Source: a virus (lineage: Duplodnaviria > Caudoviricetes). Taken from it: a stretch of 64,000 nucleotides of DNA. The stretch is from the IMG/VR virus record IMGVR_UViG_3300027255_000165; one strand, given 5' to 3'. Under the pieces are notes generated by a model that worked only from the letters and a program-made list of their open reading frames with translations, did not search any database and had not been told where the DNA came from. How positions within the stretch are numbered: position 1 is the first letter of the stretch; every line of letters begins with the position of its first letter. Shown in pieces: positions 1 through 64,000 of the stretch. Position numbers and translations under genes: made by a program.

Positions 1-321
1 TTCAAGAGTCCAATAATACGTTGCAAGTGGGGCAACAAATTCTCTGATAACTCGAGTGTAGATCTCTTTCATACCAACGGCATCCATCAACATATCATTA
101 GTTGGATAGAATTCGTGGCGGCCAAGAGTCCATTCGCCTTGAGTTTCAGCTAGGATGATTAGTTCCTCACAGAACCGTTGAGTAAACAATGGGAACTCAG
201 CTACACTAGGTCCCAATTCATCAATCATCAGCTGATATTCGCCTCTAGCAATTGCCGGATTGATGTATTTGTCAACCCATGCTTGCCAATTTGAAGTGTC
301 TAAGATTTCTGCGTAGTTCAT
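1..321 (-). CDS. PLOD/procollagen lysyl-hydroxylase-like 2OG-Fe(II) dioxygenase (N-terminal part; runs off window start; not in ORF track)
   Basis: Manual translation from ATG at 321 (ATGA overlap with the upstream GT stop): MNYAEILDTSNWQAWVDKYINPAIARGEYQLMIDELGPSVAEFPLFTQRFCEELIILAETQGEWTLGRHEFYPTNDMLMDAVGMKEIYTRVIREFVAPLATYYWTLE. This aligns by eye with the start of the PLOD LH domain (W..KYI...FP+.+...C+EL+...E..G.W..GRH....PT.D+.M..VG). The catalytic HxD..H would lie beyond the window. Confidence 0.75.
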   Translation of the reverse strand, partial: MNYAEILDTSNWQAWVDKYINPAIARGEYQLMIDELGPSVAEFPLFTQRFCEELIILAETQGEWTLGRHEFYPTNDMLMDAVGMKEIYTRVIREFVAPLATYYWTLE

Positions 322-1331
322 ATTGTGTTTATGATGTGTAACCATTGTTCGACTCGAAAGTTCCAGGTTTGCTGCTTTGCCCATTCGTGAGCTCTACGTC
401 TGAGTTTAGCTTTAACCTCTGGAGATCCGTGAAGTACTTTGATTATATTTAGAATGTCAGTGTCTGTTTCACCACTTTCGAGTAAAAAACCTCGATTGCC
501 CACCACTTCTGACAGAGCGGCAAGATTGGTTGTAATAGGTATGGCTCCGCAATATTGCGCTTCCAATGCAGTGATGCCGTAAGTTTCTTCATAATGCGTG
601 GGGTGTAACCAGTACTCTGATTTCATCTGCCAGTTGTGAAGAGTCATTTGATCAACAGTGCCCATATAGGTGACACCGTCTAATTGTGGCAATGGGCTAT
701 TATCTATATCGTACCCGGGCCCGAACACTCTTAGGGTTGCTCCAATGAGATTCTGATGTATTCTAGGCCACATCTTTAGAAGATCATACAATCCTCTTTC
801 ACGGGCAGAAGAATAGATGAATGAATTTGGAATCTTTTCAACTTTCCAAGATGGAAAATCATTTCGATCAATACCGTTACCAATTACGTGGATTGGTTTC
901 TGCAGGCTGTAATCTCTGATCAATTGCTGCTTGTGCCACTCAGTTAGGGCAATGAATCCATTGATTCGAGGATCTTCTAACCATGAGGAATCAATCACAG
1001 CCTCGCCTCTCCACCAAGGAAACCAATCTGTGTTATGGAACCAGAATAGTGACTTATCGAAATTGTTAAACTCTTTTAAATAGTGGAGGTATGATGCAGC
1101 GATCAACAGATCAAAATGTTGTTGATGGCACTGATCAATGTTAAGCCACGTAACTCCATTGTGGAATGTACTTTCTACTTGTCCACCAAAACAAACCGCG
1201 TGACCCCTCTTCGCAAGGCCCTCAGCCAATTTTAGAGCTGCAATCTCAGTACCGCCAACCCCATCGCAGCTTTCAATTCGCTGAGGAGTTATGTTAGTGT
1301 TTTGATAACCTACGTAAACGAGGATCTTCAT
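318..1331 (-). CDS. glycosyltransferase, GT-B fold (GT4/Glycos_transf_1-like)
   Basis: N-terminal GGTE motif, IGNGID, and C-terminal ETYGITALEAQYCG..PI....AAL.EVV (E-x7-E) signature. Confidence 0.85.
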   Translation of the reverse strand: MKILVYVGYQNTNITPQRIESCDGVGGTEIAALKLAEGLAKRGHAVCFGGQVESTFHNGVTWLNIDQCHQQHFDLLIAASYLHYLKEFNNFDKSLFWFHNTDWFPWWRGEAVIDSSWLEDPRINGFIALTEWHKQQLIRDYSLQKPIHVIGNGIDRNDFPSWKVEKIPNSFIYSSARERGLYDLLKMWPRIHQNLIGATLRVFGPGYDIDNSPLPQLDGVTYMGTVDQMTLHNWQMKSEYWLHPTHYEETYGITALEAQYCGAIPITTNLAALSEVVGNRGFLLESGETDTDILNIIKVLHGSPEVKAKLRRRAHEWAKQQTWNFRVEQWLHIINTI

Positions 1332-1398
1332 GTTAAATCGATTTACAATTATATCTAACTCTAATCGATTTGTTTACAGTTTCAATCGTCTATAAACT

Positions 1399-1422
1399 AA
1401 AAAGCCCGCTTTGCGGGCTTTT
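1399..1422. terminator. bidirectional intrinsic terminator
   Basis: AAAAAGCCCGC-TTT-GCGGGCTTTT inverted repeat with A/T tracts on both sides. Confidence 0.8.
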
Positions 1423-1424
1423 AA

Positions 1425-1547
1425 TTAGTTGTTTGCGATATAATCTCGAGCTTCTTCCTGTGAAGAGAATGAAGCAAGTAGATCAGCCTCATTAAGAACG
1501 AAAAACATTGGATTTCCGTTCAAATCAATTCCTTGTTCTATTCTCAT
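1425..1547 (-). CDS. small hypothetical protein, 40 aa (not in ORF track)
   Basis: MRIEQGIDLNGNPMFFVLNEADLLASFSSQEEARDYIANN*; fills the gap exactly between the 1550 stop and the terminator. Confidence 0.6.
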   Translation of the reverse strand: MRIEQGIDLNGNPMFFVLNEADLLASFSSQEEARDYIANN

Positions 1548-1549
1548 GA

Positions 1550-3037
1550 TTATCTAATTCTTTTTGAGTAGTATTCGTAGTTTCTAGCAACTTCAGCGCC
1601 AGTAAGAGCTTTCTTATAAACGTTAATGAATGAAATAGCACCAGAGAACTGTCTGCCATCTCCTTCTTGGCCAATATCAAGTCCTCCAATATAACCATTG
1701 TTACTTGAAACTCTCGTTGCAACCGTATTAACTAGAGTACCATCAATGTATTGTTTTAAATACCCTGTTGAGTAATCCCAAACAGTTGTTAAATGATACC
1801 ACTGATTTCTACTCATTACCTGTGAAGGTTCGTGGTAACCTTGGTTATCAGTTGAATACCAATACGAGCTTAGCCTTTGATTTGATTTGTTCCATGACAT
1901 GTAAATATGCGCTCTCATAATACATCCTCTATCGCCCGATGACAATTCATTTGCATCAGCATAAATCATAGATTCAAGCGTACAACTTCCTGTTCCAAGG
2001 TTTCCAATCTCTGGCGTAACAAACTTTTCAAAGCTTCTAAAATAATAAGCTTTTACTCCTTGAACGTCTTCAACATCGTGTGAACCACCTGAAGCATGGC
2101 GACCTTGACCTGAAAGATCATAGAGAGTTCCACTATTATTAAATGAATTTGGATTAGCAAAATCATAAGAAGCCCATAGTCCATCCACTGTAGGATACAA
2201 GTCTTCATTATGTAAGTGGTACGTTCCAGCATTTGCATTCAACCAAGAGATAGCATCACCCGGTGTTTCAAATGTTGTACCAGCTAACTGAGATGCAATG
2301 TGCTTAAGTTGACCTGCGTTTGAAGCTGCAGAATAGAATCTTGGAGTTACACCATCGTTCGCCCAAACTTGAAGGTCTCTACCAGCACCAGTTGGAAGAC
2401 CAACCATTGAAGTTCTTGCAACCGGCTCAGAACCGTAACCTGACCATTCGCCAAGTTGAGCCTTAGCTTCAACATTAGATGGTACAGCTGCATCTCCTTT
2501 ATGATAGACTGCCTTCATATCATCACCTGTTGCTTTGATCCAAAGCTCAGCTCTGTTAACAGGAACACCAGGACCTGGGAAATTGGTAGCTCCACTCCAT
2601 GAAGAAGCTGAAGCAACTGCAAAGTACCAGTTACCGTGTGGATTTGAGCCATCTAAAAATGTGGTTCCAGTCTGGCTAGATCTAGTAAGACCGTTCCAAT
2701 AGTTATTGTTCCATCCGGTTTCAATTTTAACCACATTATCGACCACCTCCATGATGTCTAGTGGGTTTTGAGCTTGAGACCAGATATTGTTTCTATCAGG
2801 GTATTGAGGATATACAAGTTTGAAAGTGTATTTACCGTCAAATCTAAAGTTCTTAATGTAAGCCATGATTGAATACTTATTCGCACTTGGATTACCAGGA
2901 TTAGACCATTTGGCTTCATCCCAGTCATTAGCCGTGCTAAAGAATTCACCGCCACCTGAATAGTGACTAAATACTTTCATCCACTGTCCGTCAAACTCTA
3001 CTGGATAACCATTATATGTTGATGTTATAATTGACAT
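1550..3037 (-). CDS. virion adhesin-like protein: N-terminal fibrinogen-related-like domain plus C-terminal LamG/ConA-like domain
   Basis: WMKVFSH...NKYSIM..GKYTFKLVYP..N.WSQ..NP..WNGL..S..TFLDG (FReD-like); C-terminal WYHLTTVWD....KQYIDG..FSGAISFINVYKKALT..EVARNY (LamG). Confidence 0.65.
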   Translation of the reverse strand: MSIITSTYNGYPVEFDGQWMKVFSHYSGGGEFFSTANDWDEAKWSNPGNPSANKYSIMAYIKNFRFDGKYTFKLVYPQYPDRNNIWSQAQNPLDIMEVVDNVVKIETGWNNNYWNGLTRSSQTGTTFLDGSNPHGNWYFAVASASSWSGATNFPGPGVPVNRAELWIKATGDDMKAVYHKGDAAVPSNVEAKAQLGEWSGYGSEPVARTSMVGLPTGAGRDLQVWANDGVTPRFYSAASNAGQLKHIASQLAGTTFETPGDAISWLNANAGTYHLHNEDLYPTVDGLWASYDFANPNSFNNSGTLYDLSGQGRHASGGSHDVEDVQGVKAYYFRSFEKFVTPEIGNLGTGSCTLESMIYADANELSSGDRGCIMRAHIYMSWNKSNQRLSSYWYSTDNQGYHEPSQVMSRNQWYHLTTVWDYSTGYLKQYIDGTLVNTVATRVSSNNGYIGGLDIGQEGDGRQFSGAISFINVYKKALTGAEVARNYEYYSKRIR

Positions 3038-3050
3038 TATCTATGTGTGT

Positions 3051-3287
3051 TTATTTCCAATCGGAACCCTGCAAAATAGCCTGCATTTCGCTAGCAGCAT
3101 AAGGTCCTTCTTTTGTTGTTAGAGCTGCAATGCTAGATGGAACATCATCTCTTTCCCACTTTACATAAATTTTAGAACCGTCTTTAGATCTAACTAAAGA
3201 TTCAGCCGATTGGTCCATTACGTCCATAAAGTTAATAGCATCAACCTCATTAGCGTTTAAAATCATATACTTTAATTCTCTTTCCAT
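3051..3287 (-). CDS. small acidic tail-fibre-associated hypothetical protein
   Basis: 78 aa ORF tightly packed between LamG genes; a type commonly seen beside LamG fibre genes in aquatic phages. Confidence 0.6.
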   Translation of the reverse strand: MERELKYMILNANEVDAINFMDVMDQSAESLVRSKDGSKIYVKWERDDVPSSIAALTTKEGPYAASEMQAILQGSDWK

Positions 3288-3299
3288 AGTTATTTTTCT

Positions 3300-5504
3300 T
3301 TATTTGAATCTTGTTACATGTGCATTATAGTTTTGAAGAACTTCACTAGTAGATAAACCTTTATTGTAAATTCTTACTATAGCAATATCTCCACCAAAAT
3401 AATACCCTGATGTATCACCGCCAAATGCTCCAATAGCAGCCCCTTTAGAAGTTGTAACAAGAGCTCCACTTTTAGATTTGCTACGTCTCTCAACTCCATC
3501 AACGTAAATTCGCTTTGTTGAACCATCCCAAGAACCCACAATGTGGTGCCACTGACCATTAACAATGCCAACTTCGGTTTTATTAGGAGCAAATGTATCA
3601 TATCCGCCATCACCTGCGTGGTAAGTTCTAAATACTATATCTGTACCATGGCTAAACAAACTATACTGGGTATTTACATCACCTTTTTCAAATATAAAAT
3701 CATCGCTGTTACCATCAAACCTTACCCATGATTCTATAGTTAATTGTGAAGTATGATTAAATGCTGCGTTATTTGGAATAATAATTTTATCATTCGAATT
3801 ATCAAATTCCCAAAAACCACCATTTGAACTATTCCATCCTGTGCCATTTACCAAAGTTCCTTCAAGAGAATCTGCTAATGAGTACATAGAAGTAGATCCG
3901 CTTTCATAACATATTAAATTACCTGCATCAGCTGCGAATGTTAAACCATTTGTTACAATAGGACCGCCATGCACGTTTTGAGAAACTTCTTCTTGAGAAA
4001 GAATTCTATTGTACAATTTTATTTCTGCTCTAGCTCCATCGTGACACCATCCGTACATTTCACCGAATGAAATGCCTCCACCATCATATAATATTTTACC
4101 AGCTGTTAATGAAATGTCCGTAGTTCCAATCAATTCACCATTGTAATAGACACCCATTGTATTATTATCTCTATTCCAGAAAAAGCTTCTACGATACCAT
4201 TTTCCAAGAGTTTGAAACTTAGAAGGCAGGGGCCATGAAGCGTCAATTGTGTAATTTGACAGTGAGCCATCTGCTAGACCCATTCTAATTGCGGTGTTAT
4301 ATACACCATGGTTCCAATCAAAGCCGATTGACCCAGATCCATAACCACCTGAAATAACAGCACCTGCTGCAGCTTCTGGATATGTGTTATCGTCGATTCT
4401 AACAAGTTCTTCAATTACCCAACCACCTGATGTTTTGGCCATAGCATCATTCAAAGAAGCTGAGTGAGAAACATTAAATTGCAATCTGTCTTTACCACCA
4501 TAATATGCTGGATCAAATTTTGAATCCCAATATCTTTTAGCTGCATTCCATTCTCCTTGACCTTTATAAGCATGGTTTCCATTTCCAGTTAAATCAATCC
4601 AAGTGTTATTCTCTGATCTAGAACCGTGCACAAACGGCGACATAATACTTCCTAATTCAACCATAGGTGCATAGTACCAAACAATATCTCTAGCTTCTCC
4701 TCCGATATAGTTACTCAAATACGCTCCAGTTTCGTTAGATTGAAGAGTTGCAGTACATGAAATTCTGATCCATTGATTAACGGGCCAGTTTGCAGCATTA
4801 GTGTCTCCATTCCAATTAAAATTACCTAAAGAATTGTTATTAACGTTGGTTCTAAAGTAAGGTTGGTTTGAACCAGCTCTTGACTGTCTAAACCAAACTG
4901 AAATAGTGTACGTTGTTGAAGGCAAGCCGCTAAAACCTGCACAACCCCAATGCTGACTACCGGTTGTCACACTCTGACCTCTCAAAATTGTCAATACGTT
5001 TGATGGTCCACCATGATTTGTAAATGGTTTTTCAATATCGGTTGCATTGTTATTAATCGTCCATTCACCGCTGTTAGTCCACGCAATATTAGAATTTGGA
5101 TCACCTGAAGAAAGAAGATTAGTGGTTGGAACTTGATAATAATAGCCTTCATTGTGTTTAGATTCAACGTTCATAATCAATCCATCGGTGACCACATTTG
5201 AGTAGTTACTATTAATGATTAGAACATCATTGTTTTTAGCCCATTCTAACCCTCGAGCTAAATCGTCAACTGCGATTGAAGCTCCCATTTTATTTAGGAT
5301 TTCAATTAATTCATCATCGTTTGATGCAATTCTAGCATCAATGTTACTAGAATAAAGTGCATAACCTCCTGTAGGAATTTGTAAACCGTTGAAGAATCCC
5401 GTTGAAGATGAAGGACCCATACCTTCTTTTGAGGCGATTGACCATCCTCCAACGTTTGATGCATTTGCATCAATGCCAACATTTTTTTTAATTCTATTTG
5501 CCAT
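3300..5504 (-). CDS. multi-LamG / carbohydrate-binding virion protein
   Basis: Two LamG repeats (WYRRSFFW..YYNG..EIKLYNRILSQEEV; WHHIVGSWDG..IYVDG..GDIAIVRIYNKGLS..EVLQNY) and a CBM4/9-like central segment (YTISVW..WIRIS.T). Confidence 0.75.
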   Translation of the reverse strand: MANRIKKNVGIDANASNVGGWSIASKEGMGPSSSTGFFNGLQIPTGGYALYSSNIDARIASNDDELIEILNKMGASIAVDDLARGLEWAKNNDVLIINSNYSNVVTDGLIMNVESKHNEGYYYQVPTTNLLSSGDPNSNIAWTNSGEWTINNNATDIEKPFTNHGGPSNVLTILRGQSVTTGSQHWGCAGFSGLPSTTYTISVWFRQSRAGSNQPYFRTNVNNNSLGNFNWNGDTNAANWPVNQWIRISCTATLQSNETGAYLSNYIGGEARDIVWYYAPMVELGSIMSPFVHGSRSENNTWIDLTGNGNHAYKGQGEWNAAKRYWDSKFDPAYYGGKDRLQFNVSHSASLNDAMAKTSGGWVIEELVRIDDNTYPEAAAGAVISGGYGSGSIGFDWNHGVYNTAIRMGLADGSLSNYTIDASWPLPSKFQTLGKWYRRSFFWNRDNNTMGVYYNGELIGTTDISLTAGKILYDGGGISFGEMYGWCHDGARAEIKLYNRILSQEEVSQNVHGGPIVTNGLTFAADAGNLICYESGSTSMYSLADSLEGTLVNGTGWNSSNGGFWEFDNSNDKIIIPNNAAFNHTSQLTIESWVRFDGNSDDFIFEKGDVNTQYSLFSHGTDIVFRTYHAGDGGYDTFAPNKTEVGIVNGQWHHIVGSWDGSTKRIYVDGVERRSKSKSGALVTTSKGAAIGAFGGDTSGYYFGGDIAIVRIYNKGLSTSEVLQNYNAHVTRFK

Positions 5505-5530
5505 TTAAGTGGTGAGATATTTTTATATCA

Positions 5531-5538
5531 TATATATC
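5531..5538 (-). promoter_or_regulatory. putative late promoter GATATATA
   Basis: Same 8-mer recurs upstream of many structural genes; 27 nt upstream of the 5504 start. Confidence 0.6.
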
Positions 5539-5560
5539 ACACGCCCAACCTTATAATAGT

Positions 5561-5588
5561 AAAAAAGCCCGCTTTTCAGCGGGCTTTT
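5561..5588. terminator. intrinsic terminator
   Basis: AAAAAAGCCCGCT-TTTC-AGCGGGCTTTT. Confidence 0.8.
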
Positions 5589-5607
5589 CTTTTAAAAAAG
5601 TTAAAGA

Positions 5608-6312
5608 TTAGAAAGTGATTTCAGTGCTGTAACCGAATGTTGCGAAATCATCAGCATAAAGCTGTTGAATTTTTGACATTCTAGTTTGACCTAATTCACC
5701 TTCAAAGTACGTTTTCCAATCTGGTCTGTCAGGAAGAGAGTTAGTAACAGGCAACTCGTTTGGTAAGCTAACGCCGGACTTAGCTGCAATTGCTGCGGCG
5801 ATAGTTGGCCACTGTTGATCAATTTCTTCAAGTTTGAAGTTATTCGTGATAGCAATAGCACCATTCAAACCTTCACTCTTAATGAAACCGACCTGTGGCC
5901 ACACTAGAATAGGAGCATCATCCCACCAGTATTGTAGCTGGCCGTCTAATGCTCTTTCTGATTTTTCAGCGATTGGATCACCGTTAGAGTCAAGGACTGA
6001 AATTGGTTCACCATTTGCTCTTGCATCACATGCAATAAGATAATCTAGAGTTTCATCGAAACTTTGAGGCCATCTCATTGCAACTTGCATGTATTCAAAC
6101 CCTGAGCAGAATCTGTCGTATGGATTTCTACTAATTGTGAATTTGTAGTAATCGCTAATATCTTCACCATTAAAGTTAGAAATAGACATTAGCATGTCGT
6201 ATGTTTCATGAGATGGAACAATAATATCCTGACCAGAAAGAGTTTTTTTAACTGAGACAGAAGCGTTCTTTGTGATCTCAATGAACATTGTTTTCAAATT
6301 GTGGTAAATCAT
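5608..6312 (-). CDS. sulfotransferase (Sulfotransfer_2 / CHST-HNK1-like)
   Basis: 5'-PSB-like FIEITKNAS, 3'-PB YKFTISRNPYDRFCSG, C-terminal ...LYADDFATFGY. Confidence 0.75.
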   Translation of the reverse strand: MIYHNLKTMFIEITKNASVSVKKTLSGQDIIVPSHETYDMLMSISNFNGEDISDYYKFTISRNPYDRFCSGFEYMQVAMRWPQSFDETLDYLIACDARANGEPISVLDSNGDPIAEKSERALDGQLQYWWDDAPILVWPQVGFIKSEGLNGAIAITNNFKLEEIDQQWPTIAAAIAAKSGVSLPNELPVTNSLPDRPDWKTYFEGELGQTRMSKIQQLYADDFATFGYSTEITF

Positions 6313-6315
6313 GGC

Positions 6316-8013
6316 TTATACTAATTTAATTGCTAATGTTTGGTCTTGGTCTCCAGATCTAGATAATGAACCCGACTTAGAACCATCCCAAGTGTATGTT
6401 GTTTGTGCTCCATCATTAGTCGTACCCATAACAATAGCATGTTGACCAGTACCCCATCCATATTCGTTATTTACCGATCCGCCGCCATTACGGGCTAAAA
6501 GACCTCTGTTGTTTGGAATATATGAAGCGATTTCAAACAAACCAAATGATGGGCCACCTCTATAGATTTTAACAACAGTTTGGTTTGAAGAATTAACATA
6601 AGATAGTGCAAAAAACACAGTAGGTCCGCCTTGACCATTATCATCTATAACGTGTAATCTAGTAACTCTACATCTCTGAAGTGCATTGATTCCAGTATAA
6701 ATGTATTGTCCGACTTCAGGCCAGTTACATCTGTTACCATCGCGCTCCCACTGATCCCAATTGACTGTAGCAAGTCTAACGATTATTCTATTTTGTGATA
6801 CGTTCATAAATGCATACGCCCAAATATCTCCAAAATCAGGGTGGTAAGCCATCCAATCGATGTGACCTCCAGTGTATTGCCCATAATCTGGTTTACACGG
6901 ATCATTGCCGCCCCAGATGAACTGAATAACATCAGTCTCTGGTGAAGAAGTAAAGGTTGCGTTGTCAGGATCAATTGTGACGTTGTTGATAGCAATATTT
7001 CTACCATATGTAGTACCGTTTGGTTCGTACGTGAAAATAGTAACTACCTTATTGGTATGAGGAGACCATGCAACTCCACCTTGACCACCAAAATTATGGT
7101 CATAAATCCAACCTTGATAGAACACGTCCAATGATTGTGCATTTTGAGTTGTAATTGAAGAACCGTTATGTTTAAATAAAACAAGTCTTGGTCCCCACCA
7201 CTGTCTTTGCCATAGGAACAGACCCGTTCTTAGTCCTGATGGACTAGTCCCAACATCAATAGCATCCAAAGGTTGACCCCATTGGTTTACGCCGTTAATA
7301 GCGTTTCTAGCCATCCAGGAGTTATTGTTAAGTTGGTTAGTTGAAATGTTATATGCTCCAATCGCGGCTGTTGGATTACCATTATCCTGAAGTCTATAGA
7401 TTGTACCAGTGTATTTAAGGTTCGAACTTGGTTCCATACCTCCAAGACCTAATGAAACTGAAGATTGATCTCCAATTGAATCTGTGACGTGATGCCACGT
7501 ATAAACTCTTTGGAATTCAGAGCCATCAGCAGAAAGCCTGTAGATGTTGGTACCAATCCTCCAGTGTTTAGAGTTACCTCCCCACATGTAATAAGATTCG
7601 TAATTAGGACCGTATCCGATGAAAGCGCCATTAAGATCTCCGTTAGTTCCAGCAATCATAGCACCTGAAGCACCTGAATTAGAAGTGTAATAAGGTGAAA
7701 GATCGGATCTCCACATTCCTGAAGAGTATGGAGTAGATTTAACGTAAACGAGATTGTTTCCTACCGTGTCGCCTGACCCAAATATTTGGCTAAAAGATAA
7801 ATTAGTAGCGTTATGGTAACCCGATACTCTAGCGTCGCCAGAGCCATTTGGCATGCCGTCTACACCCAAAAATCCATTCCTATTTACCATCCTAAGTGTT
7901 TCTCCGATGGAAATTCTAGAGCCGCGTTCTCCTAAATAATACCCATTACCTGTTGAAATATCAGCTCCTAGCTTACTAAGCTTTAAATTTGATAGAGACT
8001 GTTTAGATAGCAT
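6316..8013 (-). CDS. hypothetical virion protein, Gly/Asn/Trp/Tyr-rich, beta-rich (possible distal fibre adhesin)
   Basis: 565 aa ORF directly downstream of an S74-bearing fibre gene; composition is typical of fibre tips; no recognised family. Confidence 0.5.
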   Translation of the reverse strand: MLSKQSLSNLKLSKLGADISTGNGYYLGERGSRISIGETLRMVNRNGFLGVDGMPNGSGDARVSGYHNATNLSFSQIFGSGDTVGNNLVYVKSTPYSSGMWRSDLSPYYTSNSGASGAMIAGTNGDLNGAFIGYGPNYESYYMWGGNSKHWRIGTNIYRLSADGSEFQRVYTWHHVTDSIGDQSSVSLGLGGMEPSSNLKYTGTIYRLQDNGNPTAAIGAYNISTNQLNNNSWMARNAINGVNQWGQPLDAIDVGTSPSGLRTGLFLWQRQWWGPRLVLFKHNGSSITTQNAQSLDVFYQGWIYDHNFGGQGGVAWSPHTNKVVTIFTYEPNGTTYGRNIAINNVTIDPDNATFTSSPETDVIQFIWGGNDPCKPDYGQYTGGHIDWMAYHPDFGDIWAYAFMNVSQNRIIVRLATVNWDQWERDGNRCNWPEVGQYIYTGINALQRCRVTRLHVIDDNGQGGPTVFFALSYVNSSNQTVVKIYRGGPSFGLFEIASYIPNNRGLLARNGGGSVNNEYGWGTGQHAIVMGTTNDGAQTTYTWDGSKSGSLSRSGDQDQTLAIKLV

Positions 8014-8046
8014 GTTATTGTATTAGTGTTTTTAAGAAAGAGATTA

Positions 8047-8067
8047 GGGGTTCCCATAAGGAACCCC
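8047..8067 (-). terminator. possible terminator or processing hairpin
   Basis: GGGGTTCC-N5-GGAACCCC inverted repeat between the fibre gene and the 565-aa gene. Confidence 0.45.
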
Positions 8068-8082
8068 ATATTCTCAATCAAT

Positions 8083-11000
8083 TTATGCTTGTTTTAGCAA
8101 ATCAATCTCAGCTTTTAGCTCTTTGATTGCCTCAACTAGAACTGGAATTACACCATCATAATTCACTGACAAGAATGGTTCGTGAGTCACAGGATCGATA
8201 TTTGTTGATACCAATTCTGGGATTACTGCTTTAACTTCTTGTGCAATGAAACCGTATTGAGTGCCTTCTCTTCTTTCATCTTTCCATGTGAAGGTTGTAC
8301 CTCTTAGGGCTTCAATCTTAGCTAGACCAGATGATAGAGTTGCAATGTTCTCCTTTAGGTTTTGGTCAGATGCAGTTGATGAGTAAGCTACGATATCGCC
8401 TCCGACGTGCAGTTGACCTTTTAGAGCCATGTTACCATCAGTAGAGATAGAAGAAGCTACATAACCATCAGATGCAACGAAGGACCAACCTCTGTTGGAC
8501 TGTCTGTTCATTGTGAAAGTTAGAGCGTAGTCAGTAACCCAGCCGTAATCGGCAACGTCATTACCCATACCAATACCGTAAGAAGAATCAGTACCCCACA
8601 TTCTGTACTTAGTCCAGTTATTACCTGCGTCCGTGTAGTGATAAGATCCACCGTTTGGACCTGTAGCACCTGTAGCACCTGTAGCACCTTTAGCACCGCC
8701 AGCACCTTGAGCACCTTGAGCACCTTGAGCACCTTGAGCACCTGTAGCACCTTTAGCACCAGGAGCACCACCTGGACCGCCTGGACCCTGGTAACCTTGA
8801 GCACCTTGAGCACCAGTAGCACCTCCGCCACCAGTAGCACCTTGAGCACCTGTAGCACCATTTACACCTGAAGAACCAGATGTACCTGATGAACCTGAAG
8901 TACCTGCAGCACCTTGAGCACCTTGAGCACCTTGAGCACCTGTAGCACCTCCGCCACCTGTAGCACCTTTAGCACCATTTACACCTGAAGAACCAGATGT
9001 ACCTGATGAACCTGAAGTACCTGCAGCACCTTGAGCACCTTGAGCACCTTGAGCACCTTGAGCACCAGTAGCACCTGTAGCACCTCCGCCACCTGTAGCA
9101 CCTTTTTGACCAACAGGGCCTTGGTAACCTTGAGCACCTTGAGCACCTTGAGCACCTTGAGCACCTGTACCACCTTGAGCACCTGTACCGCCATTTACAC
9201 CTGAAGAACCAGATGTACCTGATGAACCTGAAGTACCTGCAGCACCTTGAGCACCAGTAGCACCTGTAGCACCTTTTTGACCAACAGCTCCTTGAGCACC
9301 TTGAGCACCATTTACACCTGAAGAACCAGATGTACCTGAAGTACCTGAAGTACCTGCAGCACCTTGAGCACCTTGAGCACCTTGAGCACCTGTATTACCC
9401 GTAGCACCTTTTTGACCAACAGCTCCTTGAGCACCTTGAGCACCATTTACACCTGAAGAACCAGATGTACCTGAAGTACCTGCAGCACCTTGAGCACCTT
9501 GAGCACCAGTAGCACCTGTAGCACCTTTTTGACCAACAGCTCCTTGAGCACCTGTAGCACCTTGAGCACCAGTAGCACCTGTAGCGCCATTTACACCTGA
9601 AGTACCTGATATACCGTCTACACCTGCTGCACCTTGAGCACCAGTAGCACCTGTATTACCAATTGGACCTTGGTAACCTTGAGCGCCTTGAGCGCCTTGA
9701 GCACCTGTAGCACCTGTAGCACCTTTTTGACCAACAGGACCTTGGTAACCTTGAGCACCTTGAGCACCTTGAGCACCTTGAGCACCTTGAGCACCTTGAG
9801 CACCTGTATTACCCGTATCACCTTTTTGACCAACAGCTCCTTGAGCACCAGTAGCACCTTGAGCACCATTTACACCTGAAGAACCAGATGTACCTGAAGT
9901 ACCTGCAGCACCTTGAGCACCTTGAGCACCTGTATTACCCGTATCACCTTTTTGACCAACAGCTCCTTGAGCACCTGTAGCACCTTGAGCACCATTTACA
10001 CCTGAAGAACCAGATGTACCTGAAGTACCTGCAGCACCTTGAGCGCCTTGAGCGCCTGTATTACCTGTTGAACCTTTTTGACCAACAGCTCCTTGAGCAC
10101 CTTGAGCACCATTTACACCTGAAGAACCAGATGTACCTGAAGAACCAGATGTACCTGCAGCACCTTGAGCACCAGTAGCACCTGTAGCACCTTTTTGACC
10201 AACAGCTCCTTGAGCACCTTGAGCACCATTTACACCTGAAGAACCAGATGTACCTGAAGTACCTGCAGCACCTTGAGCACCTTGAGCGCCTGTATTACCC
10301 GTAGCACCTTTTTGACCAACAGCTCCTTGAGCACCTTGAGCACCATTTACACCTGAAGAACCAGATGTACCTGAAGAACCAGATGTACCTGAAGTGCCAT
10401 TAGCACCTTGAGCACCTCTAGCACCTTGAGCACCTTGAGCACCTGTAGCACCAATTAGGCCAGAATTAGGACCAATCCATTGACCTGAAGAATTTAGGAT
10501 TGGTGTACCGTTGACCGTAACGTTGTTATCCGGTCTTAGGTGAATGTCCTGATCAGCGAAGATCTCCAAATCTTCTGGAGAATCTGTATTTGCTGCAATG
10601 AATGTTTCTGCCGCGTCACCTGCAAAAGCAATTTTTGCTGTACCCGGAAGAATGATATTACCATCAACTGTTAGCTGACCATTAACTTGAGTTTTACCAA
10701 GTTGTAGACCTGTGGTTGCATTAGAACCAGAGATCGATTTAGCCGAGTTAATAGTGATGTCTGAGTTAAATGTAACACCGCCAGTCGAATTAAAATTCAT
10801 ACCACCCTCTTGAGCAGAGAATTGTAGAATACCGTTGTTAAGAGTTTTAATAACAAGGTTTTGACCTGGATCGGTTGAAATGTTAATAGTGTCGGAGTTA
10901 TCCTCGATGACTTTCTTACCATTAACATATAGTGAGTTTGGACCAACAAAAAGTTCATCTACATTGATCTGTGATGTTTTGGTGGCTTCGTCGAATGTAA

Positions 11001-11334
11001 TTAGATTGTATTCATTTCCAAGAGCATCCGTAAATGCTACGTTTGGAGGAAGAAGGGTTTTATCTGCATCACGACCAAGCTGACCAGTAATATACTCGTG
11101 GAGGTGAGTCATCTCATTCTCAAGTGCCTTAACACCACGTGTAAGTTCATCAACGATTGGACCCATTGCAAAAAGCTTGGTGTAAGATTCATCAGCACCG
11201 TAAGCATTTGCAGTTTTACCTGCAGTTGTTCTTGTAGTGTCAATGAACTTAGCTTTTAGTAATTCTGCATCGGAATCCTTTAGAACGAATGTAGATCTAA
11301 ACGTTGCTAAGTCTTTAAGACTAATTCTAGACAT
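8083..11334 (-). CDS. collagen-like tail fibre with C-terminal peptidase S74 (intramolecular chaperone) domain
   Basis: About 600 aa of Gly-X-Y (GAQ/GAT/GQK/GTS, ~8650-10452); C-terminal SDQNLKENI...[22 protein letters not shown]+IP+LVEAIKEL. Confidence 0.9.
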
Positions 11335-11356
11335 TTTCTTATCTTGTTTTTTTAAG

Positions 11357-11384
11357 AAAAGGACCCGGTCCGAAGACCGGGTCC
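11357..11384 (-). terminator. intrinsic terminator with cUUCGg tetraloop
   Basis: - strand GGACCCGGTC-TTCG-GACCGGGTCC-TTTTCTT. Confidence 0.9.
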
Positions 11385-11397
11385 GCTTTCAGCTTAT

Positions 11398-14300
11398 TTA
11401 AAGTTTATTTATTCTATTTTCTAGATCCTTCACTCTAGAGTGTAGGTCCTTAACGATTTCGAATAAGTAAACCGTCATTTTGTCGTAATGCATCGAGATG
11501 AAGCCACCTTGACCGTCAGAAACTGCTAGTCTCTCGTCAAATGCAGCAACTTCTTCTGCAATGAAACCTAGGTCTTTCTTACCAGATTCTTTCCATGTGA
11601 ACTCTCTAGCATTCAGGCTTAGGAATTCCTCAGCGTCAAATGTTAGAGTTTCAACATCAGTCTTGAATCGTAGTGATGAACCTTGGAAACCAACTCCATT
11701 AGATACAAAATCCCACATCATTGGCATTGGAGCTTCCATATCTCCGTCGTTCACCATTGCGCTGTTAGAGAATTCGACCCAGGTCCCGTTCGGGTATGGA
11801 CCACCAGGTTGGCTGTAGAAACCAACATCACCGGCTTTCCATAGGAGCGTGTTACCGTCAAACGTTAGGTTAGTTTCACCGTTGATGGTTGTAGAACCAG
11901 TGGCTGTAAGAACTCTATTGTTGACGTTGTTTGTGATAGGAGCAGCTGCACCTTGAGCACCTTGAGCACCTGTAGCACCTTGAGCACCTGTAGCACCGCC
12001 AGCGCCTTGAGCACCTTGAGCACCTGTAGCACCAGTAGAACCTTTAGCACCACCAGCACCTTGAGCACCTTGTACACCTGAAGGAATAGTAAACTGGAAG
12101 TTAGCATTGGTAGCGTTACCAATGTTTAGAACTTCAACTGGAGTACCAGGTCCACCTGTTAGGGCTGGAGCAACATCGATTGTTGCTGCAGTACCTGTGT
12201 TACCTTGAGCGCCTTGAGCGCCTTGAGCACCTGTAGCGCCTTTTTGGCCTTGAGCACCTTGAGCACCTGTAGCACCTTGAGCACCTTGAGCACCGTTAAC
12301 ACCTGAAGAACCAGAAGTACCTGATGAACCAGAAGTACCATTGACACCTGCGGCACCTTGAGCACCTTGAGCACCTGTAGCGCCTTGAGCACCTTGAGCA
12401 CCTTGAGCACCAGTAGAGCCTTTAGCACCGTTAACACCTGAAGAACCAGATGTACCTGATGAACCAGAAGTACCTGATGAACCAGAAGTACCGGCAGCAC
12501 CTTGAGCACCTTGAGCACCTTGAGCACCTTGAGCACCTTGAGCACCAGTAGCGCCTTGAGCACCTGTAGCACCGCCAGCGCCTTGAGCACCTTGAGCACC
12601 GTTAACACCTGAAGAACCAGACGTGCCTGATGAACCAGATGAACCAGATGTACCTGAAGTACCAGCAGCGCCTTGAGCACCTTGAGCACCCGTAGCACCA
12701 GTCTGACCTTTTTGACCTTTTTGACCAACTGGAATTGTAAATTCAAAGTTGGCGTTTAAAGTATCACCTAGGTTTACAACTTGAGCAGGAGTACCTTCAG
12801 CCGATGTAACTGTTGGAGCAACGTTAACTTGGGCTGCAGTACCTACGTTACCTTGAGCACCTTGGGCACCTGTAGCACCTTGAGCACCTTGAGCACCAGT
12901 AGCACCTTTAGCACCGTTAACACCTGAAGAACCAGATGTACCTGATGAACCTGATGAACCTGATGCACCTTGAGCACCTTGAGCACCTTGAGCACCAGTA
13001 GAGCCTTTAGCACCGTTAACACCTGAAGAACCAGATGTACCTGATGAACCAGAAGTACCAGAAGTACCGTTTGTACCAGAAGTACCGTTTGTGCCTGATG
13101 AACCTGAAGTACCAGAAGTACCGTTTGTACCAGAAGTACCGTTTGTACCAGAAGTACCGTTTGTACCAGAAGTACCGCTTGTACCATTAGTACCAGAAGT
13201 ACCATTTGTACCTGATGAACCAGATGTACCAGAAGTACCGTTTGTACCAGAAGTACCGTTTGTACCATTTGTACCCGATGAGCCTGAAGTACCAGAAGTA
13301 CCTGCAGCTCCTTGAGCGCCTGTAGCACCTTTTTGACCTTTTTGACCAATTGGGATTGTGAATTCTAGGTTAGCGTTCAAAGGCGTTCCAATGTTTAGAA
13401 CTTCAACTGGAGTACCTTCTGCACCAGTAAGAGCTGGAGCAACATCGATTGTTGCTGCAGTACCGACTGCACCTTGAGCACCTTGAGCACCTTGAGCACC
13501 TTGAGCACCTTGAGCACCTTGAGCACCAGTAGCACCTTTAGCACCGTTAACACCTGAAGAACCAGATGTACCTGATGAACCTGATGAACCTGATGAACCT
13601 GATGAACCTGAAGTACCGTTTGTACCAGAAGTACCGTTTGTACCAGATGAACCTGAAGTACCTGAAGAACCCGATGAACCTGATGAACCAGAAGTACCAT
13701 TTGTACCAGAAGTACCATTTGTACCTGATGAACCAGATGAACCAGATGATCCTGAAGTACCATTTGTACCTGAAGTACCGTTAGTACCGTTAGTACCTGA
13801 AGAACCAGATGAACCAGATGAACCAGATGAGCCTGAAGTACCGTTAGTACCTGAAGAACCAGATGAACCAGAAGTACCGTTTAGATCAGCTACTAGGTTC
13901 CATGCGGCAGCTCCGTCCCATTGATAAACAAGACCGTCTGCTGTGAAACCTAGTTGACCAGGGAATGAACCTGTACCTAATTCTACAACTGAAGATGCTG
14001 ACTTAGCACCATCATGTCCAGAAGTACCCGATGTACCAGAAGTACCCGATGTACCAGATGAGCCTGAAGTACCTGAAGTACCGTTTGTACCTGATGAACC
14101 TGATGTTCCAGCAGTACCTGAAGTACCTGAAGTACCAGAAGAACCTGATGTACCGTTTGTACCTGATGTTCCAGAAGTACCTGAAGTACCTGATGTACCA
14201 GATGAACCAGATGAACCTGAAGTTCCAGATGTACCATTAGTACCTGATGTACCGTTAGTACCTGATGTACCAGAAGAACCTGATGTTCCAGCAGTACCTG

Positions 14301-17300
14301 AAGTACCTGATGTACCAGAAGAACCTGATGTTCCAGCAGTACCTGAAGTACCTGATGTACCAGAAGAACCTGATGTACCAGATGAACCAGATGAACCTGA
14401 AGTACCCGAGATACCGCCTGCACCTGCAACCGTGTATTTAATAATTAGCATGTTTCCGATCACTGGCACATAACCAGGATCTGGAGAGTTAATTCTAGCA
14501 ACAGTGAAGACTGCTTCGTTACCGACAATCAATTTAGCATTAATTGTGAACTCGTGTCTATCAGCACCGTTAAATTCGAACAATAGTTGTGAAGCAGCAC
14601 CCATCACATTATGAAGGGTTGTTCTGTCATTCATCCATCTATCGAAATTATTGATTCTAATTTCTGTTGCGTTGTATAGATCGCCTGTATTTGTGGTGAA
14701 GTTAGTTGCAGTTGCATCTCCTTGACCACCAAAGAAATAAGGCGCGTCAATTGTACCGTTAACACCTGATGTACCAGAAGTACCAGCAGTACCAGAAGTA
14801 CCGTTTGTACCGTTTGTACCAGAAGTGCCAGAAGTACCAGAAGTACCAGAAGTACCAGAAGTACCGTTTGTACCTGATGTACCGTTTGTACCTGAAGAAC
14901 CTGAAGTACCAGCAGTACCTGAAGAACCAGATGTACCAGAAGTACCGTTTGTACCTGATGTACCGTTTGTACCTGAAGAACCTGATGTACCAGAAGTACC
15001 AGAAGTACCGTTTGTACCTGAAGTACCGTTAGTACCTGAAGAACCTGAAGTACCGTTAGTACCTGAAGTACCGTCTGTACCATCTGTACCTGAAGAACCT
15101 GAAGTACCGTTTGTACCTGAAGAACCTGAAGTACCGTTTGTACCATTTGTACCTGAAGAACCTGAAGTACCGTTTGTACCATTTGTACCTGAAGAACCTG
15201 AAGTACCGTTTGTACCTGAAGAACCAGATGAACCCGAAGAACCCGAAGAACCCGAAGAACCTGAAGTACCGTTTGTACCTGAAGAACCAGATGAACCCGA
15301 AGAACCTGAAGAACCTGAAGTACCGTTTGTACCTGAAGAACCAGATGAACCCGAAGAACCTGAAGAACCTGAAGTACCGTTTGTACCTGAAGAACCCGAA
15401 GTACCGTTTGTACCTGAAGAACCCGAAGTACCGTTTGTACCATTTGTACCTGAAGAACCCGAAGTACCGTTTGTACCGTTTGTACCTGAAGAACCCGAAG
15501 TACCAGAAGTACCAGAAGTACCAGAAGTACCAGATGAACCAGAAGTACCAGAAGTACCAGATGAACCTGAAGAACCGCCAGTACCATTTGTACCAGATGA
15601 ACCTGAAGTACCTGAAGTGCCTGAAGTACCAGATGAACCTGAAGTACCAGATGAACCTGAAGTACCTGAAGTACCCGAAGTACCCGAAGTACCTGAAGTA
15701 CCAGATGAGCCTGAAGTACCTGAAGTGCCTGAAGTACCAGATGAACCTGAAGTACCAGATGAACCTGAAGTACCTGAAGTACCCGAAGTACCTGAAGTAC
15801 CTGAAGTACCAGATGAGCCTGAAGTTCCGTCTGTACCAGATGAGCCTGAAGTTCCGTCTGTACCAGATGAGCCTGAAGTTCCGTCTGTACCAGATGAACC
15901 TGAAGTTCCGTCTGTACCAGATGAACCTGAAGTACCTGAAGTACCTGAAGTACCTGAAGTACCTGATGTACCATCAGTGCCGTCTAAGCCTGAAGTACCA
16001 GATAGACCCGATGAACCAGAAGTACCATCTGTACCTGATGAACCAGAAGAACCTCCTTCACCAGTTATACCTGATGAACCAGAAGTACCAGAAGTACCAG
16101 AAGTACCAGATGTTCCTGAAGTACCGTTTGTACCTGATGAACCTGAAGTACCAGAAGTACCAGAAGTACCAGATGAACCTGAAGTACCAGAAGTACCAGA
16201 TGTTCCAGATGTACCGTCTGTGCCAGAAGTTCCAGAAGTACCAGAAGAACCTGGAAGACCAGCTTCACCTGAAATGTAACCTTTAAATGTCCATGCGCCG
16301 CCACCTGGAGTAGATCCTTCGTTAGCCGTACATGTCTCTTCGATCACTGTTTGTACCGCACCAGGGGCGTGGCTGTTAGTAACAATACCACCAGAATAGG
16401 TTGCGATTGTGTTAAGTGATGAAGTTGAATAAGTAGTCATCAACAGCACCTGTGCGTTAGCGTTGTAAGCGTCAACTTTCAATACATCAGCGTAATCAAT
16501 ATCTGCTTGAGTGTATGCGTCGTCGCTACCACCGTCAGGTGCGTCTGTAATAAGAACAATGTACTTAGCAACACCTTCTCTAAAGCCACCTACCATACCA
16601 GAGTTGATTACTCTATCAAGAGCAATACCTGCTGGTTCTGGAGTACCTTGACCATTACCTAGAGGGAAGTCAACTGTATTCATCTTGTTCAACTGTGAAG
16701 TGAACGAAGAGATGTTGTTTGACGAGAATGTCTCTAGAGCAGTGATGTGTGAAGATCTGCTAGCTGTGTAATTGTTTAGAATGTATCTCTGTGTAGATGG
16801 AAGAGCGTTGTAAGTTGCAGTTGCACCGTAAGTTGGTGTACCGTCAACTCCGTACTCGTCAAATGTTACAAGAGATAGTCTGTAGTTGTTATTAGATTCT
16901 GTCTCGATCGTTGAAGCGATAGCTGCAATTGAAGACTTAACGTTGTTGATTGCTCCACCCATTGAACCGGTGTAGTCAACCAAGAACACAACGTCCATAC
17001 CTTGATCACATGGTGCAGGGTTACCAGGACCATAGCCTGACCATTCCCAAATACCACCGTCACAGTCAAAATAAAGTTGACCAACGAATGAACCTGTTAC
17101 GTCACCATTTGGATCGCCGTAACATCCTGATTTAGCGCCATCATAACCTGATGAACCTGAAGTACCAGATGTACCTGATGTACCTGATGTACCATCTGTA
17201 CCTGATGAACCTGAAGTACCTGAAGTACCCGAAGTACCTGAAGTACCTGATGTACCTGATGTACCATCTGTACCTGATGAACCAGAGGTACCAGAAGTAC

Positions 17301-18228
17301 CAGAAGTACCAGAAGTACCAGAAGTACCAGAAGTACCAGATGAACCTGAAGAACCGCCAGTACCATTTGTACCAGATGAACCTGAAGTACCTGAAGTGCC
17401 TGAAGTACCAGATGAACCTGAAGTACCAGATGAACCTGAAGTACCTGAAGTACCCGAAGTACCCGAAGTACCTGAAGTACCAGATGAGCCTGAAGTACCT
17501 GAAGTGCCTGAAGTACCAGATGAACCTGAAGTACCAGATGAACCTGAAGTACCTGAAGTACCCGAAGTACCTGAAGTACCTGAAGTACCAGATGAGCCTG
17601 AAGTTCCGTCTGTACCAGATGAGCCTGAAGTTCCGTCTGTACCAGATGAGCCTGAAGTTCCGTCTGTACCAGATGAACCTGAAGTTCCGTCTGTACCAGA
17701 TGAACCCGAAGTACCTGAAGTACCTGAAGTACCTGAAGTACCTGATGTACCATCTGTACCTGATGAACCTGAAGTACCAGATGAACCGGAACTACCGTCC
17801 GTACCATCTAGACCCGAAGTTCCAGATAGACCTGAAGTACCAGATGAACCTGAAGAACCTGAAGTGCCTGAAGTACCCGAAGTACCTGATGAACCGGAAC
17901 TACCGTCCGTACCATCGGTACCGTCTGTACCTGATGAACCAGATGAGCCTGAAGAACCTGAAGTACCCGAAGTACCTGAAGAACCAGATGTACCTGAAGA
18001 TCCAGATGTACCTGAAGTTCCTGAAGTACCAGCGGTACCAGAAGTACCAGAAGTACCAGACGAACCAGACGTACCTGAAGAACCAGAAGTACCAGACGAG
18101 CCAGACGTACCTGATGAACCCGAGGTACCCGAAGTTCCGGCTGTGCCGGAAGTACCTGAAGTACCGTTAGTACCTGAAGAACCAGAAGAACCTGAGGTAC
18201 CTGTCGTTTTAATTAAAGGAATTGCCAT
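11398..18228 (-). CDS. giant (2276 aa) Ser/Thr-rich Gly-X-Y fibre protein with vWA domain, collagen segments and S74 chaperone
   Basis: Long [12 protein letters not shown] runs; vWA with MIDAS ([18 protein letters not shown], ~16330-16998); three ATIDVAP..GTPVEV.NIG..NA.F.FTIP modules; C-terminal [25 protein letters not shown] (S74). Confidence 0.9.
15540..15975. repeat. ~430-bp near-identical direct repeat, copy A (copy B at ~17319-17754)
   Basis: Sequences compared by eye; the unique anchor CCGCCA is at 15575 and 17354 (offset 1779 = 593 codons), and rare synonymous variants are shared. Confidence 0.8.
17319..17754. repeat. ~430-bp near-identical direct repeat, copy B
   Basis: See copy A; the two copies flank the vWA module. 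Confidence 0.8.
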
Positions 18229-18258
18229 TTTATAATAAATGTCTGTTTTGGTTTAGGT

Positions 18259-19017
18259 TTAATCTAGAGCTGATTTGTTGTAGATGATGTCAATAATGTC
18301 ATCTGCAGTCAAATCAAATCCTGAAAGTTCGCCGTTCCAGTATAATTCGTCGCCGGCTTCGATGTCAGCAATCAGCTTAGCTGTTAGACCTCCGTCATTG
18401 GAGAAGTAACAGTCTGATGTTCTAACACCGTTTCCTTCTTGAACACCAACACCGTTGACTAGAATGTCAACCGCTGAATCCAAGAAAGGAGTGTAATTAA
18501 TTGTAATGCCCGTCGCTGAATAATCACCGTTGGTTGGTAGAGGGTTTTGATCTCTTTGGTACACTTCGACTCCTGTGTCGACTGGTGCGCCACCAACTGA
18601 TGGTCTCCAAGGAAGGACATGTGCTGTCGTTTCGGTAATTGCCTGCATGATTGGGTTACTGTATGCATACGCGTCGTTTGTTGTGAACAATACAGGATTA
18701 CCCGTTCCTGAATCGTCAACAACATAAAACGCACCTGGGACAAGATTCCAAGTAGCAACTGTTACCTTACCAACCTGAACACCGACAAAAGTGTCGGCGG
18801 ATGGAGTTGATTCAATAACAATTCTACCTAGTTTGTCCTCAATAGATGCATCAGCAAGGACCCATGTACCACCGTCGAAGGCAACAACCTGACCTGCTGA
18901 GAAGCCATGGCCAACCTGTGTAAAGGTTGACTTTAGCGATCCAGACGTGATCGAAAGAATGATAGCGTCAAGAATCTCTTGCAAGCCATCAATCTGTTTG
19001 ATTTTGATTTGAGACAT
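18259..19017 (-). CDS. putative fibre/baseplate-associated structural protein (shares a C-terminal module with 25529..27490)
   Basis: First gene of the fibre operon; C-terminal TGI.I.YTPF.DS.V.+.+NGV...G.G....DCYF..AKLI.DI..GD.L.WN...D.I..IY. Confidence 0.6.
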   Translation of the reverse strand: MSQIKIKQIDGLQEILDAIILSITSGSLKSTFTQVGHGFSAGQVVAFDGGTWVLADASIEDKLGRIVIESTPSADTFVGVQVGKVTVATWNLVPGAFYVVDDSGTGNPVLFTTNDAYAYSNPIMQAITETTAHVLPWRPSVGGAPVDTGVEVYQRDQNPLPTNGDYSATGITINYTPFLDSAVDILVNGVGVQEGNGVRTSDCYFSNDGGLTAKLIADIEAGDELYWNGELSGFDLTADDIIDIIYNKSALD

Positions 19018-19155
19018 GTCTTACTAGATTGTTTATTTGAGGTTTATGTTTGAGGGTTTTCTCACTATGGTATATATACACAAAGATTGGGTTAAAGTTT
19101 ACATACTGGCTGATTTTTAATCATTTTAATCAAAGACTTAATCTACGTAAATTGC

Positions 19156-20361
19156 ATGAAAAAGCTAGGCTCTCAGATAATAGATTTCAAACGAATGATT
19201 AGACAATATGAGTTCTTCATTGAGGACTTGAATGATCTAAAGGAAATACAATCTAATATTAATTCTGATTTTAGCTCCGCGATTGCAGGATTAAAAAGGC
19301 CAGATTTATTTGATAGTAAGGTAACTTCAGATGCAGCTGAACAGGCCAATCAAGCGAAAGATTCAGAAGAAGAGCCTGAAAGAGATCCTTCATTTAAGAA
19401 ACTTTTTAGAAAAATGGTGGTTAAGTGTCACCCTGACAGACTATCACCTGATACTTCTGATAGCGAAAGATTAAGACTTAAGCAGTTATATGAGAGCAGT
19501 ATTAAAGCTAATGATGATTATAACTGGGCTCTTTTAATTACTACTGCAATTAAGTTGGAGATTGAACTCGGTGAAGAGTATTATGATCATGTTAATGAAT
19601 TAAAACATGAAAGTGATAAAGTCCAAAAAGAAATTGAAGGTATTCAGGGTTCAGTTGCATGGACTTGGTATCACGCTAGTGAAGAAGAAAAGCCCAAAAT
19701 AATGCAACAGTATGTTAAGCACATGGAAAAATCGCTAGGATTAGATCGTAAAAAGGTTTTAATCTTAGGCGTAGGACATCCTAGAACTGGGACAGGTTTT
19801 ACAGCTTCTATATTAAGTAGCTGGGGTTTAAGAATAGGTCACGAAAAACTTATGGAGGATGGAATTGTAGCGTGGCAACATGTAATTGAAAATGGGCCAT
19901 GGCCGTGGATTAAGCACACTGATAAGTTAAAACCTGAAATCTTAATTTATAACGTCAGAAACCCTAAGGATTCTATTCCATCAATTGTTTTCACTGAAGA
20001 CGTTAGGCCCGAATCTCTTAAATTTAGAATTAGAAGAGGCAGGGTATCTAGATCATCGAATCCCGTTGAACAGGCTATTCATTCTATCTTAAGATGGGAC
20101 GAATTAATAATTAAAATGGGACCCAAGTTTACATATCGGGTTGAAGATCAAGCCATAGATTTGTTCAATTTCTTAAAAGATAAGAATCTAAACGTAAAAT
20201 GGGTTTCTCCACAGAGCGTGGTTAATGATCGAAAACATCAAGGATTTGAAAGTTTAAAGAATGAACTTCAATCAGTTTCGTCAGAGCTACAAAAGAAAAT
20301 GAACGCCTATTGTCAAAAATATGGATATGATCCCGTATTTTTAAACGTCCCAGAGGCCTGA
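19156..20361 (+). CDS. J-domain (DnaJ-like, HPD) / P-loop sulfotransferase-like fusion protein
   Basis: FKKLFRKMVVKCHPDR (J-domain helix II-HPD); C-terminal ILGVGHPRTGTGF (5'-PSB) and YNVRNPKDSIPS (3'-PB). Confidence 0.7.
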   Translation: MKKLGSQIIDFKRMIRQYEFFIEDLNDLKEIQSNINSDFSSAIAGLKRPDLFDSKVTSDAAEQANQAKDSEEEPERDPSFKKLFRKMVVKCHPDRLSPDTSDSERLRLKQLYESSIKANDDYNWALLITTAIKLEIELGEEYYDHVNELKHESDKVQKEIEGIQGSVAWTWYHASEEEKPKIMQQYVKHMEKSLGLDRKKVLILGVGHPRTGTGFTASILSSWGLRIGHEKLMEDGIVAWQHVIENGPWPWIKHTDKLKPEILIYNVRNPKDSIPSIVFTEDVRPESLKFRIRRGRVSRSSNPVEQAIHSILRWDELIIKMGPKFTYRVEDQAIDLFNFLKDKNLNVKWVSPQSVVNDRKHQGFESLKNELQSVSSELQKKMNAYCQKYGYDPVFLNVPEA

Positions 20362-21471
20362 ATAGTGACATCTCAAATACGTTGGGCTTGAGTAGACGTG
20401 GCCAGTTGGATATTTAGATCTTAGCTTTCTACCGAATAGCGTATCTTCACTAACACCTCCTTTAGAATCTTCCCATTTAACTTCACAACTTGACATGTGA
20501 GCTAGCAACCAAGGTGTATTAACTACAAAACCTTCCTTAACCCTTGATTCAACAAATTTATAATCTTTAGAAAAAGGAGAGTTTAAGACTCTAGCATTTT
20601 CATAAGATTTTAAGACTTCTCCGGCAGCAGCGGATGAAGTTATCATTGCTTCATGATCAAACCATGCTGAATTTACCATCCAATCTGAATTTGGATTTGC
20701 ACGATGTTGAAGAACTAGCATTTCACAAAAATACGGAAGCATAAAATCATCTGAGTCACAATATGTAATAATATCACCGGTTGCGATAGTTACGCCCACT
20801 GCTCTTGGAATTCCTCTATAGATCTTTTCTCCAGTTTGATCTTTTTCATACATATTGCCATATCCAGATTTATCTACATAGGCATATTTGATGCGATTAA
20901 TTCCTTGAATTTCATTGATCCATAAATTATGAGTTACACTACATCCATCAGAAACGATAATCAACTCACAATTTTCATAAGTCTGTTTAATGAAACTTGC
21001 AATTGCTCTTTTAAACTTAAGCTCAGAATTTATACGAGAACCTGGATAATCTCCAAGATAAGTCTGCATTATAATTGAGATTTTAGGATAATCAATAGCT
21101 TTTCTTGATTCAACCTTTGGAGCGGGTGTTAGAGCTGGATCGGGTTTTTTCATGATAGGTCTTGTAAAAGTTTTAACATTTATCGTTGGCTGCGATGTTG
21201 GCTCTATTTTAGTTTGAGTTGGTTCTTGCCTTGGAAGTGTTTTTTCTTTTTCTATTTGTTCCTTTGCTTGTTCAAATCTACTTTTCTTTGGAGGCGCAGG
21301 TTCCACTTTCTTATCTTCGATCTTTGGCTTGGATTCAACCTTTTTAATTTCGGGTCTAGGTCTTAGAACTGGAGAAGGAGGAATAGGCTTTTGAATCTCC
21401 TGAGTTTTTTCAGATTCAACCGGTTTTGGAGTGTTATTAAACTCGTTTAATAGATCTAAATAGTTTTTCAC
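20341..21471 (-). CDS. glycosyltransferase family 2 with Pro/Lys/Glu-rich N-terminal extension
   Basis: KISIIMQTY..ELIIVSDGC..GDIITYCDSDD (DxD). Confidence 0.85.
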   Translation of the reverse strand: MKNYLDLLNEFNNTPKPVESEKTQEIQKPIPPSPVLRPRPEIKKVESKPKIEDKKVEPAPPKKSRFEQAKEQIEKEKTLPRQEPTQTKIEPTSQPTINVKTFTRPIMKKPDPALTPAPKVESRKAIDYPKISIIMQTYLGDYPGSRINSELKFKRAIASFIKQTYENCELIIVSDGCSVTHNLWINEIQGINRIKYAYVDKSGYGNMYEKDQTGEKIYRGIPRAVGVTIATGDIITYCDSDDFMLPYFCEMLVLQHRANPNSDWMVNSAWFDHEAMITSSAAAGEVLKSYENARVLNSPFSKDYKFVESRVKEGFVVNTPWLLAHMSSCEVKWEDSKGGVSEDTLFGRKLRSKYPTGHVYSSPTYLRCHYSGLWDV

Positions 21472-21473
21472 GG

Positions 21474-22229
21474 TTATACGTCATGATTTTTCATTTTAGA
21501 GTGGCAGACTATATATGTATACTCTTTGAACATATAAGGTTTGTATTCTTTTTTCAATTCCTCAATAAATACTTTGTCTTCACCGCCCATTGGATCATCG
21601 ATACTGCTCCATTTTGAATTTACATTTCTGGAATGGACGACAAGATGTGTGCCTGAAGGATCTTCAAATGTTAACTTGTATAACATTAACTTGCCATACA
21701 ATGGCAGGTCTACAATGTAAATTTTGCCGGCCTTAGCATTGTTCTCAATAGTTTGCATATCCAACTTAAAGCTTGAAGTTATTTCAATTATTCCAGTTTT
21801 TTCAAACTTATAGGGTTCATCAATGATGATGGGTACAGATCCGCCGGTATTAAGCAAGAACTTTGCACCATTAGATTCAGTAATTGCTTTTGAAATTGAG
21901 CTTAAATGAGTAGGCATAATAACATCGTCTGCATCTAAATATGCAATATAATCACCTGTTGAATAATAAATGCCTAATTGTCTAATCTTTCCAGGCCATC
22001 TAGATTTTGATTTCTCAACCCAAATTAAATTAACATTATCGTATTTTGAAAAATGCTTTTCATATAGGCTCTTAGTTATGTCACATCCATCTGCTACTAT
22101 TACCAATTCTTTATTTTCATAATCTTGTTCTAAAAAAGAATTTACAGCTCTTTTGAATTTTGGAATAGAATTGGTTCTAGCATTTGGATATTCATCCAAG
22201 TAGCTCATCATGATAACGCTGATTTTCAT
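21474..22229 (-). CDS. glycosyltransferase family 2
   Basis: KISVIMMSY..ELVIVADGC..GDYIAYLDADD (DxD). Confidence 0.9.
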   Translation of the reverse strand: MKISVIMMSYLDEYPNARTNSIPKFKRAVNSFLEQDYENKELVIVADGCDITKSLYEKHFSKYDNVNLIWVEKSKSRWPGKIRQLGIYYSTGDYIAYLDADDVIMPTHLSSISKAITESNGAKFLLNTGGSVPIIIDEPYKFEKTGIIEITSSFKLDMQTIENNAKAGKIYIVDLPLYGKLMLYKLTFEDPSGTHLVVHSRNVNSKWSSIDDPMGGEDKVFIEELKKEYKPYMFKEYTYIVCHSKMKNHDV

Positions 22230-23420
22230 TTAGAAATATGTATTAGTTTGCCAATTGTAATTGTAACTTAATTGATGTTTATCCTTTTCAAAGAGATTTT
22301 CGATTAACTTCTCGTAAGTATCTAATAGATCTTGGTTTTTGACAGTGTATCTGTCTAGTACCTTTTGATTTCTTAGCTTATACTCTTCTAGATTATTATC
22401 GTGTTCTTCAATTGCATATTTTAATTGATTGTATCCCTCATTGACATTGAAATCTGAATAGTAGTACCCTGCATCCTTGATCATATCAGCATTGTGAACT
22501 AGTGGAAATCCAAAGTACATCACGTCTAGATAAGAATAATTTAGTGGGTTTTCCCACTGATGTGAAACTATAACGTCAGCTCCATTAGCTAAGTAGTGAG
22601 TAACGGGGTATCGTGATGTGAAACTAATCTTTGGACCTTGTGAGCCATTGACAATATCCATAGTCGCAATCATTGACTTAAAGTATCCATTCTTAAGAAG
22701 TCTTTGTCCACTCGCCACATTCATTTTCTTAAATTCTACACCTTCTCTAAGTGCTTTCTCTGCAATCATAATAGGTATCATTGCATATTTGACTACGTTT
22801 AAGTTAGGTTCAAATACTGATAGAAGCTTTTCAGAGTTTTCTTTACCTGGAATGTAGTATGGCGTTTTTGTCTTTTTAATTCTTGCCCTAAGCACCTCAA
22901 TATCTAAAAACATAGGATCCCATACAAAAGGAACTGGGAAAACGTTTTCATTTCTAAATGCAACCTTATAGTATTCATGATTTTGATAGCCCTGTTGGGG
23001 TACGTACCATAATTGATCGGCTCCTGGATCCCATGGTGCTTTACCCAGATCATTACCTTCTTTAAAAATAGAACGCTCCATATCAATTACATAAGAATTA
23101 CCGCACATGTATTTGACAACCTTCTTATTTGGTCCTGATTTTCTGAATTGATCTAAAATCTCAGTTGGAAAAGAAGTTCCAAGTGTTATTAAAATATCCA
23201 CGGTTGGATATACTTTCCAATAATCTTCGATTGGAAATTTATTAACGTCCCATGAAACCTTTGATAGATCTGTTACCTTTCGGCTAGTATCGAGAATTAC
23301 AACTTCATATTTGCCTATTTTCATTAGAGCATTTGCTAAGAGCAGGGCATTCAATTTAATACCGTTGATCCATATACTTTCGTAATCGGATTGTAGACCG
23401 ATTGTGATTCCTATCTTCAT
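22230..23420 (-). CDS. DUF2827-like protein (predicted glycosyltransferase-like)
   Basis: MKIGIT..SIW.NGI..N..L..; FEPN..VVK...IP++I.E; SHQWEN.LNY.Y.DV+Y.G.PLVHN...Y.Y..F (recalled family motifs; not searched). Confidence 0.55.
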   Translation of the reverse strand: MKIGITIGLQSDYESIWINGIKLNALLLANALMKIGKYEVVILDTSRKVTDLSKVSWDVNKFPIEDYWKVYPTVDILITLGTSFPTEILDQFRKSGPNKKVVKYMCGNSYVIDMERSIFKEGNDLGKAPWDPGADQLWYVPQQGYQNHEYYKVAFRNENVFPVPFVWDPMFLDIEVLRARIKKTKTPYYIPGKENSEKLLSVFEPNLNVVKYAMIPIMIAEKALREGVEFKKMNVASGQRLLKNGYFKSMIATMDIVNGSQGPKISFTSRYPVTHYLANGADVIVSHQWENPLNYSYLDVMYFGFPLVHNADMIKDAGYYYSDFNVNEGYNQLKYAIEEHDNNLEEYKLRNQKVLDRYTVKNQDLLDTYEKLIENLFEKDKHQLSYNYNWQTNTYF

Positions 23421-23467
23421 CTATATTGTAAGTGTTTTTACTGGCTTTGTTTTATTTATTCGTCAAT

Positions 23468-23496
23468 AAAAAAGGGCTTCCCTTGCGGGAAGCCCT
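23468..23496 (-). terminator. intrinsic terminator
   Basis: - strand AGGGCTTCCC-GCAA-GGGAAGCCCT-TTTTT. Confidence 0.85.
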
Positions 23497-23530
23497 CTGT
23501 GAATTAAATCACTTAAAGGTTGTTATTCAA

Positions 23531-25393
23531 TTAAGCTTGAACACCAACGATTCTGATGATGTCAGAAGCTTCGATAGCATAAACTAGGTTTAGATCGAAA
23601 TCATTAGGATTCATTTGAGTAAATGCTACTCTTAGACCGTTAACGTAAACTTCTGTATCGAAAGAACCTTCTGCGAATAGAACTGGAGATGAAATAACAA
23701 CTGGACCAGCAGCAGCTGTAATACCAGTAACTTCAACTTCAGCGTATGTATCACCGAAAATTCTTAAATTAGTCTCAGCTGTTAGAGCAAGCTCTAGAGA
23801 ATCAACTGAATCGATGATAGCTAGAACGTCGCCGTTAGTAGCTTCGATTTCGTTCGCTAGAGCAAGCTCTAGAGAGTCAATTGACAAGTTAATACCTGCA
23901 ACTTCAGCGTTAGTAGTTGAGATTTCAGCTGCTAGAGCAAGCTCTAGAGAGTCAACTGAATCAACTAGAGCGCCTGAACCGTTGTTCAATGCAAGTTCTA
24001 GAGAGTCGATAGAAGCGCCGATTGCAGTAACGTCGTCGTTAGTAGCTTCGATTTCGCCAGTTAGAGCAGATTCTAGAGAATCAACTGAAGCGTCTAGAGA
24101 TGTTAGGTAGTTGTTAACGTAAAGCTCTCTTGAGATGAATGAGTTATCATTCACAAGGTCAAGACCCTGTACGTAAGAAACAACCTCTGCGAATTGGTCT
24201 AGATCAACTGTAGAACCGTCAAGAATTGCGTTAATTCTTTCAGATTCGATAGAAACAGCAACTTCTAGAGAATCAACAGATGCGCCTAGGAAACCTTCAG
24301 CAGCGCCTGCTCTTCCAGACTCAGTGTTGATAGCTGCGTAAAGTGCAGTAACATCAGTGTTAGTAGCTTCGATTTCGTTCGCTAGAGCAAGCTCTAGAGA
24401 GTCAACAGAAGCACCTAGGAAACCTTCAGCAGCGCCAGCTCTTCCTTCTTCAGCATCGATAGCTGCGTAAAGTGCAGTAACATCAGTGTTAGTAGCTTCG
24501 ATTTCGTTCGCTAGAGCAAGCTCTAGAGAATCAACAGATGCGCCTAGGAAACCTTCAGCAGCGATAGCTCTTTCTTCTTCAGCTGTAATTAGAGATACGT
24601 GCTCAAGGTGGTGAGTGTTCATCTCATCATTGTGCTTCTCTTCAAGAGAATTGATAGCCTGTTGTAGGTCTGCGTCAACACCTTCTAGAGAATCAACAGA
24701 AGCGATAAGAGCTGAAACGTCAGTACCAGCCTTGTTTTCTAGAGAGTCGATAGAAGCATTGATTGCAGTAACGTCGCCGTTAGTAGCTTCGATTTCGCCA
24801 GCTAGAGCAGATTCTAGAGAATCAACTGAAGAGTCTAGTCTGTTTAGTCTACCATCAACGAAAGTCTCTCTTGAGATGAATGAGTTATCATTCACAAGGT
24901 CAAGACCGTTTACGTAAGAAACAACTTCTGCAAATTGGTCTAGATCAACTGTAGAACCGTCAAGAATCGCATTGATTCTTTCAGATTCGATAGAAACAGC
25001 AACTTCTAGAGAATCAACAGATGCGCCTAGGAAACCTTCAGCAGCGATAGCTCTTCCAGACTCAGCGGTGATAAGACTAACGTGCTCATCGTGGTGAGTG
25101 TTCATCTCAGTTTCTCTTGTGTCAGCTTCAGCAGATAGAGCTGCGTAAAGTTCAGTAACATCAGTGTTAGTAGCCTCAATCTCAGCAGATAGAGCAGTTT
25201 CTAGAGAATCGACAGATGCAGATAGAGCCGAGTCAGCGGCGCCTCTTGCAGCGCTTTCGTCTACTAGATCAGATTCTACTGTGTCGAATCTTGCGTCAAC
25301 GTCGAATGCGTTAGGGATTTCAGTTGTCTTAACAGTTGCCCAGTTAACCTGTGCTAAGAAATCTGAAATTTGTTTTGAACGAATTTGTGCCAT
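23531..25393 (-). CDS. acidic coiled-coil repeat fibre/whisker-like protein (13 x S[V/I]DSLE)
   Basis: Start reassigned to MAQIRSKQI (ATG 25393) because the track start at 25459 lies upstream of the GATATATA promoter motif; internal duplications. Confidence 0.7.
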   Translation of the reverse strand: MAQIRSKQISDFLAQVNWATVKTTEIPNAFDVDARFDTVESDLVDESAARGAADSALSASVDSLETALSAEIEATNTDVTELYAALSAEADTRETEMNTHHDEHVSLITAESGRAIAAEGFLGASVDSLEVAVSIESERINAILDGSTVDLDQFAEVVSYVNGLDLVNDNSFISRETFVDGRLNRLDSSVDSLESALAGEIEATNGDVTAINASIDSLENKAGTDVSALIASVDSLEGVDADLQQAINSLEEKHNDEMNTHHLEHVSLITAEEERAIAAEGFLGASVDSLELALANEIEATNTDVTALYAAIDAEEGRAGAAEGFLGASVDSLELALANEIEATNTDVTALYAAINTESGRAGAAEGFLGASVDSLEVAVSIESERINAILDGSTVDLDQFAEVVSYVQGLDLVNDNSFISRELYVNNYLTSLDASVDSLESALTGEIEATNDDVTAIGASIDSLELALNNGSGALVDSVDSLELALAAEISTTNAEVAGINLSIDSLELALANEIEATNGDVLAIIDSVDSLELALTAETNLRIFGDTYAEVEVTGITAAAGPVVISSPVLFAEGSFDTEVYVNGLRVAFTQMNPNDFDLNLVYAIEASDIIRIVGVQA

Positions 25394-25449
25394 GTATGTG
25401 GTTTTCGTATTTTTTGTTCTTGAAGCCGACTTTGTGCCAGCTTCAAGAC

Positions 25450-25457
25450 TATATATC
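25450..25457 (-). promoter_or_regulatory. putative late promoter GATATATA
   Basis: Recurrent motif, followed by a hairpin (25418-25448). Confidence 0.6.
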
Positions 25458-25462
25458 AAAAC

Positions 25463-25488
25463 AAAAGGGAGCGTTTAGCTCCCTTTTT
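25463..25488. terminator. intrinsic terminator
   Basis: AAAAGGGAGC-GTTTA-GCTCCCTTTTT. Confidence 0.8.
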
Positions 25489-25528
25489 GATATAATATAG
25501 TGATATTTTCTGGAAAAAATGCGTTTTT

Positions 25529-27490
25529 TTACAGGTCGTAAGAAGAAGCCTGGTAAATAACGTCAATATCATCTGATGGATCTAGTCCATAACCTGCATA
25601 GGTAGGGTTCCAGATCAATACGTCGCCGGATGCAATGTCTTTAATCAGCTTGGCGACCATTGCGTTTCCATCAGTATTGTAACCTGAAAGGGTAGGATCT
25701 GTAAAGTAACAATCATCTTCGTTGTCTCCATCTCCGATGTTAACTTCAACACCGTTAATTTTAACAATTACATCGCTATCCTGGAATGGAGTGTAGTCGA
25801 TATTGATTCCTGTCACATAGTGATCGTGTGTTGTGGTTGAAGCCACAACCTGGTTTTTATCAACTGATACATTAACTCCCGTTTCTGGTTCGTCATTAAC
25901 GCCTTCTAGCATTAGAAGAACTGCAGAAGAACCCGCTGATGAAGATGTGATACCGTTTTGGTTGATATATGTTCCATTACCGGTGATCATTAGATCTCCA
26001 CCATCTTGTCTTGTTAAAATCAAGAAGTCAGCTCCGTTTGCAGGGGCTGAAGCCGCGATACCAAAACCTGATAGGAATGTATCTCCTAGAACGTCAACGT
26101 CAGTTGTTGTGATAGAGATTGAAGCCGTTGATGTAATAGCTTGAATCTTCAATTGTCCAAAGGTAGATGAGTAAGCTCCGTCTCCTGGTATGATTGCGAT
26201 TGCTTCAAGATCTAGGCCATCAGCTTGAAAAGCAGCGTTAAAAAGATCAGCTGCGATCTGAGCATTAACCAATAGGTATTCCGGTGCATCTGGATATGCG
26301 ATTGGAGAAGTTACTGTTGTTTGGTCAAATAGAACTGTTGTTGAATTTGTACCATCGCTGATTGTTACATCAATCTGGGTGTAACTTGCGCCTGTGTTAT
26401 CTGATAGCGCTAGGATTGATACACCATTAGTTGCAACAGATGCGTTAGAAAGCAAAGATGAAAACTCTGATTCTTTAGATGCTGTGATATGGTGATCATC
26501 AGTTGATACGTTAATTAGGTCAACAAAATCTTGAACTGTTGAAACTTCATCTGAAGAACCATCAAACACTGGAATCTCATTAAAGATAATCATGTCTGAA
26601 GAACCCGGTAAGTAGTTTGAAATAGTAGCTCTAACTTCAGTTTGAACTGGATCTTTAACTTGTAGGAAAAGTGCTTTAGCTCCTCTTGAAGCAGTTGTTG
26701 TGATTCCACCAGGAACTGTAGGGTCCATGTAGTAGATTTCACCAGCATTACCATTAAGAAGTTCAGGGTTTGAGTGGTTATCAATTAACGTGTTAAATGG
26801 CTTAATGTAAACTACAGTGTCATTCATTGTCTTTTCAAGAACCAAACCAACTGGAACTTCTGCAGCACCCGGAGTTCCAAGCTTTACAAACTCGCCTTCA
26901 GCTGAAACTGTAATAATGTCGCCTGAATTATAACCTGTTTGAGAAGTTGAAAATTCAAATCTGTATCTTTCTGTTTCTTCTTCAGCTGCAAAGCGACCTT
27001 GGATCTTATCCATTGACGCTGGAGTTGGAAAGAAAGATTGAACTGCCCCAGTAGTTAGAAGAGGCACATTGTTATCTGAAACTTCAAAGAAAGCTAGCTT
27101 AGAATTTGTTGTAAGATAATTTGAAGCGTAAAGTTTATACGCAATCATATCTACGTCTTTTGCGATAAAAGAAATAGACGTTTCGGATTTAGTTTCGATT
27201 GATTCAATCTTTAGAACAATCTGACCATTTTCACTTGTAACCCAATCTCCAGACTTAATGTCCAATCCATTGTACTCTTTAACGTTACCTGAACGAGAAT
27301 TAGCAGTACCGATGGATTGCGAAGTTACTTGATCAACTGTGATTTCAAAGGTGTAATATGCACCGGTTGCTTTAATGCCAGTTGAATCCTCATAAGGATA
27401 CTGATCTAAACCGTTAATAGATGTGATTCTACCGGATAGAAATAGGGGTGGATTGGTTGGATTGTAGATTGCCATAGTCTTAGAATACAA
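25529..27490 (-). CDS. putative structural protein (653 aa)
   Basis: Thr/Ser/Asp-rich beta-type composition; C-terminal module shared with 18259..19017. Confidence 0.6.
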   Translation of the reverse strand: MYSKTMAIYNPTNPPLFLSGRITSINGLDQYPYEDSTGIKATGAYYTFEITVDQVTSQSIGTANSRSGNVKEYNGLDIKSGDWVTSENGQIVLKIESIETKSETSISFIAKDVDMIAYKLYASNYLTTNSKLAFFEVSDNNVPLLTTGAVQSFFPTPASMDKIQGRFAAEEETERYRFEFSTSQTGYNSGDIITVSAEGEFVKLGTPGAAEVPVGLVLEKTMNDTVVYIKPFNTLIDNHSNPELLNGNAGEIYYMDPTVPGGITTTASRGAKALFLQVKDPVQTEVRATISNYLPGSSDMIIFNEIPVFDGSSDEVSTVQDFVDLINVSTDDHHITASKESEFSSLLSNASVATNGVSILALSDNTGASYTQIDVTISDGTNSTTVLFDQTTVTSPIAYPDAPEYLLVNAQIAADLFNAAFQADGLDLEAIAIIPGDGAYSSTFGQLKIQAITSTASISITTTDVDVLGDTFLSGFGIAASAPANGADFLILTRQDGGDLMITGNGTYINQNGITSSSAGSSAVLLMLEGVNDEPETGVNVSVDKNQVVASTTTHDHYVTGINIDYTPFQDSDVIVKINGVEVNIGDGDNEDDCYFTDPTLSGYNTDGNAMVAKLIKDIASGDVLIWNPTYAGYGLDPSDDIDVIYQASSYDL

Positions 27491-30284
27491 ATATTACGTA
27501 TGCGTGAGCGTTTCTTGCAGAAGAACCCAAACCTGATTTATTACCGTATTTAATAAAGTCTTTTCTTACGTCAAGTGTCATTGATGTTGTAAATGCACCA
27601 TTTAAGAAGTTTGGAACAAGTTGATTTGTGCCAGACGTAGAGAAGTTTGCAGCTGCAGAATCAATTTTAGCTAGTGCAGCGTCAACTCTGTAGGCGTGAA
27701 CTTCATACTTGTAAGTTGCAGGATCCCATGCAAGAACCTGAATTGCAAGTGGTGGATTTGATTCATTGAATGAAACTGTAGCTGTATAAATTGCCGTTGA
27801 AGTATTAACTGAAACTGAGTCAACTGATGCGTTTGCAGTCAAGAATCCAGTTGCAGAAACAAACTTGTTATCTGTAGTGTTATTAACTAGGTGGTTTGAT
27901 GAATCATATTCAAGTCTTAGTAGATACTTGTTAGTTCCTGAACCAGAACCTCCTGAGATAGTAGACCACTGTACGTTATATGGGTTAGAGTCAATTTTAA
28001 CAAGCGCTTGACCTGATGTACCACCTGAAGGAATTCCAAGACCATTAGTACCTGAAGAACCTGACGTACCATCTGTACCTGAAGAACCTGAAGTACCATT
28101 AGTACCCGAAGAACCAGAAGTGCCGTCCGTGCCAGATGAACCTGAAGTACCTGAAGAACCCGAAGTACCATTGTCACCTGAAGTACCCGATGAACCTGAA
28201 GTACCATCAGTTCCTGAAGAACCTGAAGTACCGTCTGTGCCTGATGATCCTGAAGTACCATCAGTTCCTGAAGAACCCGAAGTACCATTGTCACCTGAAG
28301 TACCTGAAGAACCCGAAGTACCATTGTCACCTGAAGTACCCGATGAACCTGAAGTACCATCAGTTCCTGAAGAACCTGAAGTACCGTCCGTGCCTGATGA
28401 TCCTGAAGTACCATCAGTTCCTGAAGAACCCGAAGTACCATTGTCACCTGAAGTACCTGAAGAACCCGAAGTACCATTGTCACCTGAAGTACCTGAAGAA
28501 CCAGAAGTGCCATCAGTACCTGATGAACCTGAAGTGCCGTCTGTACCTGAAGAACCCGATGTACCGTCTGTGCCAGATGAACCTGATGTGCCGTCCGTGC
28601 CTGATGAACCTGAAGTACCATTATCTCCTGAAGTACCTGAAGAACCCGAAGTACCGTCTGTACCTGAAGAACCCGAAGTACCGTCTGTACCTGAAGAACC
28701 CGAAGTACCGTCTGTACCTGAAGAACCCGAAGTACCGTCTGTACCTGAAGAACCCGAAGTACCGTCTGTACCTGAAGAACCCGAAGTACCGTCTGTACCT
28801 GAAGAACCCGAAGTACCGTCTGTACCTGAAGAACCCGAAGTACCATCAGTACCTGATGAACCTGAAGATCCACTTGCTAATGAAGAAGCACTAATTACAT
28901 AAGGGTCTGCAACTGTACCAGAACCCGAAACATCAATGTTAGTTCCAGCCTGTGTAATACCTCCAACGCCATCTGTACCAGATGAACCAGAAGTACCATC
29001 AGAACCTGAAGTACCATCAGTGCCTGAAGAACCTGAAGTACCATCAGTACCTGAAGAACCAGATGAGCCTGAAGTACCATCAGTACCTGAAGAACCTGAA
29101 GTACCATCAGAACCAGATGAGCCTGAAGTACCATCAGAACCTGAAGAACCAGATGAGCCTGAAGTACCATCAGTACCTGAAGAGCCAGATGAGCCTGAAG
29201 TACCATCAGTACCTGAAGAACCAGATGAACCGTCAGAACCTATTACACCATCTACACCTGCAGGACCCTGTGGACCCGCTACGCCATCAGTACCTGATGA
29301 ACCTGAAGTACCGTCTGTACCTGAAGAACCTGAAGTGCCGTCTGATCCTGCAGTTCCTGAACCAGAACCTGCTCCACCAAACATATCAATGTCATAACTA
29401 ATGTACTGTCCTACTTCCCATACGTATGGTGAAGCAACTGGAGAGTATGAGCTATCTTCGTATGTAACTAGAACTTCAGTGTAATCATTATCGTTATCGT
29501 CTCCTCCACCGGCTTCAGCGTTAATTCTATTATAACCTGTAATTTCGTAGATAGCGTATTGGTTTGGAGAACCTGCGTTTGTAACAACGATGTTAGCGTT
29601 GACGTTAGAACCGCCCGGGTCTCTCTTTATCAGATAATTTTCAAGCAGTACGTTTCTAACGTTGTTCTGATCTAAGTTGTAAAACTTGATTGAAGTTACC
29701 AGTGAAGGATCAGAGGCATTGAACGTGACTGATTTCAGTGATGGGTTTGAGCCATCAACTGCAGATACTTGGTATCTAACGTAAGGGCTTGAAGCGTTAC
29801 TTGAACCTGAAAGTGAAGTTGATCCTGAACCCGATCCTGAACCAGAACCTGAACCTGAACCAGTACCTGTAATACTTGATCCGCTAACTGTACCAATCAT
29901 CAACTGTGGAATAATGTAAGTCTTCGCTGATGGATAGTAGTTAGAGTATGTGATTGTTACTTGAGCATAAAGGTTACCATTGGCCAGATTTGCGCTCTGG
30001 TTTGGTGTGATCGAGAAAGAGATGTAACCCTGCGTTGCTGTTGCTGGGTTACCCATTGTTAGAAGATCAGTAATACCCGAAATAACTGGGTTTGAGTACT
30101 GATACATCTTTTGTCCTAATGAATTGTACAGAGATACCGTAATTGAATCGGCATCAGCGGCATTCAACTGATTGTTGATGTAGTCTTTGTACAAGATTAG
30201 CTCGACGGTCGATGGTTGGCCAGCAACCACTGAAAGGTTACTGCCGATATAAACCATTATGTCATCCTTTGAAACGTAAGGCAT
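27480..30284 (-). CDS. Ser/Thr-rich Gly-X-Y repeat virion protein (934 aa)
   Basis: GTDGTSGSS / GDNGTSGSS repeats (~28040-29370) between globular N- and C-terminal domains. Confidence 0.8.
28639..28827. repeat. perfect 27-bp tandem repeat x7 (encodes GTDGTSGSS)
   Basis: Unit GAAGAACCCGAAGTACCGTCTGTACCT starts at 28639, 28666, 28693, 28720, 28747, 28774, 28801, plus a partial copy. Confidence 0.85.
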
Positions 30285-30312
30285 GTCTATGCTATCTTAT
30301 TTTATGTTTGGT

Positions 30313-30320
30313 TATATATC
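30313..30320 (-). promoter_or_regulatory. putative late promoter GATATATA
   Basis: Recurrent motif upstream of the 30284 start. Confidence 0.6.
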
Positions 30321-30324
30321 ACCC

Positions 30325-31026
30325 TCATGAGGTGAAATCCTTCATTAAGGAAGAATATAATATACTCTTGGCTATCGGGAAGATTGCGTCTTCAAACGAA
30401 CAATTGATATTATAGTCCATTCTTGCAAATGGAATCCGAGTGTCCATTTGCGTATGGATCTCTACCATTTTACCCATTGCTTCTGGTGTGAATGGAACTT
30501 CTTCAATCTTTTCAAGTTTGAAAGTTCTCCAATCTCCTCCTAACTTTGATGGTTTTTCAAATTTACACAGGTGAATCTTTTGTCTATTGTCAACCATCGC
30601 TGCAAATCCTGACTTTAAAATTGGAGTTTTAGAAGGAATCCACGTTATTCTAATATGCGGTTCAATGTCTCTCCAAGCCAATCTTGCTTCCATGTAAACG
30701 TCTTCAAATTTAACTATCGCTTCGTTTGCAATACGGTGAAGAACGTCCATCTGATCTCCTATTTGATCATCAGGAATTTCGTAAATAATTCTAAAGTTAA
30801 CGAAGTCAATATCCTTAGCAATCTTTAACTTATCGTCAAGAGTTTCTTTCTCATATTTGAAACGATACAGGTAATCCAAGTGGTACTCAACCTCCTGAAT
30901 AATAGGCCAGATTATACCAAGTTTAATCATACCTTCAAGGCGCTTAATTTTCGCCATTAAAGTGTATTTCTTGAACTCGTAATCTATAGGCCCTTGGCTA
31001 AACCAATCCTGATCAAACTCCATCAT
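30325..31026 (-). CDS. hypothetical protein
   Basis: 233 aa ORF; N-terminus WF..G.ID.E.KKY.L resembles a conserved hypothetical family I recall from Bacteroidota (unverified). Confidence 0.7.
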   Translation of the reverse strand: MMEFDQDWFSQGPIDYEFKKYTLMAKIKRLEGMIKLGIIWPIIQEVEYHLDYLYRFKYEKETLDDKLKIAKDIDFVNFRIIYEIPDDQIGDQMDVLHRIANEAIVKFEDVYMEARLAWRDIEPHIRITWIPSKTPILKSGFAAMVDNRQKIHLCKFEKPSKLGGDWRTFKLEKIEEVPFTPEAMGKMVEIHTQMDTRIPFARMDYNINCSFEDAIFPIAKSILYSSLMKDFTS

Positions 31027-31061
31027 AGAGTATATATCACATGGTACTCCGCCTGTTTATT

Positions 31062-31649
31062 TTAAAGTGCTCCCCAGACCTTTTTTTCTGTGATAACTTC
31101 TTGCCATAGGGGCTGCCACTTCATTTCATCATATCTGAGCACGTGTCGAGGTTGGGGTTCAACGGTCTTTGGGATCATTTCTACTTCCTCCGCGGTCGGG
31201 GGTACGCGATTATTATTAATAGACTGTAAATGATAGTAAATGTGCCGTGTTGTTCCATCAAAGGTTTCCATCACCTCTTCAACATGTTCCTTTTCCATTC
31301 CAAATTCTGAAGCTAAGTCCTGCGCAAGTCGATTCAAAGACTTCTGTTCTTCAATCAAATGTCGTTCCATGATAAATTCCTTGCGTTTGTGGAATTTCTT
31401 ACGCAGGTGAATGATGGCTTCTTCAATCACATCTTGACTCTTTGACTTTAAGGTTTGCTTTAATTTTTCAATCTCTGCAAGATAAACCTTATCCTCTAAG
31501 TACACTTCAAACCCAAGATGATTGAATTCATACTCACCATAATCGATTCTCTGGAGAAGCTCGGAGTAACCTTTCCAGGGCAGTTGCTTTAAGTGTCGTG
31601 TTGTGTAAAACCTACGCCACCATGTAAATTGTCTGTGATTCATCGCCAT
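31062..31649 (-). CDS. hypothetical protein
   Basis: 195 aa ORF, operon-packed. Confidence 0.7.
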   Translation of the reverse strand: MAMNHRQFTWWRRFYTTRHLKQLPWKGYSELLQRIDYGEYEFNHLGFEVYLEDKVYLAEIEKLKQTLKSKSQDVIEEAIIHLRKKFHKRKEFIMERHLIEEQKSLNRLAQDLASEFGMEKEHVEEVMETFDGTTRHIYYHLQSINNNRVPPTAEEVEMIPKTVEPQPRHVLRYDEMKWQPLWQEVITEKKVWGAL

Positions 31650-31897
31650 GCATCTTGTTTATCGTAATCTTCCCAATACCGTGTTTGTGTGCGCCAGTGA
31701 ACCCTGTGAGGAGCAAAGTGTTCTTCAACCAATTGACGTTTTGATTCTTTAGCGAAACCACCAACTCGATTGTGGTGAGAAGCTAAGACACTTGCATATT
31801 CAGACATAGTGTAGTCCCATACGTTTGGCACGATGGCATCGTAACGTAGCACCTTTTCTTCGGGTGCTGGATTTTCAAAATAATGATGATCTTCCAT
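31640..31897 (-). CDS. hypothetical protein
   Basis: 85 aa ORF overlapping its neighbours by short stop/start overlaps. Confidence 0.6.
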   Translation of the reverse strand: MEDHHYFENPAPEEKVLRYDAIVPNVWDYTMSEYASVLASHHNRVGGFAKESKRQLVEEHFAPHRVHWRTQTRYWEDYDKQDAWR

Positions 31898-32094
31898 TAC
31901 TTACCGGTTAAACTACTGATGTCAACTTTCTTAAAACTAAATGATGCCCATGGGCGAGTAGATACATCTGACACGATCCAACGCTGTGCAGGGTGCTTAT
32001 CGTTCTGCCGATTGGCAATCATTTGTGCCTTTGAAACTGCATGCTTATCATCGCGTGATTCAATGTCAATTTGAAAGGTTACAGTATATCTCAT
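31897..32094 (-). CDS. hypothetical protein (start reassigned to MRYTVTF)
   Basis: ATGA overlap at 32091-32094 with the upstream gene. Confidence 0.6.
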   Translation of the reverse strand: MRYTVTFQIDIESRDDKHAVSKAQMIANRQNDKHPAQRWIVSDVSTRPWASFSFKKVDISSLTGK

Positions 32095-32324
32095 AGGTTG
32101 TCTCTTACAGCGTTCTTTAGTAACATTTGGGAGGTGGGTGCAATACCGAAGTAAGTCCAATCGCGGCCTTCGCGAGCATTGTACCGTTCGCGACAATAGT
32201 CCATGATAGTTTCATCAAAGTGGAGTTGCTTGCCGGTGATGTCGGTTACTGGGTGCCAGATGGTTTCCCATCCTTCGTTGAAGAAAGTTACCCAGGCCAT
32301 TTCTTGATTTAAGTCTAGTACCAT
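32091..32324 (-). CDS. hypothetical protein (start reassigned to MVLDLNQ)
   Basis: ATG 32324 lies just after the 32332 stop, with an A-rich context. Confidence 0.6.
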   Translation of the reverse strand: MVLDLNQEMAWVTFFNEGWETIWHPVTDITGKQLHFDETIMDYCRERYNAREGRDWTYFGIAPTSQMLLKNAVRDNL

Positions 32325-32331
32325 ATTTTTA

Positions 32332-32658
32332 TTAGAAGTTATAATCATAGTGTTTACGTGGAGCATCAGCGATTTTGCGCCAATCATAACGTCCAAGGGT
32401 CATTCGCATTTCAACAACTTCACCAACTTCTTCAAACTCCCACTCTTGGGCACTGTTGTTGGTACAATGTGCTGAAAAACCACCTGGAATGAATTCCATC
32501 TCAGTCTTATTCTTGGTAGCTTCGATCGGTTGTACATAAAGAATTGTCTTCGATTTGATACCAACGATTTTTCCAACTGGATTAACGTCAGAGTAAAGAT
32601 ACTCGTTGATGTACTTACCAATCATGTCTTCTGTTGCGGTGAAAGTAGTTCTTGCCAT
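32332..32658 (-). CDS. hypothetical protein
   Basis: 108 aa ORF; first gene after the promoter-like element at ~32690. Confidence 0.7.
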   Translation of the reverse strand: MARTTFTATEDMIGKYINEYLYSDVNPVGKIVGIKSKTILYVQPIEATKNKTEMEFIPGGFSAHCTNNSAQEWEFEEVGEVVEMRMTLGRYDWRKIADAPRKHYDYNF

Positions 32659-32700
32659 GTTTTTTGTCTATTAGTTATCTGATTACTTAGTAAATATAAC

Positions 32701-32732
32701 AAAAAAACCCGAGACTAAAAAATCTCGGGTTA
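32701..32732 (-). terminator. hairpin: terminator and/or promoter-associated inverted repeat
   Basis: - strand AACCCGAGA-N8-TCTCGGGTT-TTTTTGTTATATTTAC. Confidence 0.6.
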
Positions 32733-32755
32733 AAAAAATTGAAAAAAGTTTCAAA

Positions 32756-33070
32756 TTAGCTGGCTTTGGCCACTTTGTCAGCTGGTTGAGCGATGAAATC
32801 CTCAACGTTAAGCTCTTGATTGGTTGTAAGACCCCATTGTAGAACAAACCAGCTCATCTCGTTTTCAGCTCCCTTCTTGGTCATGCTAAGCTCTTTACGC
32901 AAGAACTCAACACCCCATTGAATGAATTCTTTTTCGGCTTCAGGCGTAGTCTTGTAACGAAGGTACCACATCGGGTCACTAATTACGTCTTCATACGTTT
33001 TACCGAAAGGAAGAAGCTGACGATCAACAAGCTGTTTGAAGACTCGAGTTTGTTTGTCTCTTCGATTCAT
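32756..33070 (-). CDS. hypothetical protein
   Basis: 104 aa ORF. Confidence 0.7.
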   Translation of the reverse strand: MNRRDKQTRVFKQLVDRQLLPFGKTYEDVISDPMWYLRYKTTPEAEKEFIQWGVEFLRKELSMTKKGAENEMSWFVLQWGLTTNQELNVEDFIAQPADKVAKAS

Positions 33071-33071
33071 G

Positions 33072-33278
33072 TTAGTTTTGAATTAATTCAGTTTGAAAGA
33101 GCACATCTTGATCTTGAAAATAAATGAACGTATCAAGTGCCATTGATACCATTAGGGTTCCAGGCGAGTGCTCTTCAAAATATTCAATTTTAATACCTGA
33201 ACCCATATACGAACTGTCTGCCAATAGACCGTTGAAAACCAACAAGTCTTTTTGTGAAATGTAGATATAGACTTTCAT
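33072..33278 (-). CDS. hypothetical protein
   Basis: 68 aa ORF; TAATG coupling with the upstream small gene. Confidence 0.65.
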   Translation of the reverse strand: MKVYIYISQKDLLVFNGLLADSSYMGSGIKIEYFEEHSPGTLMVSMALDTFIYFQDQDVLFQTELIQN

Positions 33279-33412
33279 TAGTTATATATTTCGTCGTGGC
33301 AGCTTGAACACAATTGTCCAGCACCCTCAACATAATGATAACGAAAATCGATGTGAGTTGACTCCTCGTATTGAGTTTCAACGCTACAGCTTACACATTT
33401 TTCTTTTGCCAT
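33278..33412 (-). CDS. small CxxC..CxxC zinc-binding protein, 44 aa (not in ORF track)
   Basis: MAKEKCVSCSVETQYEESTHIDFRYHYVEGAGQLCSSCHDEIYN*; stop overlaps the next ATG (TAATG). Confidence 0.75.
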   Translation of the reverse strand: MAKEKCVSCSVETQYEESTHIDFRYHYVEGAGQLCSSCHDEIYN

Positions 33413-33433
33413 TTTGAATTGAATTAAGATTCG

Positions 33434-33507
33434 TGACCCGTACGAGATTCGAACTCGTGATCTTCTCCGTGAAAGGGAGATGTCCTAAACCGCTAGACGA
33501 ACGGGCC
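33434..33507 (-). tRNA. trnE: tRNA-Glu(TTC)
   Basis: GGCCCGT/ACGGGTC acceptor, CTTTCAC anticodon loop, GTTCGAATC T-loop; no encoded CCA. Confidence 0.95.
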
Positions 33508-33513
33508 GTTTAG

Positions 33514-33544
33514 TATTTATACAGTCAAATCTAAAATTGTTTCA
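33514..33544 (-). promoter_or_regulatory. putative promoter TGAAAC-N17-TATAAATA
   Basis: Exact spacing repeated at 35208-35238, 35385-35415 and 37142-37171. Confidence 0.65.
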
Positions 33545-33802
33545 CCACTTACCAAGTGGACAAGAAGAATTTACAGATAGAGCTTTAGCTCTTAGGTGAC
33601 AACCACATCCTCGAACAATCTTACCTGTTTCCGCATGAGTTCCTGTTTTGGTTGGATCGCAAATTACACCGTTACGAATCTTGCAATCATGACAAATTGA
33701 AAGACGCTGCTCTGTTCTTTCTTTCAGGGCAGGTGCTAGGTTATCGTAATCTTGGAAGAGCAATCTTCCCCAACCTTCAATGATTTCTTTGATCTTACTC
33801 AT
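33542..33802 (-). CDS. small Cys-rich hypothetical protein
   Basis: CHDC..CDP..GCGC.L.AK...CPLGKW. Confidence 0.7.
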   Translation of the reverse strand: MSKIKEIIEGWGRLLFQDYDNLAPALKERTEQRLSICHDCKIRNGVICDPTKTGTHAETGKIVRGCGCHLRAKALSVNSSCPLGKW

Positions 33803-33816
33803 ATTAAAAAGAAATG

Positions 33817-33842
33817 GACGGTTGAACCGAAGCTCAACCGTC
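33817..33842 (-). terminator. intrinsic terminator with cUUCGg loop
   Basis: - strand GACGGTTGAGC-TTCG-GTTCAACCGTC-CATTTCTTTTT. Confidence 0.8.
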
Positions 33843-33894
33843 TAATTTCGCCACATTAGCTCCACTTTGTTTTGCCTGAGAACAAAGAAACTCA

Positions 33895-33971
33895 TGGTGG
33901 AGGTAGAGGGATTCGAACCCACGACCCTCTGCGTGCAAGGCAGATGCTCTAGCCAACTGAGCTATACCCCC
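33895..33971 (-). tRNA. trnA: tRNA-Ala(TGC)
   Basis: GGGGGTA/TACCTCC acceptor with G3:U70, CTTGCAC loop, encoded CCA. Confidence 0.95.
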
Positions 33972-33975
33972 ATGA

Positions 33976-34275
33976 AAAATAGTAATAATGGGATTCCTGA
34001 CTACCCATACACCTTGGATCTACCCCTTTTCACCCATGGTCCAACAGAGTAGCTAGTTCTGTTGTAATGACCAGCTGGATTGCATACCAGCACCCGTTGC
34101 AAAGATCAGATAGCGTATCTTGGCGGGACCTCATTGACTACCAGGTTGCGCATTCTACCCTGTAGTTTGAGTGGTTTTATCTCATAGATCTGTGTGATCC
34201 AACATTCCTGCTTTTCAGCAGTTCAGCCAGTACCTTAAGGACTCTTAACCCCTTGTTCGGTCACATTACTATTTT
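33976..34275 (-). ncRNA. candidate ~300-nt structured ncRNA of unknown class
   Basis: 11-bp closing inverted repeat (33976-33986/34265-34275), several internal helices including CTGCT-GAAA-AGCAG, no convincing ORF, sits between two tRNAs. Confidence 0.55.
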
Positions 34276-34276
34276 G

Positions 34277-34349
34277 AGCGAAAGACCGGGTTCGAACCGG
34301 CGACCCTGACCTTGGCAAGGTCATGCTCTACCAACTGAGCTACTTTCGC
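34277..34349 (-). tRNA. trnG: tRNA-Gly(GCC)
   Basis: GCGAAAG/CTTTCGC acceptor, CTTGCCAA loop, GGTTCGAACC; no encoded CCA. Confidence 0.95.
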
Positions 34350-34356
34350 AATTTTT

Positions 34357-34552
34357 TGGAGCTTCACCTTTTTAGCGCGCTTGCAGCATCAAGGTCCCAA
34401 CCTAAGCAGTCCGTCGACTGTGCTCTTAGGGTTTTACGTTTATCTCTCCATTTTCTTGGTGGCGAGTAATTTGCGGTTACTCATTTCTACTTCTGAATGT
34501 GCTGATTAGGTTAACATCACAGCATGAATTTCATTTTCGTCTAATTACCACC
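34357..34552 (-). ncRNA. two candidate ~95-nt structured elements (34457-34552; 34357-34449), each closed by a terminal stem ending ..CCA
   Basis: GGTGGT/GCCACC-A with adjacent GAGTAA/TTACTC hairpin; TGGAG/CTCCA with CCTAAG/CTTAGG and CAGTC-GACG-GACTG. Confidence 0.4.
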
Positions 34553-34553
34553 T

Positions 34554-34629
34554 TGGAGCCTCCTGTCGGACTCGAACCAACGACCTACTGATTACAAATC
34601 AGTGGCTCTACCAACTGAGCTAAGGAGGC
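34554..34629 (-). tRNA. trnT: tRNA-Thr(TGT)
   Basis: GCCTCCT/AGGAGGC acceptor, TTTGTAA loop, encoded CCA. Confidence 0.95.
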
Positions 34630-34688
34630 ATTAGGGGACGGTATCGAGTTGAGTGTTAGTCCCGTCCCCTAGGCTAGACTCAGTGGGA

Positions 34689-34853
34689 TTACTCAGCTAC
34701 TACTTCGGTAGCTTCTTCCGCAACTACTTCAGTGGTAGCTTCCTCAGAAACAACTTCCTCAACGGTAGTAGTTTCCTCAGTTACAACCTCTTCAGTGTTG
34801 TTACAAGCTACAGCGGCGAATGCCATTGCAGCTAGAAAAAGAGATTTTTTCAT
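34689..34853 (-). CDS. small acidic lipoprotein, 54 aa (not in ORF track)
   Basis: MKKSLFLAAMAFAAVA-C-NNTEEVVTEETTTVEEVVSEEATTEVVAEEATEVVAE*; signal peptide II with lipobox Cys17. Confidence 0.8.
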   Translation of the reverse strand: MKKSLFLAAMAFAAVACNNTEEVVTEETTTVEEVVSEEATTEVVAEEATEVVAE

Positions 34854-34914
34854 GTTACTCTTGTTTAAAGGTTAATAAAGAGAATCAATTCTCAATAGAA
34901 TTGCAATCTCTTCG

Positions 34915-34999
34915 CGGAGGCGGTAGGATTCGAACCTACGGACCTGTTACAGTCAACAGTTTTCAAGACTGCCGCGATCGACCACTCTGCCACGCCTCC
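34915..34999 (-). tRNA. trnS: tRNA-Ser(TGA)
   Basis: GGAGGCG/CGCCTCC acceptor, CTTGAAA loop, long variable arm. Confidence 0.95.
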
Positions 35000-35053
35000 C
35001 TTTATTAGAACTAATATGTCAAAGAACAGTGTTTTAGTACACGTCTGGGTTTG

Positions 35054-35135
35054 TGCGGATGAAAGGAATCGAACCTTCACTTCGTAAGAAACCAGATCCT
35101 AAGTCTGGCGCGTCTACCAATTTCGCCACATCCGC
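35054..35135 (-). tRNA. trnL: tRNA-Leu(TAG)
   Basis: GCGGATG/CATCCGC acceptor, CTTAGGA loop, variable arm. Confidence 0.95.
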
Positions 35136-35207
35136 ATTAAAAAGGGAGTCTGTTTCCAGGGTCTCCCGTCTTTGTGTAACCAAAAACAAAGAACTATTTT
35201 GTTGTGT

Positions 35208-35238
35208 TATTTATACCTGATGGTATGTTATAGTTTCA
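35208..35238 (-). promoter_or_regulatory. putative promoter TGAAAC-N17-TATAAATA
   Basis: Upstream of tRNA-Leu. Confidence 0.65.
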
Positions 35239-35258
35239 TCGGGTTTAAACTTTTTTTG

Positions 35259-35332
35259 TGAACCCAACAGGAGTCGAACCTGTAACCTACACATTAGAAG
35301 TGTGTTGCTCTATCCAATTGAGCTATGGGTCC
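35259..35332 (-). tRNA. trnR: tRNA-Arg(TCT)
   Basis: GGACCCA/TGGGTTC acceptor, CTTCTAA loop. Confidence 0.95.
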
Positions 35333-35384
35333 AAAGAGTTAATTTTTGTCTTTGATTACAGTATGTTAAAGAACGATATTCAGT

Positions 35385-35415
35385 TATTTATACTCTAACT
35401 TGAGAGTTTGTTTCA
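35385..35415 (-). promoter_or_regulatory. putative promoter TTGAAAC-N17-TATAAATA
   Basis: Upstream of tRNA-Arg. Confidence 0.65.
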
Positions 35416-35416
35416 A

Positions 35417-35659
35417 TCACTTGGCCGAAGCTTCTTTGATTTCGTTAATCTTTTGAAACTCGTACTTACCCTTGATAAATTCATTTAGAGAGCGACCCTG
35501 TGAGGAGGCTGAAGCGAAGAATACGTAGTCTTCGACTGACACGTTTTCATAAACGTAAGTTGCGTGATCAAAGTGAACTGTTAGGACCTTGTGCTCGTAG
35601 TTGTAAGAACTAGATTTAACAGTTGATGAGTTGTATTGATTTGTTTGTGAAGTTATCAT
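35417..35659 (-). CDS. KTSC domain protein
   Basis: SS.+.S..Y......L.V.F....Y.Y.NV....Y..F..A.S.G...N..IK..Y pattern; start reassigned to MITSQ. Confidence 0.85.
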   Translation of the reverse strand: MITSQTNQYNSSTVKSSSYNYEHKVLTVHFDHATYVYENVSVEDYVFFASASSQGRSLNEFIKGKYEFQKINEIKEASAK

Positions 35660-35670
35660 TATAAATGAGT

Positions 35671-37122
35671 TTAGATTTCCCAAATTGTTTTTCTATTATT
35701 GGTATTGTGACATAAAAGAAATTGCCCTCTAAATGTAGAATACTTTTCAGTTGTTTTTAAACGATTGATAAAGTCTAGGTCTTCTCCCATCGTCAATGAA
35801 TTCCTCCAACGATGAGGAACTTCTTTATGATGAACGATTTGCCAAGTTCCATTTTGGCCCATTGCTTTAGTAGATGCAATCTTTTGATTAATTACAATTA
35901 ATTGACATGCGTTTCTTAATTCTTCATATCCTTTAACATTATTATCCATTCCAAAATATTGAAGCATTAGCTTATTTGGATTTTCAATTAAAGGAAGCAT
36001 GTAATACATGTCAAATAAAACAGTAGTTCCATTTGGCGCTGTCGTAATTGCATTACTAATTAAAGATAAATGATTTTCTAAAATGATGTCGTCTGTGTCT
36101 AGGTAACATATCCAATTATATCTCGCTACTGACCTTCCTACTTCTCTTAGTGTTCCAGGCCAAGTTGAATCTGATTTTTCACATTTAATCAACCTAATTA
36201 AAGGATCTTGTTTCCATCTTTCTTCGTAGATCTGATTAGTTCTTTCACAGCCATCACTGATGATGATTAATTCCTTTTGTTTGTAAATCTGTGCTTTAAA
36301 TGATTCAACAGCTCTGATAAACTTTTCAACGGGATTTGATCTACTGCCAGCGTATTCACCAAGAAAAGATGGCATTACAACTGAAATGCCTACCTTTTGT
36401 TCTTTAAGAACAGGATTATCAGCCCTTCTATCCCATCCGGAATGTGTAACATATCCATCTTCATCATTTTCAGAAAGGCTCCAAACTGAAAATCCTCTAT
36501 CTCTATAATATGCGTCGACTAGGTGTTCTCTGTTAAGGCCTGAGTAACCTTCACTTAAAAGTTTCCAATCACTTAATCTTTTCAATCCAGGATTCCAACT
36601 AAAACCCATATAATTTTTAATTATCATATCGGTTCCATCGTCATTAGCTCCTTTGACAGTAAAACTGACGGGCTTTACTATTCTTATAGATACCCCTTCT
36701 TCTACCGAGTGAATTTGCGAATCAATACTATTAAGAATCTTGTCTGACTTTGGTCTAATCCAAACTTGTAAAATCTTTGGATATTTTTCTAAAACTTTTA
36801 TTGATTTTTCAATAAAACCCGATCGATTAAAATCCCAATCTTCTTCACAATGGAATACGTATTCTGTTTCCACCATTGAATACGCTTTATCTATGGATCC
36901 TGTCTGTCCTAACTTCTCGTAATTGAAAATGAATTCGAGCTTATTATCGTATTTTTGATTTAAGACTTTGCATTGTTCGAAAACTTTTAAATCAGCAGAA
37001 TCTTCAGTAATCAAATATCTGTCGATTGGATATGTATTAAACTTAAAGAAAGACTCTAGGGTCTTTTCTAAAAGATCAACTCTTCCACATGATGTTAAAA
37101 CAAATGTTACTCCCTTGTTCAT
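35671..37122 (-). CDS. two-domain glycosyltransferase (GT-A + GT2)
   Basis: N-terminal LTSCGR.DLLEKTL.SF..FHCEEDW..NPGL; C-terminal ISVVMPSFL..ELIIISDGC..YLDTDD. Confidence 0.85.
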   Translation of the reverse strand: MNKGVTFVLTSCGRVDLLEKTLESFFKFNTYPIDRYLITEDSADLKVFEQCKVLNQKYDNKLEFIFNYEKLGQTGSIDKAYSMVETEYVFHCEEDWDFNRSGFIEKSIKVLEKYPKILQVWIRPKSDKILNSIDSQIHSVEEGVSIRIVKPVSFTVKGANDDGTDMIIKNYMGFSWNPGLKRLSDWKLLSEGYSGLNREHLVDAYYRDRGFSVWSLSENDEDGYVTHSGWDRRADNPVLKEQKVGISVVMPSFLGEYAGSRSNPVEKFIRAVESFKAQIYKQKELIIISDGCERTNQIYEERWKQDPLIRLIKCEKSDSTWPGTLREVGRSVARYNWICYLDTDDIILENHLSLISNAITTAPNGTTVLFDMYYMLPLIENPNKLMLQYFGMDNNVKGYEELRNACQLIVINQKIASTKAMGQNGTWQIVHHKEVPHRWRNSLTMGEDLDFINRLKTTEKYSTFRGQFLLCHNTNNRKTIWEI

Positions 37123-37141
37123 TATCTTATCGACTAATGTA

Positions 37142-37171
37142 ATTTATATAACATCTAAGGAGTTTGTTTCA
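37142..37171 (-). promoter_or_regulatory. putative promoter TGAAAC-N17-TATAAAT
   Basis: Upstream of the 37122 start. Confidence 0.6.
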
Positions 37172-37251
37172 CTAAGAAATAAAGTTGTCTACCTATGAAA
37201 CCAATTACATTAGAAGGCATAGAAGGATTGGTTCTAATCCTGGGTTGAAGG

Positions 37252-39507
37252 TTAGAATCTGTCGTTGACTACTCTAACGTCAATACCTGACTGAAGGATT
37301 TGCGCTAGCTTCTTGAGTTCGGCCGTTGAAATTGCAGAAGATTCAGATTTATTATTCTCTTTACCTGGAACTTCAGCACCTGTGCCTGGCTTTTTAGGAG
37401 GAGCAGTTTCACCACCACCTGGAAGTAAACCATCGAGGAAGCTTCCTTTCTTGTCTCCTGCTTTTTCTAATAGCTCTGACAAGTGATTCAAGGCTTCAAC
37501 TAGTGAAGATCCCATTTTCTCAATGGCAGTTTCTCCATCGTTCTTTGCAAGATATGCAAGACCTTCATATAACTTTCTGACCTCTGTGACTTTCTTTAGA
37601 TCAAGTGAATTAACACCTTTGGTCCAATCTTGCATTGAATCGGCCATGTCTTCCATTGCATCGGCCATATCTTCGTATGCTTCTGCAGCGGCTTCAATTT
37701 GATCAACCGTCATACTCTTGCCGGCTTCCACAAAAACAGCTGTCATTGCACCGATAATTTGCTTGGTCTTATCAACGGTTCCTTTAACATCAATTTCTTG
37801 CTGAGAAAACGTTTTAATGAACTCTGACAATTTAACCAGCGGATCTGACATCTTTTGAACAATCTCAATACCTTCTTCTACCTTTGAGTTACCAAACCAA
37901 CCCCATGGGTCAGCTGCTTCTGGCATTGCGCCAATCTTACCAAATGTAGATGATAGAGCAACTACGATTTTTTGAGTGTTGCGAGTGACGGCGTCAAAGT
38001 CTTCATCCTTTAGCTGTCTAAATGCAATAGGGTTACCGTTTTTATCCCACTTAGTAGGGAATCTTAGTAACGCCATTTCTTGTACTCCAGTTGCAATACC
38101 GGTTAGTGCTCTACCCATACCCGAAACAGCTGAAATACCTTGTGCAACCACAGATGTATCTGAACCGCTACCGAACATTGCACCGATTAGTCCAGCACCT
38201 CCTCCAGGATATTTCATGCCCACTTTAGCAAATGAGTCGGCTAAAACAGTCGTGACTTTATCAATTTGACCAGGTAGAGTTTCATAATCAATTTGCATCG
38301 ATTGAAACTTTTCGATACCTTTCGAAATCGATATTAGAGCTAAACCTGACATGATCAAGGCCGGCGCAGCGGCATACATTGAAGCAATTGATTTAACAGG
38401 TAATGTAAACGATCGTGCAAGGGATAGAATTGCCCATTCCATGTTTGACATCATTCTACCAGCACCAAACCCTAAGAAACCTTCGGTTACATGGCCTGAA
38501 TCCGCTAACAAATAATCAAACTTTCCAGGTTTCATTACAGCTGCAATGGCTGCAAATCCAGCAGAGACTAATAATAATGCTAAACCCGATATCACCATTG
38601 CTGCCGCGCCAGGAATAATAAGTACTGCAGCGGCTCCGGCAGCTGCCATTAAAACTCCAAGTCCGGTGACAGTTGCTCCGACTTGAGCAATCGTAGTCCA
38701 ACCTTCTGAGGTTGGTGGAACGGCAGTTCTAAAAATCGCAAATGAAGCTGCTAAAATTAAAAGCGGTAGACTCGACAATCCAATCGCGATTGCACCTCGT
38801 TGAATAAGCGGTGATAAAAGACCTGCGATACTAAATACTATTGCGGTTCCTAAAACTAAGACAGCTAGGAAAACTCCCATACTAGCAATGGCTCCATTAC
38901 CAACTCCACCGAACGTAGATTCAATGATTAGATAACTCACTGCCAATCCACCTGAAAGTGTTATAAATGCTAAACCTGCAATAGCTAATCCTGTTGCAAC
39001 CTTTTTGATTGTTCTATCAATGCCCATTGCCTGGATCAAAAAGAATATACTGGCAACTGCTAAGATCATGAAGGCCGCTAATGGTAGGGCCACCATACCT
39101 ATGATTAATAGAGGAAGTGAAAGCGCCAACATTGCTGCAAATTTGAAAATAGCTTTACCTAGTCCTACAACGGCTGATATACCCTTGACGACTGAATTGA
39201 TCTTTTTCTCCATTTGTTCTCCAGACGGAGCGGCATTTATAGAATCAATGATAATTTTAAAAGCCTGTGCAATGCCTTGAGCTGCTGGACCAATTAGCTT
39301 TAATGTAGCTTTATCTAAACCAGTCAGTGGAGATTTATATACAGATGTATTCTTTTCTATTTTTTTCAAGTAACCGATCATTTCTTCAATCTTACCCAAC
39401 AAAGCACCGCCGGGTGAAACAGACTCTGCTGTCACCCTAGTGGCGGTTTCAATGTTTTGAAGACTTTGAGATGAAAGTTTCTCGAATGGAGAACTGAAAA
39501 GTTTCAC
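37252..39507 (-). CDS. tape-measure-like protein
   Basis: 751 aa, Ala/Gly-rich helical with long hydrophobic stretches; follows tube and gp26/gp51. Confidence 0.65.
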   Translation of the reverse strand: MKLFSSPFEKLSSQSLQNIETATRVTAESVSPGGALLGKIEEMIGYLKKIEKNTSVYKSPLTGLDKATLKLIGPAAQGIAQAFKIIIDSINAAPSGEQMEKKINSVVKGISAVVGLGKAIFKFAAMLALSLPLLIIGMVALPLAAFMILAVASIFFLIQAMGIDRTIKKVATGLAIAGLAFITLSGGLAVSYLIIESTFGGVGNGAIASMGVFLAVLVLGTAIVFSIAGLLSPLIQRGAIAIGLSSLPLLILAASFAIFRTAVPPTSEGWTTIAQVGATVTGLGVLMAAAGAAAVLIIPGAAAMVISGLALLLVSAGFAAIAAVMKPGKFDYLLADSGHVTEGFLGFGAGRMMSNMEWAILSLARSFTLPVKSIASMYAAAPALIMSGLALISISKGIEKFQSMQIDYETLPGQIDKVTTVLADSFAKVGMKYPGGGAGLIGAMFGSGSDTSVVAQGISAVSGMGRALTGIATGVQEMALLRFPTKWDKNGNPIAFRQLKDEDFDAVTRNTQKIVVALSSTFGKIGAMPEAADPWGWFGNSKVEEGIEIVQKMSDPLVKLSEFIKTFSQQEIDVKGTVDKTKQIIGAMTAVFVEAGKSMTVDQIEAAAEAYEDMADAMEDMADSMQDWTKGVNSLDLKKVTEVRKLYEGLAYLAKNDGETAIEKMGSSLVEALNHLSELLEKAGDKKGSFLDGLLPGGGETAPPKKPGTGAEVPGKENNKSESSAISTAELKKLAQILQSGIDVRVVNDRF

Positions 39508-39544
39508 TTATTTAGCATAGATGTTTTTTACTCTAGTCTATATA

Positions 39545-39868
39545 TTAGAGCTTTGGCATTTTAACTGAAGGCATCTTCATTCCTCCCATGCTACCTGCGT
39601 TAAAGTTACCGTAATTTGGCATCTTTGGCATTTTAGCTTGTGACTTCATTTCAGCAGATTGGTCATCATACTGCTCTTGTTCCTTCTTATTTGATTTATC
39701 TTGCTCTTTTAAGTGGTCTATCAGGTGCTTAACATAATACCAGTACTCATAGTATGGCATCTGTTCAATCTCACTCGGTTGTAGTCGAATGTGATGCGCA
39801 AGATAGAACTTAGTCTTAAAGAAGTTCTCCAGAGAGATCTGAAATAAGGAAAAGAGATTTGATCCCAC
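39545..39868 (-). CDS. gp51: gp51-like baseplate hub assembly / tail chaperone C-terminal part (possibly frameshift-expressed)
   Basis: SLENFFKT.F.L.HH....SEIE.MP..E...YV..L resembles T4-like gp51; only a GTG start; overlaps gp26-like in the +1 frame. Confidence 0.6.
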   Translation of the reverse strand: MGSNLFSLFQISLENFFKTKFYLAHHIRLQPSEIEQMPYYEYWYYVKHLIDHLKEQDKSNKKEQEQYDDQSAEMKSQAKMPKMPNYGNFNAGSMGGMKMPSVKMPKL

Positions 39869-40742
39869 CGGGAAAGTTCATAGGTACGAGGACCTCCTCA
39901 CCCTCGTGGTCAACTTTCAAATCAGTTTTAACACCGACCTTCATCTTTTCAGCTAATCTATAGATGACCATGTATTTCTTTTCATTCCAACCCTGGAACT
40001 CAATTTCTTTTTCAAAAATAACCTTAGAACCAAATCCTCTCCAATCAGTTGTAATGTATGGAAGAATTTGTAAGAATGATTGATCAAACGTCTTACGCTC
40101 TCTTTGACGAAGTTGAATGAATTTTGTAACCTCTTCCATCACACCGATTGAAGGTGGTCTCATTACAACTTCACCTGCAGATTTAGTTTGAATAACAAAT
40201 GCGCGAGCTTCTTCACTGTAATATGGAGCAATCTCTGAATCAATATCTTCGGTCTGAAGGTACTTAATTGATAATTCTACATCCATGTTTTTACCATCGT
40301 GTTGATGCTTAATCATGATTTTATTCTCTGGTTCAGGAAAAGTAAGATCTCTGATCAAAAGAAGTAAATAGATTCTATCTTCCTCAAGGATGTCCTTATA
40401 TGAAAGAATTCTTGAACCTGATTGAATTCTGACACAACCTTTAATGATTTGATTTAACTTTTCTTCGATATCGAGAATGTTGCTTTCGTCAAGTGTTGAG
40501 AAGTGTCTAATTTCAGCTACTCTCGCAGATCTAATTTTAATTGAAGTATCGACTGGATAAAACATACCCTCAGATGGTACATCTTCGACTTTAACATCAA
40601 CATATCCCAAATGAATGTCTGAATCCAATGTGTCATTGTTAAACCTAGTCATTGACGCTTTGCCAAGACCGTTCTTTTTTACTTCTTCAACGATGCCGTC
40701 TTTCTCGTCAACCATTGATTTGTAATCGTTTTCTTCGCTCAT
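39816..40742 (-). CDS. gp26: gp26-like baseplate hub subunit / tail assembly chaperone
   Basis: +PS.G.FY...IKIR....E...EDR.YLLL.IR..T..+MRPP.+G pattern; position after the tube gene. Confidence 0.65.
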   Translation of the reverse strand: MSEENDYKSMVDEKDGIVEEVKKNGLGKASMTRFNNDTLDSDIHLGYVDVKVEDVPSEGMFYPVDTSIKIRSARVAEIRHFSTLDESNILDIEEKLNQIIKGCVRIQSGSRILSYKDILEEDRIYLLLLIRDLTFPEPENKIMIKHQHDGKNMDVELSIKYLQTEDIDSEIAPYYSEEARAFVIQTKSAGEVVMRPPSIGVMEEVTKFIQLRQRERKTFDQSFLQILPYITTDWRGFGSKVIFEKEIEFQGWNEKKYMVIYRLAEKMKVGVKTDLKVDHEGEEVLVPMNFPGGIKSLFLISDLSGELL

Positions 40743-40744
40743 AA

Positions 40745-40969
40745 TTATTTGTTTTTAAGTTGCTTTAACCTGGTTTTGTCAAATGTCTTCTGATCATCTG
40801 ACGTAGATTCGATTTTAAGTCGGATTAATTCTCTAATGAAAGCTGACATTGAAATTGGTCTTGATCCGTTTTCAATTGCGTCATTAAGAATGATTCTGTT
40901 GAGAATTGCCACCTCATCTTCAGACAGAAGAACCTGAAGTTTTTTGGTAAGCTTTGATGTATCGTTCAT
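40745..40969 (-). CDS. ribbon-helix-helix (CopG-like) DNA-binding protein
   Basis: KKLQVLLSEDE....(strand-helix)...SMSAFIRELI (helix). Confidence 0.6.
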   Translation of the reverse strand: MNDTSKLTKKLQVLLSEDEVAILNRIILNDAIENGSRPISMSAFIRELIRLKIESTSDDQKTFDKTRLKQLKNK

Positions 40970-41049
40970 ACTACCTTGATAAGATATTATCTTTTAAAAA
41001 GTGTCAAAAAAGGGAGCAGATCTTATGAACCTGCTCCTCTTTTATAAAA

Positions 41050-41604
41050 TTATGCAAGTTGTTCTTTCCAAGAATCAACTCTCCAAGTAACCTCTAGGGT
41101 TTGAGGAGCTGCGTCTGAATAGTCACCACCCTCTAGGAATGGAAGACCTGATGAAATGAACGCATCTTCTAGAGTAACTGTTCTAAAGATGTCACCTGCT
41201 CTGTTAAATTGTGTTACGATGATAGTACCAACGTAATCTTTCTTTAGGCCAAAAGCACCGGTATTTGGATTGTAAATCAAATTATACCATTGTTTTAGCG
41301 TCTTGTATACGTATGCTTCGTTAGCTTCGTTCAAGTTAAGTTCGAAAGCGATTGCAACGTCTAGTGCAGTTGAATCTGGTTGAGATGCAAATGAACGTGT
41401 TACAAACTTAAACTTCTGCTCCTGAGTACCAATCTCTTTGTTGATTGCTAGACCAGAAATTGACTTAACTTGCTGAAGAAGCATGTTAGCACCTTGTACA
41501 CCTGCAGGTGGGATAATTGTTACTTCGAACAGTGACTGTTGTACTGGTTCAAAGTTTCTACCCTTTCTGCTGGTCTGATCGTTTGAATAGTGTGGTAAAG
41601 GCAT
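41050..41604 (-). CDS. gp19: tail tube protein
   Basis: 184 aa, follows the sheath; F.V.I..P..+.+F......Y..L..W....G.KKDY...I.V.Q..R.G....T..L..AF. Confidence 0.85.
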   Translation of the reverse strand: MPLPHYSNDQTSRKGRNFEPVQQSLFEVTIIPPAGVQGANMLLQQVKSISGLAINKEIGTQEQKFKFVTRSFASQPDSTALDVAIAFELNLNEANEAYVYKTLKQWYNLIYNPNTGAFGLKKDYVGTIIVTQFNRAGDIFRTVTLEDAFISSGLPFLEGGDYSDAAPQTLEVTWRVDSWKEQLA

Positions 41605-41623
41605 TTTCTTCTTAAGCTTTTTT

Positions 41624-41631
41624 TATATATC
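41624..41631 (-). promoter_or_regulatory. putative late promoter GATATATA
   Basis: Upstream of the tube gene. Confidence 0.6.
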
Positions 41632-41634
41632 TAA

Positions 41635-43929
41635 TTAGCTGAAGTTACCAGTTGAGATTTCTCCAGTGTTTAGGATCGTAGTTCTGTGAACAACAATCTC
41701 TAGACCTTTAACTGGTTCAACATAAGTATCGACGATACCCATATTTGCATCAATCACATCATTGGTATTGTTTGTAGTGTCCATTACGTTTTTGTAATCG
41801 TAAACACCAAAGTCAGCTTTAACTGATTCCATAAATGAGTCAGCTAGAGTTTTAATTTCAAGTCTTGTTTGAGCAGTGTTGAACTCAAATACGTAATCCT
41901 TAAGAATGTTGGCAATACCTTCCTGTATGAAGATCAACACCTCCCTTACGTGAGCCGATGACAGCGCTGATTGAACAGACTGCTGTGCAGTCTTGTTACC
42001 GAGAATTGTTAGACCAACGCCTCTTTGGAAGACGATTGGGTTGTAACCGAATGGCTCAAGAACATCTCTGTCCGCCTTGTCGAATGCGTATTCTGCGCCT
42101 GATACACCAGAACCAGAAACTACACCTCTTCTTGGACCAGCAACGATTGCCCATGGTAGAGAATCAGTGTACTTGTCAATGAAGTTGTTAGAAACGTAAG
42201 ATGCTGGAGGAACGATTAGATCTTTATTGTTCTCTCTAACAACTAGACCTGGACCGTAGTAGAATGCAAAGTTAGCACCTTCGTTGATTGAAGGTAGAGA
42301 ATACAATGAAGTTGGGTTCTTGTCTAGGTTACCGCCATTCGCAACGTAATTTACATTGAATGCACCATTATCATCGATGAAAGATGGGTTTGTAGATGCT
42401 TTGAATTCAAAGATCATTGGCGCGTTTAGGATGGCAGAAGCATTCTGTCTAGTCTTAGCTAGGTTTGAAAGCTGTGACTTATTTAGAATACCGTTCGCAG
42501 ATTCATAAGAACCAAATGTATCAACAATGTATCTGTACGTGATGTTATCTTTGTCTGCTAGAGTGTTACCTAGGTTTGTACCAGTGTTTACTGCGTCTAG
42601 GCAATCTAGGATAGACTGTGTACCAATCTTCGCTCCATCTAGAACGAATGGGTAATAGACAGCAGTTGCTTCTTCGTATGAAGAATAAGCTCCTGCAAAT
42701 ACTGCAGCTGGTGTCGTATGTACGTAAACTGTGTAAGTTGTAATTGGATCTGCCGGAGGTGCTGGTGCTGTAGTAGCTGGAATAACGTTTTTAATGATTC
42801 TAGTTACCTTAGCAAGTCTATTGGTAGCGTCAGCATGAATGTAGTGACCAACCTTTAGATCAAACGTTGGTGGAGTAAGTATACCCTGGTATGTGAATGT
42901 TGCGGTGTTTGAACCAGCAGCATATACCCATGCAGCATCAATCATAACATCTCTATCACCTGTAGTTAAAGAATACGATAGAGCGTCTAGAGAATCACCA
43001 GTGTGACCGATTAAATCAACTGCAGTACCGTTTGCTTCGTCAAGAACTGCATCTTCTAGAACAGCGCAGAACAAACCTGTTCTTCTTGCTTCAGAATTGA
43101 TCATTGTCTCAACGTACATTTGGTTGCCTTCTAGATCTGTGAAACCTGGAAGAATAGAACCAGTGTATTGTGCAATTAGAGATACTTGTCTTAGGTTAGC
43201 AAATTCAGCAAGCTTAGTCTTATCTAGACCATCAGCTGTAAAGAATTCGCCATAAATAGGATCTGTGTCCATTACAAGTGCATCAAAGCCTCCTTTGAAT
43301 ACGAATACGTCAACCATGAAGTCTGACATATAATCAAAGTCATTTAGGTATGCAGGAACGTTACCTTCTCCGTACCACTCTCTTGCAGTGATATTGAAAG
43401 GTTTAACGTCTTGTGCTTGTCTAACAATAACAGTGATAGGATCTTGCTTAATGTTAGCAAATCTTAGAACGTTACCTTTAATAGCATTACCGACTACATT
43501 GTTAACTGCGTCGTCAGAAGGAGTCCAGAATTTTTCAATGTTGAAAAACTTTGAGTACTCATTTTCATTCTCAATTGCAGTTGAAAGTGCATCTGAAGCA
43601 TCAGTTACAGGTGCTGCATAAGAAATTTTGTCATTGCTATCAAATTTAGCTAGGTTAAGAGCTAGGATAGGACCTCTTGTTAGAGCTGTAAGAGCTGATC
43701 TGTGGAAGAACATGCCTTTTTTCTCCAAGTTGCGATCAATGCTACCAAAAACATTGATGAACTGTTCAACTGAGTCGATCAAAACAGGAGAATTGTATGG
43801 TCCTTTCTTAGAGTGACCAACAATCAATCTGATTGTTTCGGCTGGAATGTTGACAGTCTGCGACTTATCGAATTCAAGTCTGTATACACCAGAGCTCTTG
43901 AATTGTAGAAGTTGTGGACTTAGTGCCAT
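41635..43929 (-). CDS. gp18: tail sheath protein
   Basis: N-terminal SSGVYRLEFD; C-terminal AGPRRGVV..YNPIV..GNKT..VREVLI..FEFN..TR..I..VEPVK. Confidence 0.95.
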   Translation of the reverse strand: MALSPQLLQFKSSGVYRLEFDKSQTVNIPAETIRLIVGHSKKGPYNSPVLIDSVEQFINVFGSIDRNLEKKGMFFHRSALTALTRGPILALNLAKFDSNDKISYAAPVTDASDALSTAIENENEYSKFFNIEKFWTPSDDAVNNVVGNAIKGNVLRFANIKQDPITVIVRQAQDVKPFNITAREWYGEGNVPAYLNDFDYMSDFMVDVFVFKGGFDALVMDTDPIYGEFFTADGLDKTKLAEFANLRQVSLIAQYTGSILPGFTDLEGNQMYVETMINSEARRTGLFCAVLEDAVLDEANGTAVDLIGHTGDSLDALSYSLTTGDRDVMIDAAWVYAAGSNTATFTYQGILTPPTFDLKVGHYIHADATNRLAKVTRIIKNVIPATTAPAPPADPITTYTVYVHTTPAAVFAGAYSSYEEATAVYYPFVLDGAKIGTQSILDCLDAVNTGTNLGNTLADKDNITYRYIVDTFGSYESANGILNKSQLSNLAKTRQNASAILNAPMIFEFKASTNPSFIDDNGAFNVNYVANGGNLDKNPTSLYSLPSINEGANFAFYYGPGLVVRENNKDLIVPPASYVSNNFIDKYTDSLPWAIVAGPRRGVVSGSGVSGAEYAFDKADRDVLEPFGYNPIVFQRGVGLTILGNKTAQQSVQSALSSAHVREVLIFIQEGIANILKDYVFEFNTAQTRLEIKTLADSFMESVKADFGVYDYKNVMDTTNNTNDVIDANMGIVDTYVEPVKGLEIVVHRTTILNTGEISTGNFS

Positions 43930-43960
43930 AATTTTATATTGGACTTTTTTTTGCTTTAAC

Positions 43961-43968
43961 TATATATC
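43961..43968 (-). promoter_or_regulatory. putative late promoter GATATATA
   Basis: Upstream of the sheath gene. Confidence 0.65.
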
Positions 43969-43988
43969 AAGGAAACTACGACAATTTA

Positions 43989-45818
43989 TCAATTCAACAG
44001 ATCATAAATGTCATATTGTAGATCTCCGTCAGTGTTTTGATCTTTATAAAGAATTTTCTCCATGTAGTTGTGAAGTTCTTCATCAATGTGATCAAGAACC
44101 TCTTCAATGAAGTCAGCGTAATCAACTGTTAAGAAGAATTCAGTGATCGTGACACACGTCATTAGAGTATCGTCATTACCATGTTGAGCACCATAAGAAC
44201 CATTTACAAGAGTACCGAACATTGATGCTTCTGTTACTGTTTGATGTTCAGTGAAATCAATTCTATTACCCTCAACTAGCTTTTTAAGGTTCTGACACAT
44301 CACAGGTTTATTGTCGGATTTGACTCTAATGCCTGGTTTCAAAACCCTTGCATCGTGGCGGTGTCTGAATCTAACAATCATCTCTTCATCAAACTCGTTT
44401 CTCTGTGGGAATAGAGTTGTCAAATACTTAATTAGAATAGAACCATAGGTATTGTATTCAATGATCAATTTAACGTTCTCAGGCTCAAAGATTTCAACTG
44501 ATAGGGTATAAAGTACTTTAGCAAAGTCTTCAATTACGTGCTCATTAGACCTAAATAGACCAATCTGCTTTAACGTGAAGAAATCGTACATTGCCCCTGG
44601 GTTTTGAACGTACTTCATTTGCTTCTTTTTCATTGGCACTATCTCGAATAGGTTGATTACAGAATAGTCGCCACCGTTACCTTCGGCAATGTCAACTGAG
44701 AACACATAATATCTACCTTCTTCCTTTGCGTATTCAACATCAAAATCCGGAGCAAACCCAAGGTATCCCTTCAAATCCATGTGAATGTTTTCAAACTCTT
44801 CAAGATCTTCGTATTCGTATTTAGCCATTCCCTTGCGAAGTTTCTTCATCGTTACGGGGTCAAATAGTAGGTTTGATGATGATACGAATTCATTACCGTA
44901 TTGGCGGTTAAAGGCTTCTTCAGAGCCCAGGTTACCTAATTCACGTTCATACCATTCATCGTCTCTGTCGGGGTGTTGCCACCAGTCAATACGAGTGGCT
45001 TTATAGGCATTTAGCCCCTTCTCTGCAGCTGAATAGATTTCATAGAACTTATTGAAACCGTTAGGTGTAGAAGTGATGATGATACGTGATACCTTTGACG
45101 CCGACAGGGTAGGATATACGTTTTCATAGAACGTATCTACAATTGAACCGTGAATGTGTGCAAACTCGTCCAAGAATAGAGTGTGAATCGTAAAACCGAT
45201 ACCTGCTTTAGCAGTGGTAGATTGACCTACAAGACGACAACCGTTATCAGCTTTAACGTTCATAACGTCATACTTAATAATGCCCGGTTTCATAAAGAAG
45301 GGTAGGTTCTCAATTACGGTTTTGGCCTTATCGATAATTTCTTTAGTTGTATCTGACTTGTTCGCAAGAAGTAGAGTGTTCTTGTCAACTTGGAAAGTTA
45401 GGTACCATGCGTTAAAGATTGAAGCTGTAACGGTTTTACCCATTTGGCGAGAAGCTAGAACTACATTAAATCTTTCATTTTGAAAGTTACGTAACATGTC
45501 CTTTTGATAGTCTCTAAGCTTAACTTTACGAATACCTTCGTCAGTCATAACCACTGCATACTTTTCAGCAAAGTATACAATATCACTTGCACATTTTGCA
45601 AGTTCTTGAATTTCTTCGTCAGTGTATTCAAATACAATGTTACCCTTTCGTAGAAATTGTTTACCCTCATAGAAGGGCAAAGAAATCTTTGGACGATAAC
45701 CCTGGTCCATCGCAACTACTAGATCAGATACCTTTTTAGATGACCATACTAGTTTTGCTGCGGTGGAATCATCGTTATCCTTTGGGATCCAAACGTTATC
45801 TCCTACGTAATCGCTCAT
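43989..45818 (-). CDS. gp17: terminase large subunit
   Basis: Walker A SRQMGKT, Walker B LFLDEFAH, STPNG.N.FY, nuclease VDIAEG.GGDYS..HGNDD. Confidence 0.97.
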   Translation of the reverse strand: MSDYVGDNVWIPKDNDDSTAAKLVWSSKKVSDLVVAMDQGYRPKISLPFYEGKQFLRKGNIVFEYTDEEIQELAKCASDIVYFAEKYAVVMTDEGIRKVKLRDYQKDMLRNFQNERFNVVLASRQMGKTVTASIFNAWYLTFQVDKNTLLLANKSDTTKEIIDKAKTVIENLPFFMKPGIIKYDVMNVKADNGCRLVGQSTTAKAGIGFTIHTLFLDEFAHIHGSIVDTFYENVYPTLSASKVSRIIITSTPNGFNKFYEIYSAAEKGLNAYKATRIDWWQHPDRDDEWYERELGNLGSEEAFNRQYGNEFVSSSNLLFDPVTMKKLRKGMAKYEYEDLEEFENIHMDLKGYLGFAPDFDVEYAKEEGRYYVFSVDIAEGNGGDYSVINLFEIVPMKKKQMKYVQNPGAMYDFFTLKQIGLFRSNEHVIEDFAKVLYTLSVEIFEPENVKLIIEYNTYGSILIKYLTTLFPQRNEFDEEMIVRFRHRHDARVLKPGIRVKSDNKPVMCQNLKKLVEGNRIDFTEHQTVTEASMFGTLVNGSYGAQHGNDDTLMTCVTITEFFLTVDYADFIEEVLDHIDEELHNYMEKILYKDQNTDGDLQYDIYDLLN

Positions 45819-46468
45819 TCTTCAGTGTTATCTGTTGTATCTTCTTCAATTTCAGCGTCTTCGACGTTACCTGCGATTGAAGCCTGAATCTTTGACATCA
45901 GATCTTTGGTTCCACGCTGAACGTTAGATGAACCCTTTTCATTGTTAAAGTCCTCAGAGATTTGACGATTTGTCTTTTCCTGATATAATTCAGAATCTCT
46001 AGCGATACGCTTCATTGATTCTTCAGTTGCCATCAAATACATCGTTTGTGATTTGATGATGTCCAACATTGACTTTTGTAGGGTTGCAAGAACCTCGAAC
46101 ATCCTAGGAGCCATGTCGCCATCCTCGATGGTCTCTAATAAACGAGTTAGTGCTCTTTCACCCGCTTGGAGTTGATACACTAGAGATGACATCGTCATCT
46201 CGTCCATCTTTCTCTTGGCTTTAACGTATTCATTATGTTCAATGATGTCGGAATCTAGATAGAACCTCATCAAGGCATCAATGGTCTTTTTAGCCTGTTT
46301 ATCTGCACCAGTTTTAACCTCTAAGAAGTTAAATGTTGGTCTATGGTGTGCTGGAAGCTGTGGATCTACGTCAATGATTCCTTCAAGGGATTCATTGTCT
46401 CCGATCAAACTATCCAATTCATTTCTAATCTCGTCCGCTTGGGAACGAAGAGTTTTCTTATCCGACAT
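45815..46468 (-). CDS. probable terminase small subunit
   Basis: Immediately upstream of TerL with ATGA overlap; helical, PRMFEVLATL motif. Confidence 0.6.
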   Translation of the reverse strand: MSDKKTLRSQADEIRNELDSLIGDNESLEGIIDVDPQLPAHHRPTFNFLEVKTGADKQAKKTIDALMRFYLDSDIIEHNEYVKAKRKMDEMTMSSLVYQLQAGERALTRLLETIEDGDMAPRMFEVLATLQKSMLDIIKSQTMYLMATEESMKRIARDSELYQEKTNRQISEDFNNEKGSSNVQRGTKDLMSKIQASIAGNVEDAEIEEDTTDNTEE

Positions 46469-46498
46469 AATGGTAATAAGTTATTCTGGTAGTATATA

Positions 46499-47182
46499 TC
46501 AGAACTTCGGAATACCGCCGATCTTTTCGGCTCTGAATCTCCAGTGGTTGATCACCTCTTCTCTGGTTTCAGGGGTTAGGTAATCCTGTGTGTCTAAGTA
46601 TTGATTGACAGTATCAATCATTGACATCTTTCTTTTCTTGGCTTCGTATCTTAAACCTTGAAGATTTGCATCAACCTCCTTTGGTAGCAATAGATACATG
46701 TGTTGTGGTAGAATTCCAGACTTAATTAACAGTCTCATCTGTTGATCGTCTTCATTCGGTTTACCACCCCTATAATTGCCAATGTTTGGACCGTCTTGTG
46801 TGATGTGTTCAATTTCATGTCTAATAACATCTGCAAGGTGCATATAAATTTCAGACCAATACCCTGGTAACCACTTTGGGTTAACGTCAAAGTCAATAAT
46901 GATGTAAGGTGTTTGATCTTCGTCATCGTCATCGATGTCTCGACCGTCTGCTCCGGTTGTATTGTGAATGTCAAATCCCTTTGACTTGAAATGAATGTTT
47001 GCGTCAAAATCAAACTCCAATCCTGGAAGTTCTATTTGCTGATAGAAGCTACCTTGACTTTTACCAGATTTATGGTCAGTGACCCACTTCTTAAAACAAT
47101 CTTTTAGAAGTTGACTTGCAACTCCGTCAAGTTTAGCTCCCTTTTCATATAGGGCTTGAAATTCAGAGTATCGTATGATCAT
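46499..47182 (-). CDS. hypothetical protein with HExxH zinc-binding motif
   Basis: VIRHEIEHITQ ... EVDANLQG. Confidence 0.65.
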   Translation of the reverse strand: MIIRYSEFQALYEKGAKLDGVASQLLKDCFKKWVTDHKSGKSQGSFYQQIELPGLEFDFDANIHFKSKGFDIHNTTGADGRDIDDDDEDQTPYIIIDFDVNPKWLPGYWSEIYMHLADVIRHEIEHITQDGPNIGNYRGGKPNEDDQQMRLLIKSGILPQHMYLLLPKEVDANLQGLRYEAKKRKMSMIDTVNQYLDTQDYLTPETREEVINHWRFRAEKIGGIPKF

Positions 47183-49116
47183 CTTGCGTTTCTATATCGT
47201 TGGTACGAAAGAGATGGAATGGCGTTATCTATCACCAATGCGTATTGTGCGTCTCTAACTAGAGATTGGTTTAACACATTGGAATGTTGTTCTTCCTCAA
47301 TGGTCTTTTTCCAAATTCTAATGTTTGTCATCTTTAATTTACCACCTCTTAATTGATAACCTCTATCCACATCCCAAATAAATGATTGTGTTGTAGGTCT
47401 AATTTCTCTAAATTGAAGTTCAAGGTTGTTATTACCATCTTGTGGTCTAACGTAATTGAGTTGTTCATTTAGATAGTACATATACACTCCAATTTCTCTA
47501 AAGTCGTTTGATAGATTGATAACAATCGCATACCATTCGTCAGTTGACATGATCATACCGTGCATGAAAGTGTATGGTTGATTATTAATCATCAACTCTA
47601 ATTTTGATGATGAAAGTCTTGCCGTTAAACCAACGCCAAACTGTTCGCCTTGGATCAAAACATATTTGGTTGTATCTAAGTTATCAAAGGTCGGTTGAAC
47701 CCAGAATGTAAATGCTAAGTTTTCTTCTTGCGTTTGTTTTGCAGGTTGAATATATTCAACTGCAGTCTGATCATTTGGAACAGTACTTAGATTATAGTGA
47801 TGCTTAGATACAATTGTCCATCTGTTTTTCAAATCATAGTCAACTATTTTAACTAGGGCATTTGCACCAGTTCTAACGCCATCTTCCCAAATATGAGATA
47901 CTCCTTGAAGTTGTTGCGGCTTTGTAACCTTTTTGCTCTCGTCCTGAATTTCAGCTCCAAAAATGTCATCCATTCCAACTACTAGGTCTTGCAATTCTGC
48001 TTCTGCCTCTGGAGACTTGATAACCGCCGAACGATCTTGATATTTCGCTAGCATCACTCTCCAGTATGTATGGTTAACATTGAACTCATCTGCCAGTGAC
48101 ACAGATTTGACCTCGTACATCCTGTTTAGTTTTGGGAAGTACAAGTAATCTTTAACTCTTGGTCTCTTAAATGGTCCGAAAGTCTTTTCAAATTGATAGT
48201 CAGCAATGTGAATTTCAAAATCTTCAAAGCCCATGCCGAAGATGTCGTAATTGATTTGTTGTGTTGGCATTTCATTATCTGGAACCGAAACTTTAACGTC
48301 TCCTTGGGCAACTACGTTAAACAAAGAATACTCCATGAAAGTAACGTCTCTGGTTCTTTCATCGGGTTCAGTTCTGTAATATCTTACTGGCCATCCAAAG
48401 ATGTCAGTTGAAATTTCTACAAGCTGTCTGTACAGATTATCGCTCTTATTTAATTCGTATGGCTTAAAGATATTTTCATCAGTCGTACATGGTTTAATGT
48501 TGGCGCAACCAATATATGAATATGGATCATCGCATCCTAAGCAATACTGTGGACAAGCTATGATTTCTCCTTCAGTGGTTTCAAGTGTGAACGTAATACT
48601 GATCATCGTTAATGACGCACCTAGCGTTAAACGATCAACAGTACCTTTAACGTCAATCCAAAGTGGTCTCGTTCCATCCCATGCGATAAACATCAGATCA
48701 CCAGGATTCATATCTTTGGTCAATAATTTGAATTCACTGAATTCTTCATTAGTGTGAGACCATCGGTATTCGTAAATAAACTCATTGTTTGCATCTGGCA
48801 AAATCATGAAAGTTGCCATCGATGCAGTGAAAGGTGCTGGATCAGCAAGTTCAATGTGAAGTGGAGTAACTTGAAGTGCAACTTCAAGTACGTGATTACC
48901 TACGATGATAGAATCACCAGGACTTAGATTAAAATTAGTACCGTACCCTGAAACGGTCGTAGACCCTTCAGTAAAACTAATTTTACCTACCGTATAATCG
49001 TTACTTAGACCGGCCAAAATAGACCAATCTGTCACACGAATTACGTTTTCATACGGATCGACAAGTTTTCCAATGATGAAATCTCCGATCTCATTTGCTG
49101 TTGAGCCAGTTACCAT
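47179..49116 (-). CDS. neck/head-closure protein (gp14-like) with C-terminal LamG-like extension
   Basis: G..V.Y....D..F.EY..FE+HI..P...D.LYFP..NR++EV (gp14-like); C-terminal WYAIVI..+TNIRIW...+ (LamG-like). Confidence 0.65.
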   Translation of the reverse strand: MVTGSTANEIGDFIIGKLVDPYENVIRVTDWSILAGLSNDYTVGKISFTEGSTTVSGYGTNFNLSPGDSIIVGNHVLEVALQVTPLHIELADPAPFTASMATFMILPDANNEFIYEYRWSHTNEEFSEFKLLTKDMNPGDLMFIAWDGTRPLWIDVKGTVDRLTLGASLTMISITFTLETTEGEIIACPQYCLGCDDPYSYIGCANIKPCTTDENIFKPYELNKSDNLYRQLVEISTDIFGWPVRYYRTEPDERTRDVTFMEYSLFNVVAQGDVKVSVPDNEMPTQQINYDIFGMGFEDFEIHIADYQFEKTFGPFKRPRVKDYLYFPKLNRMYEVKSVSLADEFNVNHTYWRVMLAKYQDRSAVIKSPEAEAELQDLVVGMDDIFGAEIQDESKKVTKPQQLQGVSHIWEDGVRTGANALVKIVDYDLKNRWTIVSKHHYNLSTVPNDQTAVEYIQPAKQTQEENLAFTFWVQPTFDNLDTTKYVLIQGEQFGVGLTARLSSSKLELMINNQPYTFMHGMIMSTDEWYAIVINLSNDFREIGVYMYYLNEQLNYVRPQDGNNNLELQFREIRPTTQSFIWDVDRGYQLRGGKLKMTNIRIWKKTIEEEQHSNVLNQSLVRDAQYALVIDNAIPSLSYQRYRNAR

Positions 49117-49123
49117 AAACTAT

Positions 49124-49624
49124 TTATACTTCAATGTTTTTGGCCTCGTCGGAAGGTTCTTCACCAATGATCTTTGGAACCGATGGTTTCTGACTGAAAG
49201 TTGGCTTTGAAACCGGTTTAGATTTGACAATATCCTGAGGTTTGTAAACTTCACCCGCAATCCAAGATGCAATGAAACCCGTAAGTGATACGAAGTAAAC
49301 TGCTAGATCGCTCAAATTAGCCTTAAACCATATTGCAAATCCACCAACAATGGTCCATAGAGCAACGATAATGTATATCATTACTTCTCGTCTAGAGTTT
49401 GGACCCTCTTTCATTAAACCAGTCTTTTCACTTGGCCTACGAGACTCTCCCCAGATATAAGTTGCAACGTATGCTGTTAGTGAACCAAAGTAGGCTGCAA
49501 GTTGAGTGAAATCAGTATCTTTATAAGCTCCAAGAACTCCCATTGTAATCCATAACAGAACAACAATGTAAACCAACTCCTCACGCTTACCAAAATCCTT
49601 TAGTAATTCGCGTAGTTTTTTCAT
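49124..49624 (-). CDS. membrane protein with internal duplication (4 TM; holin candidate)
   Basis: RE.+.YI+V.LW...G..A......+.LA.YF.SLT.++A++I.GE..+P occurs twice. Confidence 0.65.
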   Translation of the reverse strand: MKKLRELLKDFGKREELVYIVVLLWITMGVLGAYKDTDFTQLAAYFGSLTAYVATYIWGESRRPSEKTGLMKEGPNSRREVMIYIIVALWTIVGGFAIWFKANLSDLAVYFVSLTGFIASWIAGEVYKPQDIVKSKPVSKPTFSQKPSVPKIIGEEPSDEAKNIEV

Positions 49625-49653
49625 TCAGAAAGTGAGACTTTCTTTTATATATC

Positions 49654-50304
49654 TCACCAATCCGTGACTAAAAGTACTTCAGGATTATCACCTTCCAGTT
49701 TATGGTCAATGATGTCTAAAATCATTGCAAGGGATTCGGCCGTTTGATCAGACATGTCTTCTGAACCTAAAATACTTTCAACTCCCATAGTCAATCGCTT
49801 AATAGGCATTGAGTTGTATGGCTTTTCACCAATCAAACCAGCAGATCTCAACAGTGGATTGATCTTTTTAATTTCATGAACATCAATAAATTCGCTCAAT
49901 CTAACGGTCGCTCTAAGAATCTTATAAGAATACTTTATTTGTCGAGTTGTATTTTCAAAATCTTCAATTACTCTACTAAAGTTTCTACGCTTGGAAAGTG
50001 TTAATTTGATCCATTTTAATCTGCCAAAATCTTCAACAATCTTGTGAAGAAAGAATAGAGATGAAGCATCCTTGTGAATCAACTCAAAGGTGATGGCCTT
50101 AATACGTCTAATTTCTTTCTCAAAGTTATATTCAAACATCGTCTCCAATTGATATGGAGTAACTAAAATAGATTCATCGTCAACCCTCATGTAGTCCAAC
50201 TGATTCAGACATTTAGTCCAAATCAAATTATCATAGTGATTATACTTGAACAGCGTCACGTCAATCACATCTACGAAGTCGGATGAGTTGTATATTTTCA
50301 TCAA
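49654..50304 (-). CDS. hypothetical protein
   Basis: 216 aa ORF coupled to gp62-like. Confidence 0.7.
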   Translation of the reverse strand: MMKIYNSSDFVDVIDVTLFKYNHYDNLIWTKCLNQLDYMRVDDESILVTPYQLETMFEYNFEKEIRRIKAITFELIHKDASSLFFLHKIVEDFGRLKWIKLTLSKRRNFSRVIEDFENTTRQIKYSYKILRATVRLSEFIDVHEIKKINPLLRSAGLIGEKPYNSMPIKRLTMGVESILGSEDMSDQTAESLAMILDIIDHKLEGDNPEVLLVTDW

Positions 50305-50732
50305 TAAACTTTGATTGATTTTTCAATCATTTGAAGGTCTTTGTACAATTCAAATTGCGCAAACTTTTTCAGTTCTTCAAATTCTCTTTTGCCAATTTCA
50401 TTTTTGGTCATATAGAATTTAACTGCTTCGTCTGAAGGTATATATTGATCTTTTACTTTGGCTGCAGACGGTGAAGCTTTTTTGGTCTTGGTGTAAATCC
50501 AACCTGGAACGCCTTTAAATCTACCTGCGACCATTCTCCAACTATCAACCACGTGAGAACCTTCAATACCGTTAAGATTGAACGCGTTTGCATTATCAGG
50601 AAACTTAATCGAAAAGAAACGATTGATCATAAAGAAATGACGCTTCTTATTATGCTGTTTAATAGCATCGTACTCTTTGGGTTTTTCGAACATCATTTTA
50701 ATGAAGTCGAACAATTTAGTTTCGTCCAGCAT
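50301..50732 (-). CDS. gp62: probable clamp loader small subunit (gp62-like)
   Basis: LFDFIK..FMINRFFS..AN..N pattern; near gp44. Confidence 0.6.
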   Translation of the reverse strand: MLDETKLFDFIKMMFEKPKEYDAIKQHNKKRHFFMINRFFSIKFPDNANAFNLNGIEGSHVVDSWRMVAGRFKGVPGWIYTKTKKASPSAAKVKDQYIPSDEAVKFYMTKNEIGKREFEELKKFAQFELYKDLQMIEKSIKVY

Positions 50733-50761
50733 ATTAATTATACCCCGTAAATATGTTAAGT

Positions 50762-51994
50762 TTAGAACAATTCGTTCAGCTTCTTAGTCTTAGGTTGATC
50801 TTCCTTCTTTGGCTTTTCATCAACTAATTTTAGACCGCTAAAGGGATCCATTCCTTTGGGTACGACTTGTTTATCGCGATCAGTAAAGCCCGTTCCTTCA
50901 AGGATGCGTTCCATCTGTGATAGATTATGGAAATTAGGACTATCATAAGGCTTAGAGATTTCCTTATAGATTGCTTTTAGAATAGGTTCTGGTATGATGC
51001 GAACGTGAAGAAACATTAGTTGAATGTTTTGCATCAAATTAGAAGCAATCTGTTCTACGTTTGAGTTACCAACCGACCTATAGATTACATCGCACATGTG
51101 CTGACGATTTTCTTTGATGAACAAATGTTCTACCTGAAAACTACCATAGTCTTTTTCATATTGTGCAAGAATCTTTTCAGATTGCTTTTCTGTGATTGAA
51201 AAGGTACGATGCTTGCCATTATTCATTTGCTTATCGTAAGTGACAACTGAAGGTATGTTATCTGATTTATCACCGATAAGAATCTTTTTGAACAGAAATT
51301 CACGTGAATCTATTTCTTCAATACTAACGCGATTACGTTTAACCCAATCATTAATATCATCTTTAAGACTACCTGCGATGTCAGAACCTGATAGGTTAAA
51401 TAGTAAGTCATCATCAGACTTGGTATCATTAGACTCACCCTCTAATAGAGCGGTGAAACCGTTAAATGCAATAAGATTACGTTTAGTGTTGTAGTACCAA
51501 AGAGTATAACCATCAGTGGCTTGGGTGTAATCAACCAATTGAATAAGATCACGGTCGCCTGTCCATACGATGCAATTGCGGCCCTGATTGTTTAATTCAG
51601 TTGCCCATGCAAACAGAATATCGTCAGCTTCGGCACCATTAGTTTGTTGAACAATAACACCCTGTTTTTGAAGAACCGTACGAAAGCTATCGTATACACT
51701 ATACACTGCATCCCAATCGACTGAGTCATCGGCTACACGAGTACCCTTGTATTCAGCTTCAGGAAACAGATCTTTACGCCAAGACTTAGAATCAACAGCA
51801 ACAACAACCTGATCAATGAAAGGTCGCATTTTACGAATTTCGCTGGCAATATCGATACACAGCTTGCGCATGAACTGTGCTTTTTCCTTTTCATCTCCTA
51901 ACAGTTTACCGGACTTGCTACGAGGCATGACATATAGACGGCTGTATACAAAGTAGTTGCCATCGATCATTAACGTGTGTTTGCCTAATTTCAT
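50762..51994 (-). CDS. rnh: 5'-3' exonuclease / T4 RNase H-like (FEN/PIN fold)
   Basis: IDGNY, SWRK.+FP..EYKG.R, EADD++, D.DL.QL, GDKSDNIPSV. Confidence 0.9.
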   Translation of the reverse strand: MKLGKHTLMIDGNYFVYSRLYVMPRSKSGKLLGDEKEKAQFMRKLCIDIASEIRKMRPFIDQVVVAVDSKSWRKDLFPEAEYKGTRVADDSVDWDAVYSVYDSFRTVLQKQGVIVQQTNGAEADDILFAWATELNNQGRNCIVWTGDRDLIQLVDYTQATDGYTLWYYNTKRNLIAFNGFTALLEGESNDTKSDDDLLFNLSGSDIAGSLKDDINDWVKRNRVSIEEIDSREFLFKKILIGDKSDNIPSVVTYDKQMNNGKHRTFSITEKQSEKILAQYEKDYGSFQVEHLFIKENRQHMCDVIYRSVGNSNVEQIASNLMQNIQLMFLHVRIIPEPILKAIYKEISKPYDSPNFHNLSQMERILEGTGFTDRDKQVVPKGMDPFSGLKLVDEKPKKEDQPKTKKLNELF

Positions 51995-52045
51995 AACTTT
52001 TATCTTTATAGGGCTAATATAACAAATTCCGGTGACCCGAGGAAA

Positions 52046-53002
52046 TTATTGCTTAATAATTGTTTGTATTTTGTAAATACATGACAACATTGTAATAACT
52101 GGATCAATCACATTGATTCGTTGAGCTTGATGCTCAGCGACAACAATGATGATTTGAGGAATAAATCTTGCAGCCTGTGTTTTTTCTTGCTTGATGTATT
52201 CAATGAAGTCTTGTCCTAGTGATTGTAGAACATCATCAACACGATTAGAGTATTCACTAACGAGAAGCTTATAGTTCTTCACTGGATCCATTTCGTTAAA
52301 GATGAGTTCAAACACGTCTTTATAGACCGAGTTGAATCGTTTTACATCTTCGATACCAATTGAAGTGGTACCCTGTGACTTATAACCTTGAAGTTTGTTT
52401 AAAGTTGTGCGAAGGTCTGGGAAGTTACGACGAACAAACTCAACCAATGCATCTTTTTCAATCGTCAAGTCTTCGTCTTTACAAACTTCATGAACGCGGC
52501 GAATGTATTTCTTAGTTAATTCAGCTTCTTCATTCTTATCAAAGTCAAAGTTAATGACTTCAAATCGGCTAAGAATTGGATCTGGTAACTTGTTAATGTA
52601 GTTACATGTTGCAATGAATCGTGAGTTGGAAGCAAATTGTTCCATCGTAGCACGAAGAGCCTTGAAGAACTGATCAGATACACCATCGACCTCATCAAGA
52701 ATAACTACCTTGAATTTATTTCGGTCATCTAGGATTGACATGGTTGAACAGAAGTCAGTGATACGAGTTCTGATAACATCAACTGATGTATCTGTTGAAG
52801 CGTTAATATATAGGTAAGGTAACTCAAACTGATTGACAATTGCCTTAGCAGTTGATGTTTTACCAGTCCCTGGGCTTCCAGCGAACAGCATGTTCTGTTG
52901 GATTCCATCTTTGAACTTGTTCATCACTCGTTCGGGTAGAATCAAATGGTCCAAGTTCTTTGGACGGTACTTTTCAGTAAAGAGTTGCGTCAATGATTGC
53001 AT
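52046..53002 (-). CDS. gp44: clamp loader large subunit (RFC-like AAA+)
   Basis: EKYRPK, GSPGTGKTS, INAS, LDEVD, TCNY..K+..PILSR. Confidence 0.95.
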   Translation of the reverse strand: MQSLTQLFTEKYRPKNLDHLILPERVMNKFKDGIQQNMLFAGSPGTGKTSTAKAIVNQFELPYLYINASTDTSVDVIRTRITDFCSTMSILDDRNKFKVVILDEVDGVSDQFFKALRATMEQFASNSRFIATCNYINKLPDPILSRFEVINFDFDKNEEAELTKKYIRRVHEVCKDEDLTIEKDALVEFVRRNFPDLRTTLNKLQGYKSQGTTSIGIEDVKRFNSVYKDVFELIFNEMDPVKNYKLLVSEYSNRVDDVLQSLGQDFIEYIKQEKTQAARFIPQIIIVVAEHQAQRINVIDPVITMLSCIYKIQTIIKQ

Positions 53003-53051
53003 AATTTACACGTTTACAGAGGTTATACCTCACAGCTTACAGTTAGTTTCA

Positions 53052-53558
53052 ATGGCATACGCTAAGAAATATCCGCACATCAAATATAAAGACGGGGTCA
53101 GGGGCAAACATGGAGTTGCGTTTGAAACCCTGTCCAAGTTACATAAGCGTTTTCTACTAGAACATCCAAACATCAAAGACTTTGTAAAGGATGAGCAGAA
53201 ACTGAAGGCTGTATTAGGATTATTCAGAGGTTCAAATGATCGTCACAAGACCAAGCTGTTCTATGACTGGATTGAAGGTGATCTTAAAAAGATCGACGAT
53301 GTATACGATTCTTATAGATCGATCGATTGGGCTTGCGCAATCTCTGGACGTCCGATCAAATCTAAGATGGGTGACTTTAGCGCTCGAAACTTTGTACACC
53401 CAGAGTATTGGGATGCCCTTGAGGTTGGCATTAACCAGAGTGTACTGAAATCTTCACTTGAGTTTCGCCAAAAATGTCAACAGCTCCTCCTGAATGAACA
53501 GAAGGAGCTGATGAAAGTGTTCAAAAAGAATGCTAATCCTCGAAAGAGATTAGATTAG
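53052..53558 (+). CDS. hypothetical protein (start reassigned to MAYAKKYP)
   Basis: The upstream part of the track ORF overlaps gp44 antisense; ATG at 53052. Confidence 0.65.
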   Translation: MAYAKKYPHIKYKDGVRGKHGVAFETLSKLHKRFLLEHPNIKDFVKDEQKLKAVLGLFRGSNDRHKTKLFYDWIEGDLKKIDDVYDSYRSIDWACAISGRPIKSKMGDFSARNFVHPEYWDALEVGINQSVLKSSLEFRQKCQQLLLNEQKELMKVFKKNANPRKRLD

Positions 53559-54764
53559 TTTTGCAAATCTATCTTTAACTGTGTTAATAGTGTAACGTGA
53601 TTCGTTTAAAGAATTAGAGTATTCTACCTTTTTAATTTTAGCATCGTACTTGGAATATAAAGGTGTTCCGTTTAGTTGCCATTCTTCTTTTTCTGAAATT
53701 TCAGAAGCAAGTTCATTTAAACCCAATTCTTCAGCCCTTAGAATCAATGATTCTTTTGTAGCAGTCTTTTTAACCAGTGCAGATTTAGCATCTTTCATCT
53801 GTTTAATATCTTGTTTAGACTTATCGATTTCGGCTTTAATATTGATGATCTTTTCGTCGAAAGATTCGGGATCGGTTGACTTTGCCTTTTCGTCTTCAAC
53901 TGATTTTAGCTTCTTCTTAAGATCAGCTTCTCTTGCCATTTCATCTTTGATATTCTGATCATATTGAGCAATATCTGCCTCCATGTTATCGTCTTTTCTA
54001 GGTTCTTCCTGTTGAGGTTCCTGTTGAGGTTCCTGTTCAGGTTCCTGTTGAGGTTCATTATTGGATGTTTTTTTAGCTTTCGCCGCCGCAGCTGCTTCTT
54101 GATCCTTTTTATCTTGCGCAGATTTCGCAGCTGTTTTTTTATCTTCTTCAGAAGGTTCAAGCTCTTTTAGAGCAGCTTCATTTTCTTTGTATCTTTTTTG
54201 AAGATCGGCCATTCTTTGCTTTAAATCACCAGCTTCTTTTTTATCAATACCTGCACCTGAGTGAGCTTTGATAACTGCTAGCTCTCCTTCAATTTTAGCG
54301 TTTGATAATTTCTTATCTACTAAACCTCCTTTGTTAGCAAATCTATCATTGACAGCATCTTGTAGAGATTTGATTTGACTGGTAAGAAGGGTTTCCCTGT
54401 CTTTGATCTTGTTCTTTTGCTCTGTGTTTGGAGCTTCATCCCTTGCAATCTCAAGAGCAACTTTATTAACCTTAATGTTATTAACCTTCTTTTGAGCTTT
54501 AACGGCTTTCATTGAAGTAATCCATTGAACGATAATGTTGTCGTCGCCGGCTTCTTCAATTTTTTCAGGAGTATTGAATTCTTCTTCTAGCTCCTCAGAT
54601 ACTTGAGAAACTAGAGTTTCTAGTGATGTGATGATAGTATCGACATCTTTAATAACCGCCTCTCTTGAAGTAGCGGACGTTGTTTCTGCCGCGGCAGGGG
54701 CTTCAGCACCTTCCTTTAAGAAAGATTCATAAAGCTTGATCGCAGATTTCATCTTTAATTTCAT
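53550..54764 (-). CDS. charged coiled-coil protein, possible internal head protein
   Basis: K/E-rich helical; N-terminal (M)KSAIKLYESFLKE; QEPQQEP repeats; directly after the MCP behind a GATATATA motif. Confidence 0.6.
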   Translation of the reverse strand: MKLKMKSAIKLYESFLKEGAEAPAAAETTSATSREAVIKDVDTIITSLETLVSQVSEELEEEFNTPEKIEEAGDDNIIVQWITSMKAVKAQKKVNNIKVNKVALEIARDEAPNTEQKNKIKDRETLLTSQIKSLQDAVNDRFANKGGLVDKKLSNAKIEGELAVIKAHSGAGIDKKEAGDLKQRMADLQKRYKENEAALKELEPSEEDKKTAAKSAQDKKDQEAAAAAKAKKTSNNEPQQEPEQEPQQEPQQEEPRKDDNMEADIAQYDQNIKDEMAREADLKKKLKSVEDEKAKSTDPESFDEKIINIKAEIDKSKQDIKQMKDAKSALVKKTATKESLILRAEELGLNELASEISEKEEWQLNGTPLYSKYDAKIKKVEYSNSLNESRYTINTVKDRFAKLI

Positions 54765-54811
54765 AGTTGTAGATGTATTTTTATCTATAACCTATATATC
54801 CTATAAAAAAA

Positions 54812-54837
54812 GAAGGGCTCCATTTCTGGAGCCCTTC
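54812..54837 (-). terminator. terminator after the major capsid gene
   Basis: - strand GAAGGGCTCCA-GAAA-TGGAGCCCTTC-TTTTTTT. Confidence 0.9.
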
Positions 54838-54863
54838 AAGAAGGATTATACTAAATCTAAAGA

Positions 54864-56357
54864 TTAAGCTAGGTTTAGTAGGTTAGACCAAGTAGCACCA
54901 GCTGCGTCATTCGTAACTTCGAATGATACGTACTGAGTCTCTGGGTGGAAACCTGCTTCAACTAGAGCGAATCTAGACTTAACAGCAATCTTAGGAGCCA
55001 TAGTACCCTCTGCGATAGTCTGAACTGATTCAGCCATTAGGTATGGCATGAATACTAGACCTGGAGAGTTACCATCACCTTTTCTACCAACTACTACAGT
55101 GTAATCGTCCCATGCTTTTCTTGGATCAGTGTAAACATTGATACCAGCAACAGAACCTACAGGGTAGATAGCACCAGCAGCTTGAGAGATAGTGTTAGCC
55201 ATTGGGTTTGCAACGAAACCAGCTACAGCTTGAAGAACAGTTGCAGTCTGTGGACCAACAACTGCGAAGTTACCAGCACCTCTTCTACCTCTGTTAGCGA
55301 TCAAGTTAGCAGCAGCTAGAATCTGTGAAAGAAGTCTTCTGTGAACTGAAGCAACAGTCTCGCCACCAGCTAGATCAGCAGCAGCAGGAAGTTTTAGGTC
55401 GAAACCAGTTGAATTACCAAGTACATTAAGAGGAGCTGCTGGGAATACAGACTTAACGTTTCTGTAACCTAGAACCTTCATTTCTCTTAGGATTAGGTTG
55501 TTGATTGACTGAGTTAGTTCGTTAGTTAGAACTGCCTCAACTTGAGCTACAGCGTCAACACCGAATTGCTTAAGATCTTGAACTTGCTCTCTAGTAACTG
55601 CAGCAGCAACTTGGAAAGTTTCAGCAGCAACTGACTTAGAGAATAGAGATAGACCCATGATGTTCTCAGCCTTTCTCTCACCGTCTTCTCTCTTGAAAGG
55701 ATCGCCAGCAGCGTTAGATGCAGAGAAACCAGGAATGTGGTCTTCTAGAGCCTTAACTAGTTCAACTGTTGCAGCTGGAACAGCTACAGCCAATCTGAAG
55801 TCAGCTTGTACGTTAGCATCGATTAGTGCAGTACCGATCACCTTGTAGATGTCGTTACCGTCGATTCTTGAAGTACCAACGAACTCGTATGCAGCGTGAG
55901 TAGCACCACCAGCGATATCAGCACCAGTACCTGAATCAGTTGAGAAGTAGTATACGTTAGCTAGTTTAGCGTCATCTCTCTTCGCGCCACCGTCGTATAC
56001 GAAGTCTAGGTAAGAAAGTAGACCCATTGGACCAGCCATAGGAACTACAGGAACTAGATCTAGACCTACAGTTTGTGCAGCAACTTGCATTGCTAGAGGA
56101 AGTAGTGATGGAGACTTGTCACCAGAACCGTCACCTGCAGAACCTGCAGTGTTGAATGCTGATGGGAAAGAAACTGCACCCATACCTTTTACCATAGATG
56201 GTAGAACTGAAGAAAGTGTAGCTTCTTCATAAAGCTTGTGATTGTGGCAGTATTCTGACATCCAAGCTAGTTTGTTTGAATCGTTGATACCAGTAGCAGA
56301 CTCGATGATAGGAGCCCATGTTGCTCTGATTTCAGCTTCATTGATTAAATTTGCCAT
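54864..56357 (-). CDS. gp23: major capsid protein
   Basis: LVPV.PM.GP.G, E+.QDLK..G.DA, E+...IN..I+, Y.PY, P.+..KSR+AL (T4 gp23-like). Confidence 0.95.
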   Translation of the reverse strand: MANLINEAEIRATWAPIIESATGINDSNKLAWMSEYCHNHKLYEEATLSSVLPSMVKGMGAVSFPSAFNTAGSAGDGSGDKSPSLLPLAMQVAAQTVGLDLVPVVPMAGPMGLLSYLDFVYDGGAKRDDAKLANVYYFSTDSGTGADIAGGATHAAYEFVGTSRIDGNDIYKVIGTALIDANVQADFRLAVAVPAATVELVKALEDHIPGFSASNAAGDPFKREDGERKAENIMGLSLFSKSVAAETFQVAAAVTREQVQDLKQFGVDAVAQVEAVLTNELTQSINNLILREMKVLGYRNVKSVFPAAPLNVLGNSTGFDLKLPAAADLAGGETVASVHRRLLSQILAAANLIANRGRRGAGNFAVVGPQTATVLQAVAGFVANPMANTISQAAGAIYPVGSVAGINVYTDPRKAWDDYTVVVGRKGDGNSPGLVFMPYLMAESVQTIAEGTMAPKIAVKSRFALVEAGFHPETQYVSFEVTNDAAGATWSNLLNLA

Positions 56358-56530
56358 TGTAATTTATAATTTTTTTTGGCGTTTGGTTTTGATTCGACAT
56401 GCTTGAACGTTTTGCTTCTTCGTTCTTGTCGATTAGGGTATATATTCAGTTAATTTGATAACCTTTTCAGATTTTTTTGAAAAAAATGAAAAATATGATT
56501 TTTTATTTACCTGATTATGTTTTATAAGAA

Positions 56531-56557
56531 GAGCCCAGACCCAATGGATCTGGGCTC
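56531..56557 (-). terminator. intrinsic terminator
   Basis: - strand GAGCCCAGA-N9-TCTGGGCTC-TTCTT. Confidence 0.7.
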
Positions 56558-56564
56558 GTTAGTA

Positions 56565-58700
56565 TTACTTCTTAAATCTCTTAGCGATTTCTTCGCCAAT
56601 ACCAGTTACATCGTAACCGATAGATTTCTTAGGAGCTTCTTCTTTCTTAGCTTCTGTGATCATAGTTAGCTTTTCCATAACTGGAGCAACTTCTCTTAGA
56701 TCTCTTGTTTGCCAGAAGTTAGCAACTTGGTAAGGAGTAGAAAGCTTCACCATCTTAGCTTGAGCAGATAATTGATTTCTCTTAGCTTCAGATAGGTTAT
56801 TCCAGATCTCTTTGTATTCAGCTGGAGCAGCTTCCACAAAGTAAGGAGTAGTTTGACCTGCAACTTCAACTAGAGCACCTTCCATTAGAGTAACAATTTG
56901 TGACTCTGTTAGGTAACCTCTACCTTCAACTGCTGAAAGAACTTTAGTTCTGTCTTCAACTTCTAGTTCGTTGAATCTTGTCTTAGTAGATTCAGATACA
57001 AACTTGAAGAAGTGAGGATCGTTAGTCTTCTTTTCAGTAGCTTTGTTGATTAGAGAAGAAAGCTTCTCAGAGATTTCTCTTTTGTAAGACTCTAGAGCGT
57101 CATCGGTGATTGCATCTTCTTCAGATGGAATTTCCTGATCAGCTTGCTTAGTGATTTTCTTATCGTCTTCAGAAGAAACTTCGTCCATATCAGCTTCTAG
57201 GTCTTCAGCGTCGATAGCACCTTCAGCAGATTCTTCAACTTCTTCACCTTCTTTAACTGTTACAGGGTATGTCTTACCGTCGAATTCAAATTCTTTCTCA
57301 CCTTTATCTTTAGCTTCTTTAGCTGCAGCAGCGAAAGCTCTTCCTTCTTCGACTTCTTCAGTCTCTTCAGTCTCTTCTGACTCTTCAGCTTCAACAACTT
57401 CTTTAGCAGCTTCTTCACCTTCATCTTCTGGTGCGTCTTGATCAGCTGCGTCAAGTTCTTTCTTGTCATCTTCAGAGTAAACCTCTTTAGTGTCAGCCTC
57501 TAGGTCTTCAGCTTCAACACCAGCTTCTTCACCAGCTGCATCAACTGAACCTTCAGCTGAATTGTCACCAACGTTTTCTAGCTCGTTCTTGTCTGCTGCT
57601 TCTTCGTGATCTTTTGCTGCTCCTTCACCTTCTTCTTCAACGATTAGGTTAGAATTAATAGTTTCAGCAATGTAATCAGCGTATTCAGAGATTGACTCGA
57701 TGTTTTCTTTTAGGTAGTTTAGATACTTTTGAACATTCTCACCTGTAGTAACACCTTCGTTGTAAGATTCTGCCAAATAATTAGCGTAATCCTTAACGTT
57801 ATTTACTGACTCAGCGATGTGCTCAGAGTATTCAATTCCTTGGTCCAACTTTTCTGCCAAGTAGTTAGAGTATTCGATGTTACCATCTAATTTTTCTGCA
57901 ACGTACTCAGAGTACTGAATACCTTTGTCAGCTCTTTCAGCAACGTATTCTACGTACTCTGTAAGAGCTTTCATCTTCTCTTCAATAGTCTCAGTAGAAA
58001 CGGCGGCTAGAGCTTCTTTAAGCGATTTGATCTCTTCAGCAAGGTAGGCAGAGTACTTGTTGAAATCTTCAACCGCTATAAATCTAGCTTTGTTTTCCAT
58101 GATGTTTGTATCGTTATTTTCGATTTTAGTTTCTGTTTCAAGTAGAGTAGCAACTCCTCCAATTTCATAGATTTGAATTAGATCGTCGTTAGCTAGTCCG
58201 TAAGATTCATTTACTCTTGCAAGTTCAGCGTTCTCGAAACCTGGATCAGCAACTAGATCGTAAGTGAAAAGTTGCTTGATTTTAACTTTACCGTCTGATT
58301 CAACAACACCAGCAGCTCTTGAAGAGATGTGCAATGGAATGCCAGAATCAACTAGAGCTTTAGCTTGCTTTCCAGCATCTGTGTCTAGTAGTCTGATTCT
58401 ACCTCTGATTTGCTTAGAATCTTGATCGTAGTGAAGTTCCTCGATTACGTGTGAAACGTTTCTTAGAGAAATGTCAAATTTTTGTGGGTGATCAAGCTCA
58501 CCTAATAGCTTAGATGACTTGATTTTCTCCTGTAGAGATTCGATTTGTGGTAAGTATTCTTCAGCTGTATAGATACGATTGTTTCTATTCTTTTTGTCCA
58601 GCTCTCCGAAAATACCTTCGAGTACGTATGAACCTCCTTCTGATTTGAAGTCCAGTGTATTCGATGATCTCTCAAGGATCAATAGATTATGTTGATTCAT
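56565..58700 (-). CDS. gp21: prohead protease fused to scaffolding protein
   Basis: N-terminal LEGIF..KNRNNR.Y..GELDHP..VSH..ISSRAAG..YDLVADPGF; ~500-aa acidic coiled-coil C-terminus. Confidence 0.9.
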   Translation of the reverse strand: MNQHNLLILERSSNTLDFKSEGGSYVLEGIFGELDKKNRNNRIYTAEEYLPQIESLQEKIKSSKLLGELDHPQKFDISLRNVSHVIEELHYDQDSKQIRGRIRLLDTDAGKQAKALVDSGIPLHISSRAAGVVESDGKVKIKQLFTYDLVADPGFENAELARVNESYGLANDDLIQIYEIGGVATLLETETKIENNDTNIMENKARFIAVEDFNKYSAYLAEEIKSLKEALAAVSTETIEEKMKALTEYVEYVAERADKGIQYSEYVAEKLDGNIEYSNYLAEKLDQGIEYSEHIAESVNNVKDYANYLAESYNEGVTTGENVQKYLNYLKENIESISEYADYIAETINSNLIVEEEGEGAAKDHEEAADKNELENVGDNSAEGSVDAAGEEAGVEAEDLEADTKEVYSEDDKKELDAADQDAPEDEGEEAAKEVVEAEESEETEETEEVEEGRAFAAAAKEAKDKGEKEFEFDGKTYPVTVKEGEEVEESAEGAIDAEDLEADMDEVSSEDDKKITKQADQEIPSEEDAITDDALESYKREISEKLSSLINKATEKKTNDPHFFKFVSESTKTRFNELEVEDRTKVLSAVEGRGYLTESQIVTLMEGALVEVAGQTTPYFVEAAPAEYKEIWNNLSEAKRNQLSAQAKMVKLSTPYQVANFWQTRDLREVAPVMEKLTMITEAKKEEAPKKSIGYDVTGIGEEIAKRFKK

Positions 58701-58757
58701 GAACCTTATAGTATATTTGGTTTATATATCCTGATGAAAAAAGAGAAAAATGATTTT

Positions 58758-59102
58758 TTATAGATCTGCTAGAGGATCTTCCTCTCCATCTCCACCATCA
58801 GCTTCTTTCTCAGCTTCTTTTTCTTTCTCTTTCACTTCTGCTTGATAATCATTGAAATACTTTTTGATCTTTTCAATGTCTTCAGTAGAAAATGATAATT
58901 GACCAAACTTATCGTACATTTTATCTACTGTTTCTTCCTCTGTTTCAGAAGATATTACAATGCCTAAGATCTCTTCTGAAGAGATTTCAGTTCCATCGGT
59001 TGTAATCATATCGTCGATCACAACTTCTGATTCTTCTCCGGCTTTAATAGCATCTTCAGTAATTGAAGACCAGTATTGTTCAAATGTCTTTAGATTTTTC
59101 AT
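58758..59102 (-). CDS. small acidic prohead core / internal protein
   Basis: Between portal and protease (gp67/68 position); N-terminal MKNLKTFEQYW. Confidence 0.6.
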   Translation of the reverse strand: MKNLKTFEQYWSSITEDAIKAGEESEVVIDDMITTDGTEISSEEILGIVISSETEEETVDKMYDKFGQLSFSTEDIEKIKKYFNDYQAEVKEKEKEAEKEADGGDGEEDPLADL

Positions 59103-59120
59103 AGTCTATTTATCTGTGTG

Positions 59121-60728
59121 TTACATTCCTCCGCCCATCGCTGCCATTGGGTCTGGATCATCTTCACCAGCTTGTTTAGCTTCTTTACGAGCTTTATATG
59201 CATCGTTAGCTGCTTTATCGTCTGGAGTTAGTTTTAAGTATCTGTCAACTAAGAAGTCCATATCAAAGTAGTGTTCTTCTTCCATCGTTGCAGGATCAGT
59301 AATAACTAGGTTATCTTTCAATGAACCGATGAAGTCAATTCTACGTTCCATGATTTCCATGTTCTTCAGTTCAGCAAACATGTTCTCTTCATTAAATCTT
59401 AGAGCGATTTGAGTTCTAAATGCAGCATCATCTGCAAACTCTGGGAATTTAATAGACAACTGGATGAACAGTGGCTTTACAAGAACTTCTTGGAAAGCTG
59501 ATCTCAAACGTCTAACAAATTTAGAGAACTTGATTTCGTCTCTAATCATACCGTCAGCTGCAAGGTTGAATTCACCACCGCCATCTTCATACATGAAACG
59601 GTTGAATGGAATCTTAGATACATGCTTCAACTTATCAGAGAAGTACTTAAGAGCTTCCGTGTCTGATAGATCTGGACCATCACCTCCTAGGGTTTCAATC
59701 TCTGGTGATTCACCTTCTTTTGAAGGCAACCAGTATTCTTTGTTGAACTGCATCATTGGCTTACCGTCGGTTGTCAGTGTACCTGATTCCCAATCAAAGT
59801 CAACGACTTCTTTATAGTTATTCATCAATTGTGCTAGAGATTGCTTAGCACGTGTTTTTGATTTACCACCCATTGGAATCACAAACTTCATTCTGAATGA
59901 AGCGTTAGTCACTGCCCAAATAACTCGGGTGTGTTCCATGATTCTCATTAGGTTAAATGCTCTAACCAATCTTTCTACATAAGAAACTCTTGATGCAGTT
60001 GTAATTGAAGAGTATGAGATGTAAATGATCTGTGCATCATAAAGAACTCTTTCCTTAATAGGATCATCCTTATATTGAATCCAAACCTTTTTACCGTCTT
60101 CTTTATTATAACCTGGCATTAGGGTTACAGGATCTAGTTCTTTAAAACCAATGATCTGCTTTTGGTCAGGTGAATAAATGATTTCAAACGCTAGGTAACC
60201 ATCAATCAGGAACTTTCTAAAATAGTACCATGCAGATTGATCTTGGTTAAAACCAAAGTATTGATAGATTTCTCTAAATGCTCTCTTAAAATAAGCATCT
60301 ACTTCATCTGATACATCAAATCCGATGATGTCAGGATAACAGAAAAAGTTCTTTTCATCATAGACAACTGTCTCATCACAAAGAATGTCAAGAATGTCTT
60401 CAATTTCATCATGAAGTGAGAATCTTCTAAGCTCATCTCTTTTAGCAGGATAGTTTTTATCAAAGAAAGGAATTTGCTTTCTCATGTTGGTGTCGGTCAT
60501 CGACAACGCTGCAAACGCAGCATAGATGTCGTCATTGTCAACACCCATCGGGTTGATCTGACCGTAACCGAATTGCGCTTCCATTGGTCCGATTGCTTGA
60601 GATTGGCGCAATACCAAATCATCATAATACATACCGAACGACGAAAGTCGCTTCAGACCATCACTAAGAGTGAATGGTCTTCTGCCCGTCGATAGGGGAC
60701 CGTTTCTATTTTCTACAAAACCTGCCAT
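59121..60728 (-). CDS. gp20: portal protein
   Basis: FR.+.IDG...F, R+MEH.RVIWAV.NA, E+W+P..EG..PEIETLGG, YF..KL...S.IP..R, I.RDEIKF.KFV.RLR. Confidence 0.97.
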   Translation of the reverse strand: MAGFVENRNGPLSTGRRPFTLSDGLKRLSSFGMYYDDLVLRQSQAIGPMEAQFGYGQINPMGVDNDDIYAAFAALSMTDTNMRKQIPFFDKNYPAKRDELRRFSLHDEIEDILDILCDETVVYDEKNFFCYPDIIGFDVSDEVDAYFKRAFREIYQYFGFNQDQSAWYYFRKFLIDGYLAFEIIYSPDQKQIIGFKELDPVTLMPGYNKEDGKKVWIQYKDDPIKERVLYDAQIIYISYSSITTASRVSYVERLVRAFNLMRIMEHTRVIWAVTNASFRMKFVIPMGGKSKTRAKQSLAQLMNNYKEVVDFDWESGTLTTDGKPMMQFNKEYWLPSKEGESPEIETLGGDGPDLSDTEALKYFSDKLKHVSKIPFNRFMYEDGGGEFNLAADGMIRDEIKFSKFVRRLRSAFQEVLVKPLFIQLSIKFPEFADDAAFRTQIALRFNEENMFAELKNMEIMERRIDFIGSLKDNLVITDPATMEEEHYFDMDFLVDRYLKLTPDDKAANDAYKARKEAKQAGEDDPDPMAAMGGGM

Positions 60729-60760
60729 GTGTTAAAAACTAGTTTCTCGTTATATATTCT

Positions 60761-61366
60761 TCATTTTTTGTTGTAATCTCTGAACTGTCTCTGAATGCTA
60801 GCTAATGAAGCTCCTTCTAGTTCTATGAAATCGCACAACGCAATTAGGTGCCAGTTCTCATAACTAACAACCGCTTGCTTTCTTTTCAACATCGGGATGT
60901 ACTGCCTAACAGCAAATCCAAACCCGTATCTGTCTAAATAACTTTTTGCACCTGCATAAGTCATTTGTAATCGACCCTGAGCATTGGCATCATCCTTTGC
61001 TCTTGTCGTTAGTGTCTTAATAGAACCACTGAGACGTGTGTAAATATCGTCTAACAGTTTTTCTTTAATTTCAACCGGTAATAGATTTAGATTGATTCCG
61101 CAATCATTTCCTGCTACTGGATCGAGCGCTAACACAACGGGATTTCTGTCCCACCATGCAAGATATTGTTCTGTTTTCGGGTTATCATACCTGAAAACAT
61201 ATATTTTACCGGGAATAAAGGGTAAAGTTTTCGATTTAGCAACACTTTTATCTCTAAAAGAGTTTAAAGCTTTGTTATACCATACCTCGGCCGCCTTTCG
61301 AGCAGCCGTCTTACCTCCATTATCCTTAGAATACTTTGCTATTTTAGATTTGATTTCTCCCATCAC
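60761..61366 (-). CDS. gp2: DNA end protector-like protein
   Basis: PG.+Y.F.YD.PKT...L.WWD..P+V+...GINL..LP. Confidence 0.75.
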   Translation of the reverse strand: MMGEIKSKIAKYSKDNGGKTAARKAAEVWYNKALNSFRDKSVAKSKTLPFIPGKIYVFRYDNPKTEQYLAWWDRNPVVLALDPVAGNDCGINLNLLPVEIKEKLLDDIYTRLSGSIKTLTTRAKDDANAQGRLQMTYAGAKSYLDRYGFGFAVRQYIPMLKRKQAVVSYENWHLIALCDFIELEGASLASIQRQFRDYNKK

Positions 61367-61839
61367 TTAAGCGAGTTTTCTGTCATAACAACAAACCTAC
61401 AACCTCGGTCTTCAGCATACTTTTTAGCTGAAATATATTTATCACGATTCGTAACGTACTGTTCGGCTAAGAATTTATAACCGTCAATTGCCTTTTTCGA
61501 ATTTGTCTTCGGTGGTTCAGGCTTAGTGATTTGAGCTTCGGGTTTGATTTCAACAATCAATTGCTCTTGGGAACCATCTTCCTTTAGGATCTTAATGTAA
61601 AAATCGGGGTGGTAGGTTCTTTCTTTTTTGTAAAGAGTTGACCAATACTTGATTTCAATCGGTTCACTAGACCACATTAGAACTCTTTCATTGGTGTCGC
61701 ACCAAATCATGAACTTACGTTCCCATGAACTTCTGAAAATAACGGGTTGCGGACCCACATACTTTTCTAAGTTGTGAGGCTTATAGTAACCTTGGATGAA
61801 TCCAGATTTCTTAGTAGGTTTAACCCGTTTAATTGACAT
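61363..61839 (-). CDS. gp4: head completion nuclease (TnsA-N/PD-(D/E)xK fold)
   Basis: G.YKP.N.EKY.G..+.FRSSWE.KFM.WCD.N..V..WSSE..I.Y..Y.PDF..VEIKP..Q..N..K...A. Confidence 0.9.
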   Translation of the reverse strand: MSIKRVKPTKKSGFIQGYYKPHNLEKYVGPQPVIFRSSWERKFMIWCDTNERVLMWSSEPIEIKYWSTLYKKERTYHPDFYIKILKEDGSQEQLIVEIKPEAQITKPEPPKTNSKKAIDGYKFLAEQYVTNRDKYISAKKYAEDRGCRFVVMTENSLK

Positions 61840-62210
61840 TAAATTGTGTAAATTCCACCTTCTCCATCTTCGGTTCTATAACCTGCACGATCGATTGAAA
61901 GTGTGCCCTTATACTTTTGTGGATGAATCTTATTCCAACCCTTTGCATAACCTCGCTTTGCAATCTCTGTAAAATATGCAAATGCATTAGGGTATTGTGG
62001 ATTGAAGTTTCTCCAATACTTCAACATATCTAGTAGCGCAAACTGAAGACAGTCCTCTCGATCTTCATCGTAGACGTATTTCATTTTACGAATGGCTCGA
62101 TCCGCCAAAAGCATCAGCATTTTTTCAGCATCAGAAGTTAATTTGTCCTGATCTTTTGACTTAACGATCTCGTTGTAAAGATCCTTGTTATTAAGATAAT
62201 TTCTAGCCAC
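61839..62210 (-). CDS. gp55: late-transcription sigma factor (gp55-like)
   Basis: YLNNKDLY..IV...+ML.A....K..Y..EDC...+..+LKY..NF.P...NAFAY.T (T4 gp55 pattern); GTG start at 62210 preferred over the track start 62246. Confidence 0.75.
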   Translation of the reverse strand: MARNYLNNKDLYNEIVKSKDQDKLTSDAEKMLMLLADRAIRKMKYVYDEDREDCLQFALLDMLKYWRNFNPQYPNAFAYFTEIAKRGYAKGWNKIHPQKYKGTLSIDRAGYRTEDGEGGIYTI

Positions 62211-62248
62211 TGTTGTGTTGTGTATTATTTGATACCTTTTATACACCT

Positions 62249-62279
62249 AAAAGGCCAGAAAGTTTATTCCTGGCCTTTT
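62249..62279. terminator. bidirectional terminator-like hairpin
   Basis: AAAAGGCCAG-N11-CTGGCCTTTT. Confidence 0.7.
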
Positions 62280-62298
62280 CGTGTAGGGTTAAAGTAAA

Positions 62299-63066
62299 TT
62301 AAAGTGCAGATTTGACTTCGGCAATATCTGCCTCAATCTTCTTGATCTCACCTTCAATCAGAGCATCAGCTGCTTTGATTTCATCGATAGATCTGTCTGC
62401 GTCAGCTAGAAGATTTCTCTGATCCTTTAAGAAGTGAATCATTTCTTCTAGATTTTCGATCTTCTTAAGAGTTACAACTCTATCAGCTGCTTCACCTTCT
62501 AATAGATTAGATAGGAACATTGAAGCGTCAAGACCAGTCTTTTCAGTTACGTACTCAATCGCTGTATTTGCAGTGTTAACTCTTGTGAACTTCTGCATTC
62601 TTGTAGATTTGTTGAACGTAGATGTGTAAACGTTTTCTTCTAGTTTGAATAGATCTACAACGTTATTAGCATTTTCAAATGTCTGAACGAAATCTAGAGC
62701 GATGTACTTATCAACGTTAGAAGCTGCTTCAACGAATAGCTCAGCGGTCTCTTTATGTTCGTATCTAATGACACCGGCTGCCAAAACGTGATTAACGAAA
62801 GATTCAGATAAAATCTCGCTATTACCCAAGAAGAACTTGCCTTCTTCGATCGAGTATCTCATTCTGTTAACTCCATGAAACCATCTGATTTCATTGTTTT
62901 CAAATCTGAATGCTGAAAGAGCTTCAACAAGTCTTGTAAATTCTGAAGGGATTTGACCTTCTGCTTCTGAGATCTCGTTAGTTTCAGTGTTAACTACATA
63001 AGGTAGGTTTCTTACTGCAACTAGAACTTGATTCTCGCTTAGTTGGAAAAATGGTGAAATAATCAT
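62299..63066 (-). CDS. hypothetical late protein
   Basis: 255 aa, preceded by GATATATA (63095-63102); C-terminal coiled coil. Confidence 0.7.
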   Translation of the reverse strand: MIISPFFQLSENQVLVAVRNLPYVVNTETNEISEAEGQIPSEFTRLVEALSAFRFENNEIRWFHGVNRMRYSIEEGKFFLGNSEILSESFVNHVLAAGVIRYEHKETAELFVEAASNVDKYIALDFVQTFENANNVVDLFKLEENVYTSTFNKSTRMQKFTRVNTANTAIEYVTEKTGLDASMFLSNLLEGEAADRVVTLKKIENLEEMIHFLKDQRNLLADADRSIDEIKAADALIEGEIKKIEADIAEVKSAL

Positions 63067-63104
63067 CTTTGAGTGATTTATTTTAATCTTTAACTATATA
63101 TCAG

Positions 63105-63893
63105 TTAATCTACGATGCCCGGGGGATTGGATACATTAGTTCTATCGAACCTGTCGGGCGCAGTTTCAGTGGTGTAAGAATGAATTTCAAACATTCTGTT
63201 ACCAATGTGCATTTCAGTTTCAAATTCAAACGATGGAATGAATGAACTAACTTCAACTGAGAAAGTAATTTTGTAACCTTCTTTAGAGTCGAATGTAAAT
63301 TCAATTGGTCTCTCGGTTGTGTAGTCCTCGGGCATTGCATAGTATGAAGAGATTCTATATGTGCCTTCATCTAAGTGGCCAACCTCGACGTTAAAGTAGT
63401 TTGACTTATACAACCTTTTAATGATCATCTCAGTGATCTTAAAGTTATCTAGTTGTGAGGAAGTAATAATCTCAATATCAAATGAAAGATTGACCGGAAT
63501 CATCTCAAACTCCGCTGTGTAACCTTCCATAGCACCTTGATCGTTCATCTTAGCGTATTCACCCCTGGTTCTCTTGTTAACCAGTTTAGAAGAATCAATT
63601 GACATTGAAGTTAGGTTTGCAACACCTCTTGGAACAATGTCATAATTGCCATCCGCTCTAACATCTCCTGGAGCACAGTTCAAACCGTCCTTGGTTAAGA
63701 ACAGAAACTGATCCTTTAAAAAGTCTTCATCTCCAGAAATAGAGTAATAGAATGGCACGTCAACCTCAACTCGAGTATCTGCATCCATCTGACGATAGAA
63801 GTAAACTTTGTTGTTAAGGTCTGCAAGAAGTCCGATGATCAAGTGTCTAATAACACTGTCATCCTTGTTGTACTTTACGTTGTATGTTGCCAT
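63105..63893 (-). CDS. gp15: tail terminator / sheath stabiliser (gp15-like)
   Basis: IR.+I+..L..LNN...VP+.Y....+F...PR....T+..D..K..P.N+.F.+.I...Q.D...I.E.I. Confidence 0.75.
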   Translation of the reverse strand: MATYNVKYNKDDSVIRHLIIGLLADLNNKVYFYRQMDADTRVEVDVPFYYSISGDEDFLKDQFLFLTKDGLNCAPGDVRADGNYDIVPRGVANLTSMSIDSSKLVNKRTRGEYAKMNDQGAMEGYTAEFEMIPVNLSFDIEIITSSQLDNFKITEMIIKRLYKSNYFNVEVGHLDEGTYRISSYYAMPEDYTTERPIEFTFDSKEGYKITFSVEVSSFIPSFEFETEMHIGNRMFEIHSYTTETAPDRFDRTNVSNPPGIVD

Positions 63894-63905
63894 ACACTAT
63901 ATATC

Positions 63906-64000
63906 TTATTCGATGGACTCTATCTCGAACTTCGAGAACCCGTTATCACGATAGATCTGTAACTTTTTGTCAAAGATTTCGTGAGGTAGAACGGTGTGAT
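63906..64000 (-). CDS. gp46: C-terminal end of gp46/SbcC-like recombination ATPase (partial)
   Basis: Manual translation HTVLPHEIFDKKLQIYRDNGFSKFEIESIE*, matching the H-loop and FD+...K.NGFS terminus of SbcC/gp46. Confidence 0.6.
   Translation of the reverse strand, partial: HTVLPHEIFDKKLQIYRDNGFSKFEIESIE

Follow-up and report, generated by a model that had tools for sequence, protein, structure and literature searches.

A phage fibre gene block in which collagen-like proteins are interleaved with a PLOD-family hydroxylase, glycosyltransferases and sulfotransferases, candidates for modifying the phage's own fibres

Why should a phage keep enzymes for hydroxylation, glycosylation and sulfation among the genes of its fibres? 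The question is raised by the 64,000-nucleotide stretch of DNA analysed here (the window), whose first 31 kb constitute a fibre module. It belongs to a huge myophage, T4-like and kin to LR756500, Lak and Tenacibaculum phages, with LR756500 and the Lak phages as its nearest relatives. A preliminary description, made from the sequence alone, had taken the DNA to be of phage origin, as genes for sheath, terminase, capsid and portal now establish (the host probably belongs to the Bacteroidota), and had proposed that the enzymes decorate three very long Gly-X-Y proteins. These three proteins (colA, colB and colC) are present as described, and profile searches retrieved the GT4, the Sulfotransfer_2 protein, both GT2s and DUF2827, as well as a double glycosyltransferase further on, which proved to be a two-domain GT2 (Table 1). 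The fibre and enzyme genes are co-oriented and closely packed, and since the core gene order is kept across dozens of IMG/VR contigs, the arrangement is not due to chance: the enzymes belong to a block of fibre genes that divergent relatives share. We found no published description of phage collagen hydroxylase-glycosyltransferase loci in the literature.

Table 1. Features of the fibre block and its surroundings, with window coordinates, strand and supporting evidence.
Coordinates	Strand	Feature	Evidence or remark
1..321	-	LH, PLOD-family; N-terminal 107 aa of a 207-aa stand-alone protein	cut by window edge
318..1331	-	GT4-family (GT-B) glycosyltransferase	Pfam Glyco_trans_1_4 4e-12; Glycos_transf_1 3e-9
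1550..3037	-	fibre protein, C-terminal ConA/LamG lectin-like domain	Laminin_G_3 7e-15
3300..5504	-	virion structural protein, ConA/LamG domains	Laminin_G_3 5e-27
5608..6312	-	ST234, Sulfotransfer_2 (carbohydrate sulfotransferase family), 234 aa	PF03567
6316..8013	-	565-aa protein	all atlas look-alikes are hypothetical proteins of viruses
8083..11334	-	colA, collagen-like fibre, 1083 aa	Pfam Collagen E 2e-79; Peptidase_S74 E 4e-18
11398..18228	-	colB, collagen-like fibre, 2276 aa	Collagen E 9e-200; VWA 412-575; C-terminal S74
18259..19017	-	252-aa conserved cassette protein	orthologues 51-57% identical, same position in relatives
19156..20361	+	J-like domain + sulfotransferase-fold fusion, 401 aa	motifs, profile, structure model
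20341..21471	-	GT2 with ~130-aa Pro/Lys/Glu-rich N-terminal extension	Glycos_transf_2 4e-9
21474..22229	-	GT2, 251 aa	Glycos_transf_2 2e-15
22230..23420	-	DUF2827, putative GT-B glycosyltransferase, cassette anchor	PF10933 6e-89
23531..25459	-	coiled-coil repeat fibre protein	directly precedes DUF2827 in nearly all relatives
25529..27490	-	653-aa structural protein	C-terminal domain as in 252-aa protein
27480..30284	-	colC, collagen-like fibre, 934 aa	414 aa Gly-X-Y
30325..31026	-	233-aa protein, upstream edge marker of cassette	conserved in relatives
35671..37122	-	two-domain GT2	beyond tRNA cluster

The collagen-like proteins differ in the acceptor residues they offer. ColA has a single unbroken Gly-X-Y run (residues 292-897, 202 triplets), with mostly Ala at X and mostly Gln, Thr or Ser at Y, and ends in an S74 intramolecular chaperone. 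ColB has 1542 aa of Gly-X-Y across 7 runs (514 triplets, mostly G-T/S-S), and colC, whose N-terminal domain is conserved and found in all relatives, has 138 triplets of the type G-T/S-S/D. In colB and colC, Ser and Thr account for a share of 0.80-0.90 at X and 0.64-0.68 at Y, so that the earlier claim of Ser/Thr at nearly every X and Y position holds for most positions of these two proteins but not for colA. The G-T-S repeats are free of Pro and the collagen repeats nearly free of Tyr. All 25 Lys residues within the repeats are at Y (13 in colA, 12 in colB, 0 in colC) and 23 stand in regularly spaced X-K-G sites, as G-Q-K-G and G-A-K-G, which upholds the X-Lys-Gly acceptors of the preliminary description. 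In colA a V-G-Q-K-G motif holds 10 of the 13 (nine as G-A-V-G-Q-K-G) and recurs every 33-66 residues, mostly 39-45; the collagens of this phage are nonetheless Lys-poor, with Lys at 2-6% of Y positions. The many N-G-T sequons reported earlier are a property of colB (53 N-G-[ST]) rather than of colC (7) or colA (2), and N-glycosylation found no enzyme candidate, no GT41/HMW1C-like or PglB-like protein having been detected.

The remaining structural genes include two ConA/LamG proteins and a coiled-coil fibre that the preliminary description had omitted; the former match phrog_16097 (long tail fibre hinge connector, 1e-19) and phrog_8510 (virion structural protein, 6e-26), respectively. The 565-aa protein, without a match in Pfam and PHROG searches, is probably structural as well. 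The 252-aa protein lies directly upstream of collagen genes in every case and, on inspection of the sequences, shares its C-terminal domain with the 653-aa protein.

As the oxygenase gene is cut by the window edge, its full sequence was taken from identical contigs (L001:11011-11634). Over residues 13-200, LH is similar to human LH3/PLOD3, in the lysyl hydroxylase domain of the latter (E 7e-29), and to mimivirus L230 (E 3e-22); the next family, P4H, reaches only 9e-4, and the iron and 2-oxoglutarate ligands (HHD, H and R) align with those of LH3 and L230. Judged by these alignments, the oxygenase is a true member of the PLOD lysyl hydroxylase family, as first surmised. Its start overlaps the stop of the GT4 gene by 4 nt, and GT4 is its constant upstream partner, an adjacency also seen in L020/L021 and in the relative G005. 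The G005 orthologues have GT4 upstream and are fused, as in L230, to GT25, to which the animal collagen galactosyltransferase belongs, and in other relatives LH forms the C-terminal part of ORFs of ~430-500 aa and ~730-795 aa; LH of this phage is without the GT25 partner, and no GT25 was found in the window. Collagen genes lie within 10 kb of LH in 21 of 30 distinct loci with a full upstream flank, and directly upstream in 20 of those 21. Y-position Lys reaches at least 5% in 26/30 collagen-bearing LH loci, and within the lineage Y-Lys collagens occur in each of the 7 contigs that carry LH. In G001 (256 kb), the sole complete genome without LH, the two collagen genes read have no Y-Lys, but Lys-rich collagens are still present in four LH-negative, incomplete contigs, and no collagen was found near the LH-family genes of Thiotrichales chromosomes and several other phages. 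The LH gene adjoins nucleotide- and replication-related genes. Together with its glycosyltransferase it lies at the block's far end, as a unit separable from the rest; G001 lacks this unit and keeps DUF2827 and collagens.

The GT2s and the GT4 have generic matches that fall far under any equivalog cut-off. The GT2 with the N-terminal extension has a DSD motif at residue 239, and its orthologues follow DUF2827 in most relatives; homologues of the two-domain GT2 lie between DUF2827 and GT2 in L039, L041, L043 and L060. Among solved structures, GalT1 (5hea, 3e-10), which acts on the serine-rich adhesin Fap1, is the best relative of the 251-aa GT2. Akin to the phage fibres, the collagen-like exosporium protein BclA of Bacillus anthracis and Gtf-glycosylated serine-rich adhesins are Thr/Ser-rich fibrous surface proteins, and they are O-glycosylated by GT4 and GT2 enzymes that are cytoplasmic and dedicated to this task; homology to these systems is limited to the generic GT2/GT4 folds, and fibre architecture and organism differ. 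DUF2827, whose atlas look-alikes are GT-B enzymes, recurs beside the fibre genes: collagen genes follow its orthologues (37-62% identity, IMG/VR contigs) in every orthologous locus, although these loci are not independent because they belong to one phage lineage with shared synteny. Paralogous copies elsewhere in the genomes lack a collagen neighbour in three of four loci, the fourth (L072) having a short 156-aa Gly-X-Y ORF. In bacteria (Burkholderia, Veillonellales, Pasteurellales), members of the same Pfam family are reported as constant neighbours of long trimeric autotransporter adhesins and are predicted to be cytoplasmic glycosyltransferases (bioRxiv 10.64898/2026.01.22.700529); the neighbours are thus autotransporters there and collagen-like and coiled-coil fibres here, and the function is putative in both.

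Two sulfotransferases complete the set. ST234 scores 30.7 bits against PF03567 (cut-off 22), has an RNPYDRxxS motif resembling the 3'-PB and shares 27% identity (E 3e-19) with another phage sulfotransferase, which itself matches PF03567 at 4e-21. The J-domain-sulfotransferase fusion of the preliminary description also proved real. Its J part (residues ~1-200, HPD at 92-94) occurs in relatives as a ~200-aa protein with an invariant CHPD, and although it falls under the Pfam threshold (14.5 bits vs 27.8), J domains were the only matches of its profile against the PDB (best E 7e-4). The C-terminal domain has a PSB-like GHPRTGTG, a GHE and a PB-like VRNPxxSxxS motif, and its model (pLDDT 91) best matches TPST1 (Z 11.0), TPST2 (10.5) and an OLS sulfotransferase (10.4), with P-loop kinases at Z 8-9 over shorter spans. 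As modelled, its sulfotransferase fold comes closest to the human tyrosylprotein sulfotransferases (PDB 5wri, 3ap3; 170 residues aligned), even though no sequence homology to TPST is detectable, the domain is smaller (~200 aa vs ~270) and the phage repeats offer hardly any Tyr. Its stand-alone relatives adjoin GT2, GT25, UDP-glucose dehydrogenase, epimerase and GLF genes, not collagens, and these sugar-gene neighbours suggest a glycan rather than a collagen role for them. Both sulfotransferases are absent from the cassettes of all relatives: any sulfation would be lineage-specific, and the linkage of enzymes to collagen genes expected earlier is found for DUF2827 (always) and LH (in the 21 of 30 loci) but not for the sulfotransferases.

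Known systems resemble this block in part. L230 is a bifunctional lysyl hydroxylase/glucosyltransferase that hydroxylates and glucosylates mimivirus collagen. Like L230 (LH domain PDB 6ax6) and PLOD3/LH3 with COLGALT1 (GT25), the phage LH, which is homologous, sits beside a glycosyltransferase and near virus-encoded, Pro-poor collagens with Y-position Lys; unlike them, it is a stand-alone protein known from its sequence, its neighbour is a GT4 (GT-B) and not a GT25, the host is bacterial and the collagens are mainly of the Ser/Thr type. In bacterial operons, collagen-like or tail-collar proteins are combined with dioxygenases, sulfotransferases and also PAPS synthetases, and hydroxylation followed by sulfation has been predicted (Iyer, Abhiman, de Souza, Aravind 2010, PMC2938197). 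These operons likewise co-encode a collagen- or fibre-like substrate with dioxygenase and sulfotransferases, but their 2OG-Fe dioxygenases are beta-hydroxylase and PhyH family members rather than PLOD relatives, the loci are bacterial and not in a virion gene block, and the prediction includes neither glycosyltransferases nor a J domain, whereas no PAPS synthetase was found in the phage window. Phage-encoded glycosyltransferases also add sugars to mycobacteriophage virions (Freeman et al. 2023, cited in PMC12582341). There too the enzymes are encoded beside structural genes and modify virion proteins in the cytoplasm, in a system that is not known to include hydroxylase, sulfotransferase or J-domain components. 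The mycobacteriophage targets are reportedly the C-termini of capsid and tail-tube proteins, not collagen-like fibres.

Taken together, the interleaving of collagen fibres with hydroxylase, sugar- and sulfate-adding enzymes indicates that the phage probably decorates its own fibres, and we slightly favour the view that these soluble enzymes would act on the fibres in the host cytoplasm before trimerisation. The support is convergent and circumstantial: enzyme identities, the conserved fibre block and the DUF2827-adhesin literature speak for the earlier reading, whereas N-glycosylation, the sulfotransferase linkage, the LH-family loci without collagen, the scarcity of Lys in the repeats and the missing GT25 partner speak against it. 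We regard it as unlikely, if a serious contender, that the sugar- and sulfate-transferring enzymes alter the glycans of the host envelope (LPS O-chain, capsule, surface glycoproteins), for instance to block superinfection or readsorption, that only the fibre genes are structural and that the enzymes merely reside in a hypervariable fibre region. Glycosyltransferases in the pelagimyophage tail-fibre hypervariable region have been interpreted in this way in the literature, and the reading agrees with weak matches of the GT2s and GT4 to polysaccharide, teichoic-acid and colanic-acid transferases, with the sugar-nucleotide genes around the relatives of the fused sulfotransferase and with the family of ST234. 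However, no transmembrane segment was found in the block's enzymes and no flippase, polymerase or initiating phosphoglycosyl transferase in the window; this reading would leave unexplained the protein hydroxylase of the PLOD family, the J-like domain and the strict DUF2827-collagen order, and bacterial DUF2827 tracks fibrous adhesins, not polysaccharide loci.

A division of labour, in which the hydroxylase and adjacent glycosyltransferase act on the fibres, at their few X-K-G sites, while DUF2827, the GT2s and the sulfotransferases act elsewhere (on a free or carrier-bound sulfated glycan, or on another virion protein such as the coiled-coil fibre), seems to us quite unlikely. The separability of the LH unit in G001 would fit it, as would the position of DUF2827 after the coiled-coil fibre gene and, in bacteria, beside coiled-coil-rich adhesins; moreover, the collagens downstream of DUF2827 range from Ser/Thr-rich to Asp/Gln/Lys-rich, so that no common acceptor is evident. 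Against this stand the co-oriented, tight packing of the whole block, the Ser/Thr-rich repeats, which are an obvious candidate O-glycosylation surface, and the want of a better-supported alternative acceptor. It is highly improbable that some glycosyltransferases, DUF2827 above all, glycosylate phage DNA to evade restriction: the T4 DNA alpha-glucosyltransferase family is among the language-model look-alikes of DUF2827 (score 0.91, a lead only) and LH has nucleotide- and replication-related neighbours, but the block contains no hydroxymethylase or other DNA-hypermodification gene, DUF2827 keeps its place between fibre genes in all relatives and is linked to adhesins in bacteria, and sulfotransferases and a protein hydroxylase have no part in such chemistry.

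If the phage does modify its own fibres, host DnaK, recruited by the cassette's J-like protein (sulfotransferase-fused in this phage), would keep the nascent collagen-like chains unfolded, and LH, with an activity expected from its homology and intact catalytic residues, would turn the spaced Y-position lysines into hydroxylysine. The translationally coupled GT4 could then glycosylate hydroxylysine or extend its glycan, DUF2827 and the GT2s could attach sugars to the collagen or coiled-coil fibres, at Ser/Thr or at other residues, and the two sulfotransferases, supplied with host PAPS, could sulfate glycans or protein hydroxyls. Finally, the C-terminal S74 domains would nucleate trimerisation, the helix would zip and the chaperone would be cleaved off. 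One may speculate that fibres decorated in this way would gain in stability, mimicry or shielding.

The window holds 107 residues of LH, and the full 207-aa protein was read, as was other sequence past the window edge, from L001 and L002, metagenome contigs identical to the window. In phmmer comparisons LH aligned, over query residues 13-200 of 207, with the lysyl hydroxylase domain of human LH3/PLOD3 (residues 515-713; E 7e-29, 104 bits) and with mimivirus L230 (E 3e-22), while the next-best family, the prolyl 4-hydroxylases (P4H), reached only 9e-4. The Fe(II) HHD, the distal H and the 2OG-binding Arg of GTRY, which lie past the window edge in L001, match the corresponding residues of LH3 and do not vary among 13 homologues. 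The term 'PLOD-like' in the preliminary description was thus correct: LH is a PLOD-family protein, for which we predict lysine 5-hydroxylase activity from these alignments. Pfam alone would miss this family, because it returned only sub-threshold OGFOD2-like and 2OG-FeII_Oxy_3 matches. Coordinates of the features discussed here are compiled in the table.

Features of the fibre region, the remainder of the window and related contigs (window positions unless a contig is named)
Feature	Position	Strand	Remarks
LH	1-321	-	PLOD-family lysyl hydroxylase
GT4	318-1331		glycosyltransferase
ST234	5608-6312		Sulfotransfer_2 protein
colA	8083-11334	-	Gly-X-Y over 606 residues; 202 uninterrupted triplets
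colB	11398-18228	-	Gly-X-Y over 1542 residues; 514 triplets in seven runs
colC	27480-30284	-	Gly-X-Y over 414 residues; 138 triplets
252-aa protein	18259-19017		conserved cassette member
401-aa fusion	19156-20361	+	J-like domain and sulfotransferase fold
376-aa GT2	20341-21471		N-terminal extension
GT2	21474-22229
DUF2827	22230-23420
653-aa protein	25529-27490		conserved cassette member
tRNA genes	33433-35332		seven, including Gly(GCC), Thr(UGU), Ser(UGA), Ala(UGC)
751-aa protein	37252-39507		no family match
T4-type phage genes	41-61 kb		T4-type sheath, large terminase, clamp loader, major head protein, prohead protease, portal
992-aa collagen gene	L001:271-3249		beside the 565-aa gene; colB-like start
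LH-adjacent pair	L001:11635-13013		HAD-family phosphatase (LNS2/PNKP-like), R2K-clade ATP-grasp ligase
Genes past the window	L001:16026-21014		full DnaJ, ribosomal protein S21, PhoH, RNase HII, Fpg/Nei glycosylase
Extra oxygenase of a relative	L020:8352-8951		2OG-FeII_Oxy_3

The three very long Gly-X-Y proteins proposed as fibres are all real (Pfam Collagen, E 1e-55 to 9e-200), and colA (4e-18) and colB (4.5e-5) end in a C-terminal Peptidase_S74 trimerisation domain, an intramolecular chaperone, which was not found in colC. Pro is nearly absent from the repeats of all three (at most 3% at X and ~0% at Y), so that none shows the Pro/Hyp-rich X and Y positions of animal collagens; colB and colC are instead built of G-[T/S]-[S/N/D] and colA mainly of G-A-[Q/T/S]. 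LH is co-encoded with candidate X-Lys-Gly substrates: all 25 Lys of the window repeats occupy the Y position, 23 of them as X-K-G, and all are in colA and colB. Of the 13 Lys of colA, ten belong to a recurring V-G-Q-K-G motif, which nine times reads G-A-V-G-Q-K-G, at spacings of 33-66, mostly 39-45, residues. At an assumed 0.286 nm per residue, the repeats would be ~440, 170 and 120 nm long, from longest to shortest. The block also encodes two ConA/LamG proteins with tail-fibre/virion PHROG matches and a 642-aa coiled-coil repeat protein.

Several further observations concern these genes. A VWA domain (residues 412-575) is inserted between collagen runs of colB, recalling animal VWA-containing collagens. 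The 252-aa and 653-aa proteins have in common a C-terminal domain of ~70 residues (I-[TD]-Y-T-P-F...V-N-G-V...D-C-Y-F), and Atlas searches with the 565-aa and 252-aa proteins returned viral hypothetical proteins only. The 992-aa collagen gene of the otherwise identical L001 reflects either repeat-mediated deletion or colA/colB recombination in the population, or assembly collapse. Gly, Thr and Ser make up 57% of collagen codons, with GGT accounting for 84% of Gly, ACT and ACA for 91% of Thr, and TCA and TCT for 89% of Ser; the four tRNAs named in the table, which belong to a cluster of seven, match the dominant codons of the collagen genes, and the phage may supply its own tRNAs for the repeat genes.

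The window LH is stand-alone, not joined to GT25 in one polypeptide as in L230, and tblastn searches of the window, L001 and L002 found no GT25. In the related genome G005, an LH orthologue (57% identity) is fused to a GT25 (5e-22), the two making up the C- and N-terminal halves, respectively, of a 431-aa protein, with a GT4 upstream of the fusion; mimivirus L230 and the animal COLGALT/PLOD pathway show the same domain pairing. In another relative, G004, a GT2 is the upstream partner of LH. A scan of IMG/VR yielded 201 LH loci, the best 80 of which were analysed and comprise 50 distinct LH sequences; among these best 80, LH mostly occupies the C-terminus of a longer ORF (~430-500 or 730-795 aa). 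Among the best 80 of 201, 30 distinct loci have their upstream flank complete over 10 kb, and in 21 of these 30 collagen genes lie within 10 kb, directly upstream in 20 of the 21. Within the same best 80, collagens with at least 5% and up to 57% Lys at Y occur in 26 of 30 collagen-bearing LH loci. In the DUF2827 lineage, all seven LH-positive contigs encode Y-Lys collagens, and six of ten LH-negative contigs, including the complete 256-kb relative G001, encode Lys-free collagens; the other four have Lys-rich collagens and are all incomplete. These raw counts, which ignore relatedness, are suggestive of LH presence tracking Y-Lys collagens.

The clade that includes the window has a conserved gene order: collagens, glycosyltransferase, LH, HAD phosphatase, ATP-grasp. 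The latter two genes, found just past window position 1 in L001, come after LH in relatives too and may form a further LH-linked protein-modification pair. Stand-alone LH relatives of ~200 aa are common in metagenomes, in varying contexts, and no collagen was found near LH-family genes in Thiotrichales chromosomes and some unrelated phages. Two Thiotrichales chromosomal contigs (L014, L019) carry stand-alone PLOD-family hydroxylases, 48-59% identical to the phage LH, among housekeeping genes; no collagen gene lies closer to them than 10 kb. In one relative (L020), an extra oxygenase, whose nearest solved relative is the PKHD-type hydroxylase PiuC, lies between a Pro-/Lys-containing collagen gene and the GT4-LH pair and is a possible prolyl hydroxylase partner.

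The other enzymes claimed for the fibre block are likewise all present, and no membrane segment was predicted in any of its enzymes. Among 19 proteins scanned in 1-40 kb, the sole clear membrane segment is a strongly hydrophobic stretch around residue 133 of the 751-aa protein (Kyte-Doolittle mean 2.77). DUF2827 (PF10933) is matched over its full length (profile positions 1-362 of 362, 298.8 bits, E 6e-89) and anchors a cassette arranged as 233-aa protein, colC N-terminal domain protein, (653-aa protein), coiled-coil fibre, DUF2827, (GT2s), (J-like protein, often on the opposite strand), (252-aa protein) and one to four collagen genes. This order is kept in orthologous loci (37-62% identity) among 56 IMG/VR loci, and is constant although the collagens vary from Ser/Thr-rich to Asp/Gln/Lys-rich; because the orthologous loci all belong to a single lineage, they do not count as independent cases. 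Among four loci elsewhere in the genomes that carry 30%-identical DUF2827 paralogues, collagen neighbours are missing from three, and the fourth contains a short Gly-X-Y ORF. DUF2827 had no tblastn match in the GenBank phage set. A 2026 preprint (bioRxiv 10.64898/2026.01.22.700529) reports that DUF2827 genes constantly adjoin trimeric autotransporter adhesins and proposes that they encode cytoplasmic glycosyltransferases. NCBIfam gave the glycosyltransferases of the window generic matches only, far below cut-offs. The 376-aa GT2 carries a ~130-residue Pro/Lys/Glu-rich N-terminal extension, probably disordered, which its ~260-aa orthologues lack. The idea that the fibres are N-glycosylated was dropped, as the analysis found no candidate for an N-glycosyltransferase.

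ST234 scores 30.7 bits against PF03567 (cut-off 22) over an aligned stretch of only 28 residues, and its homology to a paralogue matching PF03567 at 4e-21 supports the assignment to Sulfotransfer_2, a carbohydrate-type family. A third sulfotransferase (PF03567 at 4e-21) and an adjoining cytidylyltransferase-like gene lie ~10 kb past the window edge, within L001:16026-21014. In the 401-aa fusion, the N-terminal ~200 residues are the counterpart of the ~200-aa cassette protein of relatives; the alternative that this protein is the sulfotransferase half was rejected, as the alignment shows the J-like half. C-H-P-D (the HPD motif) is invariant in five J-like orthologues, whose profile matched J domains alone in the PDB, weakly (best E 7e-4); against Pfam DnaJ the domain scored 14.5 bits, below the cut-off of 27.8. 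The C-terminal ~200 residues belong to a family of their own, otherwise made up of stand-alone proteins that lack annotation, in which GHPRTGTG, GHE and R..P..S motifs are invariant. The J-sulfotransferase fusion is specific to this phage, the sulfotransferase half being absent from the cassette of every relative. As the model of the whole fusion from a 5-sequence alignment (pLDDT 45) was usable in the J region alone, the C-terminal domain was re-modelled from its own alignment (AlphaFold, pLDDT 91). The resulting model is closest to tyrosylprotein sulfotransferases (Z 11.0, 10.5), with sulfotransferases leading the structural matches (Z 10-11 over 160-175 residues) ahead of P-loop kinases (Z 8-9 over 110-125). 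Profile searches gave this domain no sequence-level match in Pfam or PDB sequences, and hhalign against two Sulfotransfer_2 proteins nothing significant; the model supports a sulfotransferase fold, with the function predicted. The acceptor could equally be a glycan, since stand-alone homologues adjoin genes for GT2, GT25, UDP-glucose dehydrogenase, epimerase, GLF and carbamoyltransferase.

Almost all window genes lie on the minus strand. The T4-type genes, together with a gp15-like sheath stabiliser and the nearest records, namely the 462-kb uncultured huge phage LR756500 (sheath 49% and capsid 52% identical), Lak megaphages of Prevotella and Tenacibaculum jumbo phages, point to a huge myophage, probably of Bacteroidota. 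The window sequence recurs in many metagenomes, its GT4 protein being indexed in 201 blocks of the public assembly collection, which covers ENA, JGI, NCBI and Logan assemblies.

By their relatives or contexts, the PLOD-family hydroxylase, DUF2827 and the J-domain-linked TPST-like sulfotransferase point to protein substrates, and all are soluble and embedded among genes for long trimeric fibres. The most economical reading, to which we give slightly better than even credence, is that the phage's own fibres are modified in the cytoplasm: soluble phage enzymes would act on the fibre chains, and S74-driven trimerisation would follow. Within this reading, support is strongest for the hydroxylase-glycosyltransferase step and weakest for sulfation. 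The main rival, that fibre-region glycosyltransferases change the surface glycans of the host, is the published view of such genes; it seems to us unlikely. A split-function model we regard as decidedly unlikely. The language-model look-alikes of DUF2827 are GT-B enzymes that include the T4 DNA alpha-glucosyltransferase, a resemblance that lends a little weight to DNA glycosylation, which we judge highly improbable. Cytoplasmic modification of the fibres may also be extended to proteoglycan-like fibres of several hundred nm, in which Pro-free Ser/Thr helices would bear Hyl- and O-linked glycans and then be sulfated, the unfolded chains being presented by host DnaK via the J-sulfotransferase fusion; this elaborate form we consider quite unlikely.

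Enzymatic conversion of collagen Lys to Hyl and glycosyl-Hyl has been described in animals and one giant virus, mimivirus L230 hydroxylating and glucosylating viral collagen. Mycobacteriophage virions are glycosylated (Freeman et al., 2023, as cited in PMC12582341), and hydroxylation followed by sulfation of bacterial collagen-like/tail-collar proteins was predicted in 2010 (PMC2938197). In the literature we found no description of a bacteriophage lysyl hydroxylase, sulfated fibres or enzymatic collagen modification. The window contributes a stand-alone LH with GT4, the DUF2827/J-protein cassette, Ser/Thr-type collagens and sulfotransferases. If the proteoglycan reading were true, a sulfated virion component and a sulfotransferase coupled to a chaperone would both be firsts among viruses of bacteria. 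Fibre modification, if true, would give DUF2827 a testable function and offer compact enzymes for modified recombinant collagens, namely a 207-aa hydroxylase and a ~200-aa sulfotransferase family without a Pfam model. If the fibres are modified, phages of bacteria would possess a complete collagen-modifying toolkit that is soluble and cytoplasmic, a finding that would bear on the origin of the animal collagen-modification pathway, on the stabilisation of Pro-free collagen helices and on the tuning of virion surfaces for adsorption or shielding.

What the first reader, a model, noticed from the sequence alone, without database searches (positions are those of the whole stretch)
1..321. Unannotated PLOD/lysyl-hydroxylase-like gene translationally coupled to a GT4
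The ORF is missing from the track because it is truncated by the window edge. Its 107 visible residues track the PLOD C-terminal LH domain motif by motif (W..KYI; FP+F+..FCEEL+..AE..G.W..GRH; PT.D+.M..VG+...Y..++.EFV.P). The ATGA overlap with the GT4 gene gives a GT-then-LH order like the GT+LH domains of PLOD3 and mimivirus L230, split into two genes, although the PLOD GT is GT-A and this one is GT-B. This would be an unusual enzyme for a bacteriophage.
Basis: partly seen in the sequence, partly recalled or inferred. Interest (0 to 1): 0.85.

Follow-up and report, generated by a model that had tools for sequence, protein, structure and literature searches.

The report
Phage collagen lysyl hydroxylase with GT4 partner
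The cut-off gene at the window's left edge is the first half of a stand-alone relative of the animal and mimivirus collagen lysine hydroxylase, coupled to a sugar-transferase gene in a large marine phage whose collagen-like fibres carry lysines only where such enzymes act, so the fibres are probably hydroxylated and glycosylated as animal collagen is.

Summary
Window 1-321 (minus strand) holds the first 107 codons of a gene that runs off the window, and its ATG overlaps the TGA of a GT4 gene (318-1331) as ATGA.

Two marine metagenome contigs with 92-96% DNA identity carry the same 107 residues and the full 207-residue gene. That gene has the predicted FIIRY...Q..L.HHD.S..T motif and the distal His and Arg.

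Sequence and an AlphaFold model place it with PLOD/LH3 and mimivirus L230. OGFOD2 and prolyl hydroxylases match much less well.

About 26 related phage loci carry PKHD-type oxygenase, GT4, a GT25-LH fusion and a HAD-like gene, just downstream of collagen-like genes. The window and three contigs have lost the GT25 domain, leaving GT4 directly coupled to LH. Both genes stay under strong purifying selection, and GT4-LH fusions exist elsewhere.

All 25 lysines in the Gly-X-Y runs of two window fibres sit at the Y position.

The best reading is a reduced fibre-modifying pair in which LH makes hydroxylysine and GT4 glycosylates it. No activity was tested.

I found no paper describing this in phages. 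This scan has noted the same kind on other DNA, and cultured phages S-CAM9 and CRP-6 carry unannotated three-domain versions.

The parts
1..321 (-). First 107 of 207 codons of a stand-alone PLOD-type lysyl hydroxylase (LH) gene, cut by the window edge. The visible part holds the N-terminal helical region and W104 of the dimer pocket. The catalytic Y123, H134, D136, H183 and R193 lie beyond the edge.
   Evidence: ORF. PDB phmmer of the fragment gives LH3 at 1.1e-7 and L230 at 6e-6. The full gene was read in L010:7281-7901 and L009:10001-10624, with 107/107 identical residues.
318..321 (-). ATGA overlap: the LH start ATG (321-319) overlaps the GT4 stop TGA (320-318).
   Evidence: Sequence. The same junction occurs in L009 and L010.
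318..1331 (-). GT4-family (GT-B) glycosyltransferase of 337 aa, a conserved partner of LH.
   Evidence: Pfam. It is homologous to the N-terminal GT4 domain of GT4-GT25-LH fusions P0006, P0008, P0016 and P0017 (29-36% identity, E 1e-22 to 1e-45). It is also homologous to the GT4-LH fusion P0018 (35% identity, E 2e-59). dN/dS is 0.04-0.18.
8083..11334 (-). Collagen-like fibre protein A, 1083 aa, with 202 Gly-X-Y triplets and a Peptidase_S74 C-terminus. Likely LH substrate: 13 Lys in the repeats, all at Y (GQKG x10, GAKG x3).
   Evidence: Pfam Collagen at 2e-79 and Peptidase_S74 at 4e-18. Lysine positions.
11398..18228 (-). Collagen-like fibre protein B, 2276 aa, with 514 triplets in 7 runs and a Peptidase_S74 C-terminus. 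Likely LH substrate: 12 Lys in the repeats, all at Y.
   Evidence: Translation, Pfam, lysine positions.
27480..30284 (-). Collagen-like protein C, 934 aa, with 138 triplets of G-T/S-S/D type and no Lys in the repeats. Probably not an LH substrate.

Best explanation
Window 1-321(-) is the N-terminal half of a 207-residue, stand-alone Fe(II)/2-oxoglutarate lysyl hydroxylase of the PLOD/L230 type, encoded by a large uncultured marine tailed phage.

In the infected cell it most likely converts the Y-position lysines (G-X-K-G) of the phage's collagen-like fibre proteins (8083-11334 and 11398-18228) into hydroxylysine before the chains form triple helices. The translationally coupled GT4 glycosyltransferase then most likely puts a sugar on that hydroxyl group.

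The pair is a reduced form of a cassette conserved in related phages: PKHD-type oxygenase, GT4, GT25-LH fusion, HAD-like phosphatase. This lineage has lost the COLGALT-like GT25 domain. GT4 therefore either glycosylates hydroxylysine directly, as the L230 GT domain does, or relies on another transferase encoded elsewhere.

Shown: family membership, catalytic residues in near-identical contigs, gene coupling, cassette conservation, fusion counterparts, purifying selection, and lysine placement. Inferred: the substrate, the order of reactions, the sugar, and all activity.
For: Identity of the gene:
- The fragment matches only LH3 and L230 in the PDB.
- The full gene from L010 (identical over the 107 visible residues) matches LH3 at 1.1e-28 and L230 at 2.3e-22, against 8e-4 for prolyl 4-hydroxylase.
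- The AF2 model has pLDDT 96.2.
- Foldseek PDB ranks 1-15 are all LH3 or L230 (TM 0.79-0.86, 27-35% identity); the next family reaches TM 0.64 at most.
- In AFDB Swiss-Prot, PLOD1-3 score TM 0.82-0.87, OGFOD2 0.74-0.78 and P4H about 0.6.

Residues:
- H134, D136, H183 and R193 are invariant and Y123 nearly invariant in 86 relatives.
- They map to L230 Y814, H825, D827, H877 and R887. The dimer knob L873 maps to I179, and the pocket Y798/Y801/Y831 maps to W104/W111/Y140.

Cassette:
- 26 related loci with complete context carry GT4 | GT25-LH, and collagen-like genes lie upstream in most of them.

Rosetta-stone fusions:
- Among the 150 listed hits of the representative-library search there are 23 GT4-GT25-LH and 3 GT4-LH proteins.
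- P0018 is a GT4-LH fusion whose GT4 is 35% identical to the window's.
- P0018 lies next to a collagen with 65 Lys at Y and 0 at X, and its contig has no GT25.

Substrate:
- In the window, 25 of 25 repeat lysines are at Y.
- In related loci, 448 are at Y and 6 at X.

Selection after the GT25 loss:
- dN/dS is 0.04-0.09 for LH and 0.04-0.18 for GT4.

Complex prediction for GT4 with LH:
- Weak support only: score 0.41 against a best control of 0.00. That mark was reached by 51 of 78 solved complexes and 2 of 108 mismatched pairs, but passes at 0.60 or below are more often wrong than right. Runs agree in at least 85% of contacts, and the partner pLDDT is at least 81.
Against: - The catalytic half is not in the window. 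It is read from contigs with 92-96% DNA identity, not from this genome.
- No activity, hydroxylysine or glycan has been observed for any phage member.
- The GT25 domain, the homologue of the enzyme that glycosylates hydroxylysine in animals, is absent from the 64-kb window and from 10 kb downstream in L009 and L010. The role of GT4 here is therefore open.
- GT4 resembles only generic GT-B enzymes such as GlgA and BshA, which says nothing about its acceptor.
- The fibres are dominated by Thr/Ser triplets, which are also plausible O-glycosylation sites.
- Lysine density is low: 13 in 202 triplets and 12 in 514.
- A Lys-at-Y bias could partly reflect triple-helix sequence preferences and not enzyme targeting. 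No control set of LH-free phage collagens was analysed.
Confidence: 0.7

Rival explanations
1. LH is a genuine lysyl hydroxylase acting on the fibres, but GT4 does not act on hydroxylysine. Instead it O-glycosylates Ser/Thr of the G-T-S repeats, or it builds another glycan. On this view the adjacency only reflects a shared fibre-decoration module.
For: The fibres are mostly Thr/Ser triplets. GT4 has only generic GT-B similarity. The window holds several other GTs and sulfotransferases. From established knowledge, Bacillus BclA collagen-like repeats are O-glycosylated on Thr.
Against: The GT4 ORF overlaps the start of the LH or GT25-LH ORF in every related locus with complete context, and it is fused into one polypeptide with LH in 26 of the 150 listed hits. 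Fusion to a hydroxylase is hard to explain if the two act on different residues. The GT4-LH fusion P0018 lies next to a collagen with 65 Lys at Y.
Confidence: 0.2
2. The LH-like oxygenase hydroxylates something other than collagen-like lysines, for example a host or phage non-collagen protein or a small molecule. The neighbourhood of collagen genes would then be incidental to the virion gene block.
For: The substrate is untested. Other members of the wider superfamily act on non-collagen targets: Bacillus P4H modifies EF-Tu (title of PDB 5v7y), and OGFOD2 has no known substrate. Lysine density in the window's fibres is low.
Against: The closest solved relatives are all collagen lysyl hydroxylases, at 27-35% identity over the whole domain. 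Collagen-like genes lie immediately upstream of the cassette in most related loci, with 448 Lys at Y against 6 at X. Relatives are fused to GT25 and PLOD-type GT domains, the two collagen hydroxylysine glycosyltransferase families.
Confidence: 0.08
3. After losing GT25, the LH and GT4 genes in this lineage are decaying leftovers with no function.
For: GT25, and in the window and L010 also the PKHD-type oxygenase, have been deleted.
Against: Within the GT25-less group dN/dS is 0.04-0.09 for LH and 0.04-0.18 for GT4, at dS up to about 1.4. All catalytic residues are kept in L009, L010 and L011. A new start codon sits precisely at the domain boundary.
Confidence: 0.02

Closest known systems
Acanthamoeba polyphaga mimivirus L230 (bifunctional collagen lysyl hydroxylase / hydroxylysine glucosyltransferase; LH domain PDB 6ax6, 6ax7, 9nev; PMC5802723)
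   Same: It is a viral enzyme with the same LH fold (TM 0.79-0.83, 27-29% identity). It has the same Fe triad, the same Tyr and Arg for 2OG, and the same knob-and-aromatic-pocket dimer residues. It is encoded by a virus that also encodes collagen-like proteins. The hydroxylase is paired with a glycosyltransferase.
   Different: L230 is one 895-aa chain with a GT-A type GT domain, from a virus of eukaryotes. Here LH is a separate 207-aa protein in a bacteriophage, coupled to a GT-B (GT4) enzyme. No activity has been shown.
Human LH3/PLOD3 with COLGALT1 (PDB 6fxk, 8zgc): the Lys to Hyl to Gal-Hyl to Glc-Gal-Hyl pathway
   Same: It is the best sequence and structure match to the LH domain: E 1.1e-28, TM 0.83-0.86, 34-35% identity over residues 515-713 of the chain. 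The target motif X-Lys-Gly matches the fibres' lysine placement. Phage relatives carry GT25 (the COLGALT family) and PLOD-type GT domains fused to LH.
   Different: The window's version has neither the PLOD GT and accessory domains nor a GT25. There is no signal peptide or ER context, since the reaction would run in a bacterial cytoplasm. A GT4 stands in their place.
The GT4 | GT25-LH cassette of uncultured marine phages (e.g. P0005, loci L002-L034), and the GT25-GT_PLOD-LH proteins of cultured phages S-CAM9 (gp218) and CRP-6 (gp58), annotated as hypothetical
   Same: P0005 (loci L002-L005), the closest representative-library hit, is 76% identical in LH and 51% in GT4; other cassette loci range from 74 to 81% in LH and 49 to 66% in GT4. 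These loci share the same flanking HAD-like gene and the same position downstream of collagen-like fibre genes. The S-CAM9 and CRP-6 proteins lie next to tail-fibre genes; the CRP-6 one next to a Pfam Collagen protein.
   Different: The window, L009, L010 and L011 lack the GT25 domain, and LH has its own start codon at the former domain boundary. The window and L010 also lack the PKHD-type oxygenase gene.
OGFOD2 family (Pfam PF25238, OGFOD2-like domain)
   Same: It is the only Pfam model that touches the fragment (E 1.2e-4, below the gathering score). It is the second-best structural family (TM 0.74-0.78).
   Different: Identity is only 19-24%, rmsd is larger, and the Pfam hit stays below threshold. 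PLODs match clearly better.

Membership tests
Collagen lysyl hydroxylase (PLOD / L230 LH domain) | LH-type double-stranded beta-helix fold with its specific N-terminal helical region, and closer to PLODs than to any other 2OG oxygenase family | tested here: met
   The AF2 model has pLDDT 96.2. Foldseek PDB ranks 1-15 are all LH3 or L230 with TM 0.79-0.86, and the next family reaches 0.64 at most. In AFDB, PLOD1-3 score 0.82-0.87 against OGFOD2 at 0.74-0.78. The model was built from L010, which is identical to the window over residues 1-107.
Collagen lysyl hydroxylase (PLOD / L230 LH domain) | HxD...H iron triad (L230 H825, D827, H877) | tested here: met
   H134, D136 and H183 are present in L009, L010 and L011 and invariant in 86 relatives. 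They are not visible in the window itself, where the gene is cut at residue 107.
Collagen lysyl hydroxylase (PLOD / L230 LH domain) | 2-oxoglutarate C5-carboxylate ligands Tyr and Arg (L230 Y814, R887) | tested here: met
   Y123 is at least 90% conserved and R193 is invariant. The mapping comes from the alignment and residue roles from PMC5802723.
Collagen lysyl hydroxylase (PLOD / L230 LH domain) | Dimer knob (L230 L873) and aromatic pocket (Y798, Y801, Y831) | tested here: met
   By alignment these are I179 and W104, W111, Y140, and W104 lies inside the window. Only residue conservation was tested, not dimer formation.
Collagen lysyl hydroxylase (PLOD / L230 LH domain) | Hydroxylation of Lys in X-Lys-Gly of collagen chains | not testable with these tools
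   Only indirect support. In the window, 25 of 25 repeat lysines are at Y. In related loci, 448 are at Y against 6 at X.
PLOD multi-domain architecture (GT, accessory and LH domains in one chain) | PLOD-type GT-A domain N-terminal to LH in the same polypeptide | tested here: not met
   LH is a stand-alone 207-aa ORF. No GT_PLOD or GT25 match was found anywhere in the window.
Marine phage GT4 | GT25-LH cassette | GT4 ORF overlapping the start of an ORF that ends in LH, followed by a HAD-like gene | tested here: met
   The GT4 to LH overlap is seen in the window, and the HAD-like gene follows in L009, L010 and L011.
Marine phage GT4 | GT25-LH cassette | GT25 (COLGALT-like) domain fused to the N-terminus of LH | tested here: not met
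   It is absent in the window, L009, L010 and L011, and present in all 26 other loci with complete context.
OGFOD2 family | Pfam PF25238 hit above the gathering score, and best structural similarity to OGFOD2 | tested here: not met
   The fragment scores 22.5 bits and the full-length L010 protein 20.3 bits, against a cut-off of 31. OGFOD2 ranks below all PLODs.

The most novel reading that the evidence does not exclude
In this lineage, and in the GT4-LH fusion proteins such as P0018, a retaining GT-B (GT4) enzyme glycosylates hydroxylysine directly. That would be a class of hydroxylysine glycosyltransferase unrelated to the GT-A enzymes (GT25, PLOD GT) known from animals and mimivirus. It would give phage fibres a hydroxylysine-linked glycan of a non-animal type, which may tune host recognition or resistance to proteases.
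Probability: 0.3. Interest if true: 0.75.

Novelty: new variant of a known kind. Interest (0 to 1): 0.62.

Why it matters
Hydroxylysine and its glycosides are regarded as a hallmark of animal collagen, with mimivirus as the one viral exception. In the full-text library I could search I found no paper describing a PLOD-type lysyl hydroxylase in bacteriophages.

If these phage enzymes are active, collagen lysine chemistry is widespread in marine phages. It would take place in bacterial cytoplasm and decorate the fibres that meet the host surface. That bears on three questions:
- where the animal collagen-modifying enzymes came from;
- how phage fibres are stabilised or disguised;
- how modified recombinant collagens might be made in bacteria with compact 207-aa enzymes.

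This particular locus adds a natural experiment. Here the COLGALT-like domain has been deleted but LH and GT4 are kept under selection.

Tried and rejected
- Extending the window: no whole genome is held. The first 50 bases were not found in IMG/VR, and no relative of the fragment turned up there. The first 6 kb had no megablast match in GenBank phages, and tblastn of the 107-aa fragment found nothing there. The metagenome scan then succeeded.
- PHROGs has no family for the fragment, and NCBIfam has none for the full protein.
- A tree of LH domains did not resolve whether L011 and the window group lost GT25 once or twice. The basal forks are unsupported, L001 is a truncated contig, and L037 is a long branch.
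- Looking for a replacement GT25 or PLOD-type GT in the window found only GT2-family genes and DUF2827.
- A nucleobase or other 2OG hydroxylase family was rejected on the fold and sequence ranks.
- Pseudogene decay was rejected on dN/dS.

Full report
**The observation**

The minus strand of window 1-321 is open from the ATG at 321-319 to the window edge, giving 107 codons. Plus-strand bases 318-321 read TCAT, which is ATGA on the minus strand. The start codon therefore overlaps the TGA stop of the upstream 337-codon gene at 318-1331.

Pfam assigns that upstream gene to the GT4/GT-B group: Glyco_trans_1_4 at 4e-12, Glycos_transf_1 at 3e-9 and Glyco_transf_4 at 1e-7.

In a phmmer search of all PDB sequences the 107 residues match only two proteins: human LH3 (E 1.1e-7, chain residues 515-612) and the mimivirus L230 lysyl hydroxylase (E 6e-6). 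The next hit has E 0.25.

**The rest of the gene**

No whole genome is held for this window. GenBank phages and IMG/VR gave nothing for the fragment.

A scan of metagenome contigs found 30 loci. Two marine contigs encode exactly the same 107 residues and have 92-96% DNA identity to the window over several kilobases:
- L009 (OCVQ010000631.1);
- L010 (Ga0181563_10001515).

In both contigs the gene is 207 codons long. The missing half reads FIIRYRADKQGHLSLHHDHSSYT, followed later by HPGMISHRHGGRPVYSGTRYITVSF.

In an alignment of 86 relatives, H134, D136, H183 and R193 are invariant and Y123 is at least 90% conserved.

**Which family it belongs to**

Sequence evidence for the full-length protein:
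- LH3: E 1.1e-28;
- L230: E 2.3e-22;
- bacterial prolyl 4-hydroxylases: only 8e-4.

Structure evidence from an AlphaFold2 model with mean pLDDT 96.2 and pTM 0.92:
- In the PDB, ranks 1-15 are all LH3 or L230, with TM 0.79-0.86, rmsd 1.7-2.7 Å and 27-35% identity. The next family (PolD, viral and bacterial prolyl hydroxylases, 3dkq) reaches TM 0.64 at most.
- In Swiss-Prot models, PLOD1-3 of animals score TM 0.82-0.87. OGFOD2 proteins score 0.74-0.78 at 19-24% identity, and prolyl hydroxylases score about 0.6.

The only Pfam model touching the fragment is PF25238 (OGFOD2-like), and it stays below its gathering score.

Residue roles are taken from the L230 structure paper (PMC5802723) and mapped through the alignment:

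| Role in L230 | L230 residue(s) | Phage LH residue(s) |
|---|---|---|
| Iron triad | H825, D827, H877 | H134, D136, H183 |
| 2OG ligands | Y814, R887 | Y123, R193 |
| Dimer knob | L873 | I179 |
| Aromatic pocket | Y798, Y801, Y831 | W104, W111, Y140 |

W104 lies inside the window.

**Genome context**

The window is part of the virion-gene block of a large tailed phage. It holds a T4-type major head protein, a portal, a head protease and a sheath. The head protein is 52% identical to that of a 462-kb uncultured phage and 38% to those of Lak phages.

The window encodes three very long collagen-like proteins:
- Protein A (8083-11334) and protein B (11398-18228) end in a Peptidase_S74 chaperone domain, which is typical of fibres and spikes.
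- Protein C (27480-30284) is the third.

Lysine placement in the Gly-X-Y runs:
- Protein A has 13 lysines and protein B has 12. All 25 are at the Y position, mostly as GQKG or GAKG. This is the X-Lys-Gly site on which collagen lysyl hydroxylases act (established knowledge of the family).
- Protein C has no lysine in 138 triplets.

**The conserved cassette and what is special here**

tblastn mapping of five proteins onto all fetched loci, followed by a reading-frame check, shows one arrangement in 26 related marine loci. The order is a PKHD-type 2OG oxygenase, then GT4, then one ORF that fuses a GT25 domain to LH, then a small HAD-like phosphatase. The GT4 ORF overlaps the start of the GT25-LH ORF.

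GT25 is the family of the animal collagen galactosyltransferases COLGALT1 and COLGALT2 (established knowledge, CAZy).

Collagen-like ORFs lie on the same strand immediately upstream in most of these loci. Their repeats hold 448 lysines at Y and 6 at X. Near-identical loci inflate these counts somewhat.

Only the window, L009, L010 and L011 lack GT25. There, LH begins with its own ATG exactly at the former domain boundary. That ATG is the only start shared by all four. The window and L010 also lack the PKHD-type oxygenase gene, which L009 carries as a 690-bp insertion relative to the window.

A tree of LH domains could not resolve whether GT25 was lost once or twice.

Within the GT25-less group, dN/dS is 0.04-0.09 for LH and 0.04-0.18 for GT4, with dS up to about 1.4. 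Both genes have therefore stayed under strong purifying selection since the loss.

**The link between GT4 and LH**

A phmmer search of 1.84 billion representative proteins with the fragment found 165 relatives at E up to 1e-3, of which 70 reach 1e-10. I classified the 150 listed hits with local phmmer seeds and checked some of them with Pfam:

| Architecture | Count |
|---|---|
| LH alone (many are fragments) | 81 |
| GT25-LH | 25 |
| GT4-GT25-LH | 23 |
| GT25-GT_PLOD-LH | 8 |
| GT_PLOD-LH | 5 |
| GT4-LH | 3 |
| Other arrangements or no seed domain detected | 5 |

The window's GT4 is homologous over its whole length to two groups of fusion proteins:
- the GT4 domains of the GT4-GT25-LH proteins (29-36% identity, E 1e-22 to 1e-45);
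- the GT4-LH fusion P0018 (35% identity, E 2e-59).

P0018 sits on a Tara contig directly downstream of a collagen-like gene with 65 lysines at Y and none at X. That contig has no GT25. The window's gene pair therefore has single-chain counterparts, which is good comparative evidence that the two proteins act together.

A complex prediction for GT4 with LH gave weak support only:
- The score was 0.41 against a best control of 0.00.
- That mark was reached by 51 of 78 solved complexes and 2 of 108 mismatched pairs.
- Passes at 0.60 or below are more often wrong than right unless the guess was already likely.
- The runs agreed in at least 85% of contacts, and the partner pLDDT was at least 81.

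**The mechanism I propose**

Late in infection the fibre chains are made in the host cytoplasm. LH probably works as a dimer, like L230. Using Fe(II), 2-oxoglutarate and O2, it would hydroxylate the Y-position lysines before the triple helix forms. GT4 would then transfer a sugar to that hydroxyl group.

In the full cassette the likely division of labour rests on CAZy mechanism classes and the animal pathway, and is inference:
- GT25 is an inverting enzyme and would add the first, beta-linked sugar.
- GT4 is a retaining enzyme and would add the second, alpha-linked sugar. This is the step done by the PLOD-type GT in animals.

This fits the alternative architectures GT4-GT25-LH and GT25-GT_PLOD-LH.

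In the window's lineage GT25 is gone. GT4 may therefore act directly on hydroxylysine, as the GT4-LH fusions suggest and as the L230 GT does. Alternatively, another transferase supplies the first sugar. The window has three GT2-family genes and a DUF2827 gene.

Rival readings:
- GT4 instead glycosylates the abundant Ser/Thr triplets.
- LH has a non-collagen substrate.
- The pair is decaying, which argues strongly against.

**Novelty**

The kind is known from animals and from mimivirus L230. I found no paper describing a PLOD-type lysyl hydroxylase in bacteriophages in the searchable library.

The nearest published idea is the 2010 prediction that bacterial beta-hydroxylases and sulfotransferases modify collagen-like and tail-collar proteins (PMC2938197). 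A 2022 review states that prokaryotic collagens are mostly unmodified and treats phage collagen segments as about 18 residues long (PMC8968730).

The enzyme is not rare. Thirty loci were found in one metagenome scan. Two cultured phages encode GT25-GT_PLOD-LH proteins annotated as hypothetical, next to tail-fibre genes; the adjacent CRP-6 gene matches Pfam Collagen:
- Synechococcus phage S-CAM9 (gp218);
- Roseobacter phage CRP-6 (gp58).

This scan has already noted the same kind on other DNA: 23 notes in at least 16 genomes, and a system-level note on this window. Those are unchecked AI notes. I rediscovered the 439-aa GT25-LH protein and the three-domain form independently here.

What this locus adds is the GT25-less, stand-alone LH coupled to GT4. 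I rate it a new variant of a known kind. Interest is moderate to high. The main limits are that the catalytic half lies outside the window and that nothing has been assayed.

Noticed in passing
window 1332-1549, compared with L009:8296-8986: Relatives carry a 196-aa PKHD-type / 2OG-FeII_Oxy_3 oxygenase gene between the Laminin_G_3 gene and GT4. The window and L010 lack it, and about 220 bp of intergenic DNA stand in its place. The window's collagen-like proteins are also very poor in proline (0-6 at X, 1 at Y), whereas related loci with this gene have many Pro at X (387 at X against 84 at Y).
   Followed up: partly
L009:10625-11056, L010:7905-8333, and all related loci: A 142-143-aa HAD-superfamily phosphatase-like gene (LNS2 / PNKP-phosphatase-like) follows LH directly in every locus. 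It may belong to the cassette. In L009 it is followed by an R2K-type ATP-grasp gene.
   Followed up: partly
window 11398-18228 (-), about residues 400-640 of the product: The 2276-aa collagen-like fibre has non-collagen inserts between its seven Gly-X-Y runs. One of them looks like a von Willebrand factor A domain by eye (DxTGS motif). This was not tested with a profile.
   Followed up: no
window 5608-6312 (-), 1550-3037 (-), 3300-5504 (-): A Sulfotransfer_2 gene and two Laminin_G_3 (concanavalin-like lectin) proteins lie between the GT4-LH pair and the collagen fibres. Sulfation of hydroxylated collagen-like proteins was predicted for bacteria in PMC2938197.
   Followed up: no
window 20341-23420 (-) and 35671-37122 (-): There are three GT2-family glycosyltransferase genes and a strong DUF2827 match (E 6e-89). 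These are candidates for further fibre glycosylation, or for replacing the lost GT25.
   Followed up: no
L039 (Synechococcus phage S-CAM9, gp218) and L040 (Roseobacter phage CRP-6, gp58): Cultured phages encode proteins of 613 and 589 aa with GT25, a PLOD-type GT and a C-terminal LH-like domain. They are annotated as hypothetical and lie next to tail-fibre genes; the CRP-6 neighbour matches Pfam Collagen. They are usable as experimental models.
   Followed up: partly
L007:6791-11059 and L008:3138-7406: Two LH-bearing genes stand in tandem: GT4-GT25-LH of 791 aa and GT25-LH of 434 aa, with LH domains only about 29% alike. They are followed by a PKHD-type oxygenase and a 982-aa GT4/methyltransferase/GT9 protein, beside a tail sheath gene.
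   Followed up: no
window 322-345 (-): There is no Shine-Dalgarno-like sequence ahead of the LH start (upstream ...CATCATAAACACAAT). This would fit a host group that does not rely on SD pairing. An earlier scan note suggests a Bacteroidia host.
   Followed up: no

Follow-up and report, generated by a model that had tools for sequence, protein, structure and literature searches.

A predicted J-type module–sulfotransferase fusion in the fibre-modification cluster of a large uncultured marine phage

The locus and its genes

The window analysed here is a 64,000-nucleotide stretch of viral DNA (Duplodnaviria; Caudoviricetes; IMG/VR record IMGVR_UViG_3300027255_000165). Within it, a single plus-strand reading frame with minus-strand genes on both sides encodes P0001, in which a J-like helical domain is followed by a sulfotransferase domain (the J-ST gene; Table 1). 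The ORF listing and its translation bear out the position and strand that an earlier, sequence-only reading had given for this gene. The three motifs which that reading had singled out are likewise all present in the translation, KCHPDR at residues 90–95, GxPRTGT in GHPRTGTG at 207–214, and RNPxD in VRNPKDSIPS at 267–276, and are not due to chance, being kept across relatives. Sequence and structural models together predict a fusion of a chaperone-recruiting J-type module with a sulfotransferase, encoded in the fibre-modification cluster of a large uncultured marine phage.

Table 1. Features of the J-ST locus, with positions in the window and residues (res) of P0001
Feature	Position	Strand	Description and evidence
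Second sulfotransferase-like gene	5608–6312		Within the same fibre region
Collagen-like fibre, 1083 aa, S74 end	8083–11334	-	Pfam Collagen 2e-79, Peptidase_S74 4e-18
Collagen-like Gly-Ser/Thr fibre, 2276 aa, vWA insert, S74 intramolecular-chaperone end	11398–18228	-	Pfam Collagen 9e-200, Peptidase_S74, VWA
252-aa protein, no known family	18259–19017	-	Divergent from the J-ST gene; conserved cassette neighbour
J-ST gene, whole CDS	19156–20361	+	P0001, 401 aa; J-like helical N-terminal and sulfotransferase C-terminal domains
Long conserved N-terminal helix, res 1–45	19156–19290	+	K12, R13, Y18, E19, D24 nearly invariant (alignment A1)
J-domain-like core, res 78–135	19387–19560	+	Profile against PDB J-domains, hhalign, Pfam DnaJ
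HPD tripeptide, H92 P93 D94	19429–19437	+	Invariant in alignments A1 and A3
Helical C-terminal part of N-domain, res 140–193	19573–19734	+	Conserved S-x-A-W-x-W-Y-H motif; alignments and model
Compact sulfotransferase-fold domain, res 199–395	19750–20340	+	Model, VIA-align, Pfam Sulfotransfer_3 in relatives
5'-phosphosulfate-binding (PSB) loop GHPRTGTG, res 207–214	19774–19797	+	R210 invariant, G/T nearly so
H229-E230, candidate catalytic base	19840–19845	+	Invariant in 62 C-domain sequences
3'-phosphate-binding (3'-PB) motif R268-N-P-K-D-S-I-P-S276	19957–19983	+	R, P, S nearly invariant
GT2 glycosyltransferase	20341–21471	-	Pfam PF00535, E 4.3e-9; converges on the J-ST gene, 21-nt overlap
Second GT2 glycosyltransferase	21474–22229	-	Pfam PF00535, E 2.1e-15
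DUF2827 protein, putative protein glycosyltransferase	22230–23420	-	Pfam PF10933, E 6.1e-89

Other plus-strand ORFs of at least 100 aa lie mostly inside minus-strand genes. As the J-ST gene is on the strand opposite all structural and glycosyltransferase genes, it forms a separate transcription unit, perhaps expressed at another time; a promoter and terminator scan of positions 18900–20600 gave signals no better than those of shuffled sequences. Contigs from four salt-marsh or estuary RNA runs cover the adjoining 252-aa gene, to which they are about 95–97% alike, and leave the J-ST gene uncovered, a lack of cover that does not equate to silence. Among the neighbours, the 2276-aa fibre is a candidate client and substrate of J-ST, and DUF2827 has been proposed to be a cytoplasmic glycosyltransferase acting on trimeric autotransporter adhesins (bioRxiv 10.64898/2026.01.22.700529).

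Reality and distribution of the fusion

The fusion architecture recurs in at least 119 full-length relatives sharing 37–100% identity with P0001, and homologues of about 395 aa that cover 95–99% of the query number at least 162. HPD and GHPR[TS]GT are each present in 119/119 of the full-length relatives; 116 of them have the R..P.....S motif and 114 the His-Glu pair. The same architecture was found on long, independent phage contigs, of 149–176 kb in IMG/VR and of 196 kb at JGI. Among GenBank phages, megablast with positions 18000–24000 found no match, and the sole tblastn match was the C-domain of phage C48C1, which stands alone there.

The J-like and sulfotransferase halves each occur as separate genes too, which is what might be expected were the fusion an assembly or frameshift artefact uniting two neighbouring genes. 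Against this, the frame is uninterrupted in more than 100 distinct sequences drawn from JGI, ENA, Logan and Tara assemblies and from long phage contigs, the stretch is complete in 18 marine metagenome runs (the source sample possibly among them), and the partner half is not adjacent in either J-only or sulfotransferase-only loci. An artefact was rejected on the strength of this recurrence across assemblies and the separation of the halves elsewhere, its probability being negligible; the fusion that the sequence-only reading had proposed is thus genuine. The view that it has no described precedent also held in the literature searched, and the pairing of a J-type module with a sulfotransferase appears to be previously undescribed.

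The N-terminal J-like domain

Searches with P0001 as a single sequence (Pfam, PHROGs, NCBIfam, PDB) returned only weak J-domain matches, and none for the C-domain. The earlier J-domain call stands at the level of the family profile, for which 41 of the 45 PDB matches listed are J-domain proteins (E 1.2e-5 to 1e-2), the best including DNAJB9 (1.2e-5), Sec63 (2.9e-5) and E. coli DnaJ (0.004). Pfam DnaJ (PF00226) is matched by 27 of 29 family members (best 9e-6), and hhalign against residues 20–60 of E. coli DnaJ gives an E-value of 8.3e-5. The call is weaker for the protein itself, which is divergent, scores 14.5 bits as a whole and 16.2 bits as the N-domain (Pfam DnaJ cut-off 27.8), and has no detected counterpart of the canonical helix I, the profile and hhalign alignments spanning helices II–III only.

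In the structural model, the N-terminal helix runs from residue 2 to 45 (pLDDT 94–97 over residues 11–40), and the J core is laid out as helix II (78–91), the loop bearing H92-P93-D94, helix III (102–120) and a short helix (124–133). A low-confidence helix at residues 55–66 (pLDDT ~60–65) might substitute for helix I. The HPD tripeptide is still invariant in alignments that go down to 24–27% identity. Both hhalign and BLASTP align K81, K82, F84, R85, K86, K90, HPD, R95 and Y112 with R22, K23, Y25, K26, R27, K31, HPD, R36 and Y54 of E. coli DnaJ. Shape searches gave a mixed outcome: in the ESM-Atlas, the domain matched a viral cluster of 186 aa, 64% of it Pfam DnaJ, at TM 0.67–0.70 over 170 residues; VIA-align paired residues 76–136 with generic three-helix bundles (Z up to 7.6), with no solved J-domain in the top 50; and Foldseek with the whole N-domain against the PDB gave only long-helix or coiled-coil matches (E > 0.1). 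A complex predicted for E. coli DnaK (residues 1–605) and ATP with the N-domain alignment scored 0.55, versus 0.43 in a control with DnaK replaced, a difference that counts neither for nor against binding.

The undetected helix I, the sub-threshold Pfam score and the generic bundles returned by shape could also indicate a J-like domain that serves as a scaffold without activating Hsp70, dimerising or docking fibre chains or partners from the cassette, its HPD being retained for structural purposes. The setting of the J core within a larger helical domain of ~195 residues, whose long helices (2–45 and 140–164) offer possible dimerisation or docking surfaces, would suit such a role. However, HPD is absolutely invariant here, whereas it is typically missing from J-like proteins without Hsp70-activating function, such as Pam16/Tim16; in addition, the basic helix II residues that match the DnaK contacts of canonical J-domains are conserved position by position. 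A pure scaffold is on this evidence distinctly unlikely. The N-terminal half is best described as helical, and the divergent J-domain core that it encloses is predicted from its sequence to engage DnaK.

The C-terminal sulfotransferase domain

Residues 196–401 of P0001 have no Pfam match, and the assignment of this domain comes from its family and its fold. Among 62 family members, 23 match Sulfotransfer_3 (best 3e-9), 14 Sulfotransfer_4 and five Sulfotransfer_1. The C-domain model (pLDDT 95.3) retrieves sulfotransferases in all of the top 49 Foldseek and top 50 VIA-align matches (VIA-align Z 10.9–8.3), including TPST2 (Z 10.9, rmsd 4.0, 174 residues aligned), the CurM sulfotransferase (Z 10.6), Cpz8 (Z 9.4) and SgdX2 (Z 9.1). 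The PSB loop, P-R210-T-G-T-G, comes after the strand at residues 4–11 of the C-domain model, and the family profile aligns it with the PKSGT loop of PAP-bound SULT7A1 (5x2b) and the 3'-PB motif with RNPKDTAVS of the same enzyme. H229-E230 is a candidate catalytic base because it lies ~20 residues past the PSB Arg.

A kinase or Walker P-loop was considered and rejected, as GxxxxGK[ST] is absent and kinases come up only among the lowest-ranked fold matches; the sulfotransferase that the sequence-only reading had seen in this half is therefore confirmed as a fold. In four relatives with both domains (P0134, P0136, P0146, P0152), which are divergent, neither the PSB nor the 3'-PB motif survives, although HPD does, so sulfation is not what the wider family conserves as its core function. 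That these proteins retain the domain without its PAPS-binding motifs, and that at ~200 aa it is short in comparison with most sulfotransferases, might point to a non-catalytic pseudo-sulfotransferase that binds a nucleotide or else a ligand bearing sulfate or glycan. This is highly improbable for P0001, in which the PSB loop is intact, as it is in every one of the 119 closer relatives (with 3'-PB in 116 and His-Glu in 114); moreover, active compact sulfotransferases of ~195–212 aa, Cpz8 and SgdX2, are among the best structural matches. Motifs and model together argue for a PAPS-type sulfotransferase, with PAPS as the probable donor.

A conserved tie to the putative fibre-modification cassette

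DUF2827 is encoded nearby in 8/8 of the fused loci examined and in 3/3 of the J-only loci with enough flanking sequence, most of which also carry GT2, the 252-aa protein or collagen/S74 fibres; by comparison, DUF2827 is nearby in 0/22 sulfotransferase-only loci. The slot of the J-like gene, between the fibre genes and GT2/DUF2827, is constant down to ~33–40% identity, with or without the sulfotransferase. The proposal in the sequence-only reading that fibre folding is coupled to modification has gained support, because loci that lack the sulfotransferase still have the J-like module together with the collagen-fibre/GT2/DUF2827 cassette, and such coupling appears plausible.

J-domain proteins confer specificity on Hsp70, directing it to particular clients or places. 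The best reading of J-ST, to which we would give about an even chance, is that of a cytoplasmic bifunctional protein in which a fibre-modifying enzyme is linked to an Hsp70 co-chaperone module. The ORF, the domain homology and folds, the conservation of the motifs and of the fusion, and the synteny are its directly supported parts, and from these we infer that DnaK is bound and PAPS used, as well as the substrate and the sequence of steps. In the mechanism envisaged, the J core would use its HPD loop, together with helix II's basic face, to engage host DnaK/Hsp70 in its ATP-bound state and set off ATP hydrolysis. The cassette (DUF2827, the GT2 enzymes and the 252-aa protein) lies between the genes for giant trimeric fibres, collagen-like and rich in Ser/Thr, and the J module may bring Hsp70 to these very long nascent chains, or hand the chains over, so that they stay unfolded and accessible. 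The cassette enzymes would meanwhile glycosylate them, and the fused enzyme, with R210 of the PSB loop and R268/S276 holding the PAPS donor and H229/E230 as the likely base, would sulfate the glycan (the protein itself being a less likely acceptor). Trimerisation, driven by the C-terminal S74 chaperone, would follow modification. The full sequence, in which host DnaK keeps the giant collagen-like chains unfolded for glycosylation and then sulfation through a co-chaperone fused to the modification enzyme, is put forward tentatively, as possible rather than probable. Searches of three fusion-bearing partial genomes found no Hsp70 or APS kinase gene; these genomes are fragments (49–59% complete), so the result carries little weight.

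The same two domains could instead serve host takeover, with the J module hijacking DnaK for a purpose other than fibres and the sulfotransferase modifying a host molecule (envelope polysaccharide, LPS or a metabolite), one conceivable purpose being to prevent superinfection; the location in a fibre cluster would then be historical. In every relative the gene has the opposite orientation and forms a transcription unit of its own, and the phage protein Rki shows that phage J-domain proteins are able to target host regulation (PMC3486835). The C-domain also occurs alone in many phages outside any fibre cassette, as in Kyanoviridae phage C48C1, where it lies among small hypothetical genes near nucleotide-metabolism genes. 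Its fusion partners elsewhere comprise GT2, GT25, GT-D, SAM-methyltransferase and TPR modules, as well as a Megaviridae ‘capsular polysaccharide synthesis protein’, and so include LPS- or capsule-type enzymes (GT25, Caps_synth). Yet the constancy of the slot held by the J-like gene, irrespective of the sulfotransferase, is hard to account for without a functional tie to the cassette, and host takeover is considered unlikely.

Significance

If the fibre-modification reading is correct, this J module, joined to a sulfotransferase and encoded within a fibre-glycosylation cassette, would offer a compact example from nature of chaperone-coupled protein modification, and a bacterial-virus analogue of the chaperone-coupled modification of collagen in animals. 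It suggests that abundant marine jumbo phages bear collagen-like fibres that are both glycosylated and sulfated, which would be the first known sulfated phage virion fibres; we know of no sulfated-glycan surface chemistry on phage virions. Fibre sulfation, if it occurs, would bear on how phages adhere to hosts and particles in a sea rich in sulfated polysaccharides.

The analysis also defines two large unannotated families that can now be named, one a J-like domain of phages (~190 aa) and the other a compact sulfotransferase (~200 aa) shared by phages and giant viruses. Both halves of J-ST are small and soluble-looking, and suited to direct assay.

Comparison with known systems

Rki (ORF057w) of the T4-like phage RB43 was the first functional phage-encoded J-domain protein (PMC3486835). 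Like J-ST, it combines a phage J-domain bearing HPD with a C-terminal domain of other function, and the use of host DnaK is presumed. Rki has a canonical J-domain close to that of E. coli DnaJ and a non-enzyme C-terminal part that stabilises sigma-32 (PMC3486835), whereas the J core of J-ST is divergent, has no detectable helix I and lies within a helical domain of 195 residues, to which a sulfotransferase is joined, and the gene belongs to a fibre cassette. Large aquatic ‘moraphages’ carry DnaJ/DnaK homologues, and the recruitment of DnaK for virion protein assembly has been discussed for them; these are full homologues recently acquired from Flavobacteriales, unlike the divergent J core of J-ST with its attached modifying enzyme (PMC12619734).

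For the C-domain, the best structural matches are TPST1/TPST2 (3ap2, 5wri) and CurM/OLS (4gbm, 4gox), at Z 10.9–10.6 over ~174 of 206 residues with an rmsd of ~4 Å, all of which share the Arg-type PSB loop with the phage domain. In TPST2, R78 and E99 presumably represent the same spacing, an acidic base ~20 residues downstream of the PSB Arg. The phage domain is only 14–17% identical to TPST and CurM/OLS, is ~70–90 residues shorter and lacks their substrate-binding inserts. The match gives no substrate class; the protein-modifying (TPST) and small-molecule (CurM/Cpz8) matches are tied within one Z unit. Cpz8 (9kf1/9kf2) and SgdX2 (8y9p) are of similar size (~195–212 aa) and have the same minimal core (Z 9.1–9.4, rmsd 3.0–3.4, 145–149 residues), but act on small-molecule natural-product substrates, have no chaperone module and occur in other gene contexts.

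Parallels in organisation are ERdj5/DNAJC10 and the P3H1-CRTAP-CypB collagen complex, in which an Hsp70 co-chaperone or folding factor is physically tied to an enzyme that modifies an unfolded client. They differ from J-ST in residing in the eukaryotic ER, in performing disulfide reduction or prolyl hydroxylation with no sulfotransferase, and in a homology limited to the J-domain. In animal collagen, modification is required prior to triple-helix formation, the same order that is proposed here for the phage fibres.

The J-ST gene and the conservation of its fusion

The single clear plus-strand open reading frame of the window, with minus-strand genes around it, encodes a 401-aa protein (P0001, here J-ST) that joins a J-like N-terminal half (residues 1–195) to a sulfotransferase C-terminal half (199–395). 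The motifs claimed for it in the sequence-only reading are borne out: KCHPDR at residues 90–95, GHPRTGTG at 207–214 and VRNPKDSIPS at 267–276. J-ST diverges from the gene for a 252-aa protein across an AT-rich spacer of 138 bp, in which no obvious Shine-Dalgarno-like sequence precedes the ATG. The host may thus be one not reliant on such sequences, for example one of the Bacteroidota. At its other end it converges with a GT2 gene, overlapping it by 21 nt.

A word-indexed search returned 162+ homologues, nearly all of 380–415 aa and at 95–99% query coverage, from JGI, ENA, Logan and Tara assemblies; no protein among them bears a name. Searched exhaustively with HMMER, 1.8 billion representatives yielded 1124 matches, the best 150 of which comprise 8 complete two-domain proteins, about 20 stand-alone N-domains (about 180–200 aa) and, for the remainder, C-domains that either stand alone (about 200 aa) or lie inside longer proteins. 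By local tblastn, both halves lie in one frame in 12 of 56 loci, and across these 56 the other half was never found within the 6–10 kb flanks of J-only or sulfotransferase-only loci. Full-length relatives retain HPD (H92-P93-D94 in P0001) and GHPR[TS]GT without exception (119/119 each), a 3'-phosphate-binding-type motif in 116/119 and His-Glu (H229-E230) in 114/119. The J-ST stretch is complete in 18 marine metagenome runs, the source sample possibly among them. The homologues, the one-frame loci, the motif retention and the metagenome runs together exclude an assembly or frameshift artefact.

The C-terminal half has a sulfotransferase fold

Single-sequence family searches with the C-domain of P0001 gave no match; among 62 aligned C-domain members, 23 match Pfam Sulfotransfer_3 (best 3e-9), 14 Sulfotransfer_4 and 5 Sulfotransfer_1. 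R210, H229, E230, G236 and W240 are invariant in this alignment, and G207, H208, P209, G212, T213, R268, P270 and S276 nearly so. Aligned to PAP-bound mouse SULT7A1 (5x2b), the C-domain profile places its GHPRtGT loop on YPKSGT and vRnPldaipS on VRNPKDTAVS. For the AlphaFold model (pLDDT 95.3, pTM 0.91), the top 49 Foldseek matches in the PDB and the top 50 by VIA-align are all sulfotransferases, which rules out a kinase or another P-loop protein; with the Pfam matches and both nucleotide-binding motifs, these lists uphold the earlier assignment. VIA-align ranked TPST2 (3ap2_B, Z 10.9, rmsd 4.0, 174 aligned) and TPST1 (Z 10.8) best, followed by the CurM and OLS sulfotransferases (Z 10.6 each), Cpz8 (Z 9.4) and SgdX2 (Z 9.1), with cytosolic SULTs and heparan sulfate sulfotransferases below; as judged from the model, these Z scores are tied across substrate classes, and the acceptor class is not readable from them.

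The N-terminal half is a divergent J-domain relative

The J-domain claim stands for the HPD motif and, at profile level, for homology; P0001 singly scores 14.5 bits against Pfam DnaJ, below the cut-off of 27.8, and has weak J-domain matches in the PDB. At family level the signal is much stronger. A profile built from 29 N-domains, fused and stand-alone, matched the solved structures of DNAJB9 (1.2e-5), Sec63 (2.9e-5), DNAJA1 (8.8e-5) and E. coli DnaJ (0.004), J-domain proteins making up 41 of the 45 chains among the matches listed. PF00226 is matched by 27 of the 29 (best 9e-6). With hhalign, residues 79–118 fall on residues 20–60 of E. coli DnaJ 1–80 (E 8.3e-5), pairing K81/R22, K82/K23, F84/Y25, R85/K26, K86/R27, K90/K31, H92-P-D94/H33-P-D35, R95/R36 and Y112/Y54 (P0001/DnaJ). 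In J-domain/DnaK complexes, these positions form the basic helix II face and the HPD loop that contact DnaK. HPD and L83 are invariant in two family alignments (A1 and A3) and K81 in A1, and K82, F84, R85, K86 (A1), Y112 and A118 are at least 90% conserved.

The AlphaFold model of the N-domain (pLDDT 89.9) has helices at residues 2–45, 55–66 (low confidence), 78–91, 102–120, 124–133, 140–164, 167–172 and 179–193, a layout that embeds the J core in a larger helical domain; a canonical helix I is not evident. Of the shape searches with the N-domain, Foldseek returned long-helix proteins and nothing else, and VIA-align matched residues 76–136 to generic three-helix bundles. ESM-Atlas was more informative: it found the viral family of the protein itself, a pair of viral clusters (about 204 aa) and a viral 186-aa cluster (TM 0.67–0.70 over 170 residues; 64% of members with Pfam DnaJ), with cellular DnaJ proteins next. 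The N-terminal half is thus a divergent but genuine J-domain relative and a putative activator of Hsp70. A phage J-domain protein, Rki of RB43, is known (PMC3486835), and large phages of aquatic habitats carry homologues of DnaJ and DnaK (PMC12619734). Both halves of J-ST belong to known superfamilies, in subfamilies lacking a Pfam or PHROG model.

The fibre cassette

Features of the window and of one other phage fragment
Feature	Position	Strand	Details
GT4/GT1 gene	318-1331		
Sulfotransfer_2-like gene	5608-6312	-	234 aa; E 4.4e-7, 30.7 bits (cut-off 22)
Collagen-like fibre	8083-11334	-	1083 aa; Peptidase_S74 end
Collagen-like fibre	11398-18228	-	2276 aa; 22 Pfam collagen stretches, vWA at residues 412-575, Peptidase_S74 end
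252-aa protein	18259-19017	-	no known family; conserved beside the J-like gene
Spacer	19018-19155		
J-ST	19156-20361	+	
GT2 gene, one of two around J-ST	20341-21471		
DUF2827 gene	22230-23420	-	Pfam E 6e-89
Third collagen-like protein	27480-30284		
Tail sheath gene	41635-43929		
Large terminase	43989-45818		
Hsp70/DnaK, phage fragment L056	G004:C1:107324-109108		E 1e-263

The window derives from an uncultured marine myovirus, with no near relative found among GenBank phages. IMG/VR relatives carrying the fusion are fragments of 149–176 kb rated 49–59% complete, and are therefore probably jumbo phages of roughly 300 kb. Shadow frames of the 2276-aa fibre gene yield long spurious ORFs on both strands. 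The Sulfotransfer_2-like gene is a second sulfotransferase-like gene of the fibre region, unrelated to J-ST. Metatranscriptome assemblies from salt marshes and estuaries contain contigs nearly identical (about 95–97%) to the 252-aa gene; J-ST is not covered there, which does not mean silence.

In relatives at about 50–57% identity the genes follow one another as in the window: a fibre, the 252/254-aa protein, J-ST in the opposite orientation, one or more GT2 genes and DUF2827. The flanks differ in L002 (JGI 3300035145 contig, 196 kb, region 1–16000; 40% identity), which has upstream two proteins (955 and 795 aa) that match no known family and, about 7 kb away, a 2OG-Fe(II) oxygenase, and downstream a weak GT_PLOD match, HtrL_YibB, a cytidylyltransferase, a hexapeptide acyltransferase and two DUF2827 genes; this set suggests a more elaborate fibre glycan, with hydroxylation possible.

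DUF2827 lies near all eight fused loci examined and all three J-only loci whose flanks are long enough (L010, L021, L052), and at most of these loci GT2, the 252-aa protein or collagen/S74 fibres are present as well; it lies near none of 22 sulfotransferase-only loci. What stays constant in the cassette is therefore the J-like module, and the sulfotransferase is an addition gained in one lineage. DUF2827, found in the cassettes of the window, L002, L003, L005, L010 and L052, sometimes in two copies, is linked in bacteria to trimeric autotransporter adhesins, themselves long trimeric fibres, which it has been proposed to glycosylate in the cytoplasm (bioRxiv 10.64898/2026.01.22.700529). The family seems not to have been described before from fibre clusters of jumbo phages.

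The C-domain in other proteins and viruses

The modules joined to the C-domain in longer proteins are GT2, GT25, GT-D-like, SAM-methyltransferase, Caps_synth/Gly_transf_sug and TPR; GT25 is the family in which CAZy places the collagen galactosyltransferases of animals. Among viral structures the C-domain best matches a 1202-aa Megaviridae 'capsular polysaccharide synthesis protein' (E 3.6e-15, TMq 0.78), and this match and the fusion partners together fit the pattern of a glycan-tailoring enzyme. Compact sulfotransferase domain fusions, including GT25, occur in P0176, P0180 and other long proteins, giant viruses included. Sulfotransferases are already annotated in both phages and giant viruses. 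A stand-alone C-domain (42.6% identity), annotated as a hypothetical protein, is present in the cultured-lineage phage C48C1 (Kyanoviridae; OQ984149; L001 8007-8594), and the 149-kb phage fragment L056 (IMG/VR 3300033273_000392) carries a stand-alone sulfotransferase domain and a full-length Hsp70/DnaK.

Proposed role in fibre maturation

The best-supported reading is that J-ST modifies fibres and carries, physically attached, a co-chaperone module for Hsp70; beyond domain identity and synteny, we infer its workings. The J core would dock onto ATP-bound host DnaK and trigger hydrolysis, clamping DnaK on the fibre chains, which are very long and repetitive. Alternatively, the J core might hand the chains over to the cassette enzymes. 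Kept unfolded, the chains could receive sugars from DUF2827 and the GT2 enzymes and sulfate from PAPS through the fused enzyme, before trimerising from the C-terminal S74 chaperone domain.

Against fibre modification, J-ST forms a transcription unit of its own in the opposite orientation, and four divergent two-domain relatives in A1 (P0134, P0136, P0146 and P0152) keep HPD and have lost the PAPS motifs (the 5'-phosphosulfate- and 3'-phosphate-binding motifs); these may be pseudo-enzymes. No description of a J-domain–sulfotransferase fusion or of a sulfated phage fibre was found in the literature, at incomplete coverage that does not prove absence.

Under the fibre-modification reading, animal collagen offers a parallel. 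Its modification is confined to the time before the triple helix forms, and the enzymes responsible act as parts of complexes that include folding factors; the phage fibres would likewise be modified before folding, by an enzyme joined to a folding factor.

Follow-up and report, generated by a model that had tools for sequence, protein, structure and literature searches.

A conserved structured RNA within the tRNA array of a large marine phage is a probable enlarged relative of manA

A real, conserved and structured RNA is encoded on the minus strand between two tRNA genes of a large uncultivated marine phage. It was located in a window of 64,000 nucleotides, i.e., the whole stretch of viral DNA analysed here, in which the element comprises 304 bases (Table 1). 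In its fold, the closing stem P1 encloses hairpins of the manA type at the 5′ and 3′ ends and, between them, a GNRA hairpin followed by a new central domain. Judged from sequence and model comparisons, the element appears to be an enlarged, uncatalogued relative of manA, being neither a member of that family by the Rfam test nor, apparently, a new class. We consider that it is probably a free-standing, stable non-coding RNA, excised by tRNA processing and self-assembling via two palindromic loops.

The window contains T4-type portal, major capsid, prohead protease, terminase and sheath genes, and the DNA runs containing the stretch are labelled marine metagenome. The portal shared 57% identity with its counterpart in a 462-kb uncultured phage record, and portals of records of 540–735 kb were its more remote relatives. 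Seven tRNA genes form an array at 33433–35332, every one of them on the minus strand; therefore, the element RNA is the reverse complement of the window strand. Conserved U–G pairs as well as tRNA orientation were the basis for this strand assignment. In transcript order, the array reads tRNA-Arg, Leu, Ser, Thr, Gly, the element, tRNA-Ala, a terminator-like hairpin, an 86-codon open reading frame (ORF) and tRNA-Glu. The Gly-then-Ala order and the GAAA loop given in an initial annotation of this DNA were correct as minus-strand readings, and the element does lie flush with both tRNAs, where tRNA processing would release the RNA as that annotation proposed. The nhmmer profile of the homologues covers 33973–34280, and the 64-kb window contains a single copy of the element. 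No tRNA, tmRNA or tRNA-like domain was detected inside the element using ARAGORN and the Rfam tRNA and tmRNA models.

Table 1. Positions of the element, its flanking tRNA genes and its helices in the window.
Feature	Position	Strand	Description
Whole element, ~304 nt	33972–34275	minus	Occupies all bases between tRNA-Gly and tRNA-Ala
tRNA-Gly (GCC)	34276–34349	minus	Directly upstream of the element; 3′ end at 34276/34277; CCA not encoded
tRNA-Ala (UGC)	33895–33971	minus	Directly downstream of the element
P1, 5′ strand of closing stem	34265–34275	minus	11 perfect pairs with 33976–33986
P1, 3′ strand	33976–33986	minus	tRNA-Ala 4 bases away (33972–33975 between)
P2, 5′ hairpin	34232–34261	minus	3-bp base helix, GAAYAA/UAA internal loop, 7-bp upper helix; common to manA
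P3 hairpin and outer helix	34199–34230	minus	GNRA (GAAA) tetraloop at 34213–34216
P4, long-range helix	34185–34190 with 34017–34022	minus	85% paired
P5, long-range helix	34172–34176 with 34032–34036	minus	Closes five-way junction; 92% paired, 3/5 pairs compensatory
H6, three-part bulged hairpin	34130–34171	minus	Helices covary; apical loop has GCGC (34148–34151)
H7 hairpin	34093–34127	minus	CCCG/CGGG base; conserved interior including UGAUCU
H8 hairpin	34074–34091	minus	8-nt loop; 99% paired, 4/5 pairs compensatory
H9, two-part hairpin	34037–34073	minus	Apical loop palindrome UAGCUA (34050–34055); 97% and 89% paired
H10, 3′ hairpin	33988–34008	minus	Conserved 11-nt loop, hallmark common to manA; 99.7% paired

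The terminator-like hairpin (33842–33817, minus strand) consists of an 11-bp GC-rich stem followed by a T-run and lies after tRNA-Ala and before the 86-codon ORF (33542–33802, PHROG 13558); it may be the end of the element's transcription unit. In a terminator and promoter scan, the counts were not above those of shuffled sequences. Two other long gaps occur in the tRNA array, at 34350–34553 (204 nt) and 34630–34913 (284 nt), and neither matched Rfam. The latter contains a 54-codon ORF (34689–34853, minus strand), and both gaps may hold further small RNAs or genes.

Homologues were collected by five pattern scans of a viral contig collection followed by nhmmer profile searches, which yielded 84 hits. 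Fifty-nine of these were distinct full-length homologues of 308–361 nt (~310 nt) on uncultivated phage contigs (alignment A2), and they formed four subgroups. The window's own subgroup comprises the window and five other distinct sequences. The second subgroup carries a conserved leader where the upstream tRNA would be, and the third is small. The fourth is large and more distant, derives mostly from contigs of 180–290 kb and includes the 735-kb phage record LR756501. A blastn search with the element as query in 50,697 phage records returned just four short matches; the match in LR756501 was the 3′ end of a genuine distant homologue (L001). The pattern for the window's subgroup had 0 hits in 185,579 prokaryote genomes versus 32 viral contigs, a comparison that applies at the sensitivity of an exact pattern only. 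Of 58 hits to an internal-hairpin pattern, most proved on alignment to be glycine-rich coding DNA and were set aside.

We then compared pairing across the homologues with two controls, i.e., shuffled alignments and partners slid out of register. In the 59 sequences, 91.6% of the cells in the shared helices were paired, compared with 65.0% in shuffles (0/500 reached the observed value) and 39–48% for slid partners. The covariation score of these helices was 0.741 versus 0.24 for shuffles and 0.12–0.19 for slid partners, and changes on both sides occurred at 43 of the 49 pairs. The highly structured RNA proposed in the initial annotation is thus borne out by the homologue covariation check that it had suggested. 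The complete window-type structure, evaluated in 27 sequences, was paired in 83.8% of cells versus 66% in shuffles and 36–50% for slid partners; 68 of its 86 pairs showed compensatory changes, and every helix except the H7 interior was supported. RNAalifold, run on the same number of sequences, predicted 43 pairs, with compensatory changes at 33.

The folding energy of the single sequence was unremarkable relative to shuffles (z = −1.2 for the minus strand and −2.0 for the plus strand). The case rests on the comparison of homologues because single-sequence stability is not exceptional. These modest z values, together with ORFs of 32–35 codons that overlap the region, are what could be cited for a functionless spacer or a small protein-coding gene with helices arising by chance. 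However, covariation was far above both controls, the indels among homologues were not multiples of three, the changes occurred pairwise in stems, and the element is conserved across phage groups with entirely different flanks. As far as computation goes, these observations refute a spacer or coding gene, which we regard as extremely improbable.

The individual helices were supported to different degrees. The perfect 11-bp inverted repeat that had been noticed exactly between the two tRNAs corresponds to P1, and at each of its 11 pairs both sides have changed among the homologues. A sequence alignment of P1 is not possible; the stem is maintained by complementarity and not by sequence. The duplex energy of the two ends of the same RNA was −6.6 kcal/mol, compared with −2.0 kcal/mol for ends taken from different homologues (59 sequences), and in 39 of the 59 cases an RNA's own partner end was equalled by fewer than 10% of the foreign ones. 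In P2, 97–99% and 92–96% of cells were paired in the two helices, and compensatory changes were found at 9/10 pairs. The loop of P3 was GNRA in nearly all 59 sequences; its inner helix was 94% paired with compensatory changes at 4/5 pairs, and its outer helix was 70% paired with changes on both sides at all 5 pairs. The long-range helix P4 showed compensatory changes at all 6 pairs (alignment A1). P4 and P5 frame a second internal loop of the GAAYAA/UAA type with the strands opposite to the copy in P2; in the distant subgroup, this loop has GAAUAA opposite UAA.

The five-way junction, closed by P4 and P5, bears H6, H7, H8 and H9. Pairing at the inner two base pairs of H7 was 100%, and double changes there numbered 39 and 18; all 11 pairs of H9 were compensatory. 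An interior helix of H7 (H7b; 34117–34121 with 34102–34106) is conserved in sequence and poorly paired in homologues, and it is uninformative on covariation. The loops of H8 and H10 are of one type. The duplicated internal-loop module and the like loops of H8 and H10 therefore give the RNA a partly duplicated appearance.

All the local helices read from the single sequence in the initial annotation recurred in this structure. The GNRA hairpin (34208–34221) and the bulged hairpin (34130–34171) were present with covariation support, and the CCCG/CGGG, GCTGG/CCAGC (34074–34091), CAACAGA/TCTGTTG and ATGGG/CCCAT pairings all covaried in homologues. Two other proposals were not sustained. The long-range pairing TTGGATC/GATCCAA and the alternative pairing with GGTCATTAC (GTAATG/CATTAC) were paired in 48–54% of cells, i.e., the background of the slid controls, and the former is excluded because the conserved P4 occupies its site. 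The pairing UGACC/GGUCA was also rejected: it was 65–81% paired, but compensatory changes were nearly absent, and it is incompatible with H9a, for which 97% pairing and many double changes were observed.

The initial annotation did not recognise the element and pointed to an Infernal search against Rfam. At the curated Rfam cut-offs, tRNAs alone were detected; a permissive search, however, returned one specific match. This sole match was to manA (RF01745), on the minus strand at 33978–34285. It scored 25.5 bits, under half of the gathering cut-off of 55.2 bits, placing the element outside the family by the membership test. The E-value was 7e-4 for a 2.8-kb search region and 8e-5 for the element by itself. 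The match covers the whole model and needs a 137-nt insertion at low posterior probability. The closing stem aligned well, as did the GNRA hairpin and both terminal hairpins, that at the 5′ end including its conserved internal loop and that at the 3′ end including its 11-nt loop. P2 aligned to manA model positions 25–60 (posterior probability 0.9–1.0) and H10 to positions 160–182 with high posterior probability. Eight homologues, drawn from three of the four subgroups, matched manA at 24–34 bits, always below the cut-off, and a canonical cyanophage manA scored 84.3 bits in the same run. The novelty claimed earlier was thus overstated because a specific manA match below the cut-off was obtained for the element and for every homologue tested. 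Conversely, a profile of the long form matched canonical manA collinearly at the two ends only (profile positions 14–52 and 265–303).

Features of manA were present at both ends of the element. P2 corresponds to the manA 5′ hairpin that bears the UGAC-GAAUAA/UAAG-GU internal loop. H10 corresponds to the manA 3′ hairpin with its loop of 11 nt, after which comes the closing-stem 3′ strand, here that of P1. The manA central junction, in which three hairpins in a 6-bp stem are followed by a bulged hairpin, was not matched, and the GNRA hairpin was the only part of it that could be aligned. Covariation supports an architecture other than the manA centre, namely P4/P5 with H6–H9. In summary of the likenesses, the element and manA share the closing stem, the GAAYAA/UAA(G) 5′ hairpin, the GNRA hairpin and a 3′ hairpin loop of the form UAnnCAGnAAU; both are of phage origin and from marine samples, and tRNAs adjoin some sequences of Weinberg's original manA alignment. 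In contrast, the element is ~305 nt long versus ~190 nt for manA, and its middle is occupied by a new five-way-junction domain, which has no manA counterpart and repeats the internal-loop module. It lies within tRNA arrays; in comparison, a single tRNA was found across 16 canonical manA loci. The element has two palindromic apical loops; a comparable variable palindromic loop was not seen in 13 canonical cyanophage manA copies, and the kissing loops reported for manA join different loops and are not homotypic. We found no description in the literature of the ~305-nt form in tRNA arrays, and it is absent from Rfam 15.

When manA was first reported, from marine phages and Photobacterium, it was classed as a candidate riboswitch located in 5′ UTRs (Weinberg et al. 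2010, PMC2864571). On this precedent, the element could be a cis-acting regulator, i.e., a riboswitch or leader, of the sequence downstream, and its complex junctions could form a ligand pocket. However, the position ahead of a protein-coding gene on which the 'Cis-reg' class of manA is based was absent; the element is flush between tRNA genes, and the feature downstream is a tRNA 4 nt away and not an ORF. No terminator or ribosome-binding site overlaps its 3′ part, and the sole terminator-like site follows tRNA-Ala. In addition, no regulated gene is conserved because the flanking tRNAs differ between homologues. The location of the element inside tRNA operons argues against a riboswitch and for a free processed RNA, and we consider cis-regulation very unlikely.

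The flanking tRNAs observed among the homologues were Gly/Ala, Thr/Ser, Thr/Gly, Gly/Asn and Asn/Ile. tRNAs on the strand of the element were present at 49 of the 59 loci; in total, 352 tRNAs were on the same strand and 1 was on the opposite strand. The window and four of its five subgroup relatives have the element flush between two tRNAs, and the contig of the fifth ends before the downstream side. In the second subgroup, tRNA-Arg or tRNA-Thr lies 2–3 nt downstream in 8/8. In the distant subgroup, the nearest tRNA lies between 47 nt and more than 1 kb away, with many copies at 50–1000 nt, and 10/59 loci had no tRNA in the DNA fetched. Release by tRNA enzymes is therefore not universal.

Metatranscriptome contigs of close relatives provided a weak hint that the element is expressed. 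Six RNA libraries contained about one-fifth of the words sampled from the 2-kb stretch around the element, and four of them were examined, all as contigs. In three libraries from different studies, relatives with 90–95% identity covered 33989–34304; the contigs over the element were short, and several ended in adapter sequence. Word depth was 207–237 on the element contigs versus 4–15 on contigs of the flanking ORF and spacer, a depth that is not a measure of expression. One contig extends 29 nt into tRNA-Gly, and a 1594-nt contig from the fourth library spans the array with several tRNAs; contigs reaching into tRNAs could represent precursor RNA or contaminating DNA. Some runs leave parts of the array without cover (e.g., 34405–34538), which is not evidence of anything. 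Because contigs reveal neither transcript ends nor strand nor abundance, and because some DNA may have been carried over, this is a weak hint of expression only.

Two apical loops of the central domain were self-complementary. At the tip of H6, the aligned tetramer was self-complementary in 59/59 sequences, represented by seven different words, and it ranked at the top of 234 four-column windows, for which the mean fraction was 0.13. Three of the seven words are self-complementary only via G–U pairs; therefore, the constraint acts on RNA and not on DNA. The loop hexamer of H9 was palindromic in 46/59 sequences and its central tetramer was self-complementary in 54/59, with three main words that differ by double substitutions. 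A hairpin does not need a palindromic loop, whereas loop–loop pairing of two copies does. The self-complementarity of the two loops thus suggests homotypic kissing contacts between copies of the RNA, a prediction drawn from the aligned sequences. With two palindromic loops per RNA, chains, rings or cages would be expected rather than dimers.

The loop words differed by lineage. The window's subgroup mostly had GCGC with UAGCUA and the second subgroup mostly GCGU with UGAUCA; in the distant subgroup, GGCC, GUAC or GGCU predominated, most often with UAAUUA. Such lineage-differing pairs of palindromes could make assembly lineage-specific.

Retroviral dimer-initiation-site hairpins offer a precedent for homotypic contacts, as a palindromic loop word drives the formation of homodimers by loop–loop pairing and the palindromes differ between strains. 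They are an unrelated molecule in an unrelated setting, and the element differs from them in having two such loops per RNA. Phage T4 RNAs C and D (species 1 and 2) are stable RNAs of ~120–140 nt from the T4 tRNA cluster, co-transcribed with the phage tRNAs and cut out by tRNA-processing enzymes. Like the element, they are small stable RNAs among phage tRNAs, and they are shorter; they are not known to have self-complementary loops. Among RNAs closer to the element in kinship, manA RNAs of <200 nt form decamers and a 60-subunit cage built from pentamers, according to a cryo-EM preprint of July 2026 (bioRxiv 10.64898/2026.07.01.735769). These oligomers are held together by kissing loops, with a GNRA–receptor contact in one variant (10.64898/2026.07.01.735769). 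GOLLD and ROOL are phage-linked RNAs that occur near tRNAs and form RNA cages (PMC2864571, PMC5737381, 10.1101/2024.12.08.627333). They resemble the element as ornate phage non-coding RNAs, often near tRNA genes, and as multimeric RNA-only cages of the kind proposed for it; they differ in being two to three times longer, and we claim no kinship. The Rfam models of GOLLD and ROOL gave no match on 33000–35800, even at E up to 10, consistent with the initial view that the element is neither of them.

We postulate the following sequence of events for the self-assembling RNA that we favour. The element would be transcribed as part of the tRNA array, to judge by its position. Cleavage by RNase P at the 5′ end of tRNA-Ala would generate the 3′ end of the element, and 3′-end processing of the CCA-less tRNA-Gly would free its 5′ side. 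Copies of the released RNA would then bind each other via two homotypic kissing loops, that of H6 (GCGC) and that of H9 (UAGCUA), and the invariant GNRA loop may supply an additional contact. The outcome would be a defined RNA-only oligomer like those reported for manA, ROOL and GOLLD.

A stable processed RNA could also act as a monomer, serving as a sponge or decoy that targets a host nuclease, a defence enzyme modifying or cleaving tRNA, or some other protein; the palindromic loops would then be sites of protein or tertiary contacts and not RNA–RNA interfaces. Embedding in a tRNA array would fit a role in tRNA biology, one conserved loop type in both H8 and H10 would be expected of a repeated protein or tertiary-contact site, and oligomers of the element are a prediction from sequence. 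However, a monomer leaves unexplained why the self-complementarity of two loops is kept via double substitutions and words that pair only through G–U, and the nearest known family, manA, assembles into oligomers. We therefore judge a purely monomeric role to be unlikely.

A more far-reaching version of self-assembly is also conceivable, and we advance it as a tentative and somewhat doubtful proposal. In this version, the ~305-nt RNA released from the tRNA operon would build a closed shell or lattice in the infected cell via its lineage-specific palindromes and the GNRA loop, with the palindromes serving as an assembly code and the structure as a cargo compartment. If so, the tRNA operons of large phages would carry the subunit of an RNA-only nanostructure that is released by RNase P and tRNA 3′-end enzymes. 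The lineage palindromes would keep the particles of co-infecting phages apart, and the RNA compartment could hold or shield cargo, e.g., the phage's own tRNAs.

The manA core, to which the element seems related, would exist also in a larger and widespread form that is absent from Rfam and resides in phage tRNA operons, not in mRNA leaders. The covarying palindromic loops provide a concrete prediction of how subunits join that can be tested by mutation, and the natural variants are material for cryo-EM and RNA nanostructure design. With the element alongside GOLLD, ROOL and T4 RNAs C and D, phage tRNA arrays may be viewed as a nursery of ornate RNAs.

Several minor observations were made in the neighbourhood of the element. 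ARAGORN called a phage-encoded tmRNA beside the element in three homologous loci (L180:3966–4342, L184:5027–5402 and L177:278–663); in L180 and L184, the tmRNA call begins at the 3′ end of the element on the same strand, in the place of the tRNA in other homologues. The arrays of two members of the distant subgroup, L097 (at 3180–3252) and L186, include a tRNA with the anticodon CUA (amber suppressor; labelled Pyl by ARAGORN), located 926 nt downstream of the element in L186, which hints at stop-codon reassignment in those phages. Finally, the 11-base motif GTTCTTTRACA occurs twice on the minus strand within the array of the window (35364–35374 and 35017–35027; 0.18 expected by chance), and in the second homologue subgroup (L003, L044, L163 and relatives) it lies directly upstream of the closing stem and extends into the 5′ strand of that stem. 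We take this motif to resemble the boxA antitermination signal of rRNA operons.
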